64,000 nucleotides of DNA from positions 2,297,406 through 2,361,405 of the forward strand of contig CP070751.1 of the NCBI GenBank assembly GCA_020348445.1, in the 5' to 3' direction. The DNA comes from Thermoplasmata archaeon. Its GTDB lineage: Archaea > Thermoplasmatota > Thermoplasmata > GCA-020350865. Under the pieces are notes generated by a model. The model was not told the origin of the DNA. It saw nothing but the letters and a program-made list of their open reading frames with translations, and did not search any database. Made by a program: the position numbers and the translations under genes. The number at the start of each line of letters is the position of its first letter. Positions within the stretch are counted from its first letter, which is position 1. This document shows, piece by piece, positions 1 through 64,000 of this stretch.

Positions 1-3000
1 AATCAGGTACTGTCCAGTCCATCCACCAGTTGCCCTGCGAGTTGAAATCCCAGAGGTTACTGCCGTCATCGTAGCCCTGTATATTGACTGGATCATGGAC
101 GCTAGTGCTGCCATTGTTGTTGGCAATGTTGTTGTGATGAATGAGGTTGCTGGAAGAAGAATTGATGTAAACCGCGTAATATGAGTTATTGTTGATGTCG
201 TTATAGGAAATGATATTCTCATTGGATGATGATGAGATATTGATTCCGAATTCGCTGTTGTTTACTATGGTATTTTGACTTATAGTGTTGCTGCTTGAGG
301 ATTTGATCATAATACCGTCGATTGTGTTTGATAGGATATCGTTGTTTGTGATCTCATTGTAATTGCTCATGGAATAAAGGAAGATTCCTGACCTGTTATT
401 TGATGTGATCTCATTTCCAGATATGATGTTGTCGTTCGAGGAACTAAGACAGATACCGCTTTTTTTGTTTGATGTGATAGTGTTTGCCGAAATCGTGTTG
501 TCATTGCTGAAAAGCATGAGATTGACACCATGATCTCTATTCATGGTGATGTTGTTGCCTGAGATCGTGTTATTGTTGCAACCATTAGTAAAATAGATGC
601 CTTCATATATATTCCATGATATATTATTGCCTGAGATAATGTTGTTGCTGGATTTATGGAAGTAAATGCCACGATAATTTGAGAACACATTGTTGTTTGA
701 GATAATATTATCATTTGAATCATGCAATTCGATGGCATTCCACGATTGATTGGTGATATTATTGCCTGAGATTGTATTGTTTGTGCTTGAAAGCCAAAAA
801 GCAATGCCATAACCATTATATGAAATAGAGTTGCGAAAGATCGTGCTGCCGTTGGAGGACGAGAGATATATTCCATATAAAGTATCTGAAATGTGGTTGT
901 AAGAGATCGTGTCGTTGTTGGAACTTTCGAGATGTATACCTCGGCTGTTTGATTTGATAATGTTTTGATATATTGCGCAATTATTTGCATGGTCTAGATA
1001 TATGCCGGCATCCGATCCCCCGCTGTTTGTAATATTGAACTCTGTGATGGTCGTTAAGTTTGCCTCGATTATAACCACATGTCCATTCCCACCCCCATCT
1101 ATTACTGTTAGATTTCTATACTCACCCACGAGGTTCAGCGTCTTGTTCACTATAACATTCTCATAGTACCTTCCAATTGCTACCCATATCGTATGACCGT
1201 CCAGGGTATCAGGGTCGTCTATGGCTTCTTGTATCGAAAGGAATACCTCCAGTGTATCCAGATTGGTCACCGGATAGGCTGAAGGTAGTGTCCATCCACT
1301 GGAATTTGCCCATGGATAATGGTCTAAGTTAATTCCACCAGTTATGGGCCTGGGAATGTCCACGAACCTGTCGCCGTCGTCATTTGGTGTCGTCCAGTCG
1401 TCCCAGTGATTGCCACCTTGTGGATAGGGGAGGTTCCAGGAGTTGGTGCCATCATCATATCCATGTTGGGTGTTGGATATGAAATTGTTGTGATATATCA
1501 GGTTGCTGTTTGATCCTTCAAGGGAAATCCCTTCGTTGTTTGAAAAAACGTTATTATTCAAAATCGTAATGCCATCTGAAGATTCGAGGCGGATTCCATA
1601 TTGGGTGCTTAAACTGACATTGTTGCTAGAAATCGTGCCCCCGGTACAACTGTTAAAGTTGATGCCGATCCTGTGATCCGATATGTTATTTTCCGTGATA
1701 TTGTTGTTATTGGAATTACCGATGTAGACTGCAATATCGTTATTTTTGATTTTGTTATTCGAGATAGTGTTGTCATTGCCTTTATTTATAATATGGATTG
1801 CGCTCTGTATATTCCAGGTGATGTTGTTGCCGGAAATAGTGTTATTATTACACCAGAGAATAAGAAAGATACCCCAATCGTTGTCCGATACATTGTTATC
1901 CAAAATATCGTTGCCTGCTGAATTACTGAGGTAGATGCCTTCATCGGTGTTGGAAACCACATCATTTCCCGAAACAGTATTATTATTGCTTGAAAGAGAG
2001 AGTAGAATTCCATTATCATTGTGCGAGATGTTGTTGTCCAGAATCTTATTGTCGGTACTGGATGTAAATAGCACTATACCATAAATTAGGTTCCAGCTGA
2101 TATTGTTTGATAGGATCGTGTTGTTGCCGGAGGAGTTGAGGTATATGCCATTATAATTATTCAAGGCTGTGTTGTTAACGATTGTGTTGCCCTTGCTGGA
2201 GTGATCCAGGCAGATGCCATCGAGATTATTCCTGATGAAGTTGTTGCCAGAAATTACGTTGTTGCTGGAAGCATCGAGGTAGATGCCATAACGATCATTC
2301 ATGGTGATATCGCTGGAAGAGATCGTATTTCCATTGGAAGAATCCAGGTAAATGCCCTCCCGATTGTTCGAAGTTATATTGTTGCCAGAAATGATGTTAT
2401 TACCGGAAGCATCAAGGCGGATACCAATCCCACTGTTTTCAGAGATGTTGTTGCTCGTAATAGAGCTTTCGTGGGAAGAAGAAAGGCGGATTGCGGTATT
2501 CTCGTTAAAGATCACGGTATTGTTAATAACGGTGCTGTTTATGGAATCGTGTATTCTTATTCCGTAATCAGAAGTAAGATACCTCTGGGCGATCTCGATT
2601 TCTGAAAGCGAGCGGTTGTATATGGAGACCTCGTCTATGAGGCTGTCGATATACCTTCCACCGTAATCAGGGTTGTAACTGAAATTTACAGGATTTTCAT
2701 TTAAGGCGATAAGGCTGGGATATGGATTGTCCTGATTGCCTCCGTTCTCCTCGACTCCGTTTACGAATATTCTCACAAGCCCGGTAATACAGTTGAAGGT
2801 TCCAACAATATGGGTCCATTGATTCAAGGGGATGACCGTAGAAGACCATCTTGCTCTCCAGTCTCCATTTACATAAACATCCATTTGCGCGTAATTGCCG
2901 CTGTTAATCATCAGGTTGTATGCATAACCCTTGTAAACTATGGTCTGATGTGTTCCGGTATAGGATTCAAGTTTGACCCACGCCTCGATGGTGATGTTCT

Positions 3001-6000
3001 TCGTTATATTCAGGCTGTCAGATGTGGGGATGGTGACATAATTGTTACTTGACGCTTCGAAATCACCTGCTCTTTGGAATTTCCCAGATGCTGTGCTAAC
3101 ACCGTTTTCTGCTCTCCCGTCATTTCCCATTCCCGAGTAGTCAATCACTTCGCCTGCTGCCCCGCTCCAGGATGCCTCGTCCATCTTCCAGTATCCCACG
3201 AGGCCATTTTTATCGATATATGCCCTGCCAGAGATATTGTTTCCCTGGATTGTATTATCGTGGGAGTTTTCCAGATGAATATTATCGATTTTGTTCCCGT
3301 TCAGGATATTTTGGGTAACATTGTTTTCACTGGAACTCATTAAATATATTCCACTTTGCCTGTTGGAACACACTGTATTGTTCGAAACAGTATTGTTTTT
3401 AGAAGAATCGAGGAGGATGCCCACATTGTTGAATCTCACATCATTGTGGATAATTTCGTTGTTTTCGGAATCAATAATTCTTATTCCGCTTGTGGGGAAT
3501 TGATAAAGTCTGGCAACCTCGCTTTCTAAAAGCATGTAATTATAGATTCTGACCTCATCGATTTTACCGTGGAAAAACCAACCTTGAAAGTACATACCAA
3601 TCTGCATTGGACCTGTGCCAATATAAGCTCCAGTTGATGTATCACTTACTTCTAATATTCCGTCTCTGTACAATCTTCTTTCTCTGGTAACACCGTCATA
3701 GGTTCCAACCCAATGATGCCATTCATTGACATCGGGATATGGAATTGCAGTAACGAGGTCATCACCCCAGAACGCAAACGTGAATGTATCTTCCACTCGA
3801 TATCCAAAATGCAATCCCTCATTTTGTGCTTCTACTCCATGTGAAATAATAATATCCCCGGTACCTTTGCTTTCTCTATACGTCCAAGCCTCCAATGTAA
3901 AGGACTTCCCGACTCCCCCTATCTGCAAACTGGAACCGGCACCGACATCAACGTAATCCTCATTATCGTCGAATGTTCCCGCTCTTCCGAAATTAACTGC
4001 GGTGGTGTTTGCATTCCCATAAGCGGTCCCATGATTTGCCTTACCCGAGTGGTCCTCTACCTCACCTGGAATCCCACTCCATCTTCCTTCATCCATTTTC
4101 CAGTACGCGACAAGCCCGGAATCAATGATATCTTCCGGACCCACAACCACGTTCTCCTCAATCACATTGTCATTGGAATTTTCAAGAAGGATACCCTCCA
4201 GTTCATTATCAAGAAGGGAGTTGGAAATCATCGTGTTATTGTTAGAATTCACAAGGTGGATGCCGTTATCGTTGCTAAAGGCCAGGGTATTGTTGACAAG
4301 ATTGTTTCCATCTGAATGGGAAAGACATATACCGTACACGGAAATTGTAGCATGATACAAAGCATCAATCTCCCCTTGTGAAAGCGACCGGTTGTAAATC
4401 GCAAGCTCGTCCAATGCACCTTTCCAACCGCTAACCCATGACCACCCGATCCGCAATGGGTCATTCCCTGCATGAATTCCTCCAATATGCGGTTGTGTTC
4501 CTCTCAGGATGCCGTTTACGTAGATGCAAATATCCGAGCCGTCGTACGTGGCTACAATATGATACCAATTGTATGGTTCCACTGCCTCCGAGCTTACAAC
4601 TTCCGTATAACCGCTGGCAAATCCATTTGAGCTGACCCAGAAGCGGGGATATATCCCACTGGGATATAGCAAATCCAGCGCGTAGGCCATCTCACCAAGG
4701 TCCCAATTCTGATGTTTGTAAACGATTCCTCGATTCACAGTCACATCTTCAGGGTAAACCCATGCACTGATGGTAATCTCATCTGTAATATCCAGACTTG
4801 CAGAATCGCTCGCTTCGATATACTCGCCATTATCTGTAAAATAACCTGCCCTTCCGAATCTACCGAATCGGGTCTTTGGTTCGTTTACTGCAGTTCCGTG
4901 ATTCCCCTGACCCGAATCATCTGTAACCTCATTCTGGGTTGTGTCCCAGAACCTCTCATCCATCCTCCAGTATCCAACAAGATTGGTTTTATCAATATCC
5001 ACCAAGCTGTAAACGTTGTTATCCAGGATATCATTGTCATGGGAGTTTTCCAGATGCACATTATCGTCACCATTTCCCTTTAACGTATTTTGGCTGACAT
5101 TATTTTCACTGGAATTCACAAGATATATTCCGTTAAGTCTATTGGAACCAATTGTATTGTTAATGATATCATTGTATTCGGAGGAATGGAGAATGCAACC
5201 CCATTTGTTCAGGCTCACCTCATTTTTGGTAAGGCTGTTGTATGTGGAATCTTCAATTCTAATACCGCAGCCGGAAAAACGATAAAGACCTGCAATCTCA
5301 CTTTCGGTTAATGCGGAATCGTAGATTGCAACCTCGTCGATTACACCCTTGAAATATTGAGTATTGTAATCACTGAATCCTATGAAAAGATCGATTGGAG
5401 TTCCCGCTATACTGGCTGACCCGGTGGCCGAATTAACCAAGACACCGTTCACATACATCCTCAGGGTGGTGCCCTCTTTTTGTGCAACAATATGGTACCA
5501 TTGATCAGGAGATAATATCGGTCCATAAATATTCGAAATAACAGGGGTACCATCACCATACTCAAATTGAGGTTGGAAACCAGGTTGCGTCCTGATTCTA
5601 TAGCCCATGTAGTTACCTGCAAATCCACTGAATTTATGGACTATAGCGTCATGGTTGTCCTGTGCACCTTCAGGTTTGACCCAAACCGAGATTGTAATAT
5701 CCGATGTTATATTCAAACTGCTGGATTCGGGAACGCCTACAAAATCGTTTACTCCGTCGAAGTACCCTGCCCTGCCCATCTTTGCATCGTTTGTGGTATC
5801 TGCACTGCCATTTGTAAAGCCATGATTCTCGAAAATTCCAGAATCCCTCACATCGGAGTTTATTCCTTCCCACCTGCCCTCGTCCATCCTCCAGTTCCCC
5901 ACAAGTCCTGTTCTGTTAATTCCATCAATTCCCTCAACGATGTTCTCATCAATCACATTGCCGTGGGAGTTATCCAGATAGATATTGTCTCCTTTATTTC

Positions 6001-6520
6001 CCGCAAGGATATTGGAGGCTACCGTGTTATCGCTTGAGTTTACCAGGCGGATGCCGTATCGACCATTTGAGCGGATGATGTTGTTGGTGATGTTACAATT
6101 CTGGACATTATCCAGTTCTATCCCGGAATCAAAGGTGCCGTTTCCGCCGTTTGTGATGGTAAACCCGGTGATATTCACCCAGTGGGAGATGATATTCACA
6201 ACATCGCCAGTACCCTGGCCGTTTATGGTGGTATTTGAGGTTCCGTTTCCGATTATGGTGAGAGTCTTGTTCACTGTAATGCTCTCATTGTACGTACCTG
6301 CCCAGACATATATGGTGCCACCCTCAATGGAGTTGTTGATGGCGTCCTGAATGGTAGGGTAATCACCAGGCACGGTAATGGCTTCTGCATCCTCAACAAA
6401 ATTATTTATAACAATTAATCCCGTGAACATGGTCCCCAAAAGAAAAATAATAAGGATTGTAGACCTGATCTTTTTACTCGTTATGATAGAAAATTCAACT
6501 TTCTTATGATTCCCACTCAT
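1..6520 (-). CDS. Giant secreted NosD/parallel beta-helix protein with four inserted LamG (concanavalin A-like) domains; 3' end runs off the window (>2170 aa)
   Basis: Absent from the ORF track. Manual minus-strand translation from ATG 6520 (SD GGAGG upstream) stays open to base 1: MSGNHKKVEFSII...hydrophobic signal...ITVPGDYPTIQDAINNS...; many GIxLxxSxxNxIxxN beta-helix rungs; four 'GLV(G/A)(Y/N)W(R/K)MDE...W.H.V...G.IDEV.IY' LamG blocks. Confidence 0.93.
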   Translation of the reverse strand, partial: MSGNHKKVEFSIITSKKIRSTILIIFLLGTMFTGLIVINNFVEDAEAITVPGDYPTIQDAINNSIEGGTIYVWAGTYNESITVNKTLTIIGNGTSNTTINGQGTGDVVNIISHWVNITGFTITNGGNGTFDSGIELDNVQNCNITNNIIRSNGRYGIRLVNSSDNTVASNILAGNKGDNIYLDNSHGNVIDENIVEGIDGINRTGLVGNWRMDEGRWEGINSDVRDSGIFENHGFTNGSADTTNDAKMGRAGYFDGVNDFVGVPESSSLNITSDITISVWVKPEGAQDNHDAIVHKFSGFAGNYMGYRIRTQPGFQPQFEYGDGTPVISNIYGPILSPDQWYHIVAQKEGTTLRMYVNGVLVNSATGSASIAGTPIDLFIGFSDYNTQYFKGVIDEVAIYDSALTESEIAGLYRFSGCGIRIEDSTYNSLTKNEVSLNKWGCILHSSEYNDIINNTIGSNRLNGIYLVNSSENNVSQNTLKGNGDDNVHLENSHDNDILDNNVYSLVDIDKTNLVGYWRMDERFWDTTQNEVTDDSGQGNHGTAVNEPKTRFGRFGRAGYFTDNGEYIEASDSASLDITDEITISAWVYPEDVTVNRGIVYKHQNWDLGEMAYALDLLYPSGIYPRFWVSSNGFASGYTEVVSSEAVEPYNWYHIVATYDGSDICIYVNGILRGTQPHIGGIHAGNDPLRIGWSWVSGWKGALDELAIYNRSLSQGEIDALYHATISVYGICLSHSDGNNLVNNTLAFSNDNGIHLVNSNNNTMISNSLLDNELEGILLENSNDNVIEENVVVGPEDIIDSGLVAYWKMDEGRWSGIPGEVEDHSGKANHGTAYGNANTTAVNFGRAGTFDDNEDYVDVGAGSSLQIGGVGKSFTLEAWTYRESKGTGDIIISHGVEAQNEGLHFGYRVEDTFTFAFWGDDLVTAIPYPDVNEWHHWVGTYDGVTRERRLYRDGILEVSDTSTGAYIGTGPMQIGMYFQGWFFHGKIDEVRIYNYMLLESEVARLYQFPTSGIRIIDSENNEIIHNDVRFNNVGILLDSSKNNTVSNNTVCSNRQSGIYLMSSSENNVTQNILNGNKIDNIHLENSHDNTIQGNNISGRAYIDKNGLVGYWKMDEASWSGAAGEVIDYSGMGNDGRAENGVSTASGKFQRAGDFEASSNNYVTIPTSDSLNITKNITIEAWVKLESYTGTHQTIVYKGYAYNLMINSGNYAQMDVYVNGDWRARWSSTVIPLNQWTHIVGTFNCITGLVRIFVNGVEENGGNQDNPYPSLIALNENPVNFSYNPDYGGRYIDSLIDEVSIYNRSLSEIEIAQRYLTSDYGIRIHDSINSTVINNTVIFNENTAIRLSSSHESSITSNNISENSGIGIRLDASGNNIISGNNITSNNREGIYLDSSNGNTISSSDITMNDRYGIYLDASSNNVISGNNFIRNNLDGICLDHSSKGNTIVNNTALNNYNGIYLNSSGNNTILSNNISWNLIYGIVLFTSSTDNKILDNNISHNDNGILLSLSSNNNTVSGNDVVSNTDEGIYLSNSAGNDILDNNVSDNDWGIFLILWCNNNTISGNNITWNIQSAIHIINKGNDNTISNNKIKNNDIAVYIGNSNNNNITENNISDHRIGINFNSCTGGTISSNNVSLSTQYGIRLESSDGITILNNNVFSNNEGISLEGSNSNLIYHNNFISNTQHGYDDGTNSWNLPYPQGGNHWDDWTTPNDDGDRFVDIPRPITGGINLDHYPWANSSGWTLPSAYPVTNLDTLEVFLSIQEAIDDPDTLDGHTIWVAIGRYYENVIVNKTLNLVGEYRNLTVIDGGGNGHVVIIEANLTTITEFNITNSGGSDAGIYLDHANNCAIYQNIIKSNSRGIHLESSNNDTISYNHISDTLYGIYLSSSNGSTIFRNSISYNGYGIAFWLSSTNNTISGNNITNQSWNAIELHDSNDNIISNNNVFSNYRGIYFHKSSNNIISGNNISWNIYEGIYFTNGCNNNTISGNNITMNRDHGVNLMLFSNDNTISANTITSNKKSGICLSSSNDNIISGNEITSNNRSGIFLYSMSNYNEITNNDILSNTIDGIMIKSSSSNTISQNTIVNNSEFGINISSSSNENIISYNDINNNSYYAVYINSSSSNLIHHNNIANNNGSTSVHDPVNIQGYDDGSNLWDFNSQGNWWMDWTVPD

Positions 6521-6857
6521 ATTTCATTCCTCCGGCGTTACTGTTTTATATCTTTCAATGTTGTAATAGGTTCATTCGCTGTAGGGCCATTCTTTGGACC
6601 AGATTCCACCTATACCAGACTTAGATATTAATGCTTTGGTAGTATATGATGTTATGCTGAATTCGAAGTCTTCGTTCAAATTCTATTGCAGGTTCACGGC
6701 TTGTTAAGGGGTGCTAATCAACGAATAACTGGATTATTTATGAATTATTTAATATTTTAGATATTGTAAAATAAATGTCTAAAAAGTGTTCCATAAATCA
6801 TTAATATGCAGGATTTAATATATTTATAGTCAATAATTTGACTCTCGGGGGTATTTT

Positions 6858-9572
6858 ATGGGGAAAAACAGTAGGCGACCAGTACTGGTAGGTATAGTAT
6901 TAATGATATTATTAACGGTGCAAATAGCGCCTTTCTGGGAACCGATACACGATAATGTTTCTTTTAAATCGGCCCTAACTGAACCTACAGAGGCAGACTT
7001 TGCTTCCCATGCTATTGAAAAATTGGTACCGTCAGAGCCTGAAAAAAGCCCTGTTGTCCAAGATGAGCATCCGTATTCTGCATCGGATCTTCCAGAAGTG
7101 GAACAAAGCTACTTCACAGAGAACCTTGGTCAATGGGAAGACCACATAAAGTTCCTTGCACAGACCTCTTTTGGTTATGCAGCATTTGCAGAAGATGGCA
7201 TTTACTATTATATGGTCCTTGGGGGGGAGGGCCATACCATAAAGATCACATTTGAGAATGCCGGGATATCCTTTCCTACTGGACTTGGCGATTGTGGATT
7301 CGAAAGTAACTTTTTTTACGGAAATGACCAAACCAAATGGATTTCTGAAGCAAGAAGTTACAAAGAAGTACTATATGAAAATGTATGGCCAGGCATCGCC
7401 ATCCTGTATTATTTCAAAGACAAAAATCTCAAGTATGACATAATTGTAGGTGAACATTCTAATCCCCAAGACATCTCATTTGTCGTAGAAGGACATAAGG
7501 AGCTGAATATCGGGGAAAATGGTCTTGAAATATCCATTTCAAAAAAGGTCCTAATAAGCGATACTGGCCTTGTTGCTTTCTACGAGGACGGGGAATCCGC
7601 ATCTATACAATTTAAAAAGATCAACGACAACACCTACGGTTTCGATGTTGACAAAAAGGACGGGAAAAAACTAACAATCGATCCAATTGTATTCTCAAGT
7701 TCAACATTCTTGGGCGGTTCGGGATATGACGTGGCAAGGGATATGGAGTTGGACTCAAATGGCAACATAATAATTCTTGCAGATACATGGTCAGTTGATT
7801 TCCCCAACACAACAGGGGCATATCAGACCTATAATGCTGGAGGTATGGATGTAGTTATCACGAAGATGGATCACAATACCAGCTACATAATATTCTCCAC
7901 CTATATCGGTGGCGTGACCTGCGATTTCCCCCATGCCTTGGATCTCGATGACGAGGGCTATATATATGCCACAGGTGAAACATGGTCCAGGGATTTCCCA
8001 ACAACTAACGGTACCTTCCAGGAAGAGGCCCCAGCAGGAAGTACAAATGTCTTTGTCCTAAAGCTCACATCCTCGGGTAGTGATCTGATATACTCCACAT
8101 ATGTAGGAAGCAGCTATCCCGACTGGGCTACAGACATCGAGATTTTAAATGGGTATGCCTATGTGGTGGGTTATACCTATTCTTATGATTTCCCTTATGT
8201 AGATTATCCAATTAATAATGCCCACGGGACTGTTTTTTTCTTTATCCTGAACCAGAATGCGTCAAACCTAACGCACACTGCATTTTGGGGTGGATTCCAA
8301 AACGAGATGGCATATTCATTGGAAATCGATTTTAATGGAGATATAGTGGTGGGTGGAACTACAAATTCCATGGATTTTCCCACCACAAAAGGAGTATATC
8401 AGGAAAATGCCACAGATTGGAACAACGGATTCCTGCTGAGGTACAGGCCGTCAACCAGCGAAATGCTATTCTCCACTTACATTGGCGGGAGTGCCCTAGA
8501 TGAAATTCGTTCAATATATTTGGATGCGAACAGTGATATATACTTCTCAGGCATCACAAATAACCCTGAGTCTTCTGGACAAATACCATTTCCCACAACT
8601 GAAGGGGCATATGATAGAACGTACAACGGAAGCAAGGACGCCTTTATTGGAAAGATGTTAAGTGATGGTACAAAGCTGATTTTTTCCACGTTATATGGCA
8701 GTCAAGGAGAAGAGACGGTGGGAAGCATCGATGTGGACAGCCAGGGCAATATTTACTTCATATGTAACCTGAATTCGGACGTGAACTTCACAGTCACACC
8801 AGATGCTTTTGATTGCACATTCAATCAGGAGGACGATGTGGTGTTTGCGGTTCTGAATGCCGATTGCTCAGATGTTCTTTATAGCACCTACCTGGGTGGA
8901 AATTTATCAGACTTGGGGGAAACCTGTCTTCTTTCCGGGACAGACGAAATTCTCCTTTTGGGAACCACAGCCTCCAAGGACTTTCCCTCTACAAATGGAT
9001 CGTATCAGACAGAAAACGATGGCTCCGGGGTTCTGTTTATCTCCAAATTTGTCGTTGGTGACTTTTTATTTTTGCACGAGGGATGGAACCTGATTTCCAT
9101 ACCTCTTGTTCAACAGGATGACAGTCTCACAAAAGTCCTTGGATCAATTTCCGGATGCTATGATGCAGTTCAATGGTATGATCCAACTGATACAAGAGAT
9201 TCCTGGAAGCACCACAAAGTGGGAAAACCTTATGGTAACGACCTGTTTAATTTAAATGAAAAAATGGGTTTCTGGATCCATATAACACAATCTGGAGGCA
9301 CACTATTCAATTATACTGGCATTCGCCCCTCGATGAATCAAATAATTTCCCTTCGTCAAGGCTGGAACCTTGTAGGTTACCCCTCTGAAACTGTGTACAA
9401 TCGAATCCAAGGATTGAACATAATCGATTTTGGCATCGAAGTGGATATGATAATCTGGTTCAACGCAAATTCCCAAACCTGGCATAAGATGGGTTCTGAA
9501 GATTATTTTGTGTTCGGCAGGGGTTATTATATCCATGCAAAAAGCGAATGTGATTGGGAAGTTCCTTTGTGA
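6858..9572 (+). CDS. Secreted SBBP-repeat beta-propeller protein (DUF7948-like N-terminus) with C-terminal GWNLISIP module
   Basis: Signal peptide; 'FTENLGQW', 'YENVWPGI', 'IDP..FSSSTFLGGSG.D', repeated 'G.T.S.DFPTT.GA(Y/F)Q' and 'L.YSTY.GG' motifs. Confidence 0.9.
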   Translation: MGKNSRRPVLVGIVLMILLTVQIAPFWEPIHDNVSFKSALTEPTEADFASHAIEKLVPSEPEKSPVVQDEHPYSASDLPEVEQSYFTENLGQWEDHIKFLAQTSFGYAAFAEDGIYYYMVLGGEGHTIKITFENAGISFPTGLGDCGFESNFFYGNDQTKWISEARSYKEVLYENVWPGIAILYYFKDKNLKYDIIVGEHSNPQDISFVVEGHKELNIGENGLEISISKKVLISDTGLVAFYEDGESASIQFKKINDNTYGFDVDKKDGKKLTIDPIVFSSSTFLGGSGYDVARDMELDSNGNIIILADTWSVDFPNTTGAYQTYNAGGMDVVITKMDHNTSYIIFSTYIGGVTCDFPHALDLDDEGYIYATGETWSRDFPTTNGTFQEEAPAGSTNVFVLKLTSSGSDLIYSTYVGSSYPDWATDIEILNGYAYVVGYTYSYDFPYVDYPINNAHGTVFFFILNQNASNLTHTAFWGGFQNEMAYSLEIDFNGDIVVGGTTNSMDFPTTKGVYQENATDWNNGFLLRYRPSTSEMLFSTYIGGSALDEIRSIYLDANSDIYFSGITNNPESSGQIPFPTTEGAYDRTYNGSKDAFIGKMLSDGTKLIFSTLYGSQGEETVGSIDVDSQGNIYFICNLNSDVNFTVTPDAFDCTFNQEDDVVFAVLNADCSDVLYSTYLGGNLSDLGETCLLSGTDEILLLGTTASKDFPSTNGSYQTENDGSGVLFISKFVVGDFLFLHEGWNLISIPLVQQDDSLTKVLGSISGCYDAVQWYDPTDTRDSWKHHKVGKPYGNDLFNLNEKMGFWIHITQSGGTLFNYTGIRPSMNQIISLRQGWNLVGYPSETVYNRIQGLNIIDFGIEVDMIIWFNANSQTWHKMGSEDYFVFGRGYYIHAKSECDWEVPL

Positions 9573-9683
9573 TTCGCATTTGATGGTTATTTTGAAAATG
9601 AAGTGTCTAAAAAGTGTTCCATAATCCTTTAATACCTAGAGTTGAATATATTTATAGTCATAAATGACGCTCGGGGGTTTTTT

Positions 9684-12404
9684 ATGGGGAAAAACAGTAG
9701 GCGAACAGTACTGACAAGTATAGTATTAATGATATTATTAACAGTGCAAATTGCGCCTTTCTGGGAACCGATATACGATGATGTTACTTTTAATTCGGCC
9801 CTAACTAAAACTACAGAAACAGAAGTCAATGACTTTGCTTTTGACAAATCGGATTTGTCAGAGCTTGAAAAAATCCCTGTTGTCCAAAATGAGTATCTGC
9901 ATTCTGCATTTGATATTCCTGAGATGGACGGCGGCTACTTCACAGAGAACCTTGGTCAATGGGAAGACCACATACACTTTCTTGCCCAGAGTTCCTTTGG
10001 TTATGTTGGACTAGGCAATGATAAAGTATTCTATTATTTAGTCCAAGAAAAAAACTGTCATGTCATCACTGTCAGCTTCCATAATGCTGATGGTACTAAT
10101 CCTGTTGGCGGAAGAGATGCTGGATTCGACAGTAACTATTTTTACGGAAATGACCAAACCAAATGGATTACAGAAGCAAGAAGTTTCAAAGAGGTCCTAT
10201 ATGAAAATGTATGGCCAGGCATCGACATCCTGTATTATTTCAAGAACAAAGATCTCAAGTATGACATCATTGTGGGTGAAAACTCTGAGCCCAAGGACAT
10301 CTCAATAACCATCGAGGGTCATACCGGCCTTAACATACAAGAGGACGAACTTGAGATATTTGTTTCGGATGGAGTATTATTAAGTGACAAGGACCTTGTA
10401 GCTTTCTACGAAGATGGTGAGACCACACCCATACAGTTCAAAAAATTCAACGACAACACATATGGTTTCACTGTAGAAAAAATTGATGGAAGGGTACTGA
10501 CAATCGATCCATTTGTACTTTCCACCTCGACATTTTTCGGAGGATCAAGTTCTGATTCGGCAAGGGATGTGGCAGTTGATGGGAGCAATAACATAATAAT
10601 CTTGGGGGATTCTTATTCAGAGGATTTCCCCAACACAACTGGAGCCTATCAGAATTACAATGCTGGAGCAGGCGATATCGTAATCACAAAGATGAATCAT
10701 AATGCCAGCGAACTGATATTCTCCACATACATCGGTGACTGGGGAGGGGACATCCCCAAGGGTATAGAAGTTGATGACAATGGTGATATTTATGTGGCAG
10801 GTACCACATGGGCATGGAATTTCCCAACGACCTTAGGTGCCTTTCAGGAATCTGACCCTTCAGGTACATATCCCGATGTTATAGTCTTCAAACTTTCTGC
10901 TCAAGGTAGTGACCTGTTGTACTCAACATATGTTGGCGGTACTCAGAGCGATGGGGCATATGACATAAAAGTCAAGGATTATAATGCCTATATCGTGGGA
11001 AATACACTTTCCTATGATTTCCCCACAGTGGGGCCTCCTGTTGGGGATCCCCACGGTACAGTTCTATTCTTCATATTGAATAATGAAGGCTCAAGACTTC
11101 TGAATTCGGCATTCTGGGGAGGACTCAACAACGAGTTTGGATATTCCATTGCCATTGATTCAAATGGCGATGTTGTCGTGGGTGGAGGCTCCAGTTCCAT
11201 GGATTTCCCAACCACATCTGGAGCATATCAAGAAACAGTAAATGACTTGAGCAATGGCTTTGTTTTAAAATATCGTCCATCAACTAATGAGACAGTATTC
11301 TCCACGTTCATTGGCGGGGATGCTGGCGAAAATGTTATTTCTGTAAATGTCGACGAAGAGAATTATATCTATTTCACAGGGACAACAGGTAATCCAGGTG
11401 AAGAGATGATACCGTATCCCACAACACCAGGTGCCTTCGACAGGACAATTAACGGAAACAGGGACGCATTCATCACAAAGATGGACCCAAATGGCACCAT
11501 GTTGATTTATTCCACTTTCATAGGAAGTGATGGTCTTGAGGAGGTCGGTAGAATTGATGTTGATTGCGAGGGGAAGGTTATACTGACGGGTTCAATTGAT
11601 TCGGATGTGAACTTTACTGTAACTCCAAATTGTTTTGATGATTCCTATAATGGAGAGGAGGATGCAATCGTAGTAATTCTGAATTCTGATGGCTCAGATC
11701 TCATATATTCCTCTTTTTTGGGAGGGAACGAGTCAGATAAGGGATTTGTGTGCTTCCTAAGAGATTCAAATGAACTCCTCGTTTTGGGCATGGCAGTCTC
11801 TTTGGACTTTCCTGTGACCTATGGAGCCTACCAGACTGAAAACAAAGGTTATGGTGACATTTTCCTAACAATCTTCAGTATCGGAAATTACACGTTCTTG
11901 CATAATGGCTGGAACCTGATCTCGATCCCCATGATTCAGCAGAACACAAATCTTGGCGTCGTATTGTCATCAATAAGTGGATATTACGATGCCATCCAGT
12001 GGTACGATGCAAGCGCCACATTGGATCCATGGAAACACCACCAGATTTCAAAACCCTTTAATCTGAACGACCTAAATGACATCGAACACAAGATGGGATT
12101 CTGGATACATATAACAAAACCCGGTGGCGTCCTTTTTGAATACCTCGGCACACACCCAACTGAGAATCAAATGATTACTCTTTATCCAGGTTGGAACATG
12201 GTGGGCTATCCATCCCTTACAAACTACAACATAACAGAGGGATTGAATAAACTCACCTTCTCAACAGATGTTGATGCAATCATTACCTATAACGCTGCTG
12301 CGCAAAGATGGGAACGGCTTGGAGAGTCTGATTACTTCCAAATCGGAAAGGGGTATTACATCCATGCAAAATCTGAATATGTTTGGGAAGTTCCCTTTGA
12401 ATAA
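9684..12404 (+). CDS. Tandem paralog: secreted SBBP-repeat beta-propeller protein with C-terminal GWNLISIP module
   Basis: Same architecture as 6858-9572. Start moved from 9642 to ATG 9684 (MGKNSRR) because upstream DNA and N-terminus match the paralog. Confidence 0.9.
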   Translation: MGKNSRRTVLTSIVLMILLTVQIAPFWEPIYDDVTFNSALTKTTETEVNDFAFDKSDLSELEKIPVVQNEYLHSAFDIPEMDGGYFTENLGQWEDHIHFLAQSSFGYVGLGNDKVFYYLVQEKNCHVITVSFHNADGTNPVGGRDAGFDSNYFYGNDQTKWITEARSFKEVLYENVWPGIDILYYFKNKDLKYDIIVGENSEPKDISITIEGHTGLNIQEDELEIFVSDGVLLSDKDLVAFYEDGETTPIQFKKFNDNTYGFTVEKIDGRVLTIDPFVLSTSTFFGGSSSDSARDVAVDGSNNIIILGDSYSEDFPNTTGAYQNYNAGAGDIVITKMNHNASELIFSTYIGDWGGDIPKGIEVDDNGDIYVAGTTWAWNFPTTLGAFQESDPSGTYPDVIVFKLSAQGSDLLYSTYVGGTQSDGAYDIKVKDYNAYIVGNTLSYDFPTVGPPVGDPHGTVLFFILNNEGSRLLNSAFWGGLNNEFGYSIAIDSNGDVVVGGGSSSMDFPTTSGAYQETVNDLSNGFVLKYRPSTNETVFSTFIGGDAGENVISVNVDEENYIYFTGTTGNPGEEMIPYPTTPGAFDRTINGNRDAFITKMDPNGTMLIYSTFIGSDGLEEVGRIDVDCEGKVILTGSIDSDVNFTVTPNCFDDSYNGEEDAIVVILNSDGSDLIYSSFLGGNESDKGFVCFLRDSNELLVLGMAVSLDFPVTYGAYQTENKGYGDIFLTIFSIGNYTFLHNGWNLISIPMIQQNTNLGVVLSSISGYYDAIQWYDASATLDPWKHHQISKPFNLNDLNDIEHKMGFWIHITKPGGVLFEYLGTHPTENQMITLYPGWNMVGYPSLTNYNITEGLNKLTFSTDVDAIITYNAAAQRWERLGESDYFQIGKGYYIHAKSEYVWEVPFE

Positions 12405-12466
12405 TAATTATTGTAGAAAAATATATTAGTAAAGGGAGCATGTAACCCAAAGGTGAGGGGCAAATT

Positions 12467-14005
12467 GTGAATTGGCAAAGACAAGTAATCAGAATTTCTT
12501 CCATACTCCTGTGTATTATACTGCTTGGAATAACCTTGGGGAGCTCATGGAACGTTCATGCACAAGAAGATTCTGTTCCCGTAGAAATAGTATCGACAGA
12601 TGATTATGATAAAACCATCGAGCCTAAAAGTACTGCCACCTATAATTGGACTCTAGTAAATAATGACATCAACAACACCTTTGGAGTAGAGATCTCCAAA
12701 TCGTTGTCAGAATTGGGCTGGACCGCAAATCTAAACCAGGATTATTTAACTTTGGAGCCAGAATCGACATGGATAGTTGTTCTGAGCGTAACTCCCCCAA
12801 AGGACATGAAGCGAGGTGAATTAAAGATCAACTTGAATTTCAATATCACAAATAAAACTGGTCGCTGGTATGTTGAACTTCCTCCTGTTTTAACTGAAGT
12901 TTACGAGGATCCCAAGGTAATGGGCCTCTTTGATAACCCTTTACCATCGCCTCTAGACAATAAGTATGGCGTATTTTTGCTCGATATAATCATTTGGACA
13001 CTCATCGTTATAATTGCCTATCTGATCTTCGAACAATTAATTCATCGTTGGACCAAGAAGACGAAGACCGAACTTGACGACATCATATTTAAAATTATAA
13101 GATCACCTGTTCTAATCCTCATGATATTATATGGAATTATAACGTCTTTGGAGGTTTTGGATCTTCCAAAAAATATTGTCGGCTACGTTGAACAGGTATA
13201 CTTTATCGTCCTCATAATCGTAGTGACTTGGGTTATTTTTAAACTGTTTAAAGACATCCTAATTTACTACGGAAAGATCTACGCTGAGAAGACTGAGAGC
13301 CAGATCGATGATATTCTAATACCAGTTATAGAAAAGGTTGGTGCCATCATCATTGTTATGGTTGCCGTGACCATCCTTTTGGCGTACACAGGTATCGATT
13401 TGACCATGCTTGCAGTGGGGAGCATAGTAATTAGCATGGTGATTGCCTTTGCACTCCAGGACACGATCTCTAATTTCTTCAGTGGAATATACATTTTGAC
13501 AGATAGACCTTTTAAGGTGGACGATCTGATACTTTTAGAATCGGGTGAAGTCTGTAAAATCGAACATATAGGAATGAGAAGCACCCGTTTGTACAACACT
13601 TTAGAACATACAATGATAATAATGCCCAACAATAAGCTGGCCAACGACAAAATAGTAAATTACACCGAGCCAGATACAAAATTCAGGATAAGTGTGCAGG
13701 TGGGAGTGGCGTATGGAACAGATCCCGATAAGATAATCAAGATTCTATTGGATATCGTAGAGAAGAATCCAAACCTTATACATGAACCAGAGCAGTACAA
13801 GCCCTCTGTGCGTTTTTCCCGGTTTGCAGATTCCAGCTTGAATTTCGAACTTGTTGTATGGATAAACGATGTAGAGGATAGATTTGACCTTACCACAAAG
13901 ATTAACAAAGAGATTGATAGGAAGTTCAAAGAAGAGAACATCGAAATTCCATTCCCTCAGAGGGTTGTATGGATGAAGGATGTGAAAAAAAGCAAACAAA
14001 AATGA
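12467..14005 (+). CDS. mscS: Small-conductance mechanosensitive channel (MscS family) with extracellular N-terminal beta-rich domain
   Basis: TM helices then 'FALQDTISNFFSGIYIL.DRPFKVDD.I', 'IGMRSTR', 'PNNKL', 'VGVAYGTD', 'FADSSLNFEL', 'IEIPFPQR'. Confidence 0.92.
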   Translation: MNWQRQVIRISSILLCIILLGITLGSSWNVHAQEDSVPVEIVSTDDYDKTIEPKSTATYNWTLVNNDINNTFGVEISKSLSELGWTANLNQDYLTLEPESTWIVVLSVTPPKDMKRGELKINLNFNITNKTGRWYVELPPVLTEVYEDPKVMGLFDNPLPSPLDNKYGVFLLDIIIWTLIVIIAYLIFEQLIHRWTKKTKTELDDIIFKIIRSPVLILMILYGIITSLEVLDLPKNIVGYVEQVYFIVLIIVVTWVIFKLFKDILIYYGKIYAEKTESQIDDILIPVIEKVGAIIIVMVAVTILLAYTGIDLTMLAVGSIVISMVIAFALQDTISNFFSGIYILTDRPFKVDDLILLESGEVCKIEHIGMRSTRLYNTLEHTMIIMPNNKLANDKIVNYTEPDTKFRISVQVGVAYGTDPDKIIKILLDIVEKNPNLIHEPEQYKPSVRFSRFADSSLNFELVVWINDVEDRFDLTTKINKEIDRKFKEENIEIPFPQRVVWMKDVKKSKQK

Positions 14006-14124
14006 TTGATATCTGATTATCATATTTTTACTTTCATTTAACTCCCCCACTCAGGTTTTTAAAGACTTTTTTCTATAAGATTTCAGGTACATCGATATTA
14101 CCTTATCTGTAAGGGGGAGTAGAA

Positions 14125-14640
14125 ATGACTTATGATGATCTAAAGGAATTCAAAGGTCGCAAGTATATGGGAATGCCCATAGGAGGAAGGCATGTATGGA
14201 ATTACCCAAACGGGGTTTGGAAAGAGGAAAAGGTTGATCCAGAAGCCTGGATTTTTGAGTTTCAATCGATAAAACAAAGGAGTAAATCTGCTCCAGAAAA
14301 TTCCGGTGTCCCAATAAACACTCAGTATCACTGGTATATCTTAGCTGATCAACGGGTCAGAAAAATCGATAAGGACACGTATGAAACTGTAATGGAGGGT
14401 GTAAAGCACAAGCTCTCCCACAAAAGACCGCATTGGCGCAAATGGAGCAGCGAATATCTGAATAACATATCGGACAGGGACAGAATAATGGCGATTTTGA
14501 AAGATATGCTCTTGCGACTTACAGTTGACCGCCGATTTGAATATGAAAATGCAGCAGAGATGTACTTGAAACCGGAAGAAGGTGATGTCAAAGACTGGGT
14601 GGGAAATAGACGTGGGGGACTAAAAAGAGATAAGTTCTGA
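14125..14640 (+). CDS. Conserved hypothetical protein
   Basis: SD GGGGAG; 'YMGMPIGGRH.W.Y..G.W.E' and 'SGVP..TQYHWYILADQ.V.K' read like a widespread uncharacterised prokaryotic family; function unknown. Confidence 0.75.
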   Translation: MTYDDLKEFKGRKYMGMPIGGRHVWNYPNGVWKEEKVDPEAWIFEFQSIKQRSKSAPENSGVPINTQYHWYILADQRVRKIDKDTYETVMEGVKHKLSHKRPHWRKWSSEYLNNISDRDRIMAILKDMLLRLTVDRRFEYENAAEMYLKPEEGDVKDWVGNRRGGLKRDKF

Positions 14641-14721
14641 TGGGTAAAGTTGAAACTCATATATCGAGGAGAAAAATAAAAAATAGAAAGAAAAAAAGAT
14701 CTGTTTTTAAACCAACGCAGG

Positions 14722-14913
14722 TTATAGTTTCTTTACATTGGTTGCTTGTGGGCCCTTTGGGCTCTGTTCGATGTCGAATTCTACAGAATCACCCTCATTC
14801 AGGATTGTTCCTTCCGAAAGGGCGTTTTTATGCACGAACACATCCTTGCCGTCTTCGATTTCAATGAAACCATAGGACTTCCGGTCGTTGTACCATTTCA
14901 CAGTTCCTTGCAT
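14722..14913 (-). CDS. cspA: Cold-shock domain protein (copy 1)
   Basis: [15 protein letters not shown]...DVFVH (RNP1/RNP2), GPQATNV. The track labels it + but ATG is the reverse complement of CAT at 14911-14913; SD GGAGGTGA upstream on the minus strand. Confidence 0.95.
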
Positions 14914-15209
14914 TTGATTTCACCTCCTCAGATACTATGTATCTGATTCTTAAATAAAGAATTTTCAATCAAAAAGTCGTGAAACCAAATTTGGTAGATC
15001 CAAAAGGTGTTAGGCTTTTTAATCTTCATCTTTATTACACTCTTGGTAGACGATAACTACTATAACTACTTTTCCATGCCATTTTACATTCTCGAATAAT
15101 GGGTATTTATCTTGTATTATGCACAGATAATGTAGTACTACTGATAAATTTCCCAAGATCGAATCTGTCAATACAAATGTTTAAGGTCTAATATGTCATA
15201 TCCATACTC

Positions 15210-15410
15210 ATGGGGCAACAAGAGGTTTATGACTTTCTAAAAGCACATCCAAATGAATGGTTCACTTCAAAAGAGATCAGCGAAGGAATAAATATCTCCA
15301 TCGGCTCCACCACAGTATGTCTTAAGAAGCTACGAGAAAACAATGAGGTACAATATAAAGCGATAGGGAAAAAGGGTGGAAAGAGAACTCAATATTCTTA
15401 TAGTTTTTAG
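15210..15410 (+). CDS. Small winged helix-turn-helix protein
   Basis: 66 aa 'FTSKEISEGINISIGSTTVCLKKLRENNEV' HTH pattern; TATA-like TTTAAG ~25-30 nt upstream (leaderless). Confidence 0.75.
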   Translation: MGQQEVYDFLKAHPNEWFTSKEISEGINISIGSTTVCLKKLRENNEVQYKAIGKKGGKRTQYSYSF

Positions 15411-15540
15411 AATTCGATTTTTTAAAGTCACAAATTTCGGACATCTTCCATATACGGAATTTTGTACGAGCTAGTTTTAGACCACGCGGTTTTTTAATAG
15501 GACCATATGATTTGCGGGAGATCACTTTGTTTTTGAGGTT

Positions 15541-15560
15541 GCGCAAATCGGTGTGTCGGT
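15541..15560 (+). repeat. Degenerate core of intergenic repeat A
   Basis: GCGCAAATCGGTGTGTCGGT versus core GCGCAAATTCGGGCGTGTCGGT. Confidence 0.4.
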
Positions 15561-15671
15561 CAACAGGTTGATAGACAAAAAAACTGTGGGGAGGAGGTTT
15601 AAAATCTCTTAATAAAAAGAGTGATTATCAATAGAAAATTTTTTATCTGTTTATTGCAATAAGTTGCTGTC

Positions 15672-16298
15672 ATGGAAGGGAAGAGATGTATGAACGAAGA
15701 TAATAGGAGATCAGGAACGAATTTACTCATAATCGGGATAACATTGTTTTTAATTGGCCTCTTTGATAACCACATATCAGATTTGATTCAGGAATTCAAT
15801 GATGATGTTCGTATTTACGGTTGGGGTTGGATCCCCCAGCTTATAGGAGGCCTTCTGGCGATATATGGATTCATGATACTTCTTGAGGAATATCTAGCAA
15901 CCAGTAAACAGCCATACCCTGGGGTACCTCAACCTACTCCTTTACCTCTTTTGTTGTTCATGGATAAAGAAATAAAAAAGGTGATATGGCTGCTTATGAT
16001 CGTAGCCTTGGTTATATACATTCTATCACCGGGTCTACAATGTCAAACCGTGGTCATTATTCTATTGGTCCTGGCGATTATATTCCTGATTTTTAGGGGA
16101 GAACAGCGCCCTTATTATCCCTATCCGCCTCCATATTATCCACCACGGCACCAAATGCCTTACAAAGTACGCTCTGCGAAACCTCCCCCATCTCCTAAAG
16201 GTGGGAGGGTTAAAATTTGTAAAAGATGCAACACATTGCTCGAGCTTGATTGGGTTGCATGCCCTATTTGCGGTGAACCCACGTTAGATAAAAGATGA
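15672..16298 (+). CDS. Membrane protein with Pro/Tyr-rich linker and C-terminal zinc ribbon
   Basis: About four hydrophobic segments, PYYPYPPPYYPP linker, CKRC...CPICG. Confidence 0.8.
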   Translation: MEGKRCMNEDNRRSGTNLLIIGITLFLIGLFDNHISDLIQEFNDDVRIYGWGWIPQLIGGLLAIYGFMILLEEYLATSKQPYPGVPQPTPLPLLLFMDKEIKKVIWLLMIVALVIYILSPGLQCQTVVIILLVLAIIFLIFRGEQRPYYPYPPPYYPPRHQMPYKVRSAKPPPSPKGGRVKICKRCNTLLELDWVACPICGEPTLDKR

Positions 16299-16329
16299 TT
16301 TTGCGTACAATTTTCGGAAGATAGTTTCT

Positions 16330-16408
16330 GGGGCGCGCAAAAGGGGGCGCGTCGGTGGAGGAATGGGAGGTTAGGGGAAACGGTAGGGGGGGTTACGAGG
16401 GTGGTTGA
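16330..16408 (+). repeat. Intergenic repeat A copy
   Basis: GGGGCGCGCAAAAGGGGGCGCGTCGGTGGAGGAATGGGAGGTTAGGGGAAACGGTAGGGGGGGTTACGAG, ~30 nt after the stop of 15672-16298. Confidence 0.9.
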
Positions 16409-16429
16409 TGTACAGTTGAGATTACGTAT

Positions 16430-16510
16430 GCAGTTCCCACCCATGAGAGGTGGTCTCAGTTTTGCGGGAGGCCTATCCGCGAAGGTGTACACCGTCTTGG
16501 AGTGAACTGC
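16430..16510 (+). ncRNA. Candidate structured RNA (multi-hairpin junction), family not recognised
   Basis: GCAGTTC (16430-36) pairs with GAACTGC (16504-10), enclosing CCACC/GGTGG and GCGG/CCGC hairpins and the palindrome GGTGTACACC; folded by eye. Confidence 0.3.
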
Positions 16511-16667
16511 TTCTTCTAATTTTCGAGGAGGGTTTGGGAGGGTGTGAATGGTATATTATACTGAAACCAAAAATATAAATATTCACAATATAATTGCGAT
16601 CTGGCTTTATAAGGGAATCGCCAAAAAGGACGTTCTCAGAGGGGCCAATATAAGGAGGGAGAGAAAA

Positions 16668-19604
16668 ATGAGAAAGGAAAAGGTAATAAGACTGTTTTTA
16701 TCTCTAATGACAGCTTTTATTTTGGTGGTAAGTGTGTTTGCAAGCGAAAATACTACATATTATAACGAGATGGATAAGTCCGATGCAGAAAGACTTGAGA
16801 TAATTCAGCCATCTCAACCACAAGTAACACCCCAGCCAGATGAAAGGTTCTTCGAGATGGAAAAGGAAACGATTTTAACACCAACGGAGCATGGTAATGA
16901 CCATGAGGATTTAAAGACTCTAGAAAACAACAAAGTAAATGAAGAATTGATCATTGAAGAAGAAACGAGGATAGAAGAGTCCTACGAATTACTTTCTGCA
17001 GCGCCACCCGGGGGCTCAAGCACTTACGATTACGTTATCATCACCACAAATGATATTGTTGATAATAGTGAAGAACTTGAGCATTTTGTCAATATGAAAG
17101 AAATTGAAGGACATTCTGTAAAAATCGTAACTGAAACAGATTTTGAAGGTCTTACAGGTCAATATCCAAATGATCGAGCCGATAAAATACGAAAGTGGTT
17201 GATCGATAATTATCAAACCATGGGTATTGAGTATGTTTTGTTTGTTGGAGATCCTGATCCTGAAGATTCCAGGGATCCAGGTGATCATGTTGGAGATGTT
17301 CCAATGAAGATGTGTTTTACACAATCCTTTACTCCTTTTAATCCGGGTATTCCAACTGATTTGTACTTTGGAGATCTGGATAGCAATTGGGATTTAGATG
17401 GTGATGGAATTTACTGCGAATTTGATTCAATTCTAAATCCGAGAAGTCCAAATGGGTCAATTCATGAGGATACCTTTTCAATTTTTTGGATTGGGGAAGT
17501 CATGTGTAATTTCAGTACCAATTATACTTTTTGGACGTATAGTGATGATGCGGTAAAGGTCATGCTTGATGGGGAGTACATCATTGATAATTGGACTCCA
17601 CACACACAAACTGTTGATGAAGCAACTCGTTTTATGAATGCTGGAAGACATGATCTGCAAATATTCTATCGTGATGATTATGGTGATGGGATTATTCGAT
17701 TGTATTGGAGAACCGAGGTTGATAAAAATGATCCTTGTTTTTTTAAAAATCAAATTATTCCTTCTTATAACCTTTATGATGAAGGTGGCATTATAGGTGG
17801 ACTTACTGGGTACTACTATGACAACCCTGATTTTACTGATCATAAAATCACTAGGAAGGACCCAGAGGTTGCATTTTTCTGGGGAAGTGGAGATAAGGGA
17901 TTAAATGATCCAGACCATCACACCGAGGTCATTGTTGGAAGAATTCCTGTTTACGATGATGATTACGGGCATCTTGAAAAAATTTTTAGAAAAATCATTG
18001 ATTACGAAACCGATCCAGGTGATATAAGCTGGCGGAAATCTCTTCTTCTTCCAATGGTGCCCATGGATTCCAAAACTCCAAGTTGGGGTCTTGGTGAAGC
18101 ATTAAAGGACAATGTTGCTATTCCAAGCGGTTTTTCCTATTACCGCATTTATGATGAGGATTACGCATCCTCCGGCGGTCCAACTCCCGAAATCTGGCCT
18201 TGTTACTATGATAACACCTACAACGAGTGGAAAAAGGGTTATGGTATGGTTACCTGGCATACCCATGGAAATGAAATAAAAGGTACAAGAGTAATGCATC
18301 TTGATAATATATCACATCTTGATGATTCAAAACCATCATTTACATTTCAAGCATCCTGTCTTAATTCATGTCCAGAGCGAAAAGACAATCTAGCATATTC
18401 ATTGCTCAAACATGGAGGGATTGCAACAGTTTCATCCACAAGAGTATCCACATATACGGGAGGTCATTATACATCATTTTATCCACAGCACGTTATAAAC
18501 CATGATATGGCATATTTCTACACAGGGTATGTCATTTATTATGGAATAAACGCGGGGTCTGCACTAAAAGTTGTTAAGAGTGCACATGATCCAATTGGAG
18601 CGAATACCCTAAGATATGTTCTCTATGGAGACCCAGATTGCTATCTTCTGATTACTAATCCCAATGAACCTCCTGTTGTGGACATAAATGGCCCATATAC
18701 TGGATACGAGGGAAGTTCAATAACATTCGATGCCAGTGGGTCTTATGATCCCGAGGGCGATATCTTAGATTATAGATGGGATTTTGATGACGATGGAATT
18801 TGGGATACAGAATGGTCAGCAAGTCCCACTGTTAATTATACTTGGGGTGATGATTACACAGGAGATGTAAAAGTCGAAGTTCGTGATCAACTTGGGAAAA
18901 CAGGTAATGATACCACTACAGTTAATGTTTATAATTTGGCTCCAGCAATCGAGGATGTTAAAGCCTATATTCTTGTGGACTTCACCCTACGAGCAGCCGG
19001 CGAGAAATATCACAATGTAGAGATGCTCATTTTAGAGGATGGCTCCCAAATCGGATACGCGGAAGTTGTCAGGTATCCTGGAAGCCCGGATGATCAGAGC
19101 AAAACTTTGGTGGATGTGAAATGTAATGTTACCAAGGTCATCTCGGTTAAGGTCTTGTATACTCCCTTAAACGACAAAGTAAACGGTCAGCCCAACGGCG
19201 CCACCCCATGCTGGGTGAACGTCTCTTTTGAAGATGGAGGTTATAATCGCTCTCATCATACCTTCAACGTCAAGCATCCCAATACATGGGAGTGGATAAT
19301 TGGTGTGAATAAATTCTTTTTAAATCATGAGATGACCTTTGAGGCCGATGCCTCTGATGTGGGAAGCGATGATTTGACATTCACCTGGGACTGGGACGAT
19401 GGAACATCTGATACAGTAACCACTTATTACAACGACGTAGCAAATCCAGATCCCTTTCCAAGCCCCGAAGGAACCTATCCCTTCTTGGCAATGGATGTGG
19501 CAAAACATACTTTCACTGTAAGCGGAAGCTACAATGTCGTGCTAACGGTATCGGATGATGATGGTGGTGCATCAGGTGTTGTTTTAACCATTTCCCTGAT
19601 TTAG
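16668..19604 (+). CDS. Secreted C25 (gingipain-like) cysteine peptidase with inserted permuted PA14 domain and C-terminal PKD domains
   Basis: Start moved to ATG 16668 (SD AGGAGG). 'YDYVIITT', 'IRKWL', 'VGRIPV', catalytic His 'WHTHGN' and Cys 'QASCLN'; PKD 'FDASGSYDPEGD.L.Y.WDFD.DG'. Confidence 0.88.
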   Translation: MRKEKVIRLFLSLMTAFILVVSVFASENTTYYNEMDKSDAERLEIIQPSQPQVTPQPDERFFEMEKETILTPTEHGNDHEDLKTLENNKVNEELIIEEETRIEESYELLSAAPPGGSSTYDYVIITTNDIVDNSEELEHFVNMKEIEGHSVKIVTETDFEGLTGQYPNDRADKIRKWLIDNYQTMGIEYVLFVGDPDPEDSRDPGDHVGDVPMKMCFTQSFTPFNPGIPTDLYFGDLDSNWDLDGDGIYCEFDSILNPRSPNGSIHEDTFSIFWIGEVMCNFSTNYTFWTYSDDAVKVMLDGEYIIDNWTPHTQTVDEATRFMNAGRHDLQIFYRDDYGDGIIRLYWRTEVDKNDPCFFKNQIIPSYNLYDEGGIIGGLTGYYYDNPDFTDHKITRKDPEVAFFWGSGDKGLNDPDHHTEVIVGRIPVYDDDYGHLEKIFRKIIDYETDPGDISWRKSLLLPMVPMDSKTPSWGLGEALKDNVAIPSGFSYYRIYDEDYASSGGPTPEIWPCYYDNTYNEWKKGYGMVTWHTHGNEIKGTRVMHLDNISHLDDSKPSFTFQASCLNSCPERKDNLAYSLLKHGGIATVSSTRVSTYTGGHYTSFYPQHVINHDMAYFYTGYVIYYGINAGSALKVVKSAHDPIGANTLRYVLYGDPDCYLLITNPNEPPVVDINGPYTGYEGSSITFDASGSYDPEGDILDYRWDFDDDGIWDTEWSASPTVNYTWGDDYTGDVKVEVRDQLGKTGNDTTTVNVYNLAPAIEDVKAYILVDFTLRAAGEKYHNVEMLILEDGSQIGYAEVVRYPGSPDDQSKTLVDVKCNVTKVISVKVLYTPLNDKVNGQPNGATPCWVNVSFEDGGYNRSHHTFNVKHPNTWEWIIGVNKFFLNHEMTFEADASDVGSDDLTFTWDWDDGTSDTVTTYYNDVANPDPFPSPEGTYPFLAMDVAKHTFTVSGSYNVVLTVSDDDGGASGVVLTISLI

Positions 19605-19773
19605 TAATAATAATCGCCTTTTGATGGGTGGGCACACAAGAAGGTGCAGAAGGGAGATATAATATCTCCAAAAAAAGGGAAAAACACATGCACCACTTCT
19701 TTCGAACACAAAGCATCGGATACATAAAATATAGCTTTTGCCTTTCCTTTAGCAAGAATACAGGTGGAGAACC

Positions 19774-20343
19774 TTGACCAAAAACCACTACCAGATACTG
19801 GGTGTTTCTCGCAGTGCAACACACAAAGAGATCAAATCTGCTTACCGCGCCCTTGCCATAAGATATCATCCAGACGTGACACGCTTGGACAAGGAAAAGG
19901 CCGAGGAATGGTTCAAGCAGATCTCTGAAGCCTACTGGATTCTCAAGGATCCGTATAGGCGCAAGAAATACAACCTTACCCTACCTGCTCCCGCGAAAAA
20001 AACAAAAGTGATTTACGAGAAGCCGCCACCTTGGGAGCTTCAAAAAGAAGAAGATTGGATATGGGACGAGCGCCAGCTACGATACCGCAAGAAACAGACC
20101 AGTGATAATGGCATGTATGTGGCTCGTTCACCCTTCAGTTTTCTAAAAAATGGAAGGATTTATCGCCCCAAGACCCGTTTTGACAGGCTCAAGGAGGACT
20201 TTCAGAAAGATATGCAATCTTTCAGATTTTGGCTGATTAGGAGGGCACGAATTACGCGCTTGAGGTATCGACTGCTTCTTGACTGGCTCAATAAAAGACG
20301 CCTTTACAGCCGGCATTTCAAACACCAAAAAAACAAATCTTAG
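19774..20343 (+). CDS. J-domain-containing protein (not full DnaJ)
   Basis: 'HYQILGVSRSAT..EIKSAYRALA..YHPD...FKQISEAY.IL.DP' with HPD motif; no G/F-rich or zinc-finger regions. Confidence 0.85.
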   Translation: MTKNHYQILGVSRSATHKEIKSAYRALAIRYHPDVTRLDKEKAEEWFKQISEAYWILKDPYRRKKYNLTLPAPAKKTKVIYEKPPPWELQKEEDWIWDERQLRYRKKQTSDNGMYVARSPFSFLKNGRIYRPKTRFDRLKEDFQKDMQSFRFWLIRRARITRLRYRLLLDWLNKRRLYSRHFKHQKNKS

Positions 20344-20567
20344 ACAAAATTTACGTAAGAAAACTTTAGACTGGCTATACTTTCTCTTAAAGTCCCGAAT
20401 TCATCAATTAAACATTATATTAGCGCAAATTTTAGACCTTGATAATAGACCCGAAAAATACTTATCCAGTCATTCCATATAGGTCATGATAGGGTGGGAT
20501 TATGTTAACGCATTTTTCAACAAATCTCAATACCAAAGTGTCCGCTATCTTTTGTAGAAAATTTTAC

Positions 20568-23500
20568 ATGAAAAGTTTTAAAAAAAAGGAGTATAAGCCC
20601 CTAGAAAGTTACAGTTCAAAAGCAACACTTATTCTTACTTTTTTAATTTTAACATCGGCTTTTTCAGTGAGAATAGGAACTTCTGCATCTACACCATCGG
20701 GTATACGACTTTCATGGACCCAGAATGCCACCAACTCCACAATTGCAATCCTTTGGGAGACAGACAGTGCAGGCAACCCCAACGAGGTTCAGTACGGTCT
20801 CACTTCATCCTGTGAGATCGGCACGACATCTGGCTTCAGCTTTGCAGATTCATGGGGAGTCTATTATACACATCAGGTTGAACTTACAAGCCTCTCTCCA
20901 GACACGAAATATTTCTACAAGGTTTCGGGTGACAGTGGAGAATGGAGCTCAGTATATAACTTCACAACAGCCCCTGATTCATCAATCAACTGGACCTTCT
21001 TGGTTGCAGGTGATTCCAGGAGCAATTATGGTGATTGGGACAGTGTGGTTCAGGCCATGGCTGTGAACACAGAGGCACGTTTGCTCTTCTTCGGAGGCGA
21101 CATAATAAGCGACTTCGATACCCAAAGTCAGTGGTATGAATGGATGATCCCGGCCGAACCCCTTGTCTCTCATGTGCCTTTTATTTCATGTAAGGGCAAT
21201 CACGAGGACGACTCAACCGGAGATCCTTGGGACAATTATCTCAACACTTTCGCATTTCCCGGAAATGAAGATTACTTCTCTTTTGATTATGGAAATGCAC
21301 ATTTCATAGTGCTGAACTCGGAGGACACCACCAATTCCTCACAATTGTCATGGCTGGAAAGCGATCTTCAGGCCGCTTCATCGGACCCGTCGGACCCCTG
21401 GATATTTGTCACTTTCCATAAACCTCCTTATAGTTCGGGAGGACACGGTTCGGATCAGGACACCAGGGACAATTTCGTTCCCCTTTTCAGGGATTACGAT
21501 GTTGATATTGTATTTTCGGGGCACAATCATTTCTATCAGAGAACCTATCCACTTAACTGCTCGAATATTGACTTTCCAGTCATTTCCGATTATGTGAAGA
21601 ATTTCTACTATTATCCCGACCCATTATTTGTAATAGCAGGAAGGGCAGGGGCTGGATCAAGGGAACCGAATAACGACCCAGGCTGGTTCGTTGAAGAAAC
21701 CATGACCTCTGAACTTCACTACATGAAGATCGATGTTTATACCAATGGAAGCGTTCATGCCACTGCAAGATACACCGACAATACCATATTCGATGACTTC
21801 TGGATAATAAAACACGGCACAGCTCCTCCTCGCACTCCACCCCCTCAACCTCCTGAACAGATTCATATCGCCACAACAGGTGATACTACTGAAATGGTTG
21901 TAACGTGGGTGACCCGGGGCTCAACCCCAAATTCCACAGTTGAATACGGGACGTCTTCGGGATTATACGATTATTCAACCCATGGAAGCAACCATACATA
22001 CACTGATGGTGGTTGGGTCGGGCAGATCCATGATGTGGTTCTCACAGGACTTTTACCTGACACAGAGTATTTCTACAGGGTTGGTGATGAATCACTTGGA
22101 TGGAGTTCGGAATTTAACTTCACAACTCCTCCTGATTATCATAAAAATGTATCATTTGCAGCCTATGCTGACCATGGTCAGAGTTCCAATGCTCAAGCCA
22201 CAACTGCCAATATCATAGCAGATTCATCAATTGATCTCATTGTTCATGCTGGTGATCTTTCCTATGCAAACGGCAACCAGCCTGAATGGGACATCTGGTT
22301 CAATCAGATAGAGGAGAACGTTGCAAGAAAACCCTACATGATAGTAGCAGGCAATCATGAATTAGTTTATGATATAAATGCAACTCTTGCGCGATTTAAT
22401 ATGCCCTATTTACAATCAGGATCAGATTCAGAATTTTATTACAGCTTCAATTACTCCATGATTCATTTTGTAGCAATATGTTCTGATGTTGATTACTCTA
22501 TAGGCAGTGAGCAATATAACTGGTTGGTTGATGATTTAGCAGCAGCAGATTCAGATAGAGTTGTTCATCCTTGGATTATAGCATTTTCACATCGACCAAT
22601 GTACAGCTCCAATACCCAACATGGGAGTGATTTATCTTTTAGAAGTGACATAGAACCGTTGCTTGATTTATACAGTGTGGATCTCGCAATTTGGGGACAT
22701 GATCATGCATATGAGAGAACGTATCCAACATATCAGGAGATACCATCAGATACTGATCCGAGACTCTATATCAGCCCCATAGATACGATCCATATGGTGG
22801 CAGGTATGGGGGGTGCCCAGCTTTACACCGGCTGGAATAACCCCCAACCAGATTGGTCGACTTATCGGGAGGCTGATTGGGGTTATGTTAGAGTTACAGT
22901 GGATACGGATGGAAATCTTCATTCTGAATTCATCCGCAACGTTGATGGTAAGGTCCGTGATGAATTCTGGATAGTAAAGGAAGGAGTTATCCCTCCCTTG
23001 CCTCCAATCACCGAGGATATCACATTGATACCAAGAGGTGCTAATTGGCGCTACAATGAAACAGATCCTCAACCTGTAACAAGTCCGAACTGGAACCAGT
23101 CAGGTTACGATGATAGTGGATGGCTAACAGGGGATGCTCCCTTTGGATTTGGTGAATCCGTAACGTATGGAACCGAACTCAATGATAATGATGGAAGCTA
23201 CTACTTCAGAAAGACTTTTGAAATCGAATCGGTGGATGATTTCGTATCCTTGACCCTGTATGTAGCCTCGGATAACGATGCCATGGTCTATCTTAACGGA
23301 ATTTTAGTGGATGATGATTCAGGGGCCAATCATGAATTCGAATACTGGAACCGAGCAGTGGAAATCCCTCTTAGTGCTCTTCAGGAAGGTACCAACATCA
23401 TCGCCGCCTTTGTTTATAACACCGCCGGATCATCAGATGCATACTTTGATCTGAAACTGGAAGGCGAGGTTATTACAGATGATGGAACCACTTTAACTCT

Positions 23501-24680
23501 ACAGCCAGGCTGGAACTTGATTTCCCTTCCCTATATTCAGTACATTGCCGATGTAGACACTGTCTTCTCCTCCATATCAGGATCATATGACTCAGTTCAA
23601 TGTTATGATGCATTCGACAAAAGCGATCCCTGGAAACATGACAATATCCATAAACCATCCAATTTAAATGATCTCAAGATAGCCAATCATACCAAGGGGA
23701 TCTGGATACATATCACTGATTCAGTGGAAGTGCCTTTCGATGTCCCGGGTCATCGGGCCACTGAGGACCAGACAGTTGCACTATATCCCGGGTGGAACCT
23801 GGTCGGTTATCCTTCCTTAATCAGCTGTAATAGAACCGAGGGCCTAAACAATACACTATTTGGAACCCATGTAAACAAGATTATATGGTACAATTCATCC
23901 ACTGGAAAATGGCATAGCATGGGTGAGAACGATTATTTCGAGGTTGGAAGAGGTTACTATATCCACGCTTTAACATACCATGTATGGAAAATGAAATATG
24001 CACATATTCCACGTATACGCATTTCCGTTCCTGCATACTTCTCCCCTGGACCATTATGGGATCAGGCAATCTCTGACGCTCCAGCAACAGCTATCATGAT
24101 CATGAATCCATCAAACGGTCCCGGCTCTTCATTTGATCAAACCATTGCCGATACAGTGGCCCAGGCACAGGATAAGGGAATAAAGGTCCTTGGCTATGTT
24201 TATACTCAATACGGTGGCCGGAATTCAGCTGTCGTCAAGGCAGATATCGACAACTACACCGCTTGGTATAGTGTGGACGGTATATTCGAGGATGAGGTAT
24301 CCAATGATGCAGTTGATTTAGCCTATTATCAAGACTTGGCAAATTACATCAGATCTGGTTCAGGCTCCTTCATCATGCTCAATCCCGGAACAGTTCCCGA
24401 TGAACAGTACATGGATGTGGGGGATGTCGTGGTGGTCTTCGAAGGAACTTACGCCAGTTACGCAGGTGCGAGTTTTCCGTCATGGCTCGATAACTATCCC
24501 CGCACACGATTTTCGCACCTCGTCTATGATACCGCCCTCGCAGATTTTCAAGATGCTTGGTCATTGGCTTTGAACCATACAGTGGGCTATGCCTATATAA
24601 CAGACGACGTTGCACCCAATCCATGGGATACTCTCCCGAGTTATTGGGACCTGGAGGTTGATGCTAGCAATAATTCCTGA
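20568..24680 (+). CDS. Secreted multidomain protein: two purple acid phosphatase units, beta-sandwich, GWNLISLP module, C-terminal spherulin-4/GH135-like domain
   Basis: Twice FN3-like + metallophosphoesterase motifs (GD, GNHE, (F/S)H.P.YSS, GH.H.Y.R); C-terminal 'VPAYF.PG..W...NP.NGPG...GYV.T.YG...DGIF.DE'. Start likely ATG 20568 rather than 20502. Confidence 0.88.
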   Translation: MKSFKKKEYKPLESYSSKATLILTFLILTSAFSVRIGTSASTPSGIRLSWTQNATNSTIAILWETDSAGNPNEVQYGLTSSCEIGTTSGFSFADSWGVYYTHQVELTSLSPDTKYFYKVSGDSGEWSSVYNFTTAPDSSINWTFLVAGDSRSNYGDWDSVVQAMAVNTEARLLFFGGDIISDFDTQSQWYEWMIPAEPLVSHVPFISCKGNHEDDSTGDPWDNYLNTFAFPGNEDYFSFDYGNAHFIVLNSEDTTNSSQLSWLESDLQAASSDPSDPWIFVTFHKPPYSSGGHGSDQDTRDNFVPLFRDYDVDIVFSGHNHFYQRTYPLNCSNIDFPVISDYVKNFYYYPDPLFVIAGRAGAGSREPNNDPGWFVEETMTSELHYMKIDVYTNGSVHATARYTDNTIFDDFWIIKHGTAPPRTPPPQPPEQIHIATTGDTTEMVVTWVTRGSTPNSTVEYGTSSGLYDYSTHGSNHTYTDGGWVGQIHDVVLTGLLPDTEYFYRVGDESLGWSSEFNFTTPPDYHKNVSFAAYADHGQSSNAQATTANIIADSSIDLIVHAGDLSYANGNQPEWDIWFNQIEENVARKPYMIVAGNHELVYDINATLARFNMPYLQSGSDSEFYYSFNYSMIHFVAICSDVDYSIGSEQYNWLVDDLAAADSDRVVHPWIIAFSHRPMYSSNTQHGSDLSFRSDIEPLLDLYSVDLAIWGHDHAYERTYPTYQEIPSDTDPRLYISPIDTIHMVAGMGGAQLYTGWNNPQPDWSTYREADWGYVRVTVDTDGNLHSEFIRNVDGKVRDEFWIVKEGVIPPLPPITEDITLIPRGANWRYNETDPQPVTSPNWNQSGYDDSGWLTGDAPFGFGESVTYGTELNDNDGSYYFRKTFEIESVDDFVSLTLYVASDNDAMVYLNGILVDDDSGANHEFEYWNRAVEIPLSALQEGTNIIAAFVYNTAGSSDAYFDLKLEGEVITDDGTTLTLQPGWNLISLPYIQYIADVDTVFSSISGSYDSVQCYDAFDKSDPWKHDNIHKPSNLNDLKIANHTKGIWIHITDSVEVPFDVPGHRATEDQTVALYPGWNLVGYPSLISCNRTEGLNNTLFGTHVNKIIWYNSSTGKWHSMGENDYFEVGRGYYIHALTYHVWKMKYAHIPRIRISVPAYFSPGPLWDQAISDAPATAIMIMNPSNGPGSSFDQTIADTVAQAQDKGIKVLGYVYTQYGGRNSAVVKADIDNYTAWYSVDGIFEDEVSNDAVDLAYYQDLANYIRSGSGSFIMLNPGTVPDEQYMDVGDVVVVFEGTYASYAGASFPSWLDNYPRTRFSHLVYDTALADFQDAWSLALNHTVGYAYITDDVAPNPWDTLPSYWDLEVDASNNS

Positions 24681-24805
24681 GGTGTGGTGTTATGTTTACC
24701 TCAACAAAACCACGTGATAGGATGGATTTTCTTATATCTCGTAATGATAATAGGAACATAAGATATATAAACAGATTTTGTAATATTTTTATATCTATGG
24801 GGATT

Positions 24806-27187
24806 ATGGTAAGGCGATCTTTGAAATTTCAAATAGTATGCATAATCGTGTTGTTAATGATTACTTCGGAAGTTCCACTGAGAGTGGAAACAGTCGCAGC
24901 CGAACCACCGCTGCAGCTGGAGCATGGGGAGGGAAATTTCACCTATGAAGACGATGGCGGGAATATCGACAAGCCAGTAAGGGTATTCTATATATATCCG
25001 GAGACCTTCGATACCACCGATGATCCCAGGATCGTGTTCGTTCTCCATGGCTATTATCGGGATGCGGAGAAGAGGGTGCGAGGGTACCGCCCCTACCCCC
25101 ACCTGTACGATGCTCTATTCCTTTTTCCAGAGTTCACAACCGACGACTGGCCCGATTCGCAGCACTACCACGAGGGGAATGTCCTGGCGGACAACGGTAC
25201 CATGAATCCCAGGGCCGATTGGAGCTACAGCACCATTTTGGAGATATTTTACCAGGTGGTAGCCTCCGTTCCAAATCCTCCCGATACATTCGACATACAG
25301 GGGCACTCCGCAGGGGCTTATGTCGCACACAGGATGGCATTCCTTATGGATGAGGCTCCCTTCGGTCACATCGTTGTGGCAAATGCTGGCTGTTATCTCC
25401 TTCCGACCTATGATGAACCTTACCCTGACGGCATTGCGGACATGGATATCTCAACCGCTGACCTTGCCCTCGCCTTTTCCAGAGACCTGACCCTCACCCT
25501 GGGAACCTTGGACAATGACCCAGATGCACCTCTTCTGAGCCATACAGAGTGGGCTGAAGCCCAGGGGCCCCATCGCTTTGCCCGGGGGCACTATTTCTAT
25601 AATTATTGCAAAAATCTGGCCGCGAACCTCAGTCTGCCATTCAGGTGGAAGCTGGTAGAGGTCGAGGGTGTCGGTCATAGCCCTAACGCTATGGCTCCGT
25701 CTGCGATTGAGGCCATCTTCGGAAGCCATTCAAGGAACTTCACCCCACTGGATGACGCTCACATAAAGTATAATAATAACAACTATGGCGATGAACCGGT
25801 GATACAGGTGGATGCGGACTTCGGGATGAGGGCTTTTCTGAAATTCGATCTCACATCTCTTGCGGACGTCCAGATCAAGTTCGCAGCCCTGCGGCTCAAT
25901 GTCACCGACTCCAGCGAGGGAATACAGTTTGTGCACTTTGTACCGGACAACAACTGGAGCGAGGACACACTCACAAATGATACCAAACCTGATTTTGCCG
26001 AGCAGGTATCCACCGGATATGGTGGCATCGAATATATCACCACGGTCATGCGCCTCACGGAGTTCGTCCGGACCCATCAAGGAGATGTGGTGTCGTTGTA
26101 CATGGAGACAAACTCCTCTGATGGATTCTATTTCTCATCCAAGGAGGCGGGTCATGCACCCGAGATTCTGATATGGGAGGTGGAGGAACCGCCACAAACC
26201 GAAACATTCACACTTATTCAAGCAGGTGATGGCTGGTCCTACAGTGAGGTTGATCCCCAACCTGATCCAGACTGGAACGTGCCTCTATTCAATGATAGTG
26301 CATGGTCAAGTGGACCAGCGCCTTTTGGATTCGGGGATCCCATAACCTACGGAACCGTTCTCAATGATAATGATGGAAGTTACTACTTCCGAAAGACCTT
26401 TTATATAGATCCTGGTGTTGAATACGAAAACCTAACAGTCTATGTGGCCTCGAACAACTATGCCATGGTCTATCTGAACGGCATCCTGGTGGACGATGAC
26501 TCAGGTGCCAATCACGAATTCGAATACTGGAACAGGGTGGTGACCATTCCCGGAGATTACCTTCTTAAAGGGACCAATACCATTGCCGCTTATGTATACA
26601 ACAACGTAAGCTCACTGAATGTGTTTTTCGATCTTAGGTTAGACGGCGAGATCATTGTAAATCATCGGCCTACCATTACCCTTCATCCCGGATGGAACCT
26701 GATATCACTTCCCTGTGTTCAAATTAACGCAGATATTGATACAGTTTTCTCCTCAATTTCGGGATCGTACAATGCGATCCAATGTTATGATGTTCTGGAC
26801 GCGGAAGATCCCTGGAAACATTACCACATTGATAAACCATCTCATTTGAATGACCTTCATGAGGTCCATAATGATATGGGAATCTGGATACACATCACTG
26901 ATTCTGAGGATGTTCTTTTTGAGGTCCCTGGGATTCTACCAACCGAGGGACAAACAGTCACCCTAAAACCTGGCTGGAATCTTGTTGGTTATCCAAGGTT
27001 GACAAATTCAACTAGAACTGAAGGTCTCAATAACACAGTGTTCGGAACCCATATCAACATGATAATGCGTTTCGATACGACTTCCGGTAATTGGGGGAAC
27101 GTAGCTGTGGACGATATTTTCGAGGTGGGAAGGGGATACTGGGTCCATTCTCTGACCTCTCATGTATGGAAATTGAAACTTGATTAA
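24806..27187 (+). CDS. Secreted alpha/beta-hydrolase with DNRLRE/CBM96-like domain, beta-sandwich and C-terminal GWNLISLP module
   Basis: Nucleophile elbow GHSAG and His in 'EGVGH'; 'DDAHI...NYG...RAFLKFDL'; beta-sandwich shared with 20568-24680. Start uncertain (24692/24797/24806). Confidence 0.8.
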   Translation: MVRRSLKFQIVCIIVLLMITSEVPLRVETVAAEPPLQLEHGEGNFTYEDDGGNIDKPVRVFYIYPETFDTTDDPRIVFVLHGYYRDAEKRVRGYRPYPHLYDALFLFPEFTTDDWPDSQHYHEGNVLADNGTMNPRADWSYSTILEIFYQVVASVPNPPDTFDIQGHSAGAYVAHRMAFLMDEAPFGHIVVANAGCYLLPTYDEPYPDGIADMDISTADLALAFSRDLTLTLGTLDNDPDAPLLSHTEWAEAQGPHRFARGHYFYNYCKNLAANLSLPFRWKLVEVEGVGHSPNAMAPSAIEAIFGSHSRNFTPLDDAHIKYNNNNYGDEPVIQVDADFGMRAFLKFDLTSLADVQIKFAALRLNVTDSSEGIQFVHFVPDNNWSEDTLTNDTKPDFAEQVSTGYGGIEYITTVMRLTEFVRTHQGDVVSLYMETNSSDGFYFSSKEAGHAPEILIWEVEEPPQTETFTLIQAGDGWSYSEVDPQPDPDWNVPLFNDSAWSSGPAPFGFGDPITYGTVLNDNDGSYYFRKTFYIDPGVEYENLTVYVASNNYAMVYLNGILVDDDSGANHEFEYWNRVVTIPGDYLLKGTNTIAAYVYNNVSSLNVFFDLRLDGEIIVNHRPTITLHPGWNLISLPCVQINADIDTVFSSISGSYNAIQCYDVLDAEDPWKHYHIDKPSHLNDLHEVHNDMGIWIHITDSEDVLFEVPGILPTEGQTVTLKPGWNLVGYPRLTNSTRTEGLNNTVFGTHINMIMRFDTTSGNWGNVAVDDIFEVGRGYWVHSLTSHVWKLKLD

Positions 27188-27332
27188 TCCCATCTCAGTC
27201 ACCTTTTCGTGGGACAAACTAAATATAATATATTCATTTATAAATTCTTAGAAATTAATTAGCTTGAAAGGGAACTAAAATATAGATGATTTGATTTATA
27301 CAAAAAAAGAATAAGGGAAATAGTAAGGGCCA

Positions 27333-28538
27333 GTGAATAAAATGGAAATGGAACATTTTGTACCACTAACAAAAGCGGAGCTGGTAAATGAACTTGAATC
27401 AGAATTACCCACGGAGATTCAACCTCGGTTCCGTCAATTCGCCAACTTACTTTCCTCCACAATTCATAATGATTTTCATAAAAACCTGGAAGATCTAAAG
27501 GAATCGTACAGGCCCTTTGATCCCGATCCCGATGTTCCCATAAGAAATCCTGTGAAGGATCCCGATGACACTCAATTTATGAAACGCCTTGATTATCTTC
27601 TTAAGAAGGCCAACTTTAAGAAGTTGGGTGAAAAAGAACTCAACCACGCACTTACCACTCACTCGCTATATTCAAGAAGTGTGGATGTGAACCTATCAGA
27701 ACTTGATGAATGGGCACTTTATCACCGTGGCCTTTCAAGAAGGATTCATAAAATAAAAAGCTGGAAAACCCTCTTTCGACAGCGGAGGCTCGAGGTGGAA
27801 AGCTATGATCGTCTGGTTCTTGCCATCAGGTTCACACCCGGTTTTATTGCCAGCTCTGAAGAGCGGCGCAATGCCCTGGATTCGGATCATATCTATATCA
27901 AGTACTTTAGGAATGTTCCCCTAAATGACCTCGAGATGGTGTTTCCAAACACCAGCTACCACATGTCCATTTGGGACAAAATAAAGGTTGCAGTGCCCAC
28001 ACTGGGTGCAGCAGTTCTGGCTGCGGGAAGGGTGCTGCCTGTGATTTTAGCAGTGGCAGGAGGCGTTGCGGGGGCATCCATGGGCGGCCTTGAAATGGCA
28101 GCAGTTGGAGGTGCACTTGGTGCCCTTATCGGAATCGCCTTTCGGGCGTACATCAACTACAAGAACGCACGCATCACTTATATGCAGGCCCTGACCGAGG
28201 GATTGTACTTCAAAATACTGGATAGCAATGCAGGTGTTTTCCACCGCCTTTTGGATGCTGCAGAAGAGGAGGAGGTAAAGGAGGCACTTTTGGCGCAGCA
28301 TTTTCTAAGGGCAGCTCCTTTAAGTGAATCAGAACTTGATGGTGCTGTTGAGGGATGGTTCAAAAAGAAAAAAATTCCCTTTGATTTCGAGGTTGATGAC
28401 GGACTTGCCAAGCTCTATCGTCTGGGGCTGGCCAGAGAGGACAAGGGAAAATGGAGTGTTATTGATTTGAAGGATGCAATAATTCATTTGGACGAAAAGT
28501 GGGATGCTTTATTCAATCCTACAACTGATTTAAAGTGA
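27333..28538 (+). CDS. TMEM143/DUF3754 family membrane protein
   Basis: 'F.P.TKAELV', 'YIKYFRNVP..DLEMVFPN', two TM segments, 'LYFK.LDSNAGV...L.D.AEEEE.KEALLA..FL'. Confidence 0.8.
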   Translation: MNKMEMEHFVPLTKAELVNELESELPTEIQPRFRQFANLLSSTIHNDFHKNLEDLKESYRPFDPDPDVPIRNPVKDPDDTQFMKRLDYLLKKANFKKLGEKELNHALTTHSLYSRSVDVNLSELDEWALYHRGLSRRIHKIKSWKTLFRQRRLEVESYDRLVLAIRFTPGFIASSEERRNALDSDHIYIKYFRNVPLNDLEMVFPNTSYHMSIWDKIKVAVPTLGAAVLAAGRVLPVILAVAGGVAGASMGGLEMAAVGGALGALIGIAFRAYINYKNARITYMQALTEGLYFKILDSNAGVFHRLLDAAEEEEVKEALLAQHFLRAAPLSESELDGAVEGWFKKKKIPFDFEVDDGLAKLYRLGLAREDKGKWSVIDLKDAIIHLDEKWDALFNPTTDLK

Positions 28539-28609
28539 TTTGAAGTTCATGTAAAAATAACTCCGTTGGCATAAGCCTAATACCGTTAAGTATAGATACC
28601 AAAGATGAA

Positions 28610-29305
28610 TTGCATACTAAGATAGAAGGAGGTGGAAATATTTCGAAAGATAACAAGATTAAGATCACCAAAGACGGTCCCTATATTGTTAAAAACGCAA
28701 TCCCCCTCATGAAAATGAAAATTGTAGTAAATTCAGAGGGAGATGGAATTGACTGGAAGATTGGGAAAAAATACCCCTTACAAAAAAACATTGCCCTCTG
28801 CAGATGTGGAGAGTCCCGCAACAAGCCATATTGTGATGGGACCCATGAGAAAATCGATTTTGATGGAACTGAAACCGCAGACAAAAGCCCCTATCTCGAC
28901 CTGGCCTTGGTGTATGATGGTCCAACCTTGAAGTTGACTGATGTGGAGGAGATATGTGCAGCCTCACGGTTTTGCGCACCTGAGGGAGGAACATGGGAGC
29001 TCACAGAACGCTCAGATGATCCCAAGGCTAGGAAACTTGCGATCCAACAAACTGCAAACTGTCCGTCCGGCCGCCTTGCGATTTGGGAAAATGAGACCGG
29101 CGAGGAAATCGAGCCTGAATTGAAGCCCTCCCTAGGATTGGTTGAAGATCCTCATAAAAATGCCAGTGGACCGATCTGTGTGCGGGGGAAAGTTCCCATC
29201 GAATCTGCTGACGGTTTCACATACGAGATTCGCAACCGCGTTACCCTGTGCAGATGCGGCAAGTCATCCAATAAACCGTTTTGCGATGCTAGCCATCTCG
29301 ATTGA
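28610..29305 (+). CDS. CDGSH iron-sulfur domain protein (two CDGSH-type motifs around a Fe-S-like central domain)
   Basis: 'LCRCGESRNKPYCDGTH' and 'LCRCGKSSNKPFCDASH'; central C..SRFC...CPSGRL. True start may be ATT 28640 (see findings). Confidence 0.88.
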   Translation: MHTKIEGGGNISKDNKIKITKDGPYIVKNAIPLMKMKIVVNSEGDGIDWKIGKKYPLQKNIALCRCGESRNKPYCDGTHEKIDFDGTETADKSPYLDLALVYDGPTLKLTDVEEICAASRFCAPEGGTWELTERSDDPKARKLAIQQTANCPSGRLAIWENETGEEIEPELKPSLGLVEDPHKNASGPICVRGKVPIESADGFTYEIRNRVTLCRCGKSSNKPFCDASHLD

Positions 29306-29634
29306 TAGCTAATGATGGGAGTCTTTTTTGACTTGTGATGAGTGAGGTGGTTGAGGAAACTAAAGATGGGAGGGGATCGAGGTATGAGGATGGATATCTA
29401 AAGATGGGTCCAAATGGGGCTTGGTTCTTAAATATATTCCATATACCATTGGTCACGGGACATCCCTGGGCAATCCCGCAGAAGGCATATTTTTACATTC
29501 TCCCATCTTTAAATCAAGGATTATAGAATATAATTAAAAGTTAAAAATATTATCAATTTATTACAAAAAAATATTAACAATTCGAAAGAAATAAATATCC
29601 AGAATTCATTTACGATTTTTATTGGAGGGAGACT

Positions 29635-29726
29635 AAGGAGTAGGTGGAATAAGATAACCGAGGACTTGAATTTATCGAAGTCATGAACTAATTTCAATCG
29701 TCTTTTTATCTTTTTTCACTTTCCTT
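29635..29726 (+). promoter_or_regulatory. Conserved structured 5' leader (copy 1)
   Basis: GTGGAATAAGATAA (29644-57) pairs with TTATCTTTTTTCAC (29706-19); inner GACTT/AAGTC hairpin; near-identical to 41744-41835. Confidence 0.55.
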
Positions 29727-29763
29727 TTGTTGAACCTTTAAATAAATCAGGAGGGAGTAAGAT

Positions 29764-31434
29764 ATGAGATCAAAGAAGACAAGTATAATGTTAGTAATAG
29801 TTATGATCGCCACTGTGTTTGCAGTGGCCGTGTCTGGGAGTGCGGAAGGAACAATTCCAGATGGAATGGTTTCCTATTGGAGATTGGATGAAGGGGGTGG
29901 AGGGATTGCAGGAGATTCTGCAGATGCGAATGATGGGAACCTAAAACCTATTACTGGTCCATCTTGGACAACAGGTAAAGTTGGAGGTGCGCTGAGCCTT
30001 GATGGTCTGGATAATTATGTAAATTGCGGGAATGATGCAAGTTTGGCAATTACTGGGAGTCTCAGTATTGAAGCCTGGATTAAACCAAATGTGGCAACAG
30101 ATAAGTATCAAATTGTAAGTAAGTGGGATAATGTTGCTGGTGGAAGATCTTATTGGTTGGATATTGGTCAAAATAATCTAAGATTTTACATATCCAGTGA
30201 TGGATCAAGTGGTGATGGAATCGCATATACAATTAATGCGGGACAATGGCAACATGTTGTTGGAACGTTCAGGGATTCTGACAATCTACTCAGTTTGTAT
30301 ATAAATTCTGCAAACGTTATTTCAAAAACATCCACCCAGAATTCCATTTACAGCAGTTCAGTAGATGTTTTAATTGGTGCATTACATGTAACTGGTTCTC
30401 CTGGTAGATTTTTCGATGGTCTAATCGACGAAACTCGAATATATAGCAGAGCATTAACTGCAGCTGAAATACAGGAGCATTATAATGGAATCTTTAACAA
30501 TAATGCTGATCTGGCAGGCCTGTGGCATTTTGATGACGCTTCTGACAATATTGCGACAGATTCTTCAAGTAATAATAACCATGGAATTTTATTACCATCT
30601 GGTCCAACATGGACAACTGGTATAGTTGATGATGCGTTAAGCTTCGATGGTGTGGATGATTATGTAAAAACTCCAAATCTTGGTCTAACTGGTTCGTTTA
30701 GTGCTGAGTTCTGGTTTAAGCCGGATTCTTTCCCGCCTTATGGCCAATATTCTGAAATGATACTCAGCGATATTTGGGATGATGAAACTTCCACATGGTC
30801 ATCAGATGGTTTTTACATCGGATTTAGAAAATGGGAACCTACTCAACTTACATTCCAAATAAGAACTAATTTGAATCATATTACCTCCTCAACAACCTTA
30901 TCCTCTGGACAATGGTACCACGCAGCTTTTACACATGATGCAGATACCACCATATCAAAGATATACATAAATGGAGTAGAGGATGCAAGTGGTTCTGGTG
31001 GTAATTTTGTGGATTCCACTTTACCTCTAAAGATTGGAGCTGACCAGCTCTTTCTACCACATTATTTTGATGGTGATCTTGACGAAGTCGCAATCTGGGA
31101 TAAAGCCTTAACATCTGATGAGGTTTTACTACATTACACCAACGGACTCATTGGAAAAGACTATTGCTATGTACCACCGGACCTAGCCATCCAAAACCTG
31201 TTCCAGGAAATCGGGGAAGAAAATCTACCACAAGGCACTGAGAACAGCCTTTTAGTAAAACTGGATTCAGCACTCGAATCTCTGGAGAACGGTGAGGATA
31301 AAGAGGCAATGAACGTATTAAATGCCTTCATAAATGCCGTGGAGGCACAGAGAGGAAAGAAGCTCACAGACGCGCAGGCTGATGAGCTGATTGCAGCTGC
31401 AGAGGACATAATAACGACTATAAATGAGAGCTGA
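29764..31434 (+). CDS. Secreted protein with two LamG domains and a C-terminal helical (FIMAH-like) domain
   Basis: Signal peptide; 'MVSYWRLDE', 'LAGLWHFD', 'W.H....','G.IDE..IY'; C-terminal 'SLL.KL..A..SL...A.N...AFIN.VEAQRGKKLTDAQADELIAAAE'. Confidence 0.88.
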   Translation: MRSKKTSIMLVIVMIATVFAVAVSGSAEGTIPDGMVSYWRLDEGGGGIAGDSADANDGNLKPITGPSWTTGKVGGALSLDGLDNYVNCGNDASLAITGSLSIEAWIKPNVATDKYQIVSKWDNVAGGRSYWLDIGQNNLRFYISSDGSSGDGIAYTINAGQWQHVVGTFRDSDNLLSLYINSANVISKTSTQNSIYSSSVDVLIGALHVTGSPGRFFDGLIDETRIYSRALTAAEIQEHYNGIFNNNADLAGLWHFDDASDNIATDSSSNNNHGILLPSGPTWTTGIVDDALSFDGVDDYVKTPNLGLTGSFSAEFWFKPDSFPPYGQYSEMILSDIWDDETSTWSSDGFYIGFRKWEPTQLTFQIRTNLNHITSSTTLSSGQWYHAAFTHDADTTISKIYINGVEDASGSGGNFVDSTLPLKIGADQLFLPHYFDGDLDEVAIWDKALTSDEVLLHYTNGLIGKDYCYVPPDLAIQNLFQEIGEENLPQGTENSLLVKLDSALESLENGEDKEAMNVLNAFINAVEAQRGKKLTDAQADELIAAAEDIITTINES

Positions 31435-31460
31435 GCCTAGGTAAAACAGATTGCTTAGTA

Positions 31461-31530
31461 GGGGCTCGCAAAAAGTGGTATGTTGGCAACGAATTGAGAG
31501 ACCAGTGGAAACTTCAGAGGTGAGGGTTGG
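31461..31530 (+). repeat. Degenerate repeat A copy
   Basis: GGGGCTCGCAAAAAGTGGTATGTTGG...ACCAGTGGAAAC...GAGGTGAGGGTTGG, 27 nt after a stop codon. Confidence 0.55.
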
Positions 31531-31664
31531 GGTGGGATGCAAAATAGTAATATTATTCCTGAGCCAAACATATAAATAAACATAACTACATTACTGGCTT
31601 GGTAATAAAAAGAACTGCCAGATGAGACAATCTCAAAAGTACCAATTCAAGGAGGGAGAGAGAT

Positions 31665-34613
31665 ATGAGAAAAATAAAGGCAATAAGATTGATATTGACA
31701 GTAATATCCACTTTTGTTTTGGTGATAAGTGTGGTTGCGGCTGTATATGGTACAAATGGTACCATGATGAAAGAGTCCGAGCCCATGCAGCTCGAGATCA
31801 ATCAGCAATCTCAACCACAAGCAGAAACCCACCTAGGGGAAACAGTTATCGAGAACGAAGAAAACCCTGTTTATGAATCTGAGAAAGGCGATCCTGGGGA
31901 ATCGAAGATAATCGAGGGCAACATAGAAAATAAAGTAATCACCGTTGGGGAAGAAGAGAGCAATATGCTATCCAACGGACCGCCTTCTACTTCAGAATCA
32001 AATCCTATACCCTTTAGCACTTACGATTATGTGATCATTACTACAAACGATATTGTGGCAAACAGTGAGAGACTTGGCAATTTTGTCTATTTTAAGGAAC
32101 TGATAGGACATAGCGTCCTGGTCGTTACAGAGGATGATTACGACGTGCTCACTGGCCCACCGCCAAATGGCAGGGCAGAGAAGATCAGACAATGGTTGAT
32201 TGACAACGAGCCCACAATGGGGATAGATTACGTCCTGTTGATTGGAAATCCAGATCCCGATGAGCCCCTGGATCCAGCAGATTCTGTAGGTGATTTGCCA
32301 ATGAAGGCCACAATGTACGGCTACTTCGATCAGAGCCAGAGCAATATTCCAACGGACATGTACTATGCCGAGCTGGAAGGCGATTGGGACCTTGATGGTG
32401 ACGGGTACTATGCCGAAAATGTAGATTTCAACAATCCCGAAACACCCGATCCCATCAATATCAATACCGACTATTTCTCTGCACGATGGGAAGGGTACGT
32501 TTATTGCGATTTCACAGAGGAGTACGAATGGCAGACTTTCACGGACGGTGGTGTGAAGCTCTGGATAGATGGTGTTAAGATCATCGACAACTGGGACCCA
32601 TTCAGCGAGCATGGCCCCGAAAATGACAAGGTTATGAGGGACATGACTGCAGGCTACCATACTATCAAGGTCGAATACAAGGAGCATACTGGTGACGCCA
32701 TCATGAGGCTCTATTACAGGACAAATGTGAGTTCAAGCGATCCAAATCACGTGGGCCGTCAGATCATACCCCTGGACCATCTAAGGAACGAGACAGATAC
32801 TGCCGACGGCCTCACCGGCAGATACTTCAACAACATAGATCTAACAGGTCCGCCTGATCTTTACAGACCCGATAACGAGGAGGTCAATTTCATCTGGGGG
32901 ACCGGAGACAGGCATCCTAATGGACCCCAGAACGATGCCGATGTCTGGGTTGGCAGGATACCTGTCTACGATAGCGACTATGAAGAACTGGATAGCATCC
33001 TGGGCAAGATCATTCAGTACGAAACCGACCCTGGGGATATCAGCTGGAGGGAGTCCATTCTCATACCTGTATGGCCCCTAACCGACACCACCCCCGCCTA
33101 TCAGTACGGCGAGGAGGTGCTCAACGATTATGCAATCCCTGCCGGATTCTCATACTACCGGATATACAAGGAGGACTACTCCCCAGTGGGAGGACCCACA
33201 CCTGAGGATTGGCCCACCTCTTGGACCAAAGTTTTAGGTGAATGGCAAAATTGTTACGGGGCCGTGACGTGGTGGACCCACGGCAGCGAAACAACTGCAT
33301 CTAATATATTCTCCTCGTCAAAGGCTCAATACCTAAACGATTCAAAACCATCCTTTACTTTCCAGAACTCTTGCGGCAACGCAGATCCCGAGACCACAAA
33401 CAACCTGGCGTATGCAATCCTGAAAAACGGTGGAATAGCTACTGTAGGATCAACCAGGGGTTCAACTGGCTCCCGTGGTAACTGGACCTATGACTCTTCA
33501 AAGTATGCCAATCCCAATTTTGGTTACGCGTACTTTAAACATGTCATCCAGGACGGCTGGCCAGCAGGCAAAGCCCTGGTTGAGGCCAAGAAACCCACGG
33601 GCAGTATACACAATAACGAACTGAACTACAACCTCTTTGGAGATCCCGAGACTTACCTTCTGCTTACGTTCCCTAATCATCCACCAGTTGCGGATGCAAA
33701 CGGACCTTATTCTGCAGATGAAGGCACCACTGTTGTATTTGACGGATCAGGTTCATACGATCCCGAAGGCGATCCGCTTGAGTTCAGGTGGGACCTAGAC
33801 GGTGACGGGAATTGGGACACAAACTGGTCGTCAAGTGCCACAGTTACCTTTACATGGGGCGACGACTACACGGGTAATATCAATCTTCAGGTGAGGGACC
33901 TGCTTGGACTCAAAGGCGAAGATACCACGACTGTGACAGTGAACAATGTTGCGCCCACAATTGAAGAAATAAAAGCATACATAACGGTCAACTTCACGCT
34001 GCGCATAGCAGGTGAGAAGTGGCACAACGTCGAGCTGTTCGTCTTAGAGGACGGTACCCAGATTGGCTACGCTGAGGTGGTGCGCTATCCAGGAAGCCCA
34101 GACGACCAAGCTGTAACAATCACAGCAATATGCGATGTCACCAAGGTCATTTCAGTTAAGGTCCTGTACACACCTTTGAATGATACTGTCAACGGCCAAA
34201 TAAATGGTGCAACTCCCTGTTGGGTGAACATCTCCTTTGAGGATGGTGGTTATAACCGTTCTCATCATACCTTCAACGTCAAGCATCCAGATACCTGGGA
34301 ATGGATAATTGGTGTGAACAAGTACTTTGTTGGTCATGAGATAACATTTGAATCCACTGCATCCGACCCCGGAAGCGATGATCTAACTTTTACCTGGTTC
34401 TGGGATGATTTGACTCCTGATACAGTGACCACCTACTTCAATAATGGAGTTAGTCCAGATCCATACCCAAGTCCAGGTGGAATTTATCCTGTTTCGCAGT
34501 TTGATCAACATGGGCACACTTTTTATGCCAACGGGAATTACAATGTCCAGCTGACAGTGACCGACGATGATGGTGACAGTACGAGTGTTGTCATAGTTGT
34601 TATCTTGATTTAG
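31665..34613 (+). CDS. Secreted C25 (gingipain-like) peptidase paralog with permuted PA14 insertion and PKD domains
   Basis: SD GGAGG; same architecture as 16668-19604; catalytic 'WWTHGS' and 'QNSCGN'. Confidence 0.88.
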   Translation: MRKIKAIRLILTVISTFVLVISVVAAVYGTNGTMMKESEPMQLEINQQSQPQAETHLGETVIENEENPVYESEKGDPGESKIIEGNIENKVITVGEEESNMLSNGPPSTSESNPIPFSTYDYVIITTNDIVANSERLGNFVYFKELIGHSVLVVTEDDYDVLTGPPPNGRAEKIRQWLIDNEPTMGIDYVLLIGNPDPDEPLDPADSVGDLPMKATMYGYFDQSQSNIPTDMYYAELEGDWDLDGDGYYAENVDFNNPETPDPININTDYFSARWEGYVYCDFTEEYEWQTFTDGGVKLWIDGVKIIDNWDPFSEHGPENDKVMRDMTAGYHTIKVEYKEHTGDAIMRLYYRTNVSSSDPNHVGRQIIPLDHLRNETDTADGLTGRYFNNIDLTGPPDLYRPDNEEVNFIWGTGDRHPNGPQNDADVWVGRIPVYDSDYEELDSILGKIIQYETDPGDISWRESILIPVWPLTDTTPAYQYGEEVLNDYAIPAGFSYYRIYKEDYSPVGGPTPEDWPTSWTKVLGEWQNCYGAVTWWTHGSETTASNIFSSSKAQYLNDSKPSFTFQNSCGNADPETTNNLAYAILKNGGIATVGSTRGSTGSRGNWTYDSSKYANPNFGYAYFKHVIQDGWPAGKALVEAKKPTGSIHNNELNYNLFGDPETYLLLTFPNHPPVADANGPYSADEGTTVVFDGSGSYDPEGDPLEFRWDLDGDGNWDTNWSSSATVTFTWGDDYTGNINLQVRDLLGLKGEDTTTVTVNNVAPTIEEIKAYITVNFTLRIAGEKWHNVELFVLEDGTQIGYAEVVRYPGSPDDQAVTITAICDVTKVISVKVLYTPLNDTVNGQINGATPCWVNISFEDGGYNRSHHTFNVKHPDTWEWIIGVNKYFVGHEITFESTASDPGSDDLTFTWFWDDLTPDTVTTYFNNGVSPDPYPSPGGIYPVSQFDQHGHTFYANGNYNVQLTVTDDDGDSTSVVIVVILI

Positions 34614-34638
34614 TAGTAATTACAGTCCTTTAGAATTT

Positions 34639-34677
34639 GGGCGCGCAAAAAAGGACGTGTCAGTGGATTGGGAGGCC
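34639..34677 (+). repeat. Truncated repeat A copy
   Basis: GGGCGCGCAAAAAAGGACGTGTCAGTGGATTGGGAGGCC, 26 nt after the stop of 31665-34613. Confidence 0.85.
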
Positions 34678-34724
34678 ATATGACAACAAATGTAGGGGTG
34701 AGGTGAAATAATATGCATATGCTT

Positions 34725-36047
34725 TTAGCAGATCCTCTGAGATGAGATCGAAGAAATAACATTCCCTTTCGAATCATAGATGGTGTTAACACTCAGTTCA
34801 ATATCTATCTTTTTACCATCCTTGGTCATTATTTTCATTTCTTTATTTCTCAATTTTCCTGTTTTGGCCCATTCATCGAAGCATTCCCTAGCATAAGCCT
34901 TGGATTCTTCCGCATATATACTTAAAAGAGGCATACCTATGAGTTCATCTCTTGAATAGCCCAGTGTTTTTATTGCCATATCATTGCATTCTAAAATTTT
35001 CCCCTCTGGGCTGACCCTATAGAATAGATCGGGTGAGGTATTGAAAGTTGTGCGATATATTTCTTCGCTCATTAGTAACGCTTCCTCCGTCTTTATTTTT
35101 GCCCATGCAAAGGAGAGCTCTTCAGCCAGCTCTTCAAGAAGGTGAATCTCCTCTTCATCAATTTCATACTCTGATTTAGAGCACATGGTCAATACCCCCA
35201 CAATAGAATCCTGATATTTCATGGGAATAAGTATTGTTTGATGTTCTTCCTCTTGCTCATAGTACCCACATGTGGCACAATATCCTTCATTGCTTCTCAT
35301 CCTCTGGTTAGATTGGGATTTCAATACGGCCTTGATACACTCGGGTGCTTCACCTTCACCATCAGGCCCTATTTCCCAGGTACTCTGTTGATGCTTTCCA
35401 CTGTGTGCTAGGGGTACTATTTTGCCACTGTTATCATCCAGAACAGCAATGGCTATATCCATGTAATCCCTCGTTTCGATCAATTTATCACATGACTTTT
35501 GCATAAGTGAAGATAATTCTGATTCGCGGCCGATTATTTGTCCTATTTCCTTTATTGAAAATAGCAAACTATTCAGATACCTGATCCGTTCTTCAGTCAG
35601 TTTGTTCAAGGTGATATCCCGGACAATGCCAAGCATACGAATTGCCTTCCCATTCTCATCCCTAATGACGTCTCCTGTTTCAGAAACCCAGCGCACGGTG
35701 CCATCTGGCCAGACGATTCGATGTTCGATTGCGTATTCTTTACCATCTTTAACACAGGCATCTACAGAATCCTGAACAAATTGTCTATCATCCGAATGAA
35801 CGCTACCTAAAAATGCATCATAGGTAGCGCCGAATTTACCCTTATTGAATCCAAACATGGGTTCGATTGTTTCGGACCAGTGCAGATCTCCGGTGAGAAT
35901 GTCCCAATCCCAACTGCCGATATTGGCTGCTCTTTGTGCCAATTTATATCTCTCTTCACTTCTTTTCAGCGCCTCCTCCACCTTCTTTTGCGCAGTGATG
36001 TCTTTAGGTTTCTCGACCTTTGTTTTAGAATCCTTATTCTTCTCCAT
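34725..36047 (-). pseudogene. PAS/PAC-GAF-PAS sensor protein, apparently 3'-truncated (no kinase or output domain)
   Basis: Minus strand (track says +; ATG is the reverse complement of CAT 36045-47). 'AANIGSWDWDI', 'VHSDDR', 'RDIT', GAF 'VGVLTM...LLEELAEEL', second PAS ends '..ISSQRIC*' where an RDIT-type motif is expected. Confidence 0.7.
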
Positions 36048-36180
36048 TTACTTCCCCCTTCTTTTTTCCTTCCCGGAATCCCCACTTTCCGAAAAGGCAA
36101 TTCTCTAATCTGCTCGGTTGTATATAATATTTCTGTTAGTTATTGTACAGATTCTGAATCTTTATTCAGATGTTTATTAA

Positions 36181-39100
36181 CTATATTGTCTTCAGTTCCC
36201 TAAGTCTATCCTTATACTTTTCTTCGAGAAGTGTTAATTGAATGTAGGTCAATCGTTCCTTTTCAGTATCAACTTTAATTTCGGTATCTATATCGATTAA
36301 TTCCGAAACAGATGTACTTTCATCAAGGCGGCGTTTGTACTTGCGGTACAGCCGCTTTTTTCGAGTAATGACCATGGAACCCAAGATCACTGCACCGATA
36401 CCCATTAATATACCCATGACCAGTTCACCTATCTCGAATTCCACACCCCAGAACCTTATCAGGTTCGGGTCTTTTTGAACTTTCGGATCCAATGGTGCGT
36501 AGTCATCGTAATCGGGCACACCGTCGTTATCATCATCAAAATCCGCATTATTGGCTATCCCATCCATATCTGTATCCAAGGGCACACTAGTGTTATCCTT
36601 GGGATCGGATCCCGCAGCCTCTTCGATATAATTTGACCAGCCGTCATTATCGTCATCATCGTCCATGTCATCAGGGATATTATCTCCATCAAAATCGGGA
36701 GGGTGGTCATTGGCATCGTGGATGTCTGTTCCGTAACTGCGCTCCAGATCATCGGAAAAACCGTCATTATCATCATCATCATCGGCATTGTCCCCGATGC
36801 TATCGTTATCAGAATCCTGCCATTCGGTCCTGTCTTTAGGGAATTGGTCACTGTTATCTCCCCAGCCGTCATTATCGAGGTCCCTCCATTCTGTTGGATC
36901 ATCTGGGAAAGCATCATCGAACTGATCCCCGTGTCTGTCGCCATCTGAGTCAACGTATTCGAAGGGATCCCAAGGTAAGTCCTCACTATTATCTCCCCAC
37001 CCATCACCGTCGCTATCGACCCATTCAAATCCATTATCTGGAAAAGCATCTATAAAGTCTGGGTATCCATCGTTGTCATTGTCCGGTTTAAAATCTATAC
37101 AGTTTCTATTCAATCTTATAGTAAAGGAATTACTATCTTCATTTACAAAGGCAAGATCAAGATCAATATCATTATCCACATCACCCAGGATAGTGGATCT
37201 GACACGGGATATAGTTGGATAATCCTCCCTAAAGTAAAAACCGCCCTTTCCGTTATTTTTATAGACCGTAATTGAGTGGCCATAATAGTTACCAATGATT
37301 AAGTCTTGATCACTATCTGAATCTATATCTCCCAAACACATAGATCGCGGGTATTCTCCCACAGGATAGTCCGTCTTCGTACCAAAATTACCTAAACCAT
37401 CGTTTTTTAGGATCGAGACACTTTCACTCCAAGCATTTCCTACAATAATATCTAAATCTCCATCACTCTCCACATCACCGAATATAACTGCTTGTGGATT
37501 ATCACCTACTGGATAATCGCGACTCCACGAGAATTCACCAGCACCATTATTTCTAAATACTACTACCTCATCATCTTCGGTATCTGCCACTACAATATCC
37601 ATATCATTATCTTCATTGATATCTCCCATATAGATTGCGCTTGGATTATCGAGTCCATCGAGACCACCATAATTTTTTTCATTCCCGAAACCCCCTATTC
37701 CATTGTTAATACGAACAGAAAGATCATTGTCATTTTTGTTCAAAGTAACCATATCTATAAAATTATCCCCATTGACCTCTGCTAGATATAATATTGGGCC
37801 CGAACCCATTAAATATTTATATTGAGATCCAAAGATCCCAGTCCCATCATTTTTTCTAAGCGAAACATATCCAGAGGAGGCAGTCCCTCCACCTGAGTAG
37901 AATAGATCTAGATCTCCATCATTATTTATATCGCCCAATGCAACTGTATTTGGACGGTTCCAGTCATCTACTGTATAATCGGTTCTTTCACCGAAATTTC
38001 CATGGCCATCATTAAAATATACTGATATTGTACTGCTTCCATAATTAGCGATGACAATATCAGATATATCATCTCCATCGATATCGCCCATAAATAAAGA
38101 ACGTGGTCCAGATTCCATAGGATAATGTGTTTCTATATTGAACCAACCATGACCTTCATTTATCAGTATTGAGATTCTATCCGGTTTTGGCCTACCATTA
38201 GGAACTGCAATATCCAGATCACCATCCTTATCAATATCACCTAAGTCAAATAACCTAGGATATCCGCGCCCCACTTTAAACTCTAACTTGGCCTTGAACG
38301 AACCGTCTCCAGAGTTAATAAATATTCCGACAATATTCTCTAGATTTAATTTTTTTGTTATTAATACATCCAAGTCACTATCACCATCTATATCATCTAA
38401 ATGTATGAAAGATGGATAATCGCCAGCAGGATAATCAGTTCTATCTGGGAATTTTCCGGTGCCATCGTTCTTTAAAACAGATATTGAATCCTCACCTGGG
38501 TCCAATATAGGTCCCTTGTTCGTCACCACTATATCCTGATCAGAATCTCCATCTATATCACCTAAAGAAATCGAGTATGGGTTATTAAAGTCCGTGTAAT
38601 TGGTTAAATCTACAAATGCCCCCGCTTTATCATTAAATAAAACAACAATTGTATCATTATAGGGTAGTGTGGCCACAATATCAAGATAATTATCTCCATT
38701 TATATCGCCCATGTGAATATCCTCGGGGTGATATCCTACCCAATAATCTTTTAAATTACCATATTGTCCACTTCCATCATTTTTCAAAACCGAGACATTA
38801 TAGTTCCTACTATTAGCGGTTACAATATCTAGATCGGAATCTCCATCCACATCGCCGACATAGAGATGAAATGGCCACTTACCCACCACATAATCTTGTT
38901 CTGATCCGAAATTACCAAAGCCATTGGTGTTGAATCTCACAGTGACACGGTCATCGTAGGGAATGGCGTGAACAATGTCCGGATCGCCATCACCATCGAT
39001 ATCACCCATCATTAATGAGGACTGCCCCGCTACATCTGAATAGGTTGTTTTGTTTTCAAAGTTACCTTTTCCATCATTTGTCATCGTATAGAAATTGTCA

Positions 39101-39321
39101 TCATCCATACTCGCAGTCACAACATCAAGATATCCATCGCGATTGATATCTACTAATGCGACATCCATGCAACATATTCCCATTTTATACCATTGTACAC
39201 TTGTTTCTATTTCTACAGCATCCGCAGGTTCTGATATGAAAGCCAGACCAGAAAAAAGGCTCAAAAACATTCCTATTACTAGCGCACAAACTATACTCCT
39301 ATCCGATTTGATTTTCCACAT
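36181..39321 (-). CDS. Membrane-anchored surface protein with many FG-GAP/VCBS repeats and thrombospondin type-3-like Asp-rich repeats
   Basis: Repeated 'GDIDGDxDxDIVxxN', 'V..N.G.G.F'; then 'D.D.DG..D..DAFP.D..EW.D.D.DG.GDN'; C-terminal TM followed by RKKR. Confidence 0.9.
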   Translation of the reverse strand: MWKIKSDRSIVCALVIGMFLSLFSGLAFISEPADAVEIETSVQWYKMGICCMDVALVDINRDGYLDVVTASMDDDNFYTMTNDGKGNFENKTTYSDVAGQSSLMMGDIDGDGDPDIVHAIPYDDRVTVRFNTNGFGNFGSEQDYVVGKWPFHLYVGDVDGDSDLDIVTANSRNYNVSVLKNDGSGQYGNLKDYWVGYHPEDIHMGDINGDNYLDIVATLPYNDTIVVLFNDKAGAFVDLTNYTDFNNPYSISLGDIDGDSDQDIVVTNKGPILDPGEDSISVLKNDGTGKFPDRTDYPAGDYPSFIHLDDIDGDSDLDVLITKKLNLENIVGIFINSGDGSFKAKLEFKVGRGYPRLFDLGDIDKDGDLDIAVPNGRPKPDRISILINEGHGWFNIETHYPMESGPRSLFMGDIDGDDISDIVIANYGSSTISVYFNDGHGNFGERTDYTVDDWNRPNTVALGDINNDGDLDLFYSGGGTASSGYVSLRKNDGTGIFGSQYKYLMGSGPILYLAEVNGDNFIDMVTLNKNDNDLSVRINNGIGGFGNEKNYGGLDGLDNPSAIYMGDINEDNDMDIVVADTEDDEVVVFRNNGAGEFSWSRDYPVGDNPQAVIFGDVESDGDLDIIVGNAWSESVSILKNDGLGNFGTKTDYPVGEYPRSMCLGDIDSDSDQDLIIGNYYGHSITVYKNNGKGGFYFREDYPTISRVRSTILGDVDNDIDLDLAFVNEDSNSFTIRLNRNCIDFKPDNDNDGYPDFIDAFPDNGFEWVDSDGDGWGDNSEDLPWDPFEYVDSDGDRHGDQFDDAFPDDPTEWRDLDNDGWGDNSDQFPKDRTEWQDSDNDSIGDNADDDDDNDGFSDDLERSYGTDIHDANDHPPDFDGDNIPDDMDDDDDNDGWSNYIEEAAGSDPKDNTSVPLDTDMDGIANNADFDDDNDGVPDYDDYAPLDPKVQKDPNLIRFWGVEFEIGELVMGILMGIGAVILGSMVITRKKRLYRKYKRRLDESTSVSELIDIDTEIKVDTEKERLTYIQLTLLEEKYKDRLRELKTI

Positions 39322-39535
39322 GTATTACCCCCCCTAAGGGTTTCAATTGTACAATCAGGAAGTTTTTACAAATATAAATATTTTGACATACCTTATTGAA
39401 TCATAGAATTATATTAATAAAACCCAGTGCTAAAACGCTATGCAAATACAATGGAACGTATATGTGTGGTGGCATCAAAGGAGGGAGGCACAGACTGCGG
39501 GAGGTGAAGCGGGTGATGACAATCCGATAAACTCG

Positions 39536-40750
39536 TTACCGTAATCTCCTCCAAAACACATACAACAAAACAGTCATTATTATGACAACAATTCCGATTA
39601 CAATGCCTATTTGTCCAATATTCTCTATTGCACCCTTTGTGGTCTCACCACCATTTTGAGATGAAGACACATTATGCGACTCCAGTATTTGAGTCGCCAG
39701 GGAGAACGAAATTAATAAACCAGTATCGATTCCTTTAAGTAGTTCTTCTTTGCCTCCTGCATATTCTTCCATGGTTTCCAATCTATCTATCGGCGTATGT
39801 TTAAATGCTATCTCATTAAGATCGCGTTCCTCTCGGGGTTTTTCGTTCATACCCCTGAACCAAACCCCAGGGATGCCTCTCTCTATGAAAAATCGATGAT
39901 CACTGGCCCCCACAGTATCGTCCATTACCAGCACCCACTCTGGAGGGTAATCGTATTTGTCATAAGTGATATTTTCTAAAAGTGTACGGAACATCGTGAA
40001 ATTTCCCAATGTTGAATCATTGTATTCTATATCATCGTACCTCGAGAAATCATCAATCGGGGACGTGTATATATTCATCTTATAATATTCCTCAGTTGAT
40101 AAGGGCATATTGTTCTTTACAGGGTAATTCAAACTGAACATATCCAAGTTGATATATGCTATGATGTCAGTCTGCCAAGGTTTATTTTCTAAGAAATACC
40201 TGCTACCAGCTCCTCCACCCTCCTCAGCATCCCATGCCGCAAAAATCATTGAGGTTGGTGGAGTTTGATTCACTACCACTGAGAAAAGCCGTGCTAATTC
40301 TATGACAGTGCCCACTCCTACAGCGTTGTCATAGGCACCGTGTGTGCTGTATTCATGGACATCATAATGACCTCCGATTATCAGACATTTATCTGTATCC
40401 CTCCCTTCTAAATATCCCAGTACGTTTGCTGCACGAACATCTCCATCCTCTCTTTGAGCAGTATATTCCTGGGTAGTCACATTCAAGCCGTATTCTTCAA
40501 AGACAGAGACTATATATGCTTCAGCTTCGCGGTGCCCATCAGTGTCCAAATAACGGTACCACTGAGAAATTACATCGGTTTCATCATAGACATGCTCCGA
40601 TGAAGGGGAAGAACCGTAATCTGACGCCGAGGTGGTAGATGCCTGAACCTTTAAAGCGTAGAGTTTAAAGGAACCAAAGATGACCAAAAAAGAGATTAAA
40701 ATGACCAATGTAGCTTCGTAATCCTGTAGATTCCGAGGCCATCGTTTCAT
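39536..40750 (-). CDS. M28 family zinc peptidase with C-terminal membrane anchor
   Basis: 'GGHYD', 'GAYDNAVG', 'DAEE', 'INLDM', 'SDH', 'HTP.D'; C-terminal TM + RR. Start likely ATG 40750. Confidence 0.88.
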   Translation of the reverse strand: MKRWPRNLQDYEATLVILISFLVIFGSFKLYALKVQASTTSASDYGSSPSSEHVYDETDVISQWYRYLDTDGHREAEAYIVSVFEEYGLNVTTQEYTAQREDGDVRAANVLGYLEGRDTDKCLIIGGHYDVHEYSTHGAYDNAVGVGTVIELARLFSVVVNQTPPTSMIFAAWDAEEGGGAGSRYFLENKPWQTDIIAYINLDMFSLNYPVKNNMPLSTEEYYKMNIYTSPIDDFSRYDDIEYNDSTLGNFTMFRTLLENITYDKYDYPPEWVLVMDDTVGASDHRFFIERGIPGVWFRGMNEKPREERDLNEIAFKHTPIDRLETMEEYAGGKEELLKGIDTGLLISFSLATQILESHNVSSSQNGGETTKGAIENIGQIGIVIGIVVIIMTVLLYVFWRRLR

Positions 40751-41041
40751 TCCGCTCCTCCAAATATGATATAACAAAGCGCACATATGTAAGTTTCGCA
40801 AGTTGTAGCATCTGAGGAAGGAAAGGGGGGGTGGTTCTGGAACGTGTAGGATCCCATGGTCACAGTGGAGGTATTTAAAACATTCCTAAAAAAGGATTTT
40901 TGAGGAAGGACTAGAGGAGTCTACTTTTGCGATAATAATATATGCCAAGATAGCGATAAACAATAAAGGCAAGGCTTGAGCTCTGATGCAAGAACATTGC
41001 ATATGGTTGAAGTAATTATTTGAAACCGGAGATGTAGATTA

Positions 41042-41515
41042 ATGAATAAAGGAGAGATAATAGAGGTGGACCCTCTAGATAAGGATGATACAATAGTCAT
41101 GGGTTTTGATAAGGTCTTTTATTCAAATAAATCATCATACATAGATGTATATTTTTCCAAATCCGCAATCATGATGGTACCAAGTATGTCATCTGGTTTT
41201 TCTGCCTTTGATTCAACAGAAGGTCATAAAACCAATAATGAAATGCAGTATCCTACTGTTATGTCAGAAATCTTTGACAGAATACAAAACCCAACATATT
41301 ATCAAAAGAAGGAGATTGCCAAGATAAAGCTGAAGAAATCGAAAATGATGACAATGGTAACTATAGAATTACACCCAGGAACTGAACTTTATGGCAAGCA
41401 AAAAAGACGAGGAGCCACATTAAGCTTCCTTGGAAAAGATTATGATATTGTTCACTTTGTATTGAATAGTTATTTCAAAGATAAATTGGTTTTATTATCA
41501 AAGAAAATGAGGTAG
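41042..41515 (+). CDS. Hypothetical protein
   Basis: 157-aa ORF with normal composition filling the gap; no family recognised. Confidence 0.6.
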   Translation: MNKGEIIEVDPLDKDDTIVMGFDKVFYSNKSSYIDVYFSKSAIMMVPSMSSGFSAFDSTEGHKTNNEMQYPTVMSEIFDRIQNPTYYQKKEIAKIKLKKSKMMTMVTIELHPGTELYGKQKRRGATLSFLGKDYDIVHFVLNSYFKDKLVLLSKKMR

Positions 41516-41546
41516 AACCTGCTGTTTATATTTTAATTCAGATTTA

Positions 41547-41592
41547 GAGGTTAGGGGATAACAGAGGTTGGGGTGAGGTAATAAAATATGCA
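41547..41592 (+). repeat. Partial repeat A (right half) plus GGGGTGAGGT...AATATGCAT tail
   Basis: GAGGTTAGGGGATAAC resembles GAGGTTAGGGGAAAC; the tail also occurs at ~34695-34720. Confidence 0.5.
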
Positions 41593-41743
41593 TGCAGGTT
41601 TTTGTAAGTCTCCAGTTTTAAATCAAGGTCAAAAGGATATAATTAAATGTTAAAAATATCTTCAATTTACTACAAAAAAATATTACCATTTTGAAAGAAA
41701 TAAATATTCATAATTCGTTCGCGATTTCGAACGGGGGGAGACT

Positions 41744-41835
41744 AAGGAGTAGGTGGAAAAAGATAAGCGAGGACTTGAATTTATGGAAGTCGTGGACTAA
41801 CTCTTATGGTCTTTTTATCTTTTTTCACTTTCCTT
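41744..41835 (+). promoter_or_regulatory. Conserved structured 5' leader (copy 2)
   Basis: GTGGAAAAAGATAA (41753-66) pairs over 14 positions with TTATCTTTTTTCAC (41815-28); inner GACTT/AAGTC hairpin. Confidence 0.55.
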
Positions 41836-41872
41836 TTGTTTAACCTTAAAGATAAATCAGGAGGGAGATGAT

Positions 41873-42832
41873 ATGAGATCTAAAAAGACAAGTATATTGT
41901 TGGTAGCAGTGATGTTCGTCACTGTGTTTGCTGTGGGAATACCCGAAGAGAGAAACGTAACTGCTGAAGGAACAGAAACCATGATCTTCGAGGATGATTT
42001 TGAAAGTTATGCTGTCGGCACGTTTCCATCTTCAGGTGGATGGGAACTTATATACAACGGAAAAGGTACTCAGTACCAGAAAGTAGTGGACACTGAAAGT
42101 GTTTCTGGCTCTCAATCTCTACAGCTCTGGGGCCGTCCAAGGTGGGCTGCAACTGCCCAAAAGGAGTTAACGTTTGAAAGTGAGGTAATAGGCTTCGAGG
42201 TATATATCAAGACTGGAAGTCATTCAGGGACAATCGAAAACACTGGTGTAGCGGCCTTCTATAACGAGGAGGCAGCTCCTTGGGGCTTGGGATTTGGCCT
42301 TGTACTTTTCCGCGATAATGGCGAAATCCATGCGGTACAAGGCTTTGGACCCAACACGACTTTTCTACAAACTTATGAACCTGACGTTTGGTATAAAGTC
42401 AAGGTGATCCTTGATAAAACTGTTGAGACATACGATGTTTGGATAGATGATGTGCAAGTGGCTCAAGATGTAATCATTTGGGACACTCATCTGATAGAGG
42501 GCATAAGAATTGGAAGTGGTCATAGTGGAATGTACAGTTTCTTCGATGATGTAAAGGTGTTTGAAGTAATCACTGAAAGCCCCCAGGAGGCAATTGAGGA
42601 TGTCATGGATGACATCGAAGAGATGAATTTACCAAAAGGACTCGAATGCAGCCTATTATCTAAATTGGAAAATGCAATCAAATCCTTGGACAAGGGTAAT
42701 GATAATGCTGCCATGAACAAAATTGAAGCCTTTATCAATGAGGTAGAAGCTCAGAGGGGAAAGAAGCTCACTGATGCCCAGGCTGATGAGTTGATTGCAG
42801 CTGCAGAGGAAATCTTGGCAATGATAAATTAG
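41873..42832 (+). CDS. Secreted protein: beta-sandwich (lectin-like) domain plus C-terminal FIMAH-like helical domain
   Basis: Same signal peptide start (MRSKKTSI) and C-terminal domain as 29764-31434, different middle ('FEDDFESY..G.FP...W', 'W..VKV.LD...YDVWID'). Confidence 0.85.
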   Translation: MRSKKTSILLVAVMFVTVFAVGIPEERNVTAEGTETMIFEDDFESYAVGTFPSSGGWELIYNGKGTQYQKVVDTESVSGSQSLQLWGRPRWAATAQKELTFESEVIGFEVYIKTGSHSGTIENTGVAAFYNEEAAPWGLGFGLVLFRDNGEIHAVQGFGPNTTFLQTYEPDVWYKVKVILDKTVETYDVWIDDVQVAQDVIIWDTHLIEGIRIGSGHSGMYSFFDDVKVFEVITESPQEAIEDVMDDIEEMNLPKGLECSLLSKLENAIKSLDKGNDNAAMNKIEAFINEVEAQRGKKLTDAQADELIAAAEEILAMIN

Positions 42833-42867
42833 AGCTAACCCTAGGTAATAACAAGTCACTCAAATGT

Positions 42868-42940
42868 GGGCGCACAAATTCGGGCGTGTCGGTGGATGGA
42901 GATGCCAGGGGGAACTGCGGGATGAGTTACTAGAGTGGAT
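42868..42940 (+). repeat. Intergenic repeat A copy (TTC loop type)
   Basis: GGGCGCACAAATTCGGGCGTGTCGGTGGATGGAGATGCCAGGGGGAAC. Confidence 0.9.
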
Positions 42941-42972
42941 GATGTGTAGTTGAAGGGAAATAGCTTTGGTTC

Positions 42973-43476
42973 CTACATTGGAACATAATCCACCAGAACC
43001 ACAGCCTCTCCCTCTACAACCGTCTCCCCATTTTGATTGATGCAGTTGGTTTTAAGGGTTACTATGGGTTTATTCTCCTTTATCTTCAGGACCTCTGCAA
43101 TGGCCGTAATTGTGTCTCCGATATATACGGGCTTTTTAAATGTAAGTGACTGGCTCAAATATATTGTCCCAGGACCTGGAAGTATAGTACCCAGCACACA
43201 GGAGATATAACCCGTGACGAGCATCCCGTGTGCAATACGCTTTTTAAACCGGCCTTTGGACGCATATACTTCATCAAAGTGGTAGGGGTTTGTATCGCCA
43301 GTGGCACCTGCAAAAAGCGCTATATCCGCATCTGTGACAGTACGTCTATAAGTGCAGGTGTCCCCGATTTCCAGGACATTCCAAGTTTGGGGATTGTCAA
43401 GATCTGATCTGTGTTTATCTGGGATTCGGATGGCCGGTTTACCGTCTATTATCTCCACCTCTGTCATACTCATCAC
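42973..43476 (-). CDS. MaoC-like (R)-specific enoyl-CoA hydratase
   Basis: 'FAGATGDTNPYHFD', 'RIAHGML', 'LPGPG.IYLSQSL.F..PV.IGDT', 'VVEGEA'; start may be ATG 43473 or 43467. Confidence 0.9.
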   Translation of the reverse strand: MMSMTEVEIIDGKPAIRIPDKHRSDLDNPQTWNVLEIGDTCTYRRTVTDADIALFAGATGDTNPYHFDEVYASKGRFKKRIAHGMLVTGYISCVLGTILPGPGTIYLSQSLTFKKPVYIGDTITAIAEVLKIKENKPIVTLKTNCINQNGETVVEGEAVVLVDYVPM

Positions 43477-43589
43477 CTATTATTACTCCCCTAATCCCGT
43501 ATAGGGATTTAAGGTTTTATTTTTGATTCGTCGATTTATTTGCTTGAGGTATTGATTTTGAGGGAGGGATATTGATTTTATCGTGGATC

Positions 43590-43660
43590 GGGGGCGCGCA
43601 AATTCGGGCGTGTCAGTGGATTGGGATGTTAGGGGAAACGGTGGAGGTTGGGATTGGAGT
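43590..43660 (+). repeat. Intergenic repeat A copy (TTC loop type)
   Basis: GGGGGCGCGCAAATTCGGGCGTGTCAGTGGATTGGGATGTTAGGGGAAACGGTGGAGGTTGG. Confidence 0.92.
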
Positions 43661-43737
43661 GAGGTGTGGAGGAGAATGGGGTTTGGCTTTTAATAAGCTC
43701 TAAAAAGAGTTTTGAGGAATATAAAATGATGGAAACA

Positions 43738-43759
43738 AATATATATGTGAAACCACATA
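43738..43759 (+). promoter_or_regulatory. TATA box plus inverted-repeat operator of the RHH/PIN pair
   Basis: AAATATATAT overlapping TATGTG-aaac-CACATA (43744-59), ~20 nt upstream of ATG 43779. Confidence 0.55.
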
Positions 43760-43778
43760 CTTATTTGTAGGTGATAAA

Positions 43779-44000
43779 ATGGGAAACATTACATTATCAC
43801 TCCCAGAGGACGTTCATGAAATAGTGAGGGCCCATAAAGAGATAAGATGGTCCGAGATTGCAAGAAGGGCTATTTCGGAGTATGCAAAGAAATTGGAATT
43901 GTTGGATACAATTGCATCGAAGAGTAAACTGACTGAAAAAGATGTTAAAGAGATCGATAAAGTTCTTAAACGTGCTATAGCAAAGCGGCATGGGATCTAA
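43779..44000 (+). CDS. vapB: Ribbon-helix-helix antitoxin (VapB-like)
   Basis: 'NITLSLPEDV....AHKEIRWSEIARRAI' RHH pattern directly upstream of a PIN gene. Confidence 0.8.
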   Translation: MGNITLSLPEDVHEIVRAHKEIRWSEIARRAISEYAKKLELLDTIASKSKLTEKDVKEIDKVLKRAIAKRHGI

Positions 44001-44002
44001 TC

Positions 44003-44404
44003 ATGCTTCTTGTCGTTGACACTAATATTATTATTTCGGGTCTGATTAAGGGTTCTGTTACAAGAGAAATCCTTCTTAGTGCAGATATTTCATTTGTTGT
44101 TCCCGAATGGGTTCATACAGAGATTAAGAAACATAAAAAGTTGATTACAAAGAAAGCAGGAATAGATCAAGATGAATTGAATAATTTCATTGAAGAGTTA
44201 TTTCAAATTGTTCAAACGATTCCATTCGATAAATACAAATCCTATATTAAAAAAGGATTAAATGTAATGAATGATATCGACAAGGATGATGCACCGTTTG
44301 CAGCAATTGCATTGGCACTTGATGCAGATGGTATATGGACCAATGACAAGGATTTTGAAAAGCAGGATGTTATCAAGGTTTGGAAAACCCAAAGATCTAA
44401 TTGA
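44003..44404 (+). CDS. vapC: PIN-domain toxin (VapC-like), possibly frameshifted at the extreme C-terminus
   Basis: 'LVVDTNIIIS', 'D.DDAPFAA.ALAL..DGIWTNDKDF'. Confidence 0.88.
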   Translation: MLLVVDTNIIISGLIKGSVTREILLSADISFVVPEWVHTEIKKHKKLITKKAGIDQDELNNFIEELFQIVQTIPFDKYKSYIKKGLNVMNDIDKDDAPFAAIALALDADGIWTNDKDFEKQDVIKVWKTQRSN

Positions 44405-44453
44405 GAAATTCACAAAATAGAGTTCCATTTTTTAGTTTCAGGGCTGGTTTTCA

Positions 44454-44580
44454 GGGCGTGCAAATTCGGGCGTGTCGGTGGAGGAATGGACAGCCAGGGG
44501 AAACGGTGGAGGTTGGTTACGAGAGTGGTTGGATTTTTAGATAATTGACCATCCTCATTTCAAACCCGGAAAAAGAGGGG
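44454..44580 (+). repeat. Intergenic repeat A copy (TTC loop type) with extension module C
   Basis: GGGCGTGCAAATTCGGGCGTGTCGGTGGAGGAATGGACAGCCAGGGGAAACGGTGGAGGTTGGTTACGAG; TGACCATCCTCATTTCAAACCC recurs as TGACCATCTTCATTTCAAATCC at ~61369. Confidence 0.92.
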
Positions 44581-44673
44581 TTCAGAATGGTGGATGGGGA
44601 GATAAATTTGGTAAGTTATAGATAAAACTATACCTTGAGAATATCGGTAAAAAGTTTATTAACTATGATATTC

Positions 44674-44689
44674 ATCTAGATATCTAGAT
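44674..44689. promoter_or_regulatory. Perfect 16-bp palindrome, likely autoregulatory operator
   Basis: ATCTAGATATCTAGAT between TATA-like TTTATTAA and ATG 44694. Confidence 0.6.
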
Positions 44690-44693
44690 TGAT

Positions 44694-44984
44694 ATGGTAA
44701 AAGATATTCCAGAAGAAATAGACTTTGGAGTAAAATGGAATGGTAAATATCTGTGACCATCAAAACACGCCATCTATGAGATGATAAACCTGGGTTATGA
44801 TTTATATGATGTGCTATCGATATTAGAAAATGGGTATGATTGTCGCAAAGGAAAACGAGCAAAAGGAACATTTGAAAAATGTATTAAAAAAGGGCGGAAG
44901 ATCATAAAAGTCGTTGTGGTAAGAGTTCATGCTTACGATATCAATGATGAGATTTGGTTGATAAAACATGTCGGAGGTGTATAA
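44694..44984 (+). pseudogene. DUF4258/RelE-like toxin gene with in-frame TGA at codon 21
   Basis: ATG 44694 MVKDIPEEIDFGVKWNGKYL*PSKHAIYEMINLG... is in frame with track ORF 44781-44984; 'SKHA..EM' and 'K.IKVVV.......WLI.HVG' fit DUF4258-like toxins. Confidence 0.65.
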
Positions 44985-44985
44985 A

Positions 44986-45306
44986 ATGCCCAAGAAGAAA
45001 GGCATGGAATGTGTCTGTGGTGAAATAGCAAAGGAGTCACACACAAATATCGAAGGATATAAGGTGAGATCCTGGAAATGTAAGAAATGCGGGGAAGAAT
45101 ACATCGATAGCAGTGATGCTGAGTTCGTTCTACTGGCAAGCAAGACCCGAAAAAACCCCATAAAGGCTAGAGTGGGTGTATTAGGAGAAAGTTATATAAT
45201 CCGTATACCCAAGGAAATAGCCGAAATAATGCATATCGCCAAGGGCAAAGTGGCAAAGATCACCTTAGCGGGTCCCAATGATATTCTGATAACTGTCGAA
45301 AGTTAA
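44986..45306 (+). CDS. Antitoxin-like protein: N-terminal zinc finger plus AbrB/MazE-like C-terminal domain
   Basis: SD GGAGGTG then ATG 44986; 'CVCG...WKCKKCGEEY' and 'GESYIIRIPKEIAE.M.I.KG'. Confidence 0.8.
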   Translation: MPKKKGMECVCGEIAKESHTNIEGYKVRSWKCKKCGEEYIDSSDAEFVLLASKTRKNPIKARVGVLGESYIIRIPKEIAEIMHIAKGKVAKITLAGPNDILITVES

Positions 45307-45359
45307 ATGGATTTCTTGGTGAAGAGCCTTATAACCAAATTCCCATCTCTTAGTCCACT

Positions 45360-45436
45360 GGGCGCGCAAAAAAGGGGCGTGTCTGTGGATTGTGAGATTA
45401 GGGGAAACTGGGGAGGTTGGTTACGGGTGAGGTTGA
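45360..45436 (+). repeat. Intergenic repeat A copy (AAG loop type) with upstream inverted arm
   Basis: GGGCGCGCAAAAAAGGGGCGTGTCTGTGGATTGTGAGATTAGGGGAAACTGGGGAGGTTGGTTACGG; 45332-45358 is complementary to the right arm. Confidence 0.92.
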
Positions 45437-45511
45437 CTTGTGGGTGAGCATATTAAGTGGTAAAAAAGGAATAAGAAGTTAGATTTTTAATTCATTTAAT
45501 GATTTTTTCTC

Positions 45512-45856
45512 TCAGGCACTAGCCTTCTCCACAATTACTCGTTGTCCATCCACCCAAATCTCTACTTCGTCTTTATTTGATAAATTCAATGCATTCGCAA
45601 TATCCTTAGGAATCCTGAGGATCAAACTTTTTCCATCAGAACTTAAAGTCCTGTGCAATGACAGGGATTTCGAAGAGCCGTGTAACCTTTCCAATATGTT
45701 ATAGAAATGTTCAGCCTGCTCTGTACTCATTGTAATATGTCCACAATTTGAGCATTTTAAAGCTGGAACATCGTGAACGGTGATCTTCTCTTCATCAATA
45801 TTGTAATCGATCTTAGTTTTCTTCATATTCTTTCCACATTTTGGGCATTTTGTCAT
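45512..45856 (-). CDS. YgiT/MqsA-type zinc finger plus AbrB-like antitoxin
   Basis: 'CPKCG...VHDVPALKCSNCG' and 'GKSLILRIPKDIA..L.L...DEVEI'. Confidence 0.85.
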   Translation of the reverse strand: MTKCPKCGKNMKKTKIDYNIDEEKITVHDVPALKCSNCGHITMSTEQAEHFYNILERLHGSSKSLSLHRTLSSDGKSLILRIPKDIANALNLSNKDEVEIWVDGQRVIVEKASA

Positions 45857-45860
45857 TGAT

Positions 45861-46136
45861 TCACCTCATTTTTCTTCTATATTTTCTTTTCTCGGAAGTG
45901 TTGCTGAATCTTGCAGAGGCGACCTCCCCGATTCCAGCTCTGCGATCAAAGAATACTGTGATGTATCCTCTCAGGGATTTGCCTATAGCCATATATCTAT
46001 CTTTTTTTACCTTTTCAAAGTATGTTTTGTTATGTTTCTGTTTTAGTACGCTTTCAACCTCCGAGGGACGTATTCCATGTTTGAAAAGTATTTTTTCAAC
46101 CACATCAGGAGTGACAAGTACGGTGTTTATCTTCAT
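45861..46136 (-). CDS. BrnT/DUF4258-like toxin
   Basis: 'EKI..KHGI...EVE.V', 'Y.AIG....YITVFF......SAR.....EKRKY'; upstream of the antitoxin; ATG 46136. Confidence 0.8.
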   Translation of the reverse strand: MKINTVLVTPDVVEKILFKHGIRPSEVESVLKQKHNKTYFEKVKKDRYMAIGKSLRGYITVFFDRRAGIGEVASARFSNTSEKRKYRRKMR

Positions 46137-46160
46137 TTTTTGCCTCTGCAAATAGTAGTA

Positions 46161-46215
46161 TATTCGTACGATTATTTGAACTTTACGGTAAAAACCTCAG
46201 AAAAGCGTACGAATA
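46161..46215. promoter_or_regulatory. 10-bp perfect inverted repeat spanning the TA promoter region
   Basis: TATTCGTACG (46161-70) and CGTACGAATA (46206-15). Confidence 0.55.
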
Positions 46216-46297
46216 ATTACTAAGGATATCTATATCAAATCTGTAAAATCAATAGCTTACACCCCGTCTAATTTATGATATATAATTTAGATCGTTG

Positions 46298-46390
46298 GGG
46301 TACGCAAAAAAGGGGCGTGTCGGTGGATTAGGAGGCCAGGGGAAACTGGGGAGGTTGGTTACGAGGGGGGTTGGATTTTTGGATGGTTGA
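46298..46390 (+). repeat. Intergenic repeat A copy (AAG loop type)
   Basis: GGGTACGCAAAAAAGGGGCGTGTCGGTGGATTAGGAGGCCAGGGGAAACTGGGGAGGTTGGTTACGAG. Confidence 0.92.
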
Positions 46391-46398
46391 TTTGGCAA

Positions 46399-46630
46399 TA
46401 ACGCTCGTATTTGGTATACCATTTGTGCGCGTTAACGCTCCCGATTGGTATACAATGTAACGCTCACAGTTGGTAAAGGATTTTGGGGTCAACGCTCATA
46501 TTTGGTATACCATCTGCGGGAGTTAGCGCTCATATTTCGTATAGAGCCAGTGGGTTGAGCTGATGATATTTTTTAAGGCTTTATACGATGCGTGAGCGGT
46601 GGGGGCGGTTTTTGCGGGGCAGAAGGGGTG
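46399..46630 (+). repeat. Repeat B: five-unit tandem array of (T/C)A(A/G)CGCTC(A/G)TATTT(G/C)GTATA plus module D
   Basis: Units start at 46399, 46433, 46458, 46490, 46524 (spacing 34, 25, 32, 34). Confidence 0.88.
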
Positions 46631-46708
46631 GGACCTTTGTGAATGTGAAAGGGATTTAACGAATAATTTATTATACATTCAATCGATATGAAAATGGAGG
46701 TGACCGGA

Positions 46709-46864
46709 TTGTTATTGCATTCTACTCAAGTCGAGGAGAAATTAAATAGGTTGCATGTTTGGATGGAAGAAGAGATAAGATCTGTTCATAATCGGATTGA
46801 GACCTTAGAAAATCGGGTCAGAACATTGGAGGGAGAAGTAAGAACCTTAAAGATGAAAAAGTAA
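46709..46864 (+). CDS. Small coiled-coil protein (51 aa, below track cutoff)
   Basis: SD GGAGGTGA then TTG; heptads 'IRSVHNRIETLENRVRTLEGEVRTLKMKK*'; in-frame ATG also at 46688. Confidence 0.5.
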   Translation: MLLHSTQVEEKLNRLHVWMEEEIRSVHNRIETLENRVRTLEGEVRTLKMKK

Positions 46865-47146
46865 TTGTTACCGGGATTAGAGGGGCAGAGCCATTTGTGA
46901 AATAAGATGTGAAGAAACACTAAATTCATAAATTTTACGGGATTAAAAGGATGGAATCTTTTGTAAGGTGGGAAATGAAAAACTCTAAGTTCTGATAGGA
47001 GAATATGGAGGTATGTTCTTTAAGTTAATTCCTAATAGATAAAATTTATTTTTATATAGAGACTTGAATGTCGGCCTATCTAAGTCCCAAAAACCTTAAA
47101 ATGGTTTAAATATGTACTTCTTAATGGAGGTTAACGGAGGTCTGAC

Positions 47147-47413
47147 ATGCCAATTGAAATAGATGAATTTAATAAAGGAAAACATGACCAGGAGGTACAA
47201 AAAGAAATACTGGACTTTCTAAGGGCGAATAGAACAAACGCCTTTACAGTAGAAGAAATTTTGGAAGGAATTGGACACCTAAAGAGTACTGATGATCTAC
47301 CTTTGATGCTTATGCAGTCTATAAGCTACTCCATAATTTTAGGACAATTAGTTAAAGATAGAAGAATAAAATCTAAAATAATCGATTATAAGAATTATTA
47401 TATGATTCAATAA
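47147..47413 (+). CDS. Small putative winged-helix protein
   Basis: SD GGAGGT; 'ILDFL..N...AFT.EEI', 'L.QLVKD..I.SK......YY'. Confidence 0.7.
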   Translation: MPIEIDEFNKGKHDQEVQKEILDFLRANRTNAFTVEEILEGIGHLKSTDDLPLMLMQSISYSIILGQLVKDRRIKSKIIDYKNYYMIQ

Positions 47414-47497
47414 ACATTGCCGAGATAATACAAATCAAATTTTCGAACATCGTGAAACGTATGTTTTTTTACATATCAATTTCTGGTTAGGACCAAC

Positions 47498-48364
47498 TCA
47501 TAACTTGCCCTTTTTCTTCTTTCCCATGTCCCTTACAACTGGATTTTTCTTGTTAACGTTGAACACGGTAAAGTCTGCTCCATGGCGGTCAGATTCGGTC
47601 TTGAGCCTTATCAGGTCTCTATCCACCAGCTGGCTGAATATGTCCTTTCTCTCAAGGTGACTCTTCTCTGGTAGGGCCTTGGCTAGCTTGTCAACCAGAA
47701 AGCCACTGAGTCTCACGCTGCCGAATTTTGGTCCATACTCCTTTTCAGCCTTAATAGCCGCTCTCAAAGCCTTCTTGGAGTTCTCATCAAGCTCGGGTCC
47801 AGTAGTTTTGTTCCTGGGCTTCTTTGGCCTTGCCTTCTTTTTTTTCTCCTCGTCACTTACGATCTCGTTGGTGTCTGGGTTAATGAACCAGTAGTTGTTC
47901 TTACCTACCAGCATCTTGATGTCGCCCGACAGGCATCGCTTGAAGGAGCAGAACACGATCCTCTTGCCCTTCTCATGCACCCGTTGTGCCACGGGCAGGT
48001 AGTCCCTATCCCCTGCTAGAACGATGAGTACATCGATATCGGGCCTGGTGAGCATGATCTCCTGGAGGCGTAGAGAGAGCTCGATATCCGCGCTGTTTTT
48101 ACCCACAGTAGATTTTATATGCGCCACCCTAACTCCCATAGTATACAGCTCATTGGGCACGTCCGGATACATGGACCAGTCCGCAATGGCCTCCCTGATT
48201 ATAGGCGTCAGCCCGAGCTCGTTCTCCACATGTAATAGTGCTTTGCCTATGATAAGGATGGTCTTTCCCTGAGCTTTGGATCTTAGGTAACCATAATCGT
48301 TGACCAGTGAGACGTAGATGTTATCGAAATCTATAAGCAATGCTGCTAATCCGTGTTCCATCAT
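47498..48364 (-). CDS. NYN domain (LabA/DUF88, PIN-like) protein with C-terminal helical domain
   Basis: 'LLIDFDNI', 'GKNSADIEL', 'LAGDRDYLP....HEKGKR'. Confidence 0.88.
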   Translation of the reverse strand: MMEHGLAALLIDFDNIYVSLVNDYGYLRSKAQGKTILIIGKALLHVENELGLTPIIREAIADWSMYPDVPNELYTMGVRVAHIKSTVGKNSADIELSLRLQEIMLTRPDIDVLIVLAGDRDYLPVAQRVHEKGKRIVFCSFKRCLSGDIKMLVGKNNYWFINPDTNEIVSDEEKKKKARPKKPRNKTTGPELDENSKKALRAAIKAEKEYGPKFGSVRLSGFLVDKLAKALPEKSHLERKDIFSQLVDRDLIRLKTESDRHGADFTVFNVNKKNPVVRDMGKKKKGKL

Positions 48365-48504
48365 TCTATCACTCTTCAAACTGGAGAATAAGTGATGGGT
48401 TACTTAAGGTTTAAGTCCGGGGTATTGCAGGGAAAAGATGGTTTAATATATTGAAGTAATAAAAAAAAATAGAGAAAAAAAACGAGGTTTAAAACCAACT
48501 CAGA

Positions 48505-48696
48505 TTATTGTTTCATTACGTTGGTTGCTTGTGGGCCCTTTGGGCTTTGCTCGATATCGAATTTTACTAAATCACCCTCGTTCAGGATTGTTCCTTCAGA
48601 AAGGGAATTTCGATGGACGAACACATCCCTGCCTTCTTCGATTTCTATAAAACCAAAAGACTTACGTTCGTTATACCATTTTACAGTTCCTTCCAT
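48505..48696 (-). CDS. cspA: Cold-shock domain protein (copy 2)
   Basis: MEGTVKWYN..KSFGFI...DVFVH...GPQATNV; SD GGAGGTGA. Confidence 0.95.
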   Translation of the reverse strand: MEGTVKWYNERKSFGFIEIEEGRDVFVHRNSLSEGTILNEGDLVKFDIEQSPKGPQATNVMKQ

Positions 48697-48937
48697 TTGA
48701 TTTCACCTCCTCAGATATCATGTTTCTGATTCTTAAATAAAGAGTAGTAAATTAAAAAGTCATGCAACAAAATTTGGAGGTCTCCAAAAAGTGTTAATCT
48801 TTCTAATCTTTATCTTTATTACACTACTGCTATACGATACTACTATAACTACTTTGCTGTGTTACTTTACCTTCTCAAGTGGTATTGTGGAATATTCCAA
48901 GGTTTCGCGTCCAAACTTCTGCATATCGATCGATTAT

Positions 48938-49012
48938 AGGGGCGCGCAAAAAGGGGCGTGTCGGTGGAGGAATGGGCAGTCAGGGGAAACGGTGGAGGTG
49001 GAAGTTGGGACG
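48938..49012 (+). repeat. Intergenic repeat A copy (AAG loop type)
   Basis: GGGGCGCGCAAAAAGGGGCGTGTCGGTGGAGGAATGGGCAGTCAGGGGAAACGGTGGAGG. Confidence 0.92.
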
Positions 49013-49081
49013 AAGGGATAGAGAAAAATATACGGTCTTTCCATCAAAAGGTTTTTATTTAAGTATTTAAGTGATGGTTAC

Positions 49082-49654
49082 ATGGAAAAAACCAGTAAGA
49101 ATTGTGAAATATTTAAAAACTTCTATTATCATCTCTTTGAAAGAATTAATTTTGAATTTACAGAAGAAACTGGAGAGAAAATCAAACCTTACAAGGATTA
49201 TGAACCTAATTTGTTACTAATCTTCTGTGATCAATATCAAGATGAAGAAGTTATTCTTGATCAATTGACAAAATTATTAAGCGGATTGATAATTTTACAA
49301 GCACTGCCTAATGCAAATCATAGGACTGCTTTTCGTTTTGTAGATCTTTATTTTGGATTTGTCTGTGAAGGAAAAATGAAAACTTATAAAGAAGCAAAGA
49401 ATCTTTATGATGAATTTTATGATAAATCCAAGCCCAATATAGATTTTGAAATAAATCATGGTGCCTTATTTGATAAAAAATACATGGATGCACATCATAA
49501 AATGGGGATTAATAATCACCAAAAATATTCCAAAGAATTATTAGAAAAAATCATTGAGACTCAATCTGGCATGATAGAAGCAGTCCCTTTCCATCGTTTC
49601 ATTACATCTTTATACCAGGAAGGTTCTTCCTCGAACCAAACAGGCTCTCCTTGA
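49082..49654 (+). CDS. Fic/Doc-family protein with degenerate active-site motif
   Basis: 'LQALPNANHRTA' aligns with HxFx(D/N)(G/A)N(G/K)R; TATA-like TTTATTTAAG ~20-25 nt upstream. Confidence 0.75.
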   Translation: MEKTSKNCEIFKNFYYHLFERINFEFTEETGEKIKPYKDYEPNLLLIFCDQYQDEEVILDQLTKLLSGLIILQALPNANHRTAFRFVDLYFGFVCEGKMKTYKEAKNLYDEFYDKSKPNIDFEINHGALFDKKYMDAHHKMGINNHQKYSKELLEKIIETQSGMIEAVPFHRFITSLYQEGSSSNQTGSP

Positions 49655-49659
49655 GTCAT
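49561..49659 (-). CDS. Putative 32-aa protein antisense to the 3' end of the Fic/Doc gene
   Basis: MTQGEPVWFEEEPSWYKDVMKRWKGTASIMPD*; TTTAAATA (reverse complement of 49684-91) about 25-30 nt upstream. Confidence 0.4.
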   Translation of the reverse strand: MTQGEPVWFEEEPSWYKDVMKRWKGTASIMPD

Positions 49660-49725
49660 CACATATTGTTATTTAGGAGGTGCTATTTAAATATTACTTG
49701 ATATTTTAAGAAATTGGTATTTATA

Positions 49726-49810
49726 GAGCGCGCAAAAAGGGGCGTGTCGGTGGATTGGGAGGCCAGGGGAAACGGTGGAGGTTAGTTATGAGAAAGGTTG
49801 GATTTTTGGA
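49726..49810 (+). repeat. Intergenic repeat A copy (AAG loop type)
   Basis: GAGCGCGCAAAAAGGGGCGTGTCGGTGGATTGGGAGGCCAGGGGAAACGGTGGAGGTTAGTTATGAG. Confidence 0.92.
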
Positions 49811-49895
49811 TTTGGAGGGTATATCTGCTTGATTTCAAATGGAAAGGAAGAACTTCTGAGATAAAAAGTGGAATATATTTTTGTATAATAGATCA

Positions 49896-50129
49896 TCATT
49901 TTAAATATTCAATAAACTCTTTTACAGACAAACCGGCATCCTTGATTATCTTACGCAACAATCCTGGCTTTATAGATTTATGCAGCGGAACAGTCACCGG
50001 TTTGTGAGAGGGATTATCAGGATCTTTAAGGCGTAAATGGCTGCCTTTTTGTCTAACTACTTTATACCCTAATTTTGTAAGAACCTTTACAACAGCTTCA
50101 CCAGATATTCTTGGTAACCTGTGGCTCAT
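49896..50129 (-). CDS. hicA: HicA family toxin (dsRBD-fold RNase)
   Basis: 'L.KLGY.VVRQKGSH..L......VTVP.H..IKPGLL..I..DAGL'. Confidence 0.93.
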   Translation of the reverse strand: MSHRLPRISGEAVVKVLTKLGYKVVRQKGSHLRLKDPDNPSHKPVTVPLHKSIKPGLLRKIIKDAGLSVKEFIEYLK

Positions 50130-50353
50130 ACGGCCACCGTAACCGTAGCTACCAGGGATTTTGACGGATCAGGGATTTTCTCTCCTTCGGCCTCCGCTTC
50201 TTCTATACAAAGGAGTATAGCCTCCTTTATATTTTCTAAGGCCTCTTCGATTGTTTCTCCCTGGCTATAGCAACCTTGAAACGAAGGGCATACCACAACA
50301 TAACCCCCGTCCTCGTCAGGTTCCAAAATAACCTTGTAGCCGTAAGTCTTCAT
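50126..50353 (-). CDS. hicB: HicB family antitoxin (short form without DNA-binding domain)
   Basis: 'YVV.CP...GC.SQGET.EEAL.NI.EAI.L'; stop overlaps hicA start. Confidence 0.93.
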   Translation of the reverse strand: MKTYGYKVILEPDEDGGYVVVCPSFQGCYSQGETIEEALENIKEAILLCIEEAEAEGEKIPDPSKSLVATVTVAV

Positions 50354-50612
50354 TTATCCACCATTTAAGCTTATTTTCTTCTTTCTTTATAAAACTACCG
50401 TTGTTATTGGACCAAGATCATAATTTATCATTTAAAAGTTGAAGGGTGAGAAGCGTGACCGCCACGTCCCCTTCGTGTGTTGGTTATACCAACGCATTGG
50501 TAATATACATTAACTAAAATATATAACTTCGGATAAATTTTATGTTTTCGATACATTAGAAATGAGGGCTAAAATACGTGCTAGAATTCAAATTCCGGTA
50601 AATTGCTTGATC

Positions 50613-50700
50613 GGGGCGCGCAAAAAGGGGCGTGTCGGTGGATTGAGAGATTAGGGAAAACGGTGGAGGGGGGGTTGCGGGAGTGGTTGGACTTTTGGGT
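50613..50700 (+). repeat. Intergenic repeat A copy (AAG loop type)
   Basis: GGGGCGCGCAAAAAGGGGCGTGTCGGTGGATTGAGAGATTAGGGAAAACGGTGGAGG. Confidence 0.92.
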
Positions 50701-50799
50701 ACGAGAAAGGGGGGGGTGAGGTGGTATTCTTTGTAAAGTAAAGATATATTGTTAAAAAAATCGAAAATCTTAAATCTGGCTACTGGAATTGCTACCTAT

Positions 50800-52833
50800 A
50801 TGAAAAGGAAGGTAGTTGTGGTTTGGATTAGTCTGGTGATGATATTTGGATTTGTTGTGATCGTGGTTGAGATTGCTCCAAATGTGAGGGCTGCCACCAC
50901 TCGTTATGTCGGGGGCAGCGGTGCTGGAAATCATTCTAAAATTCAATCCGGAATAAACGTAGCCAATCCCGGAGATACAGTTTATGTCTATAACGGTACT
51001 TATTATGAACATCCCGTGATCGAAAAATCGATTTATTTAATTGGCGAAGACAGAAATACCACAATAATCGAAGGGAGCGGAGTTGGCGATGTAGTATATG
51101 TTTATGCTGATGGGGTTACAGTGAGTGGATTTTTAATAAATAATAGTGGAAATTCAGGGCATCCAGTTTACGATTCAGGAATTAAATATAGAAATTCCCA
51201 AAACGGTTTTATCACAGGTAACATTGTTTCAAACTGTGCTTATGGCATTTTTCTCGAAGATTCAAACGGGATTCATATCTCCAAAAACGAAGCCATATAC
51301 AATGATTATGGAATATATTTTTATTGGGCCAACGATAACAGCATTATAAACAATGATGCTTTATTTAGCGTATCCCGCGGTATTGATATTGTAACATCCC
51401 ATTACAACGAAATCATAAACAACAATGCATCCTCAAATGGGGATATTGGTATCTCATTGTACAATTCAAATCACGTTAAAATTATGAATAACACCGCCTA
51501 TATGAACGATGACCATGGCATCCGGATACTCTATTCCGGCTGGGACAATATAATCAATAATACCATGGTAAATTGCGGGATATTTATCGCTGGGACTATT
51601 CTTGATGATTGGAATACCCATAATATTGATACTTCAAACACTGTAAATGGAAAACCAGTTTACTATTGGAAGAACCTGACAAGCGGGAAGATCCCGGCTT
51701 CTGCAGGTGAAGTAATTCTAGCCAACTGCAGCAATGTCATAATCGAGAACCAAGAACTCACTAATAGTTCAATTGGTATTAACTTGGGATTTTCCTCTAA
51801 CAACACTATCACCGAAAACAATGTCTCTTCACATAGCAGATATGGCATATACTTAAAAAATTCCAATGATAATGACATTAAAGGAAATAATGTCTTTAAC
51901 TATAACATGGATTCTATATATTTATACGATTCAAATAGGAACGATATCCTATGCAACGAAGTTTCTTATAACATCGAGGGTATCAGATGTTCCCTTTCTA
52001 ATGAAAATAACATAATTAATAACATAATTTCGAACAATGAAGAGGGCATTGTTTTAAGCTCATCAATTGATAACAATATCTATTACAACAGCTTCTTAAT
52101 CAATACGATTCAAGCTATTGATAATAATGGAAACGAGAACAAATGGGACAATGGCTATCCATTTGGTGGAAATTATTGGTCAAACTACAGTGGTGTAGAT
52201 AACTTCAATGGCCCAGATCAGGACATCCCTGGAAGTGATGGTATCGGGGATACCAATTATTCAATAGATTCGGATTCGGTTGATTTCTATCCCCTCATGG
52301 CTCCATACAAATCCCTTGGGAATTACACAACTCTAAAACAAGGCTGGAATCTGATTTCCATCCCAATAATCCAAGAGGAGCAGAACCTGATAAGGGTTCT
52401 CGGTTCTATTGATGGTTGGTATGATGCAGTTCAATTGTATGACATCACAGACACAAAAGATCTTTGGAAACATCGCAAAGTGGGCAAACCTTACGGAAAC
52501 GATCTATTGGAGTTAAACGAAACCATGGGTTTTTGGATTCATATTACATCCCCTGGAGACACGATTTTCTTCTATAACGGCACTAGGCCAACCAAGAACC
52601 AAACTATTACTCTCCACTCAGGGTGGAACATGGTAGGTTATCCCTCCCTTTCATACCACAATCGAACAGTTGGATTGAACAACCTCACATTCGGAGATCA
52701 TGTGGATGCAATCTGGTCATATGATTCTGCAACGCAAAGGTGGGAAAAGATGGGTGAATCAGATTATTTCAAAACAGGCAGGGGATATTATATTCACGCC
52801 AAGACCAAATGTGAGTGGGAAGTTCCATTGTGA
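50800..52833 (+). CDS. Secreted NosD/parallel beta-helix protein with C-terminal GWNLISIP module
   Basis: Start likely ATG 50800 (MKRKVVVV); 'IQ.GIN.A..GDTVYV..G.Y.E', 'N.VNGKPVYYWK', 'GGNYWS.Y.G.D'. Confidence 0.9.
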   Translation: MKRKVVVVWISLVMIFGFVVIVVEIAPNVRAATTRYVGGSGAGNHSKIQSGINVANPGDTVYVYNGTYYEHPVIEKSIYLIGEDRNTTIIEGSGVGDVVYVYADGVTVSGFLINNSGNSGHPVYDSGIKYRNSQNGFITGNIVSNCAYGIFLEDSNGIHISKNEAIYNDYGIYFYWANDNSIINNDALFSVSRGIDIVTSHYNEIINNNASSNGDIGISLYNSNHVKIMNNTAYMNDDHGIRILYSGWDNIINNTMVNCGIFIAGTILDDWNTHNIDTSNTVNGKPVYYWKNLTSGKIPASAGEVILANCSNVIIENQELTNSSIGINLGFSSNNTITENNVSSHSRYGIYLKNSNDNDIKGNNVFNYNMDSIYLYDSNRNDILCNEVSYNIEGIRCSLSNENNIINNIISNNEEGIVLSSSIDNNIYYNSFLINTIQAIDNNGNENKWDNGYPFGGNYWSNYSGVDNFNGPDQDIPGSDGIGDTNYSIDSDSVDFYPLMAPYKSLGNYTTLKQGWNLISIPIIQEEQNLIRVLGSIDGWYDAVQLYDITDTKDLWKHRKVGKPYGNDLLELNETMGFWIHITSPGDTIFFYNGTRPTKNQTITLHSGWNMVGYPSLSYHNRTVGLNNLTFGDHVDAIWSYDSATQRWEKMGESDYFKTGRGYYIHAKTKCEWEVPL

Positions 52834-52892
52834 TCCTATCGTTGTAAGCAAACACTCATAGATGGCATTCCGCGGGTAATGTAGTGGTTTCT

Positions 52893-52964
52893 GTGCACAG
52901 CAAAAGGAGTGGAGAGGAGGCGAGATAGTTAGGATTTGTATTTAAAGGAGGAAGCAAGGATTGG
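52893..52964 (+). repeat. Highly degenerate repeat A-family copy
   Basis: GCACAGCAAAAGGAGTGG...; 52932-64 GGATTTGTATTTAAAGGAGGAAGCAAGGATTGG matches 54344-76 GGATTTGGATTTGAAGGAAGAGGCTAGGATCGG, which follows a clear copy. Confidence 0.4.
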
Positions 52965-53012
52965 CCTTCGGCACAATTAGTGCATAGAACCATTTGACTT
53001 AAAAGGTTTCAG

Positions 53013-54071
53013 TTATCTTCTGTATATCAAATCCCTTTCTCCAAGGAAATCATCTAGCTCGGATTGAATTTCTCTAGCATGATTATAATGTTCAGAAGTA
53101 TACCCTATTGATACAAAAGCATATGTACCAATCCCCTCATCGTAAGGGTAGCGAGTTGAAATGTAATTTCCGTTTTTGAATATGTAATTGTTCACTGGTA
53201 TTGTAAACCACCCTTTTTTATCCCAGTTGTCCACCTTTTTCTGATATTCCTCTCCATGCTGTTTTAGAAACTCCTCAATGGTATCTATTGTGGTCTGATG
53301 GCCAACAGATTTCCATAAAACCCTTGATTCTGTGATTTTATCTTTTTTAAGACCACCTTTTAGATAATATGCCCCACCTAATAAAAGAAATCCTACCAAT
53401 AACAAGCCAAATACTATTGCTATAATGACAATGTTAAAAAATAACCATATTGAAAACACGAAAAAAAGTACAAAGATTACAATCGCACTATATCCCCCGT
53501 AAATCATTTGCCTCACGGTATTGTTTACCGCCATTTCCTTTTCTTCTCTTGATAATATAGGTGGATTCCAATCACCAACTAATCCTATGTAGTATGTCTC
53601 AGGAAATGTACTTGGCCAAAAGGATTTTTCGACACTGGTTAAAGTCGTTGAAGTCAGACCATATCCTGGCCTGTCCTCGGCCGGAATTATGCCTGAAGGC
53701 AGTTTTGATAGATATTCCACATGTTTTTCTCGCCTTTTTTCTCTGGCAAAATACGTAAAAGAGGCCACGATAAAACTTAATATCATCGTACCGAACATTG
53801 TTAAAATTGTAAATCCATAATCTCCCAATAAAGGAATAATGATAACAAATGGGATAAACAGGATTCCCATTAATAATGAAGTATAAATCAATGCGTCATA
53901 GGTGTTTTTTATGGTTGTGTCACAAACAGGGCATGTGCCCATTCTTGTAATGCACTCTAAGCATATATATTTCTCACAATTTGGACAATAGCGATTGACC
54001 CTCAACCATTCACTTTTATTGAAAGACTTGCCACATTCACCACATCTTCTATAATCAACTTTTTTCTCCAT
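53013..54071 (-). CDS. Membrane protein with N-terminal Cys-rich zinc-binding domain
   Basis: CGEC...CPNC...CLEC...CPVC followed by about four TM segments. Confidence 0.8.
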   Translation of the reverse strand: MEKKVDYRRCGECGKSFNKSEWLRVNRYCPNCEKYICLECITRMGTCPVCDTTIKNTYDALIYTSLLMGILFIPFVIIIPLLGDYGFTILTMFGTMILSFIVASFTYFAREKRREKHVEYLSKLPSGIIPAEDRPGYGLTSTTLTSVEKSFWPSTFPETYYIGLVGDWNPPILSREEKEMAVNNTVRQMIYGGYSAIVIFVLFFVFSIWLFFNIVIIAIVFGLLLVGFLLLGGAYYLKGGLKKDKITESRVLWKSVGHQTTIDTIEEFLKQHGEEYQKKVDNWDKKGWFTIPVNNYIFKNGNYISTRYPYDEGIGTYAFVSIGYTSEHYNHAREIQSELDDFLGERDLIYRR

Positions 54072-54248
54072 AGTTCATTCCCAATCCTCGTTAGTTAATC
54101 GAAATTGTCATCCATTTATATTGATGCTATACCTGGTCTCAAATCTCATTATTATAAATAAGACCATTGGAGTTTATTCAAATACAGAATTAAATATCTT
54201 TTGGAGGATTGTTCAGGGAGTTCAGTTCCAATCCAATTTTCGAGTCTA

Positions 54249-54320
54249 GGGGGCGCGCAAATTCGGGCGTGTCGGTGGAGGAATAGACAGCCAGGGGAAA
54301 CCATGGAGGTTGGTTACGAG
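54249..54320 (+). repeat. Intergenic repeat A copy (TTC loop type)
   Basis: GGGGGCGCGCAAATTCGGGCGTGTCGGTGGAGGAATAGACAGCCAGGGGAAACCATGGAGGTTGGTTACGAG. Confidence 0.92.
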
Positions 54321-54432
54321 GAGGAGTAGGCTGAGCCAATATGGGATTTGGATTTGAAGGAAGAGGCTAGGATCGGAGTGAAATAAAAAAAAATCGAAAA
54401 TGTTATATCTGGCCATAATAATAACTTACTTT

Positions 54433-56679
54433 ATGAATAGGAAGATAGCCGTGGTTTGGCTCTGTACAATTATAACGTTTAGCGCTGTTGTAATCTTAGT
54501 TGAGATAGCACCAATTGTTGAGGCTCCCACAATAATCTACGTCGACGATGAGCCTGGAGAAGGACCTGGCAATCCAAAAGAGAACTACACGAGCATTCAG
54601 GATGCAATAAATGCCAGTAGTGATGGAGATACCGTGTTTGTTTATAACGGAACATATTATGAGAATGTGGTCGTGAATAAAACAATAAATCTGACTGGTG
54701 AGGATAGAAATAAAACGATTATCGATGGTGGAGCAAAAGATAGTACCGTTGTAATAACGGTTACTTGGGTAAACTTGACAGGTTTTATGATTACTGGAAG
54801 TGGTATTTCTTGGGGAATTGCTGGAATCGGGTTAAGCAATGTTCAGAATGTCAGAATCTTTGAAAACAATATCTCCTATAATAATTATCATGGCATATTC
54901 ATTTACCAATCTCAACATAGCAATATTACAAATAATATTATCCTCTCGAATGAAGGCTATGGGATTTCTATGGAGTCATCCTCAAACATCAAAATCACAA
55001 ATAACTATTTTATCCAGGATGGGATTGAAATATTTGGATATGAATTATCACATTATAATTCTCATGATATACCCATAGACAATATGGTAAATGGAATTCC
55101 TTTGCATTATTATAAGAATTGTAAGGATATTGATATCGATGGAATTATAACCGGGCAACTAATTCTTGCTAATTGTTCAAATGTCCAATTAAGGAATTCA
55201 AAAATTAACAACACAGATATAGGAATAGGGATATTATATTCTACGAATGTTACATTAATAAATAACAATCTTGATTCGAACCATGAATTTGGTATCTTTC
55301 TTAGCAGGTCATCAAATAGTTTGGTTATGTGCAACAATGTATCGAACAATGGGGAAAGTGGTATCGGACTGGGGCATTCTTCATATAATAACATAACGGG
55401 CAATTATGTGTTTGACAATAATGATGGTATCACATTGGGGGGAGGATCAAACAATTACATAATAGACAATAATATTACGAGAAGTGGAAATGGTATACGA
55501 CTAGGTTCATCATCAAATAACAATATAATAAAAGGTAATAACTTATCGGAAACGGGAATATATTTCATAGGAGTATCAAACAATTACGTGATAAAGAATC
55601 GCATCAGGTCTGGAGGTTACGGCCTCAGTCTATATGTCTCTCCAGACAATAAAATAATTGGAAACGATGTTTCATTTTGTGGATCTGATGGTCTTCGACT
55701 TGGCTTGGATTCGATGGGTAACATAATATTAAACAACAATATTTGTTCCAATGGCAACGATGGCATCTATGTAATTGAACCCAACAACCACATTGAAAAC
55801 AACAATATTAGTTCGAACATAAGGTACGGAATTTTTATTGAGTCTACGTCAAATAACTACATTACAGGTAATACAATTACAAACAATAATTATGGTTTAC
55901 GGATCCAAAAATCGTCAAATAATCATATTTATCATAATAACATCATCGACAACACAAACCAGGCATACGATATGGGTACGAACTTTTGGAACGACACTTA
56001 TCCCTCAGGCGGCAATTACTGGTCCGATTACACGGGCATAGATCTCAATTCCACAGCTGCTCAAAATGTTCCTCCACCTGATGGTATTGGAGACACTCCC
56101 TATACAGATATTCTTGGTGGATCAGGAGCTCAAGACTACTATCCATTGATGCATCCCTATATCAATGGTACAATTCTTTTTTATGGGTGGAATCTCATCT
56201 CTATCCCCTTGATTCAATCTAATACGAATTTGGGTATGGTTTTAAATTCTATCGAAGGTTCATATGATGCCGTGCAGTGGTATAACGTGAGCGATAATTT
56301 TGATCCATGGAAACATAATAGTACTAAAAAGCCATTTCATTTGAACGATTTGGAAAATATCTACCACACCAATGGGTTTTGGATTCATATAACGGAGCCT
56401 GATGGAATTTTCTTTGAATTTGATGGATCTCGCCCTATCAGAAACCAGACAATCGCTCTACATCCTGGTTGGAACATAGCGGGCTACCCTTCCCTCTCGA
56501 GTTACAACAGAACATATGGTTTGAACAACCTCACATTCGGGGATCATGTGGATGCAATCTGGACCTATGATTCTGGAACGCAAAAATGGGAAAAGATGGG
56601 TGAATCAGATTATTTTAAGATAGGCAGGGGATATTACATTCATGCCAAGACCAAATGTGAGTGGGAAGTTCCATTGTGA
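54433..56679 (+). CDS. Secreted NosD/parallel beta-helix protein with C-terminal GWNLISIP module
   Basis: Start likely ATG 54433 (MNRKIAVV); same architecture and promoter-like upstream DNA as 50800-52833. Confidence 0.9.
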   Translation: MNRKIAVVWLCTIITFSAVVILVEIAPIVEAPTIIYVDDEPGEGPGNPKENYTSIQDAINASSDGDTVFVYNGTYYENVVVNKTINLTGEDRNKTIIDGGAKDSTVVITVTWVNLTGFMITGSGISWGIAGIGLSNVQNVRIFENNISYNNYHGIFIYQSQHSNITNNIILSNEGYGISMESSSNIKITNNYFIQDGIEIFGYELSHYNSHDIPIDNMVNGIPLHYYKNCKDIDIDGIITGQLILANCSNVQLRNSKINNTDIGIGILYSTNVTLINNNLDSNHEFGIFLSRSSNSLVMCNNVSNNGESGIGLGHSSYNNITGNYVFDNNDGITLGGGSNNYIIDNNITRSGNGIRLGSSSNNNIIKGNNLSETGIYFIGVSNNYVIKNRIRSGGYGLSLYVSPDNKIIGNDVSFCGSDGLRLGLDSMGNIILNNNICSNGNDGIYVIEPNNHIENNNISSNIRYGIFIESTSNNYITGNTITNNNYGLRIQKSSNNHIYHNNIIDNTNQAYDMGTNFWNDTYPSGGNYWSDYTGIDLNSTAAQNVPPPDGIGDTPYTDILGGSGAQDYYPLMHPYINGTILFYGWNLISIPLIQSNTNLGMVLNSIEGSYDAVQWYNVSDNFDPWKHNSTKKPFHLNDLENIYHTNGFWIHITEPDGIFFEFDGSRPIRNQTIALHPGWNIAGYPSLSSYNRTYGLNNLTFGDHVDAIWTYDSGTQKWEKMGESDYFKIGRGYYIHAKTKCEWEVPL

Positions 56680-56728
56680 GATCTTTTTATATAAAATAGT
56701 GTCCAATTTCCAGCACACTACTCTGGCC

Positions 56729-56940
56729 GGGCCGCGCAAAAAGGGGCGTGTCGGTGGTTGGATATAAACTAGGGGAAACGGTGGAAGTGGGTTACGGGAG
56801 TGGTTGGATTTTTGGATAGTTGATCAGGCGTAGCGCTCGTATTTCGTATAGAGCCAGTGGGTAGAACTGACGATATTTTTTAGGAGTTTATACGATCCGT
56901 GAGAGGTAGAGGTGGTTTTCGGGGCCCAGGAAAAGGGGAT
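56729..56940 (+). repeat. Repeat A copy followed by one repeat B unit (56831) and module D
   Basis: GGGCCGCGCAAAAAGGGGCGTGTCGGTGG...AGGGGAAACGGTGGAAGTGGGTTACGG...TAGCGCTCGTATTTCGTATAGAGCCAGTGGG...TTTATACGATCCGTGAG. Confidence 0.9.
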
Positions 56941-57030
56941 GAGGGAACTTATGGAGCCCGGGATTGAGTAGAAAATGAAGAGGATGGGGATTGAAAAAAT
57001 ATATTATTATTATATTCAATATGGAAAATT

Positions 57031-57426
57031 GTGAGCCCAAAGGAAAAATCATATAAAAGCTACGAACTTTACTGTAGTTTTGCACTGAATCGACTAGTTG
57101 TCGAGCTCAACATCAATGTGTATCAAAATTGGGAGGAAGATAAGATCAATGACATATTGGCCCAACAAAAGGGAGTGAGCAAAGGTGATATAAAATATGA
57201 AATTAAATCCAACAATTACATGACTAATAAGGTTCTTTCGAAGTTGGAAAAGGAGGGCTTAATCGAGAGCGTGCGCCTGGAAGACAGATATAATATCAAA
57301 ATAACAAAAAAAGGCGTGTTGCATGTCAAGAAGTTCAATGAATTCTACTGGGAGATGTTCAGTGAACATATAATCCAGCATTATAAGTACAGGCAGTTAC
57401 CCATATGGTTCGAGAAATTAAAATGA
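57031..57426 (+). CDS. Hypothetical protein with probable C-terminal winged helix
   Basis: 'NKVLSKLEKEGLIE......Y.IKITKKG' wing motif; start uncertain. Confidence 0.7.
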   Translation: MSPKEKSYKSYELYCSFALNRLVVELNINVYQNWEEDKINDILAQQKGVSKGDIKYEIKSNNYMTNKVLSKLEKEGLIESVRLEDRYNIKITKKGVLHVKKFNEFYWEMFSEHIIQHYKYRQLPIWFEKLK

Positions 57427-58545
57427 GACTGTTGGTATGAAATCGTATTTTCCATCCATTCCCTCTATTACCAATTGAATCGCACAAATCTCCTTCTTCA
57501 GTTTTATGGGGGTATCCACCAAAAAATTATAGGCATCGTCTGGAAGTGGAACTTCATGGTCCTCCTTGAAGATGATAACGGCGCGATCTAGGGATCTTTT
57601 ACCAGCTTTATTTATTACCTGCTCTCTGAATGTTTGGATATCCTCTTTTTGTGGGACTTTCTCTAGGTATTTTACAAATACTTTCCCTTTTATTCCATCA
57701 AATTCAGCGTCGAAGTGGTCGCCTTTTACCCAAAATTCGTTCTTTGCAAATCGCTCGTATCCCTTTTTAGCTGTAAGGAAGTTCTTATACCTATCAACAG
57801 GGGTTTGGCCCTTTGGTATTTCTTCAACTGGCTGGGCCATTGCATGTTCAATGAACTCGTACCTAATTCTAACAAAATCGAATTTCTTGTGGACCAAAAA
57901 TATCAAAATAACAGCCAGAACCGACATTGATAGGTCTATTCCTCCCGGCAAAAGCCAGTCGAGCTTCCAGGATTGAATATCTGGACCGAATCGATAGAAC
58001 TGAATGGAAAGATAGATTATCCCGGCAAATAACCATACAAAAACGAACCCGATGATGAGTTTAAATGTACGGGCAATTTTCTTTGAGAACAAAGAAGTGT
58101 TTATAATGAGTTTCATGAGCCCTTCCATGGGGCTGACCATGATTTTGGATTCTACCTTCACGTTTTGGTAATTTGGTCCACTTACTACTTTTTCTTTGAT
58201 CTTCAACATCAGGTCCTGATGAGAGCTCAGGTCCTTTAAGAACCTGTGGGATTTCATAAACTCTCTTATCGCGGTAATGGTAATGACAAGCATGAAAATA
58301 GAAAAGGCAACAGAAAACATATTCAACCCGAAATTGGTCCCGTACGCCAAATTGAATACGATGGAGCCAATAATAACCATGGAATAGTATGCGAAAAGGA
58401 CCACAAGGACCTTGAGGCTCAATTTCATTGAGCGTGAAAAACTGCCAAAGTATTCCGCCAATTCGAATGATGCCTCATAAGGGTTCTCCACTGCTCTGAT
58501 ATCCCGGTTCTTAAAATATCTGTTCTCTTTCATCTGTTTTGGCAT
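57418..58545 (-). CDS. Membrane protein (about 4 TM) with C-terminal soluble domain
   Basis: 375-aa ORF with two TM pairs; no family recognised. Confidence 0.75.
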   Translation of the reverse strand: MPKQMKENRYFKNRDIRAVENPYEASFELAEYFGSFSRSMKLSLKVLVVLFAYYSMVIIGSIVFNLAYGTNFGLNMFSVAFSIFMLVITITAIREFMKSHRFLKDLSSHQDLMLKIKEKVVSGPNYQNVKVESKIMVSPMEGLMKLIINTSLFSKKIARTFKLIIGFVFVWLFAGIIYLSIQFYRFGPDIQSWKLDWLLPGGIDLSMSVLAVILIFLVHKKFDFVRIRYEFIEHAMAQPVEEIPKGQTPVDRYKNFLTAKKGYERFAKNEFWVKGDHFDAEFDGIKGKVFVKYLEKVPQKEDIQTFREQVINKAGKRSLDRAVIIFKEDHEVPLPDDAYNFLVDTPIKLKKEICAIQLVIEGMDGKYDFIPTVSF

Positions 58546-58650
58546 TTAGGACTTCTAGTATTTAAACTAGGGGGGAACATTTTGGAGGCCAAATCCTTCG
58601 CGGGTATATATACCAGGTGTTTGACATTTCTTTTTTTAGAGGTGATTAAA

Positions 58651-58782
58651 ATGATAGGTAAAGAAGTAGAAGAATACAGAAATTTGGAGAAAATCTTGGA
58701 GGCCAAGATTGTTCACAACCACCTGAACGGGTGGAAACCGCTCATTTGCGACATAAACGATCTATCGAGGTGTTTCAAATGA
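58651..58782 (+). CDS. Putative 43-aa protein coupled to the downstream ABC operon
   Basis: SD GAGGTGA then ATG 58651; TGA overlaps the next ATG (ATGA 58779-82). Confidence 0.4.
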   Translation: MIGKEVEEYRNLEKILEAKIVHNHLNGWKPLICDINDLSRCFK

Positions 58783-59336
58783 AAACTAGGAAAAAGGAAG
58801 ATGAAAACAAAACCAGAAAAGAGAATGAAGTGGAATTCGAAACCAAGATGTCAAGGGGCATATCCTGGTTTTACATCACAACCATGATACTCCTTGGTGT
58901 GTTGGGGGTAATTATTACTATTTTTACCCCTTTGAATACCATTGAAAAGATCCTATTGATTGGTCTTTTCGCCTGCATAGACCTTGTTCTCTACTACATG
59001 CTTGCAAGGGCAAAAAGGACATTGTATACTCTAAATCAACACGAAATTAAGATCTACGGGGCCATGGGAACAAAAACGATATCCTATGATCAGATAGAAT
59101 CCATTAAGGAAAGTGCGATACCGTGTGGACTTAGATTGTATGGGTCCTCCTTTTTGGGTGGTTGGTACTATCTTCCAGGCATTGGCAGAACCTGGGTGTC
59201 TATGACCAACTTTAAAGATGGAGTATTGATAACAGCGCAAGACAACAGGAAATATCTGATCACACCTAAAGAGCCACGAAGGTTCATCGAGATCATTGAA
59301 AACAAGATATCAGGAATGTCTTCTATGGAGGTGTAA
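58779..59336 (+). CDS. Membrane protein with bacterial PH-like domain
   Basis: SD GAGGTG; two TM then 'Y.L....I.I.G.....I.Y..I..I', 'RLYG..F.GG.Y', 'V.I.......Y.ITP.EP..F'. Confidence 0.8.
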   Translation: MKTRKKEDENKTRKENEVEFETKMSRGISWFYITTMILLGVLGVIITIFTPLNTIEKILLIGLFACIDLVLYYMLARAKRTLYTLNQHEIKIYGAMGTKTISYDQIESIKESAIPCGLRLYGSSFLGGWYYLPGIGRTWVSMTNFKDGVLITAQDNRKYLITPKEPRRFIEIIENKISGMSSMEV

Positions 59337-59339
59337 AGC

Positions 59340-60347
59340 ATGGAAAAAACAAAGTCTATGAGATTACCCAGTGTAAGTGAAAAGGAGCCCAATTACAACA
59401 ACAGCTCCCTTGTCATCCTCGATAAAATATCCAAAAGCTACAGGGGATACAAGGTTTTGAACAGTGTATCCTTTCATATCGATAAAGGGGATGTTATGGG
59501 CTACATCGGCCCAAACGGAGCTGGAAAGACCACCACCATAAGGATACTTGTGGGCCTTCTAAGAAAATTTGAGGGGAGGCTTCAAATCAAGGGTATCCCG
59601 GTGCCAGCCAGGATTGAAGAGTTAAACGGTATGATAGGTTATCTCCCACAGCATGTCTCATTCCAGAGGTGGCGCACAGTGGATCACGCCCTAAAAACCT
59701 TTGGGCGACTCTCGGGTCTTGACGAAGACATTCTGGAAGAGCGTATCAGAAAGGTGTTAAATCAGGTGCATCTATCTGATGTCAGGCATAAAAAGATCGT
59801 GCATCTATCTGGGGGTATGATACAGATACTTGGGCTGGCCCAGGCCATCCTCCACAATCCCAAGTTTCTTGTTCTTGATGAACCAATGGCCGGTCTTGAC
59901 CCTGAGAACAGATACAAGGTCAAACAAATAATCAGAGAACTGAACAGAAACGGAACCACGGTTCTATTTTCCTCTCATATCCTAAGTGATGTTCAAGACA
60001 TTACAACAAAAATCGCTGTACTAAACAGGGGTCAGATAATGCATATAGGATCCATGGATACACTTAGAACCAAGTTACATTCAACAAATGATATTGATAT
60101 CGTATTGTCAGGTAAATTCAAACAAACACAGGACCTAACGAAGATCGCGGGTGTAAAAGGTGTAGAATATCCTCAACCTAACAAACTGCTGATCCACTTA
60201 GAAGATCAAGTCAACTTGGATGAGGTGAGCCGAGATATTCAACGCCTTCTCATGGCTGATGGTTATTCAATACGCAGTTTTACACCTTATGTCCCAAATC
60301 TCGAAGAACTTTATATTAGATTCATCAATGGGGGTGGAAATCAATGA
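59340..60347 (+). CDS. ABC-2-type transporter ATP-binding subunit
   Basis: Walker A GPNGAGKTT, signature LSGGM, Walker B LVLDEP, H-loop SSH. Confidence 0.95.
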   Translation: MEKTKSMRLPSVSEKEPNYNNSSLVILDKISKSYRGYKVLNSVSFHIDKGDVMGYIGPNGAGKTTTIRILVGLLRKFEGRLQIKGIPVPARIEELNGMIGYLPQHVSFQRWRTVDHALKTFGRLSGLDEDILEERIRKVLNQVHLSDVRHKKIVHLSGGMIQILGLAQAILHNPKFLVLDEPMAGLDPENRYKVKQIIRELNRNGTTVLFSSHILSDVQDITTKIAVLNRGQIMHIGSMDTLRTKLHSTNDIDIVLSGKFKQTQDLTKIAGVKGVEYPQPNKLLIHLEDQVNLDEVSRDIQRLLMADGYSIRSFTPYVPNLEELYIRFINGGGNQ

Positions 60348-61084
60348 GCCTGAAGCTCCTTTTCAAGGACGAGTTAAAGGGATTCTACAAGTCCAACGTG
60401 ATGATGTTTCTCTGGATCGGATTACCTCTAGTGGTCATGTTATTTCATATTTTGACTCCCAACACCGGAGACATCCCCTTCTCCATCATGACGGCTTTGG
60501 TCGTATCCACCCTTGGCGGCACCCTGGCCGCAATCATGCTTGCGGTCTCAATAATCAATGAAAAGGAGGAACACGTCTACACCCTTTTCGTAGTAAGACC
60601 GATTAAAAGAAAGCATCTTTTACTTTCCAAGTTCCTTGCGGTCTACACATGCCTTGCCATTGCAACGGTTCTTGCCTTGATGCTAGGTCTGGCCCTGGAT
60701 TACTTCCTCGGAAGCCTGCCACCTGAAGGCCTGCTCAGCGACACACTTTTTGAATTTGCTCTGGCCTTGTCCATGATAGCGGTCTCAAGCGCAGTGGGTG
60801 TCTTTATAGGTGTAGTCTCCCCATCCGTGCTCGTGGGAGTTATACTGGTCATATATGTCGGCAACCAGCTTTCGGCCCTTCCTATGCTGTCTATTTCCAT
60901 GGAGCTCTCGATCTCTCCGTTATTACCCCAGGTACTTGGTTTCTTTGGGCTCTCGACTCCCTCGATGTTCTTGTGGGTCACCGAGATACCGGGTAGTATA
61001 CGATTCACTTTCTTTGTTGGAATGGTGCTTGTGGTGATTCTGCTTGCAGCCTCAATTGCCATCTTTCATAGAAAGGAACTGTGA
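60344..61084 (+). CDS. ABC-2-type transporter permease
   Basis: Six TM segments, 'I.NEKE...Y.L..VRPI.R..LLLSKF'; overlaps the ATPase stop. Confidence 0.9.
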   Translation: MSLKLLFKDELKGFYKSNVMMFLWIGLPLVVMLFHILTPNTGDIPFSIMTALVVSTLGGTLAAIMLAVSIINEKEEHVYTLFVVRPIKRKHLLLSKFLAVYTCLAIATVLALMLGLALDYFLGSLPPEGLLSDTLFEFALALSMIAVSSAVGVFIGVVSPSVLVGVILVIYVGNQLSALPMLSISMELSISPLLPQVLGFFGLSTPSMFLWVTEIPGSIRFTFFVGMVLVVILLAASIAIFHRKEL

Positions 61085-61104
61085 GATCCCTCTTGTGGGT
61101 TCAT

Positions 61105-61166
61105 GGAGGCTATTCCGGAAACCTATCCATCCCCCTCCCTCAGGGTAGCCTCCTTTTTTTTATTTT
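61105..61166 (+). terminator. Stem-loop plus T-run after the ABC operon
   Basis: GGAGGCTA (61105-12) and TAGCCTCC (61146-53) followed by TTTTTTTTATTTT. Confidence 0.55.
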
Positions 61167-61173
61167 CGAGATG

Positions 61174-61500
61174 TAACACTCATATCTCGTATACAATCTG
61201 CGGGTGTTAACGCTCGTATTTCGTATACGAAGTAACGCTCACAGTTCGTAAAGGATTTGGGGGTCAACGCTCATATTTCGTATACAATCTGCGGGAGTTA
61301 GCGCTCATATTTCGTATACGATCTATGAGAGTTGGGGAATCAGGACTCACTGAGCGATTTTCGAGCACTGACCATCTTCATTTCAAATCCCAGATAAGGG
61401 GGATTTTTGGTAGAGCAAAGGGGGTATATGTGGTGGAAAGTAGGGAGCTTTTTACGATCCGCGTGAGATGAGGGTGGTTTTGGGGTCCAAAAAGGGGAGG
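61174..61500 (+). repeat. Repeat B five-unit array (second copy) plus modules C and D
   Basis: Units start at 61174, 61208, 61233, 61265, 61299 (spacing 34, 25, 32, 34, identical to 46399-46524). Confidence 0.88.
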
Positions 61501-61709
61501 AGACGGGTTTTCTTTTACCTATCTGGGGGGTTGGTAGCTTATGTTCAATTTATCCAAGGTCCGGGTCTTTATGACTTCGTAAGATACAAAGCCTTAAATA
61601 GTTGTCAAAGGGAAGTTCCAATATTCTTAATATTGTTCGAATCCTATTTTAATCCATACCAAAGAAGCTTTAACAAGCTATCTATGGGAAATGATAGTGA
61701 GGAAATAAT

Positions 61710-63821
61710 ATGAACAAAAAAAACATATTTTTCGTGTGTGCTTTCACATTGATTGTTTTGGCTATTTTTATATTGCTGGAAAGTGATGATGTGAGAGCGG
61801 ATACTGACTGGCCCGAAGGACCGATTTCAAAAGATACTGTCTGGACCCAAAAGGACAGTCCGTATAATGTGGATGGATTGGTGACTGTTGAAAAGAATGT
61901 AAAGCTTACAGTGGAACCTGGAGTAGCGGTGCGTTTCAATTCCCAAAACGATATCAATTATGCAGACTACGGTATTGTCGTGCAAGGTGAGATGGACGCA
62001 AGCGGTGCTGCATTCACAAGACACCCTGACAATTCGTACGACGTAGCATGGGCCGGCATTACCTTCGAAGAATCAAAGAAAACCTCGGATGTGAACTTAT
62101 GCATAATTGAATATGCAGATTCCGGAGTGCACACATTAAAAGGCTCTTCGCTGGATTTTACTGACAGCGTAATCACTTGGGGAAAAAAGGGGATCTATGT
62201 GGAGGAATCATTCGGATTGGACCTCATTGGCCATGAGATCAGCCATGTCCAGCAAGGAATATATATTGTAGATTCCAATGATATTACAGTAAAGGACTCC
62301 ACTGTAAATGACTGCTTTGACGTTGGAATCCTGGTGGACTTGAGAACCAGCCAGTCTTACGACATCAACATACTCAACTGCGAAGTGAAGGCCAACGCGG
62401 TAACAGGTATAGAGCTTCGGTCCGTATACGATTCCGAGATATCGAACTGCGATATCAGCGAAAATATTGTCACAAACGTACTTTTGAACTCAAAAGGCAA
62501 GTTTACCTACACCCATGACGTGCTACTGTCCAATAACTTCATCAAATCATATGAAAGCACGTGGTACTTTACAAGCAACGGAATCGAGATATACGGAGGC
62601 TCGGATATTGAGGTTCTCCAATGCACAATCCTGGATAACAACATGTTCGGAATGTACGTATCCGATTGCGAGGTTACTGTATCGGAGTGCGAAATCGCAT
62701 ACAGCACCCACCACTACGGTCTTTTCTCCTGGAACACACAGCTGACCCTGAGAAACAACCACTTCCATGATAATTCCTACTCGGTATGGGCCGCAGGAGG
62801 AAGTGCAGTTTTCTCCTCGCATAATACTTTTAAATCGGATTTCACGGGAGTTACTGTCTACCACTCACGTTTATACATGGAGTTCGATACCTTAATCAAG
62901 ATACAACATGGTGTTTATGCTATGGAAGACTGCACTGCCAGGCTATTTGATTGTGATCTCAAAGGTTCAGAGATTTCGGGTATCGGCATCAGGTTATTCA
63001 ACGCAGAGAGCTTGCACATGACAGAATGCACAATATCCAGTTTCTTTTACGGTGTCCAGGCGGGAAATACCCCTGAGACCTTTATCAAGGACAATGTCTT
63101 TTTGCACAACCGCAACGTTGCAATCGCAGTGGGGACCAACTTCATGGATATAAGTGTTCACATCGAAAGCAATCTCGTGAACCAGGGTGGCGGCGGGATC
63201 TTCATAGGCGGTGGTTTGCGCGAAATCCATTGCAGAGGCGAGATCATAAAGGACAATATCTTCAACAACGTGGAATACGGAATATGGGTCAACCTTTGTG
63301 AAATCCCAATTGAGAATAACCAGGTGAACCACGCGTCAACGTACGGCATACATCTCAAGGTCTTCTCATCCCCCTTGATCAAGGAAAACACGGTGCGAAA
63401 CAGCAATATCGGGATCTTTGTTGAATGGTGGAGCGACCCGGAAATAAGGGAGAACACGGTGAAAAATTGCCTATGGGGAATCTATGTTACCTTTTATTCA
63501 GAGCCAACAATCATAGATAATGAAATCACAATAGGTGAGGTGGGGATTGCCTGCGATGTGCTCAGCTACATCGTGGTAAGAGAGAACTTCATAAGAGGAT
63601 TTCGGCAGTATGGGATAATAGTGTACTACGCTCATGCAGATATCTCAGATAATGTGGTGCGGGACTGCAGAGAAGGCATATACTTCTATTATTCAACCGG
63701 ATCCGTTACAGGAAATCTCATTACCCACACAGATTTTGGTGTAACTGTACATTCCTCCAAGGTGTCTGTCAAGGGTAATACTTTCCGCAAGAACAAGACC
63801 GACATAAGATATCTACCATGA
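61710..63821 (+). CDS. Secreted right-handed parallel beta-helix (NosD/pectin-lyase-like) protein
   Basis: Signal peptide; 'G.I..DT.WT...SPY.V.G.V.V....L.VEPGV.V.F', 'W.GI', many GI...S...I..N rungs; lacks the GWNLISIP module. Confidence 0.88.
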   Translation: MNKKNIFFVCAFTLIVLAIFILLESDDVRADTDWPEGPISKDTVWTQKDSPYNVDGLVTVEKNVKLTVEPGVAVRFNSQNDINYADYGIVVQGEMDASGAAFTRHPDNSYDVAWAGITFEESKKTSDVNLCIIEYADSGVHTLKGSSLDFTDSVITWGKKGIYVEESFGLDLIGHEISHVQQGIYIVDSNDITVKDSTVNDCFDVGILVDLRTSQSYDINILNCEVKANAVTGIELRSVYDSEISNCDISENIVTNVLLNSKGKFTYTHDVLLSNNFIKSYESTWYFTSNGIEIYGGSDIEVLQCTILDNNMFGMYVSDCEVTVSECEIAYSTHHYGLFSWNTQLTLRNNHFHDNSYSVWAAGGSAVFSSHNTFKSDFTGVTVYHSRLYMEFDTLIKIQHGVYAMEDCTARLFDCDLKGSEISGIGIRLFNAESLHMTECTISSFFYGVQAGNTPETFIKDNVFLHNRNVAIAVGTNFMDISVHIESNLVNQGGGGIFIGGGLREIHCRGEIIKDNIFNNVEYGIWVNLCEIPIENNQVNHASTYGIHLKVFSSPLIKENTVRNSNIGIFVEWWSDPEIRENTVKNCLWGIYVTFYSEPTIIDNEITIGEVGIACDVLSYIVVRENFIRGFRQYGIIVYYAHADISDNVVRDCREGIYFYYSTGSVTGNLITHTDFGVTVHSSKVSVKGNTFRKNKTDIRYLP

Positions 63822-63882
63822 AGTACAAGAACGTGTGATTAAGATAACCCCCTGATGCCTCAGGATACATACTACAAACCCC

Positions 63883-63997
63883 CGCCTCGTGGGCCATGAA
63901 TGTGTAAAGTAAACAGACATCGGTAACATTCTTTTTCATTTTAACCCGTTAGGGTCTGAGGAATCGGGATGGGATGCTTAGACCCCGAAACGAGGCG
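63883..63997 (+). ncRNA. Candidate three-way-junction structured RNA, family not recognised
   Basis: CGCCTCGT/ACGAGGCG (63883-90/63990-97), GAATGT/ACATTC (63898-903/63926-31), GGGTCTGAG/CTTAGACCC (63952-60/63977-85). Confidence 0.3.
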
Positions 63998-64000
63998 ATT

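Follow-up and report, generated by a model that had tools for sequence, protein, structure and literature searches.

Among systems that store and shuffle single-gene cassettes, only integrons are, to our knowledge, well understood. A locus of an uncultured Thermoplasmata archaeon, in which a directly oriented repeat separates small accessory genes, raises the question of whether archaea possess a comparable system built from other parts. The locus lies at 42.8-56.9 kb of a 64,000-nucleotide stretch of contig CP070751.1 (assembly GCA_020348445.1), hereafter called the window. The source assembly is a MAG of 5.16 Mb, consisting of 353 concatenated contigs and 82% complete. It was compared within a set of five species of the genus (G000, which is this MAG, and four sisters), all represented by fragmented MAGs.

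Repeat A and its polarity

The repeat, here named repeat A, had initially been reported to lie on the + strand in all of its copies in the window. A profile HMM scan of the whole 5.16-Mb assembly confirmed this and identified 21 copies, which occur on two contigs only: 13 in the window and 8 co-oriented copies in a second array on another contig (G000:C1:4623670-4648739). Both arrays are near contig ends. The window copies, located by direct-repeat search and profile HMM, are strong (nhmmer E-values 1e-13 to 1e-21) apart from two weaker ones at 31460 and at 34636, the latter comprising the 5' half only (E 1e-6). The copies are as follows.

16327-16424, +: outlying full copy, ~30 nt beyond the stop codon of ORF 15672-16298; nhmmer E 2.6e-15
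31460-31546, +: degenerate copy after lectin-like gene 29764-31434; nhmmer E 6e-4, CM E 1.2e-5
34636-34678, +: 5' half only (model positions 3-45) after C25 peptidase gene 31665-34613; nhmmer E 1.4e-6
42866-42954, +: first copy of the dense array; nhmmer E 9e-16
43589-43686, +: repeat A; nhmmer E 1e-15
44451-44548, +: repeat A; nhmmer E 1.3e-20
45357-45453, +: repeat A; nhmmer E 5e-19
46296-46390, +: repeat A running directly into B iterons; nhmmer E 8e-19
48937-49010, +: repeat A; nhmmer E 5e-14
49724-49811, +: repeat A; nhmmer E 9.5e-21
50611-50705, +: repeat A; nhmmer E 1e-17
54248-54330, +: repeat A; nhmmer E 1.7e-16
56727-56861, +: repeat A then one B unit, the final copy before the contig end at 64000

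Most copies of the earlier list are thus retained. The one placed at 52893 has no detectable similarity to repeat A, and the one placed at 41547 is missed by the profile, being similar only to the variable 3' arm present at 34636. All 13 of the window copies being on the + strand corresponds to a two-sided binomial p of ~2e-4 by our own arithmetic. The fixed polarity described earlier holds within each contig, where the orientation of the copies is uniform; that the two arrays agree in strand is uninformative, as contigs were simply concatenated in the assembly.

Repeat A is 85-98 nt in length and its + strand is rich in G (39-45 G vs 8-11 C per 90 nt). Its 5' edge is sharp and its 3' edge ragged, and every copy is located between ORFs, with a spacing of 0.7-3.6 kb between copies. 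A core of 60 nt is ~80% conserved in 19 copies while the flanks are unrelated; similarity begins abruptly at the repeat, and most copies follow unrelated genes. The 5' part contains 7-nt arms, matching at 5/7 positions, around an 8-nt spacer of which there are two variants. Subfamilies of A are common to both arrays, mean core identity being 0.795 within and 0.790 between arrays. Neighbouring copies resemble each other no more than randomly paired ones do (p = 0.55), which is evidence against the repeat being duplicated whenever a unit is inserted. In the second array, the copies on either side of HicBA are identical over 56 nt and then diverge into different 3' arms.

Public genome, metagenome and viral collections scanned for the A core returned only the already known sister-species contig and core matches of 24-31 nt; these short matches are most likely due to chance.

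Cassette content and exchange among sister species

Neighbouring copies enclose a single gene or gene pair, which may point either way, as originally described; the exception is the interval 46296-48937, which contains at least three units. The units and genes of the array are given below.

42953-43579, -: MaoC-dehydratase cassette (Pfam); whole block also in G003 (89%), partly in G001 (86%)
43779-44404, +: VapB-like + PIN (VapC) cassette (Pfam PIN_2 E 4e-29); homologous block in G003:C216 (85%)
44598-45348, no strand given: small-ORF cassette, weak MazE/AbrB-type match; 91% block in G003:C92, with B iterons directly after it there
45458-46220, -: BrnT toxin + Zn-ribbon/MazE-type antitoxin cassette (Pfam); blocks in G003:C337 (89%) and G002:C81 (83%)
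47384-48436, -: NYN-domain cassette (Pfam NYN); 92% block in G002:C108, where family E repeats lie on its flanks
48446-48876, -: cold-shock-domain (csp) cassette; paralogous block at window 14659-15094 (83%), homologue in G003:C100 (85%)
49082-49654, +: cassette protein of 190 aa (Pfam)
49896-50353, -: HicA-HicB cassette (Pfam E 6e-20 and 5e-15)
50749-52833, +: NosD/beta-helix surface protein (Pfam), no repeat copy after it
53013-54071, -: ORF of 352 aa, weak PrgI match (Pfam)
54400-56679, +: NosD/beta-helix surface protein (Pfam)

Pfam searches bear out the MaoC, PIN/VapC, NYN, cold-shock, HicAB and both NosD/beta-helix assignments of the initial annotation, and BrnT with a Zn-ribbon/MazE-type partner. 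The Fic assignment at 49082-49654 could not be reproduced; the only Pfam match there is a weak one to HEPN_AbiA_CTD. The array is rich in toxin-antitoxin (TA) and nuclease genes and has a GC content of 38.3%, compared to 41.4% for the window. The cassettes carry their own upstream regions and flanking non-coding DNA, and their gene orientation is mixed. Exact-protein look-up of the PIN protein returned one 1137-nt Logan contig, and that of MaoC returned no match.

Five or six single inter-repeat units recur in the sister species G001-G003 at 83-92% nucleotide identity (blastn), as compared with 78-80% for rpoB and 68-82% for syntenic flanking genes. In the sister species the shared cassettes have other neighbours and another order. 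The order in G000 is A-MaoC-A-VapBC-A-TA-A-BrnT/MqsA-A, and in G003:C337 it is C-BrnT/MqsA-C-MNT/HEPN-like pair-(A+C)-MaoC-C. The orientation of the cassette relative to the repeat polarity is kept in all five cases (5/5), and junction alignments place the end of cassette homology ~0-85 nt from the repeats. Comparison of the cassette ends gave no short motif in common and no mappable crossover point. For the two paralogous csp cassettes, homology halts ~57 nt before A and never resumes, so that their comparison yields no empty-site picture.

The repeats which bound these same cassettes in the sister species are different, though likewise co-oriented: 34-nt iterons (B), family C and family E. 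A given cassette has different flanking repeat families in different species, which implies that, unlike attC, the site is not carried along by its cassette. Besides the single B unit after the last A copy, the window has B iterons as follows.

46398-46555, +: four B iterons of ~34 nt in tandem, with a GTATAC-centred palindrome in every unit
61174-61500, +: B iterons (61174-61330), then a family C-like unit (61369-61500), without A

The elements also form a single composite with the fixed order A-B-C, which is present both at 46296-46680 and within the second array. Matches to A, B and C on 20 further contigs of four genomes always have one orientation per contig. The B iteron pattern had no match in a viral collection.

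Taken together, recurrence, reordering and the positions of the homology ends support the view that the inter-repeat units behave as exchangeable cassettes within the genus. To this extent the gene capture or shuffling proposed at the outset is supported, whereas the role of repeat A as its recombination site is a matter of inference. Even should the repeats turn out to act as passive homology, the sequence comparisons reveal that gene flow in cassette-sized units has taken place recently in the genus.

Recombinases, known systems and a candidate nuclease

Profile searches of the window agree with the earlier observation that it encodes no recombinase (for example, there is no PF00589 match), and neither the window nor the second array yielded a recombinase or nuclease candidate. 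Elsewhere in the MAG, which is 82% complete with the arrays near contig ends, PF00589 matches were limited to two weak fragments off the array contigs and no Xer gene could be identified with confidence. Serine recombinase, IS110 and five Y1 transposase genes are present, all on other contigs and apart from the arrays. No RT and no Cas1 was found in the MAG.

Several known repeat systems were considered. The pdif modules of Acinetobacter plasmids are XerC/D-dependent, with 28-bp dyad sites (two inverted arms of 11 bp and a 6-bp spacer) in alternating orientation and the recombinase encoded elsewhere. As there, discrete TA or accessory modules are bounded by short recombination sites in varied contexts; in contrast to pdif sites, the elements here are 85-150 nt long, have no clear dyad (in the 5' part of A, 7-nt arms match at 5/7 positions) and are all direct. 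Polar, co-oriented repeats separating heterogeneous inserts recall CRISPR, as does the perfect 56-nt duplication around HicBA in the second array. However, CRISPR repeats measure 23-50 nt and their spacers 25-70 nt, with cas1 serving acquisition; here the repeats are 85-98 nt long, the units are genes spaced at 0.7-3.6 kb, neighbouring repeats are no more alike than distant ones and the MAG has no Cas1 match, and a CRISPR array was rejected. Short, non-coding, intergenic, multi-copy repeats are also typical of REP/BIME elements with RAYT and of MITEs. REP/BIME units are palindromic, frequently paired in inverted orientation and accompanied by a RAYT (Y1 transposase) gene, and MITEs are dispersed, with terminal inverted repeats and target-site duplication. 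These were rejected as well: repeat A is not palindromic, lacks terminal inverted repeats and is not spread through the genome (its copies are co-oriented and on two contigs only), and the Y1_Tnp genes are off the array contigs. A resemblance of repeat A to archaeal origin boxes, which cluster beside orc1/cdc6 genes, was also considered; an ORB/Orc1 site was dismissed, since A-like motifs with up to five mismatches are absent from ~4.5 kb around the two orc1/cdc6 genes, one chance-level match excepted, and the motif is restricted to the two arrays. A coding repeat was discarded because, as judged by eye, the copies differ by indels whose lengths are not divisible by three and have no ORF in common.

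A candidate enzyme is encoded outside the window. This multi-copy protein combines an IS1-type zinc ribbon/HTH with a Cas4/RecB-like PD-(D/E)XK nuclease domain, and its gene is found in 5/5 genomes of the genus with 3-12 matches each. The gene adjoins B iterons divergently, its upstream region being formed by B iterons and a C-like unit. The family C profile, which is based on G003, matches the units beside the G000 nuclease genes weakly (E 0.6-3.6), and their C-like assignment rests on an exact shared 17-mer. In G002:C36 and G003:C92 the gene alternates with TA cassettes, and the 5' part is missing from some of its copies there. Repeat A is linked to the nuclease indirectly, through the A-B-C composites. 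A direct link, in which A would be the reverse complement of the 5' end of the nuclease gene (one forced alignment), was rejected because the profile of that region matches no A copy.

PD-(D/E)XK proteins tied to DNA rearrangement include Cas4, TnsA of Tn7 and the Rpn/YhgA recombination-promoting nucleases. The candidate resembles these, and the InsA-type zinc ribbon of IS1, in matching both parts (an IS1/IS1595-type N-terminal zinc-binding domain and the Cas4/RecB-like nuclease core) and in its invariant Zn-ribbon cysteines and D...DYK and QxxxY nuclease motifs. It differs in that all the matches are weak and below curated cut-offs, in that a sequence search gave no solved relative, and in that its gene is absent from the window.

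Weighing the explanations

We tentatively favour, with slightly less than even confidence, the reading that the 42.8-56.9 kb region belongs to a set of two or more cassette arrays in which recombination within the junction elements, by an enzyme supplied in trans, adds, removes and reorders cassettes. Self-contained accessory units (TA pairs, small enzymes, nucleases and surface proteins) lie between junction elements that are co-oriented, non-palindromic and rich in G. Repeat A is the main junction element of this species, and B iterons, family C and family E take its place in the sisters. The exchange is likely to be break-stimulated or homology-guided, between direct repeats of 60-150 nt, and not hairpin recombination of the attC type. 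The repeats would be the recombination substrate, and the best candidate for the acting enzyme would be the zinc-ribbon and PD-(D/E)XK protein. A more specific proposal, which we regard as doubtful, is a new Thermoplasmata gene-capture platform where the A, C and E elements (100-150 nt, polar, non-hairpin) and the 34-nt B iterons take the part of attC/attI and the IS1-zinc-ribbon/Cas4-like PD-(D/E)XK nuclease that of the integrase.

The nuclease gene also lends itself to another explanation. A, B and C could be leftovers of a mobile IS-like unit, made of the nuclease gene and its iteron-bearing upstream region, that inserted repeatedly in one orientation into copies of itself or into a preferred site. 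The cassettes would then be cargo or bystanders caught among truncated copies nested in one another, and A would mark the end or scar of an element instead of a dedicated capture site. This would fit a multi-copy gene that often lies at contig ends, its B and C-like upstream region, the fixed A-B-C composite, the internal copies without 5' part beside cassettes, and the one sharp and one ragged edge of A. However, homology among the nuclease-gene copies covers the upstream region and the gene only, with no second end found; many of the 'truncated' copies are simply cut by contig ends, neither A array of the MAG contains the gene or a fragment of it, and A has no terminal inverted repeats. On balance we consider such a unit unlikely. 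It is less probable still that repeat A is functional RNA or DNA punctuation (a one-way terminator, an insulator or a + strand small RNA) which shields neighbouring accessory genes while exchange proceeds by unrelated means. A run of five T is an archaeal termination signal, and many copies terminate in one; downstream of + strand genes A begins 25-70 nt after the stop codon, and a 7-bp stem with two G-U pairs can be drawn on the + strand only, with 94.7% of cells paired. The stem shows no covariation or compensatory change and shuffled controls score equally, so that an RNA hairpin was rejected; RNA folds are no better than shuffles (z -1.6 to +1.2), no conserved promoter is located upstream of A, and the whole window has no Rfam match at gathering threshold and no tRNA or tmRNA. 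Moreover, A is limited to two arrays and is not tied to a gene class, and its polarity ignores gene direction, which puts half of the copies on the promoter side of minus-strand genes.

Passive segmental duplication, with genes copied along with their flanks and the repeats having no role, does account for two places where a repeat was duplicated with the 3' end of its upstream gene: 31207-31546 is paired with 42611-42954, and 56630-56850 has its counterpart in the second array. As a general explanation it is very improbable, given the abrupt start of similarity after mostly unrelated genes and a core conservation against unrelated flanks that needs selection or active spread. Repeats in Vibrio integron arrays are species-specific and fairly homogeneous, as are those described here, and both integrons and CALINs have unrelated single-gene or TA-pair units between directly oriented repeats, with cassettes shared and reordered between relatives. 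The TA-rich, unrelated small genes resemble those of chromosomal integrons and of archaeal integrons, and the archaeal integrons described so far use bacterial attC/IntI parts (PMC9668308). Such parts are missing from the locus, and the statement that the repeat is not attC is upheld: repeat A forms no single-strand hairpin (DNA folds of both strands give -2.7 to -5.3 kcal/mol, z -0.6 to -1.6 vs shuffles), no complementary R'' (RYYYAAC)/R' (GTTRRRY) pair 49-149 nt apart occurs in 41001-57500 (shuffle mean 0.32), and there is no adjacent integrase, the two weak tyrosine-recombinase fragments of the assembly being off the array contigs. Both gene orientations, with their own upstream regions, and a repeat that stays behind when the cassette moves, with the unrelated-looking modules A, B, C and E interchangeable, are also unlike integrons. 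A canonical integron or a CALIN (an attC cluster without integrase) with unusually diverged attC is thus extremely improbable.

The array of this uncultured sediment archaeon looks like an undescribed gene-shuffling platform. If this is true, integron logic would operate here without hairpin sites or a tyrosine recombinase, and cassette platforms would have arisen repeatedly in evolution. A new enzyme of DNA rearrangement, possibly nuclease-based, would be indicated, and the platform would explain the movement of TA pairs and surface proteins among uncultured sediment archaea.

Copies, polarity and anatomy of repeat A

A direct-repeat search of the window recovered an element family of 85–98 nt (repeat A), and a profile HMM trained on eleven of its members and run on the whole 5.16-Mb assembly returned 21 matches, 13 in the window and 8 in a second array. 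A covariance model gives an identical copy set. The repeat described in the initial annotation is thereby confirmed as real.

Copies of repeat A found with the profile HMM
Window 16327, 31460, 34636, 42866, 43589, 44451, 45357; + strand; repeat A
Window 46296, 48937, 49724, 50611, 54248, 56727; + strand; repeat A
G000:C1:4623670-4648739 (G000, the MAG containing the window); 8 copies in one direction; repeat A, second array

Polarity of A is uniform within each contig, and the placement of all window copies on the + strand holds for 13/13 (two-sided binomial p ~2e-4). The "single-contig" G000 genome is in fact a MAG in which 353 contigs have been strung together with stretches of 100 N, and because the assembly is concatenated in this way the + strand common to both arrays is meaningless. 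Two further copies listed in the initial annotation are not upheld: that at 41547 resembles the variable 3′ arm of A and nothing beyond that arm, while that at 52893 is without any similarity to A.

The conserved part of A, ~60 nt overall, starts abruptly at GGGCGCGCAAAAAGGGGCGTGTCGGTGG and runs through GGGGAAACGGTGGAGG. The + strand of A is strongly G-rich. On its 3′ side each copy carries one of about three alternative arms; on its 5′ side the sequence is unrelated between copies, except for a loose AT-rich motif seen by eye 20–30 nt before the repeat. Within G000, the subfamilies of A are intermixed between the two arrays and neighbouring copies show no greater likeness than random pairs. 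A HicBA unit in the second array lies between A copies that are identical over 56 nt and have different arms thereafter. The viral collection searched contains no A core, and the genome and metagenome collections yield it on a single sister-species contig alone.

Cassettes and their exchange between species

The A-bounded units of the window consist of one gene or gene pair each, in both orientations, and comprise a lectin/FIMAH protein, MaoC, VapBC, a small MazE/AbrB-type unit, BrnT with a Zn-ribbon antitoxin, a 190-aa protein, HicAB and NosD-type surface proteins. The interval 46296-48937 is an exception and contains at least three units. The gene at 49082-49654, previously read as Fic, has no Fic match in Pfam and gives a weak HEPN_AbiA_CTD match alone (E 7e-5). 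The second array is of similar flavour, with HicB, an MNT-HEPN pair, NosD proteins, a lectin, an HNH protein and ATPases.

The final ~80 codons of the NosD-type genes are far more conserved than the remainder, up to 91% between contigs, and in the second array one such gene is reduced to its 3′ end alone, with A and the iterons of a second repeat family, B, behind it; some breakpoints therefore lie inside genes rather than at repeats. An AAA_14 + DUF4143 ATPase of ~400-420 aa recurs as a unit adjoining A or B at no fewer than six loci from four genomes, and in the second array it has B iterons on either side.

Recurrent features (L numbers denote extracted loci)
Window 52583-52833 and 56429-56679; conserved NosD-type 3′ ends
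L002:8237-8482 and 11700-11790; conserved NosD-type 3′ ends
L001:8633-9877; AAA_14 + DUF4143 ATPase
L004:338-1597; AAA_14 + DUF4143 ATPase
L027:6369-7568; AAA_14 + DUF4143 ATPase
L016:12345-13580; AAA_14 + DUF4143 ATPase

The system is carried by five fragmented MAGs alone, G000 and four other species of the genus, and single window units reappear as blocks in those species.

Window units in the sister species G002 and G003
42953-43579; MaoC; 89% in G003
43709-43958; VapB; 85% in G003
44598-45348; small TA-like unit; 91% in G003
45458-46220; BrnT pair; 89% in G003, 83% in G002
47384-48436; NYN; 92% in G002
48458-48864; csp; 85% in G003

In the same genomes the rpoB region is 78-80% identical and the syntenic flanking genes are 68-82% identical; the higher identity of the cassettes shows that they were exchanged since the species diverged. 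Order also differs between the genomes. On G003 contig C337, read in repeat orientation, the BrnT pair is followed by an MNT/HEPN-like pair and then by MaoC, and the window holds MaoC and the BrnT pair in the reverse order with two other units between them. The orientation of a block relative to the surrounding repeat polarity is retained in 5/5 comparable cases, and cassette homology stops 0-85 nt from the repeats, which supports the reading of the units as cassettes.

Junction modules and a candidate nuclease

A given cassette is flanked in different species by different repeat families, and the junction repeats form a set of interchangeable modules. Family C (~115 nt, 11 copies in the G003 MAG) flanks the same cassettes in G003, where its copies sometimes lie immediately 3′ of an A-like copy. 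The small TA-like unit in G003 is followed by tandem 34-nt B iterons with the core AACGCTCATATTTCGTATAC, and B is present in 4/5 genomes of the genus. Each B unit contains a 10-12-nt palindrome centred on GTATAC, which looks like a putative site for a dimeric protein because, by eye, its symmetric positions change jointly and keep the dyad, as TCGTATACGA or TGGTATACCA. The NYN cassette in G002 is flanked by family E copies. In the window, A is continuous with B at 46296-46555 and 56727-56861, and at 61174-61500 a C-like unit comes after B; on contigs bearing at least two of these modules they are always co-oriented. The 5′ part of family E has a CCAATTTTCGG-like motif, a degenerate version of which is seen 20-30 nt upstream of several window A copies.

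Modules other than A
Window 46398-46555 and 61174-61330; tandem 34-nt B iterons
L001:8187-8345, 9992-10114 and 12459-12617; tandem 34-nt B iterons
L014 (G002:C108) 1596, 3179, 3981, 10150 and 11456; co-oriented intergenic family E, ~90-150 nt

Clustering of ORFs within 3 kb of any repeat module identified a protein of ~322 aa that adjoins B iterons in G000, G003 and a further sister species, G001. It gives weak, below-cutoff matches to the IS1/IS1595-type zinc-binding domain, the IS1 transposase N-terminus, Cas4 and PDDEXK_1, and in a protein atlas it falls among PD-(D/E)XK families. The predicted architecture is an N-terminal IS1/IS1595-type zinc ribbon with an HTH and a C-terminal Cas4/RecB-like PD-(D/E)XK nuclease in which D...DYK and QxxxY motifs are invariant. 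Ten aligned members from three genera share four invariant zinc-ribbon cysteines and GHID, DYKP and Q...Y motifs. Every genome of the genus (5/5) has 3-12 matches to the gene, which is also found in a few other Thermoplasmata and is frequently at contig ends.

Copies of the candidate nuclease gene in G000
L026:10826-11794 (G000:C1:1324880-1325845)
G000:C1:1321215-1322204
G000:C1:4953546-4954505
G000:C1:2110913-2111857

The B iterons start 30-190 nt upstream of the gene start and are oriented away from it; past them lies a unit with the exact 17-mer GGGGGTATGTGTGGTGG, which is also present in family C of G003. Full and 5′-truncated copies alternate with TA pairs on G002:C36 and G003:C92. This layout of a divergent enzyme gene, iterons and repeat-separated cassettes is like the intI, attI and cassettes of an integron. 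Neither the window nor the second A array contains a copy or fragment of the gene, so its link to A is indirect. The protein could represent a novel DNA-rearranging enzyme or the product of an IS-like gene.

Genomic setting and possible mechanism

The window is the final 64 kb of an 88-kb contig, with which its end coincides exactly; a phage-like stretch that comes next in the assembly is on another contig and hence no neighbour. From the second array it is 4 kb to the end of the contig that carries it. The window contig can be called chromosomal in that it is syntenic with G001 to the left of the array; the genes concerned include those for an FG-GAP protein and M28 peptidase (36.2-40.8 kb) as well as others that precede the window. 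The G001 contig breaks 332 nt beyond the M28 gene, exactly the point at which the array starts in G000. Between the syntenic parts, ~40 kb (in window coordinates from about -4 kb to 36 kb) is replaced by ~3 kb (~3.3 kb) in G001, and this stretch is a large variable island adjoining the cassette array. The island (window 1-36200 and ~4 kb upstream) is made up of giant surface-protein genes: NosD/beta-helix, C25 peptidase-PKD and purple acid phosphatase fusions.

Archaeal integrons with canonical attC sites and CALINs have been reported (PMC9668308), and our full-text literature searches found integron papers and none on non-hairpin repeat-punctuated cassette arrays in Thermoplasmata. We give next to no credence to the array being a diverged canonical integron: A folds no better than shuffled sequence on either strand as DNA or RNA, complementary attC box pairs are absent throughout 41001-57500, and none of the proteins encoded in the window is a recombinase, the last two points as the initial annotation had maintained. 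Of the gene types that it proposed to look for beside the repeat, G000 has no more than two weak tyrosine-recombinase fragments, one serine recombinase, three IS110-type genes and five Y1 transposase genes, all on other contigs. Reverse transcriptase and Cas1 were sought in the G000 MAG and not found.

A terminator, insulator or small-RNA role independent of mobility is doubtful. A 7-bp + strand stem with two G-U pairs can be drawn in A, but it shows zero compensatory change, shuffled controls score equally, and A matches neither Rfam families nor tRNA models. It is somewhat less doubtful, though still unlikely, that the repeats represent scars left by a nested IS-like unit, which would be formed by the nuclease gene and its iterons. 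That the repeats are passive duplication remnants seems quite improbable.

Every statement on the mechanism of the array is an inference. We tentatively favour a cassette platform whose recombination substrate would be the polar junction elements. Cassettes would be exchanged between direct repeats by a nuclease-stimulated or homology-guided route, which fits better than an attC-type one because of the element length, the lack of dyad symmetry, the species-specific homogeneity and the lack of a conservative recombinase.
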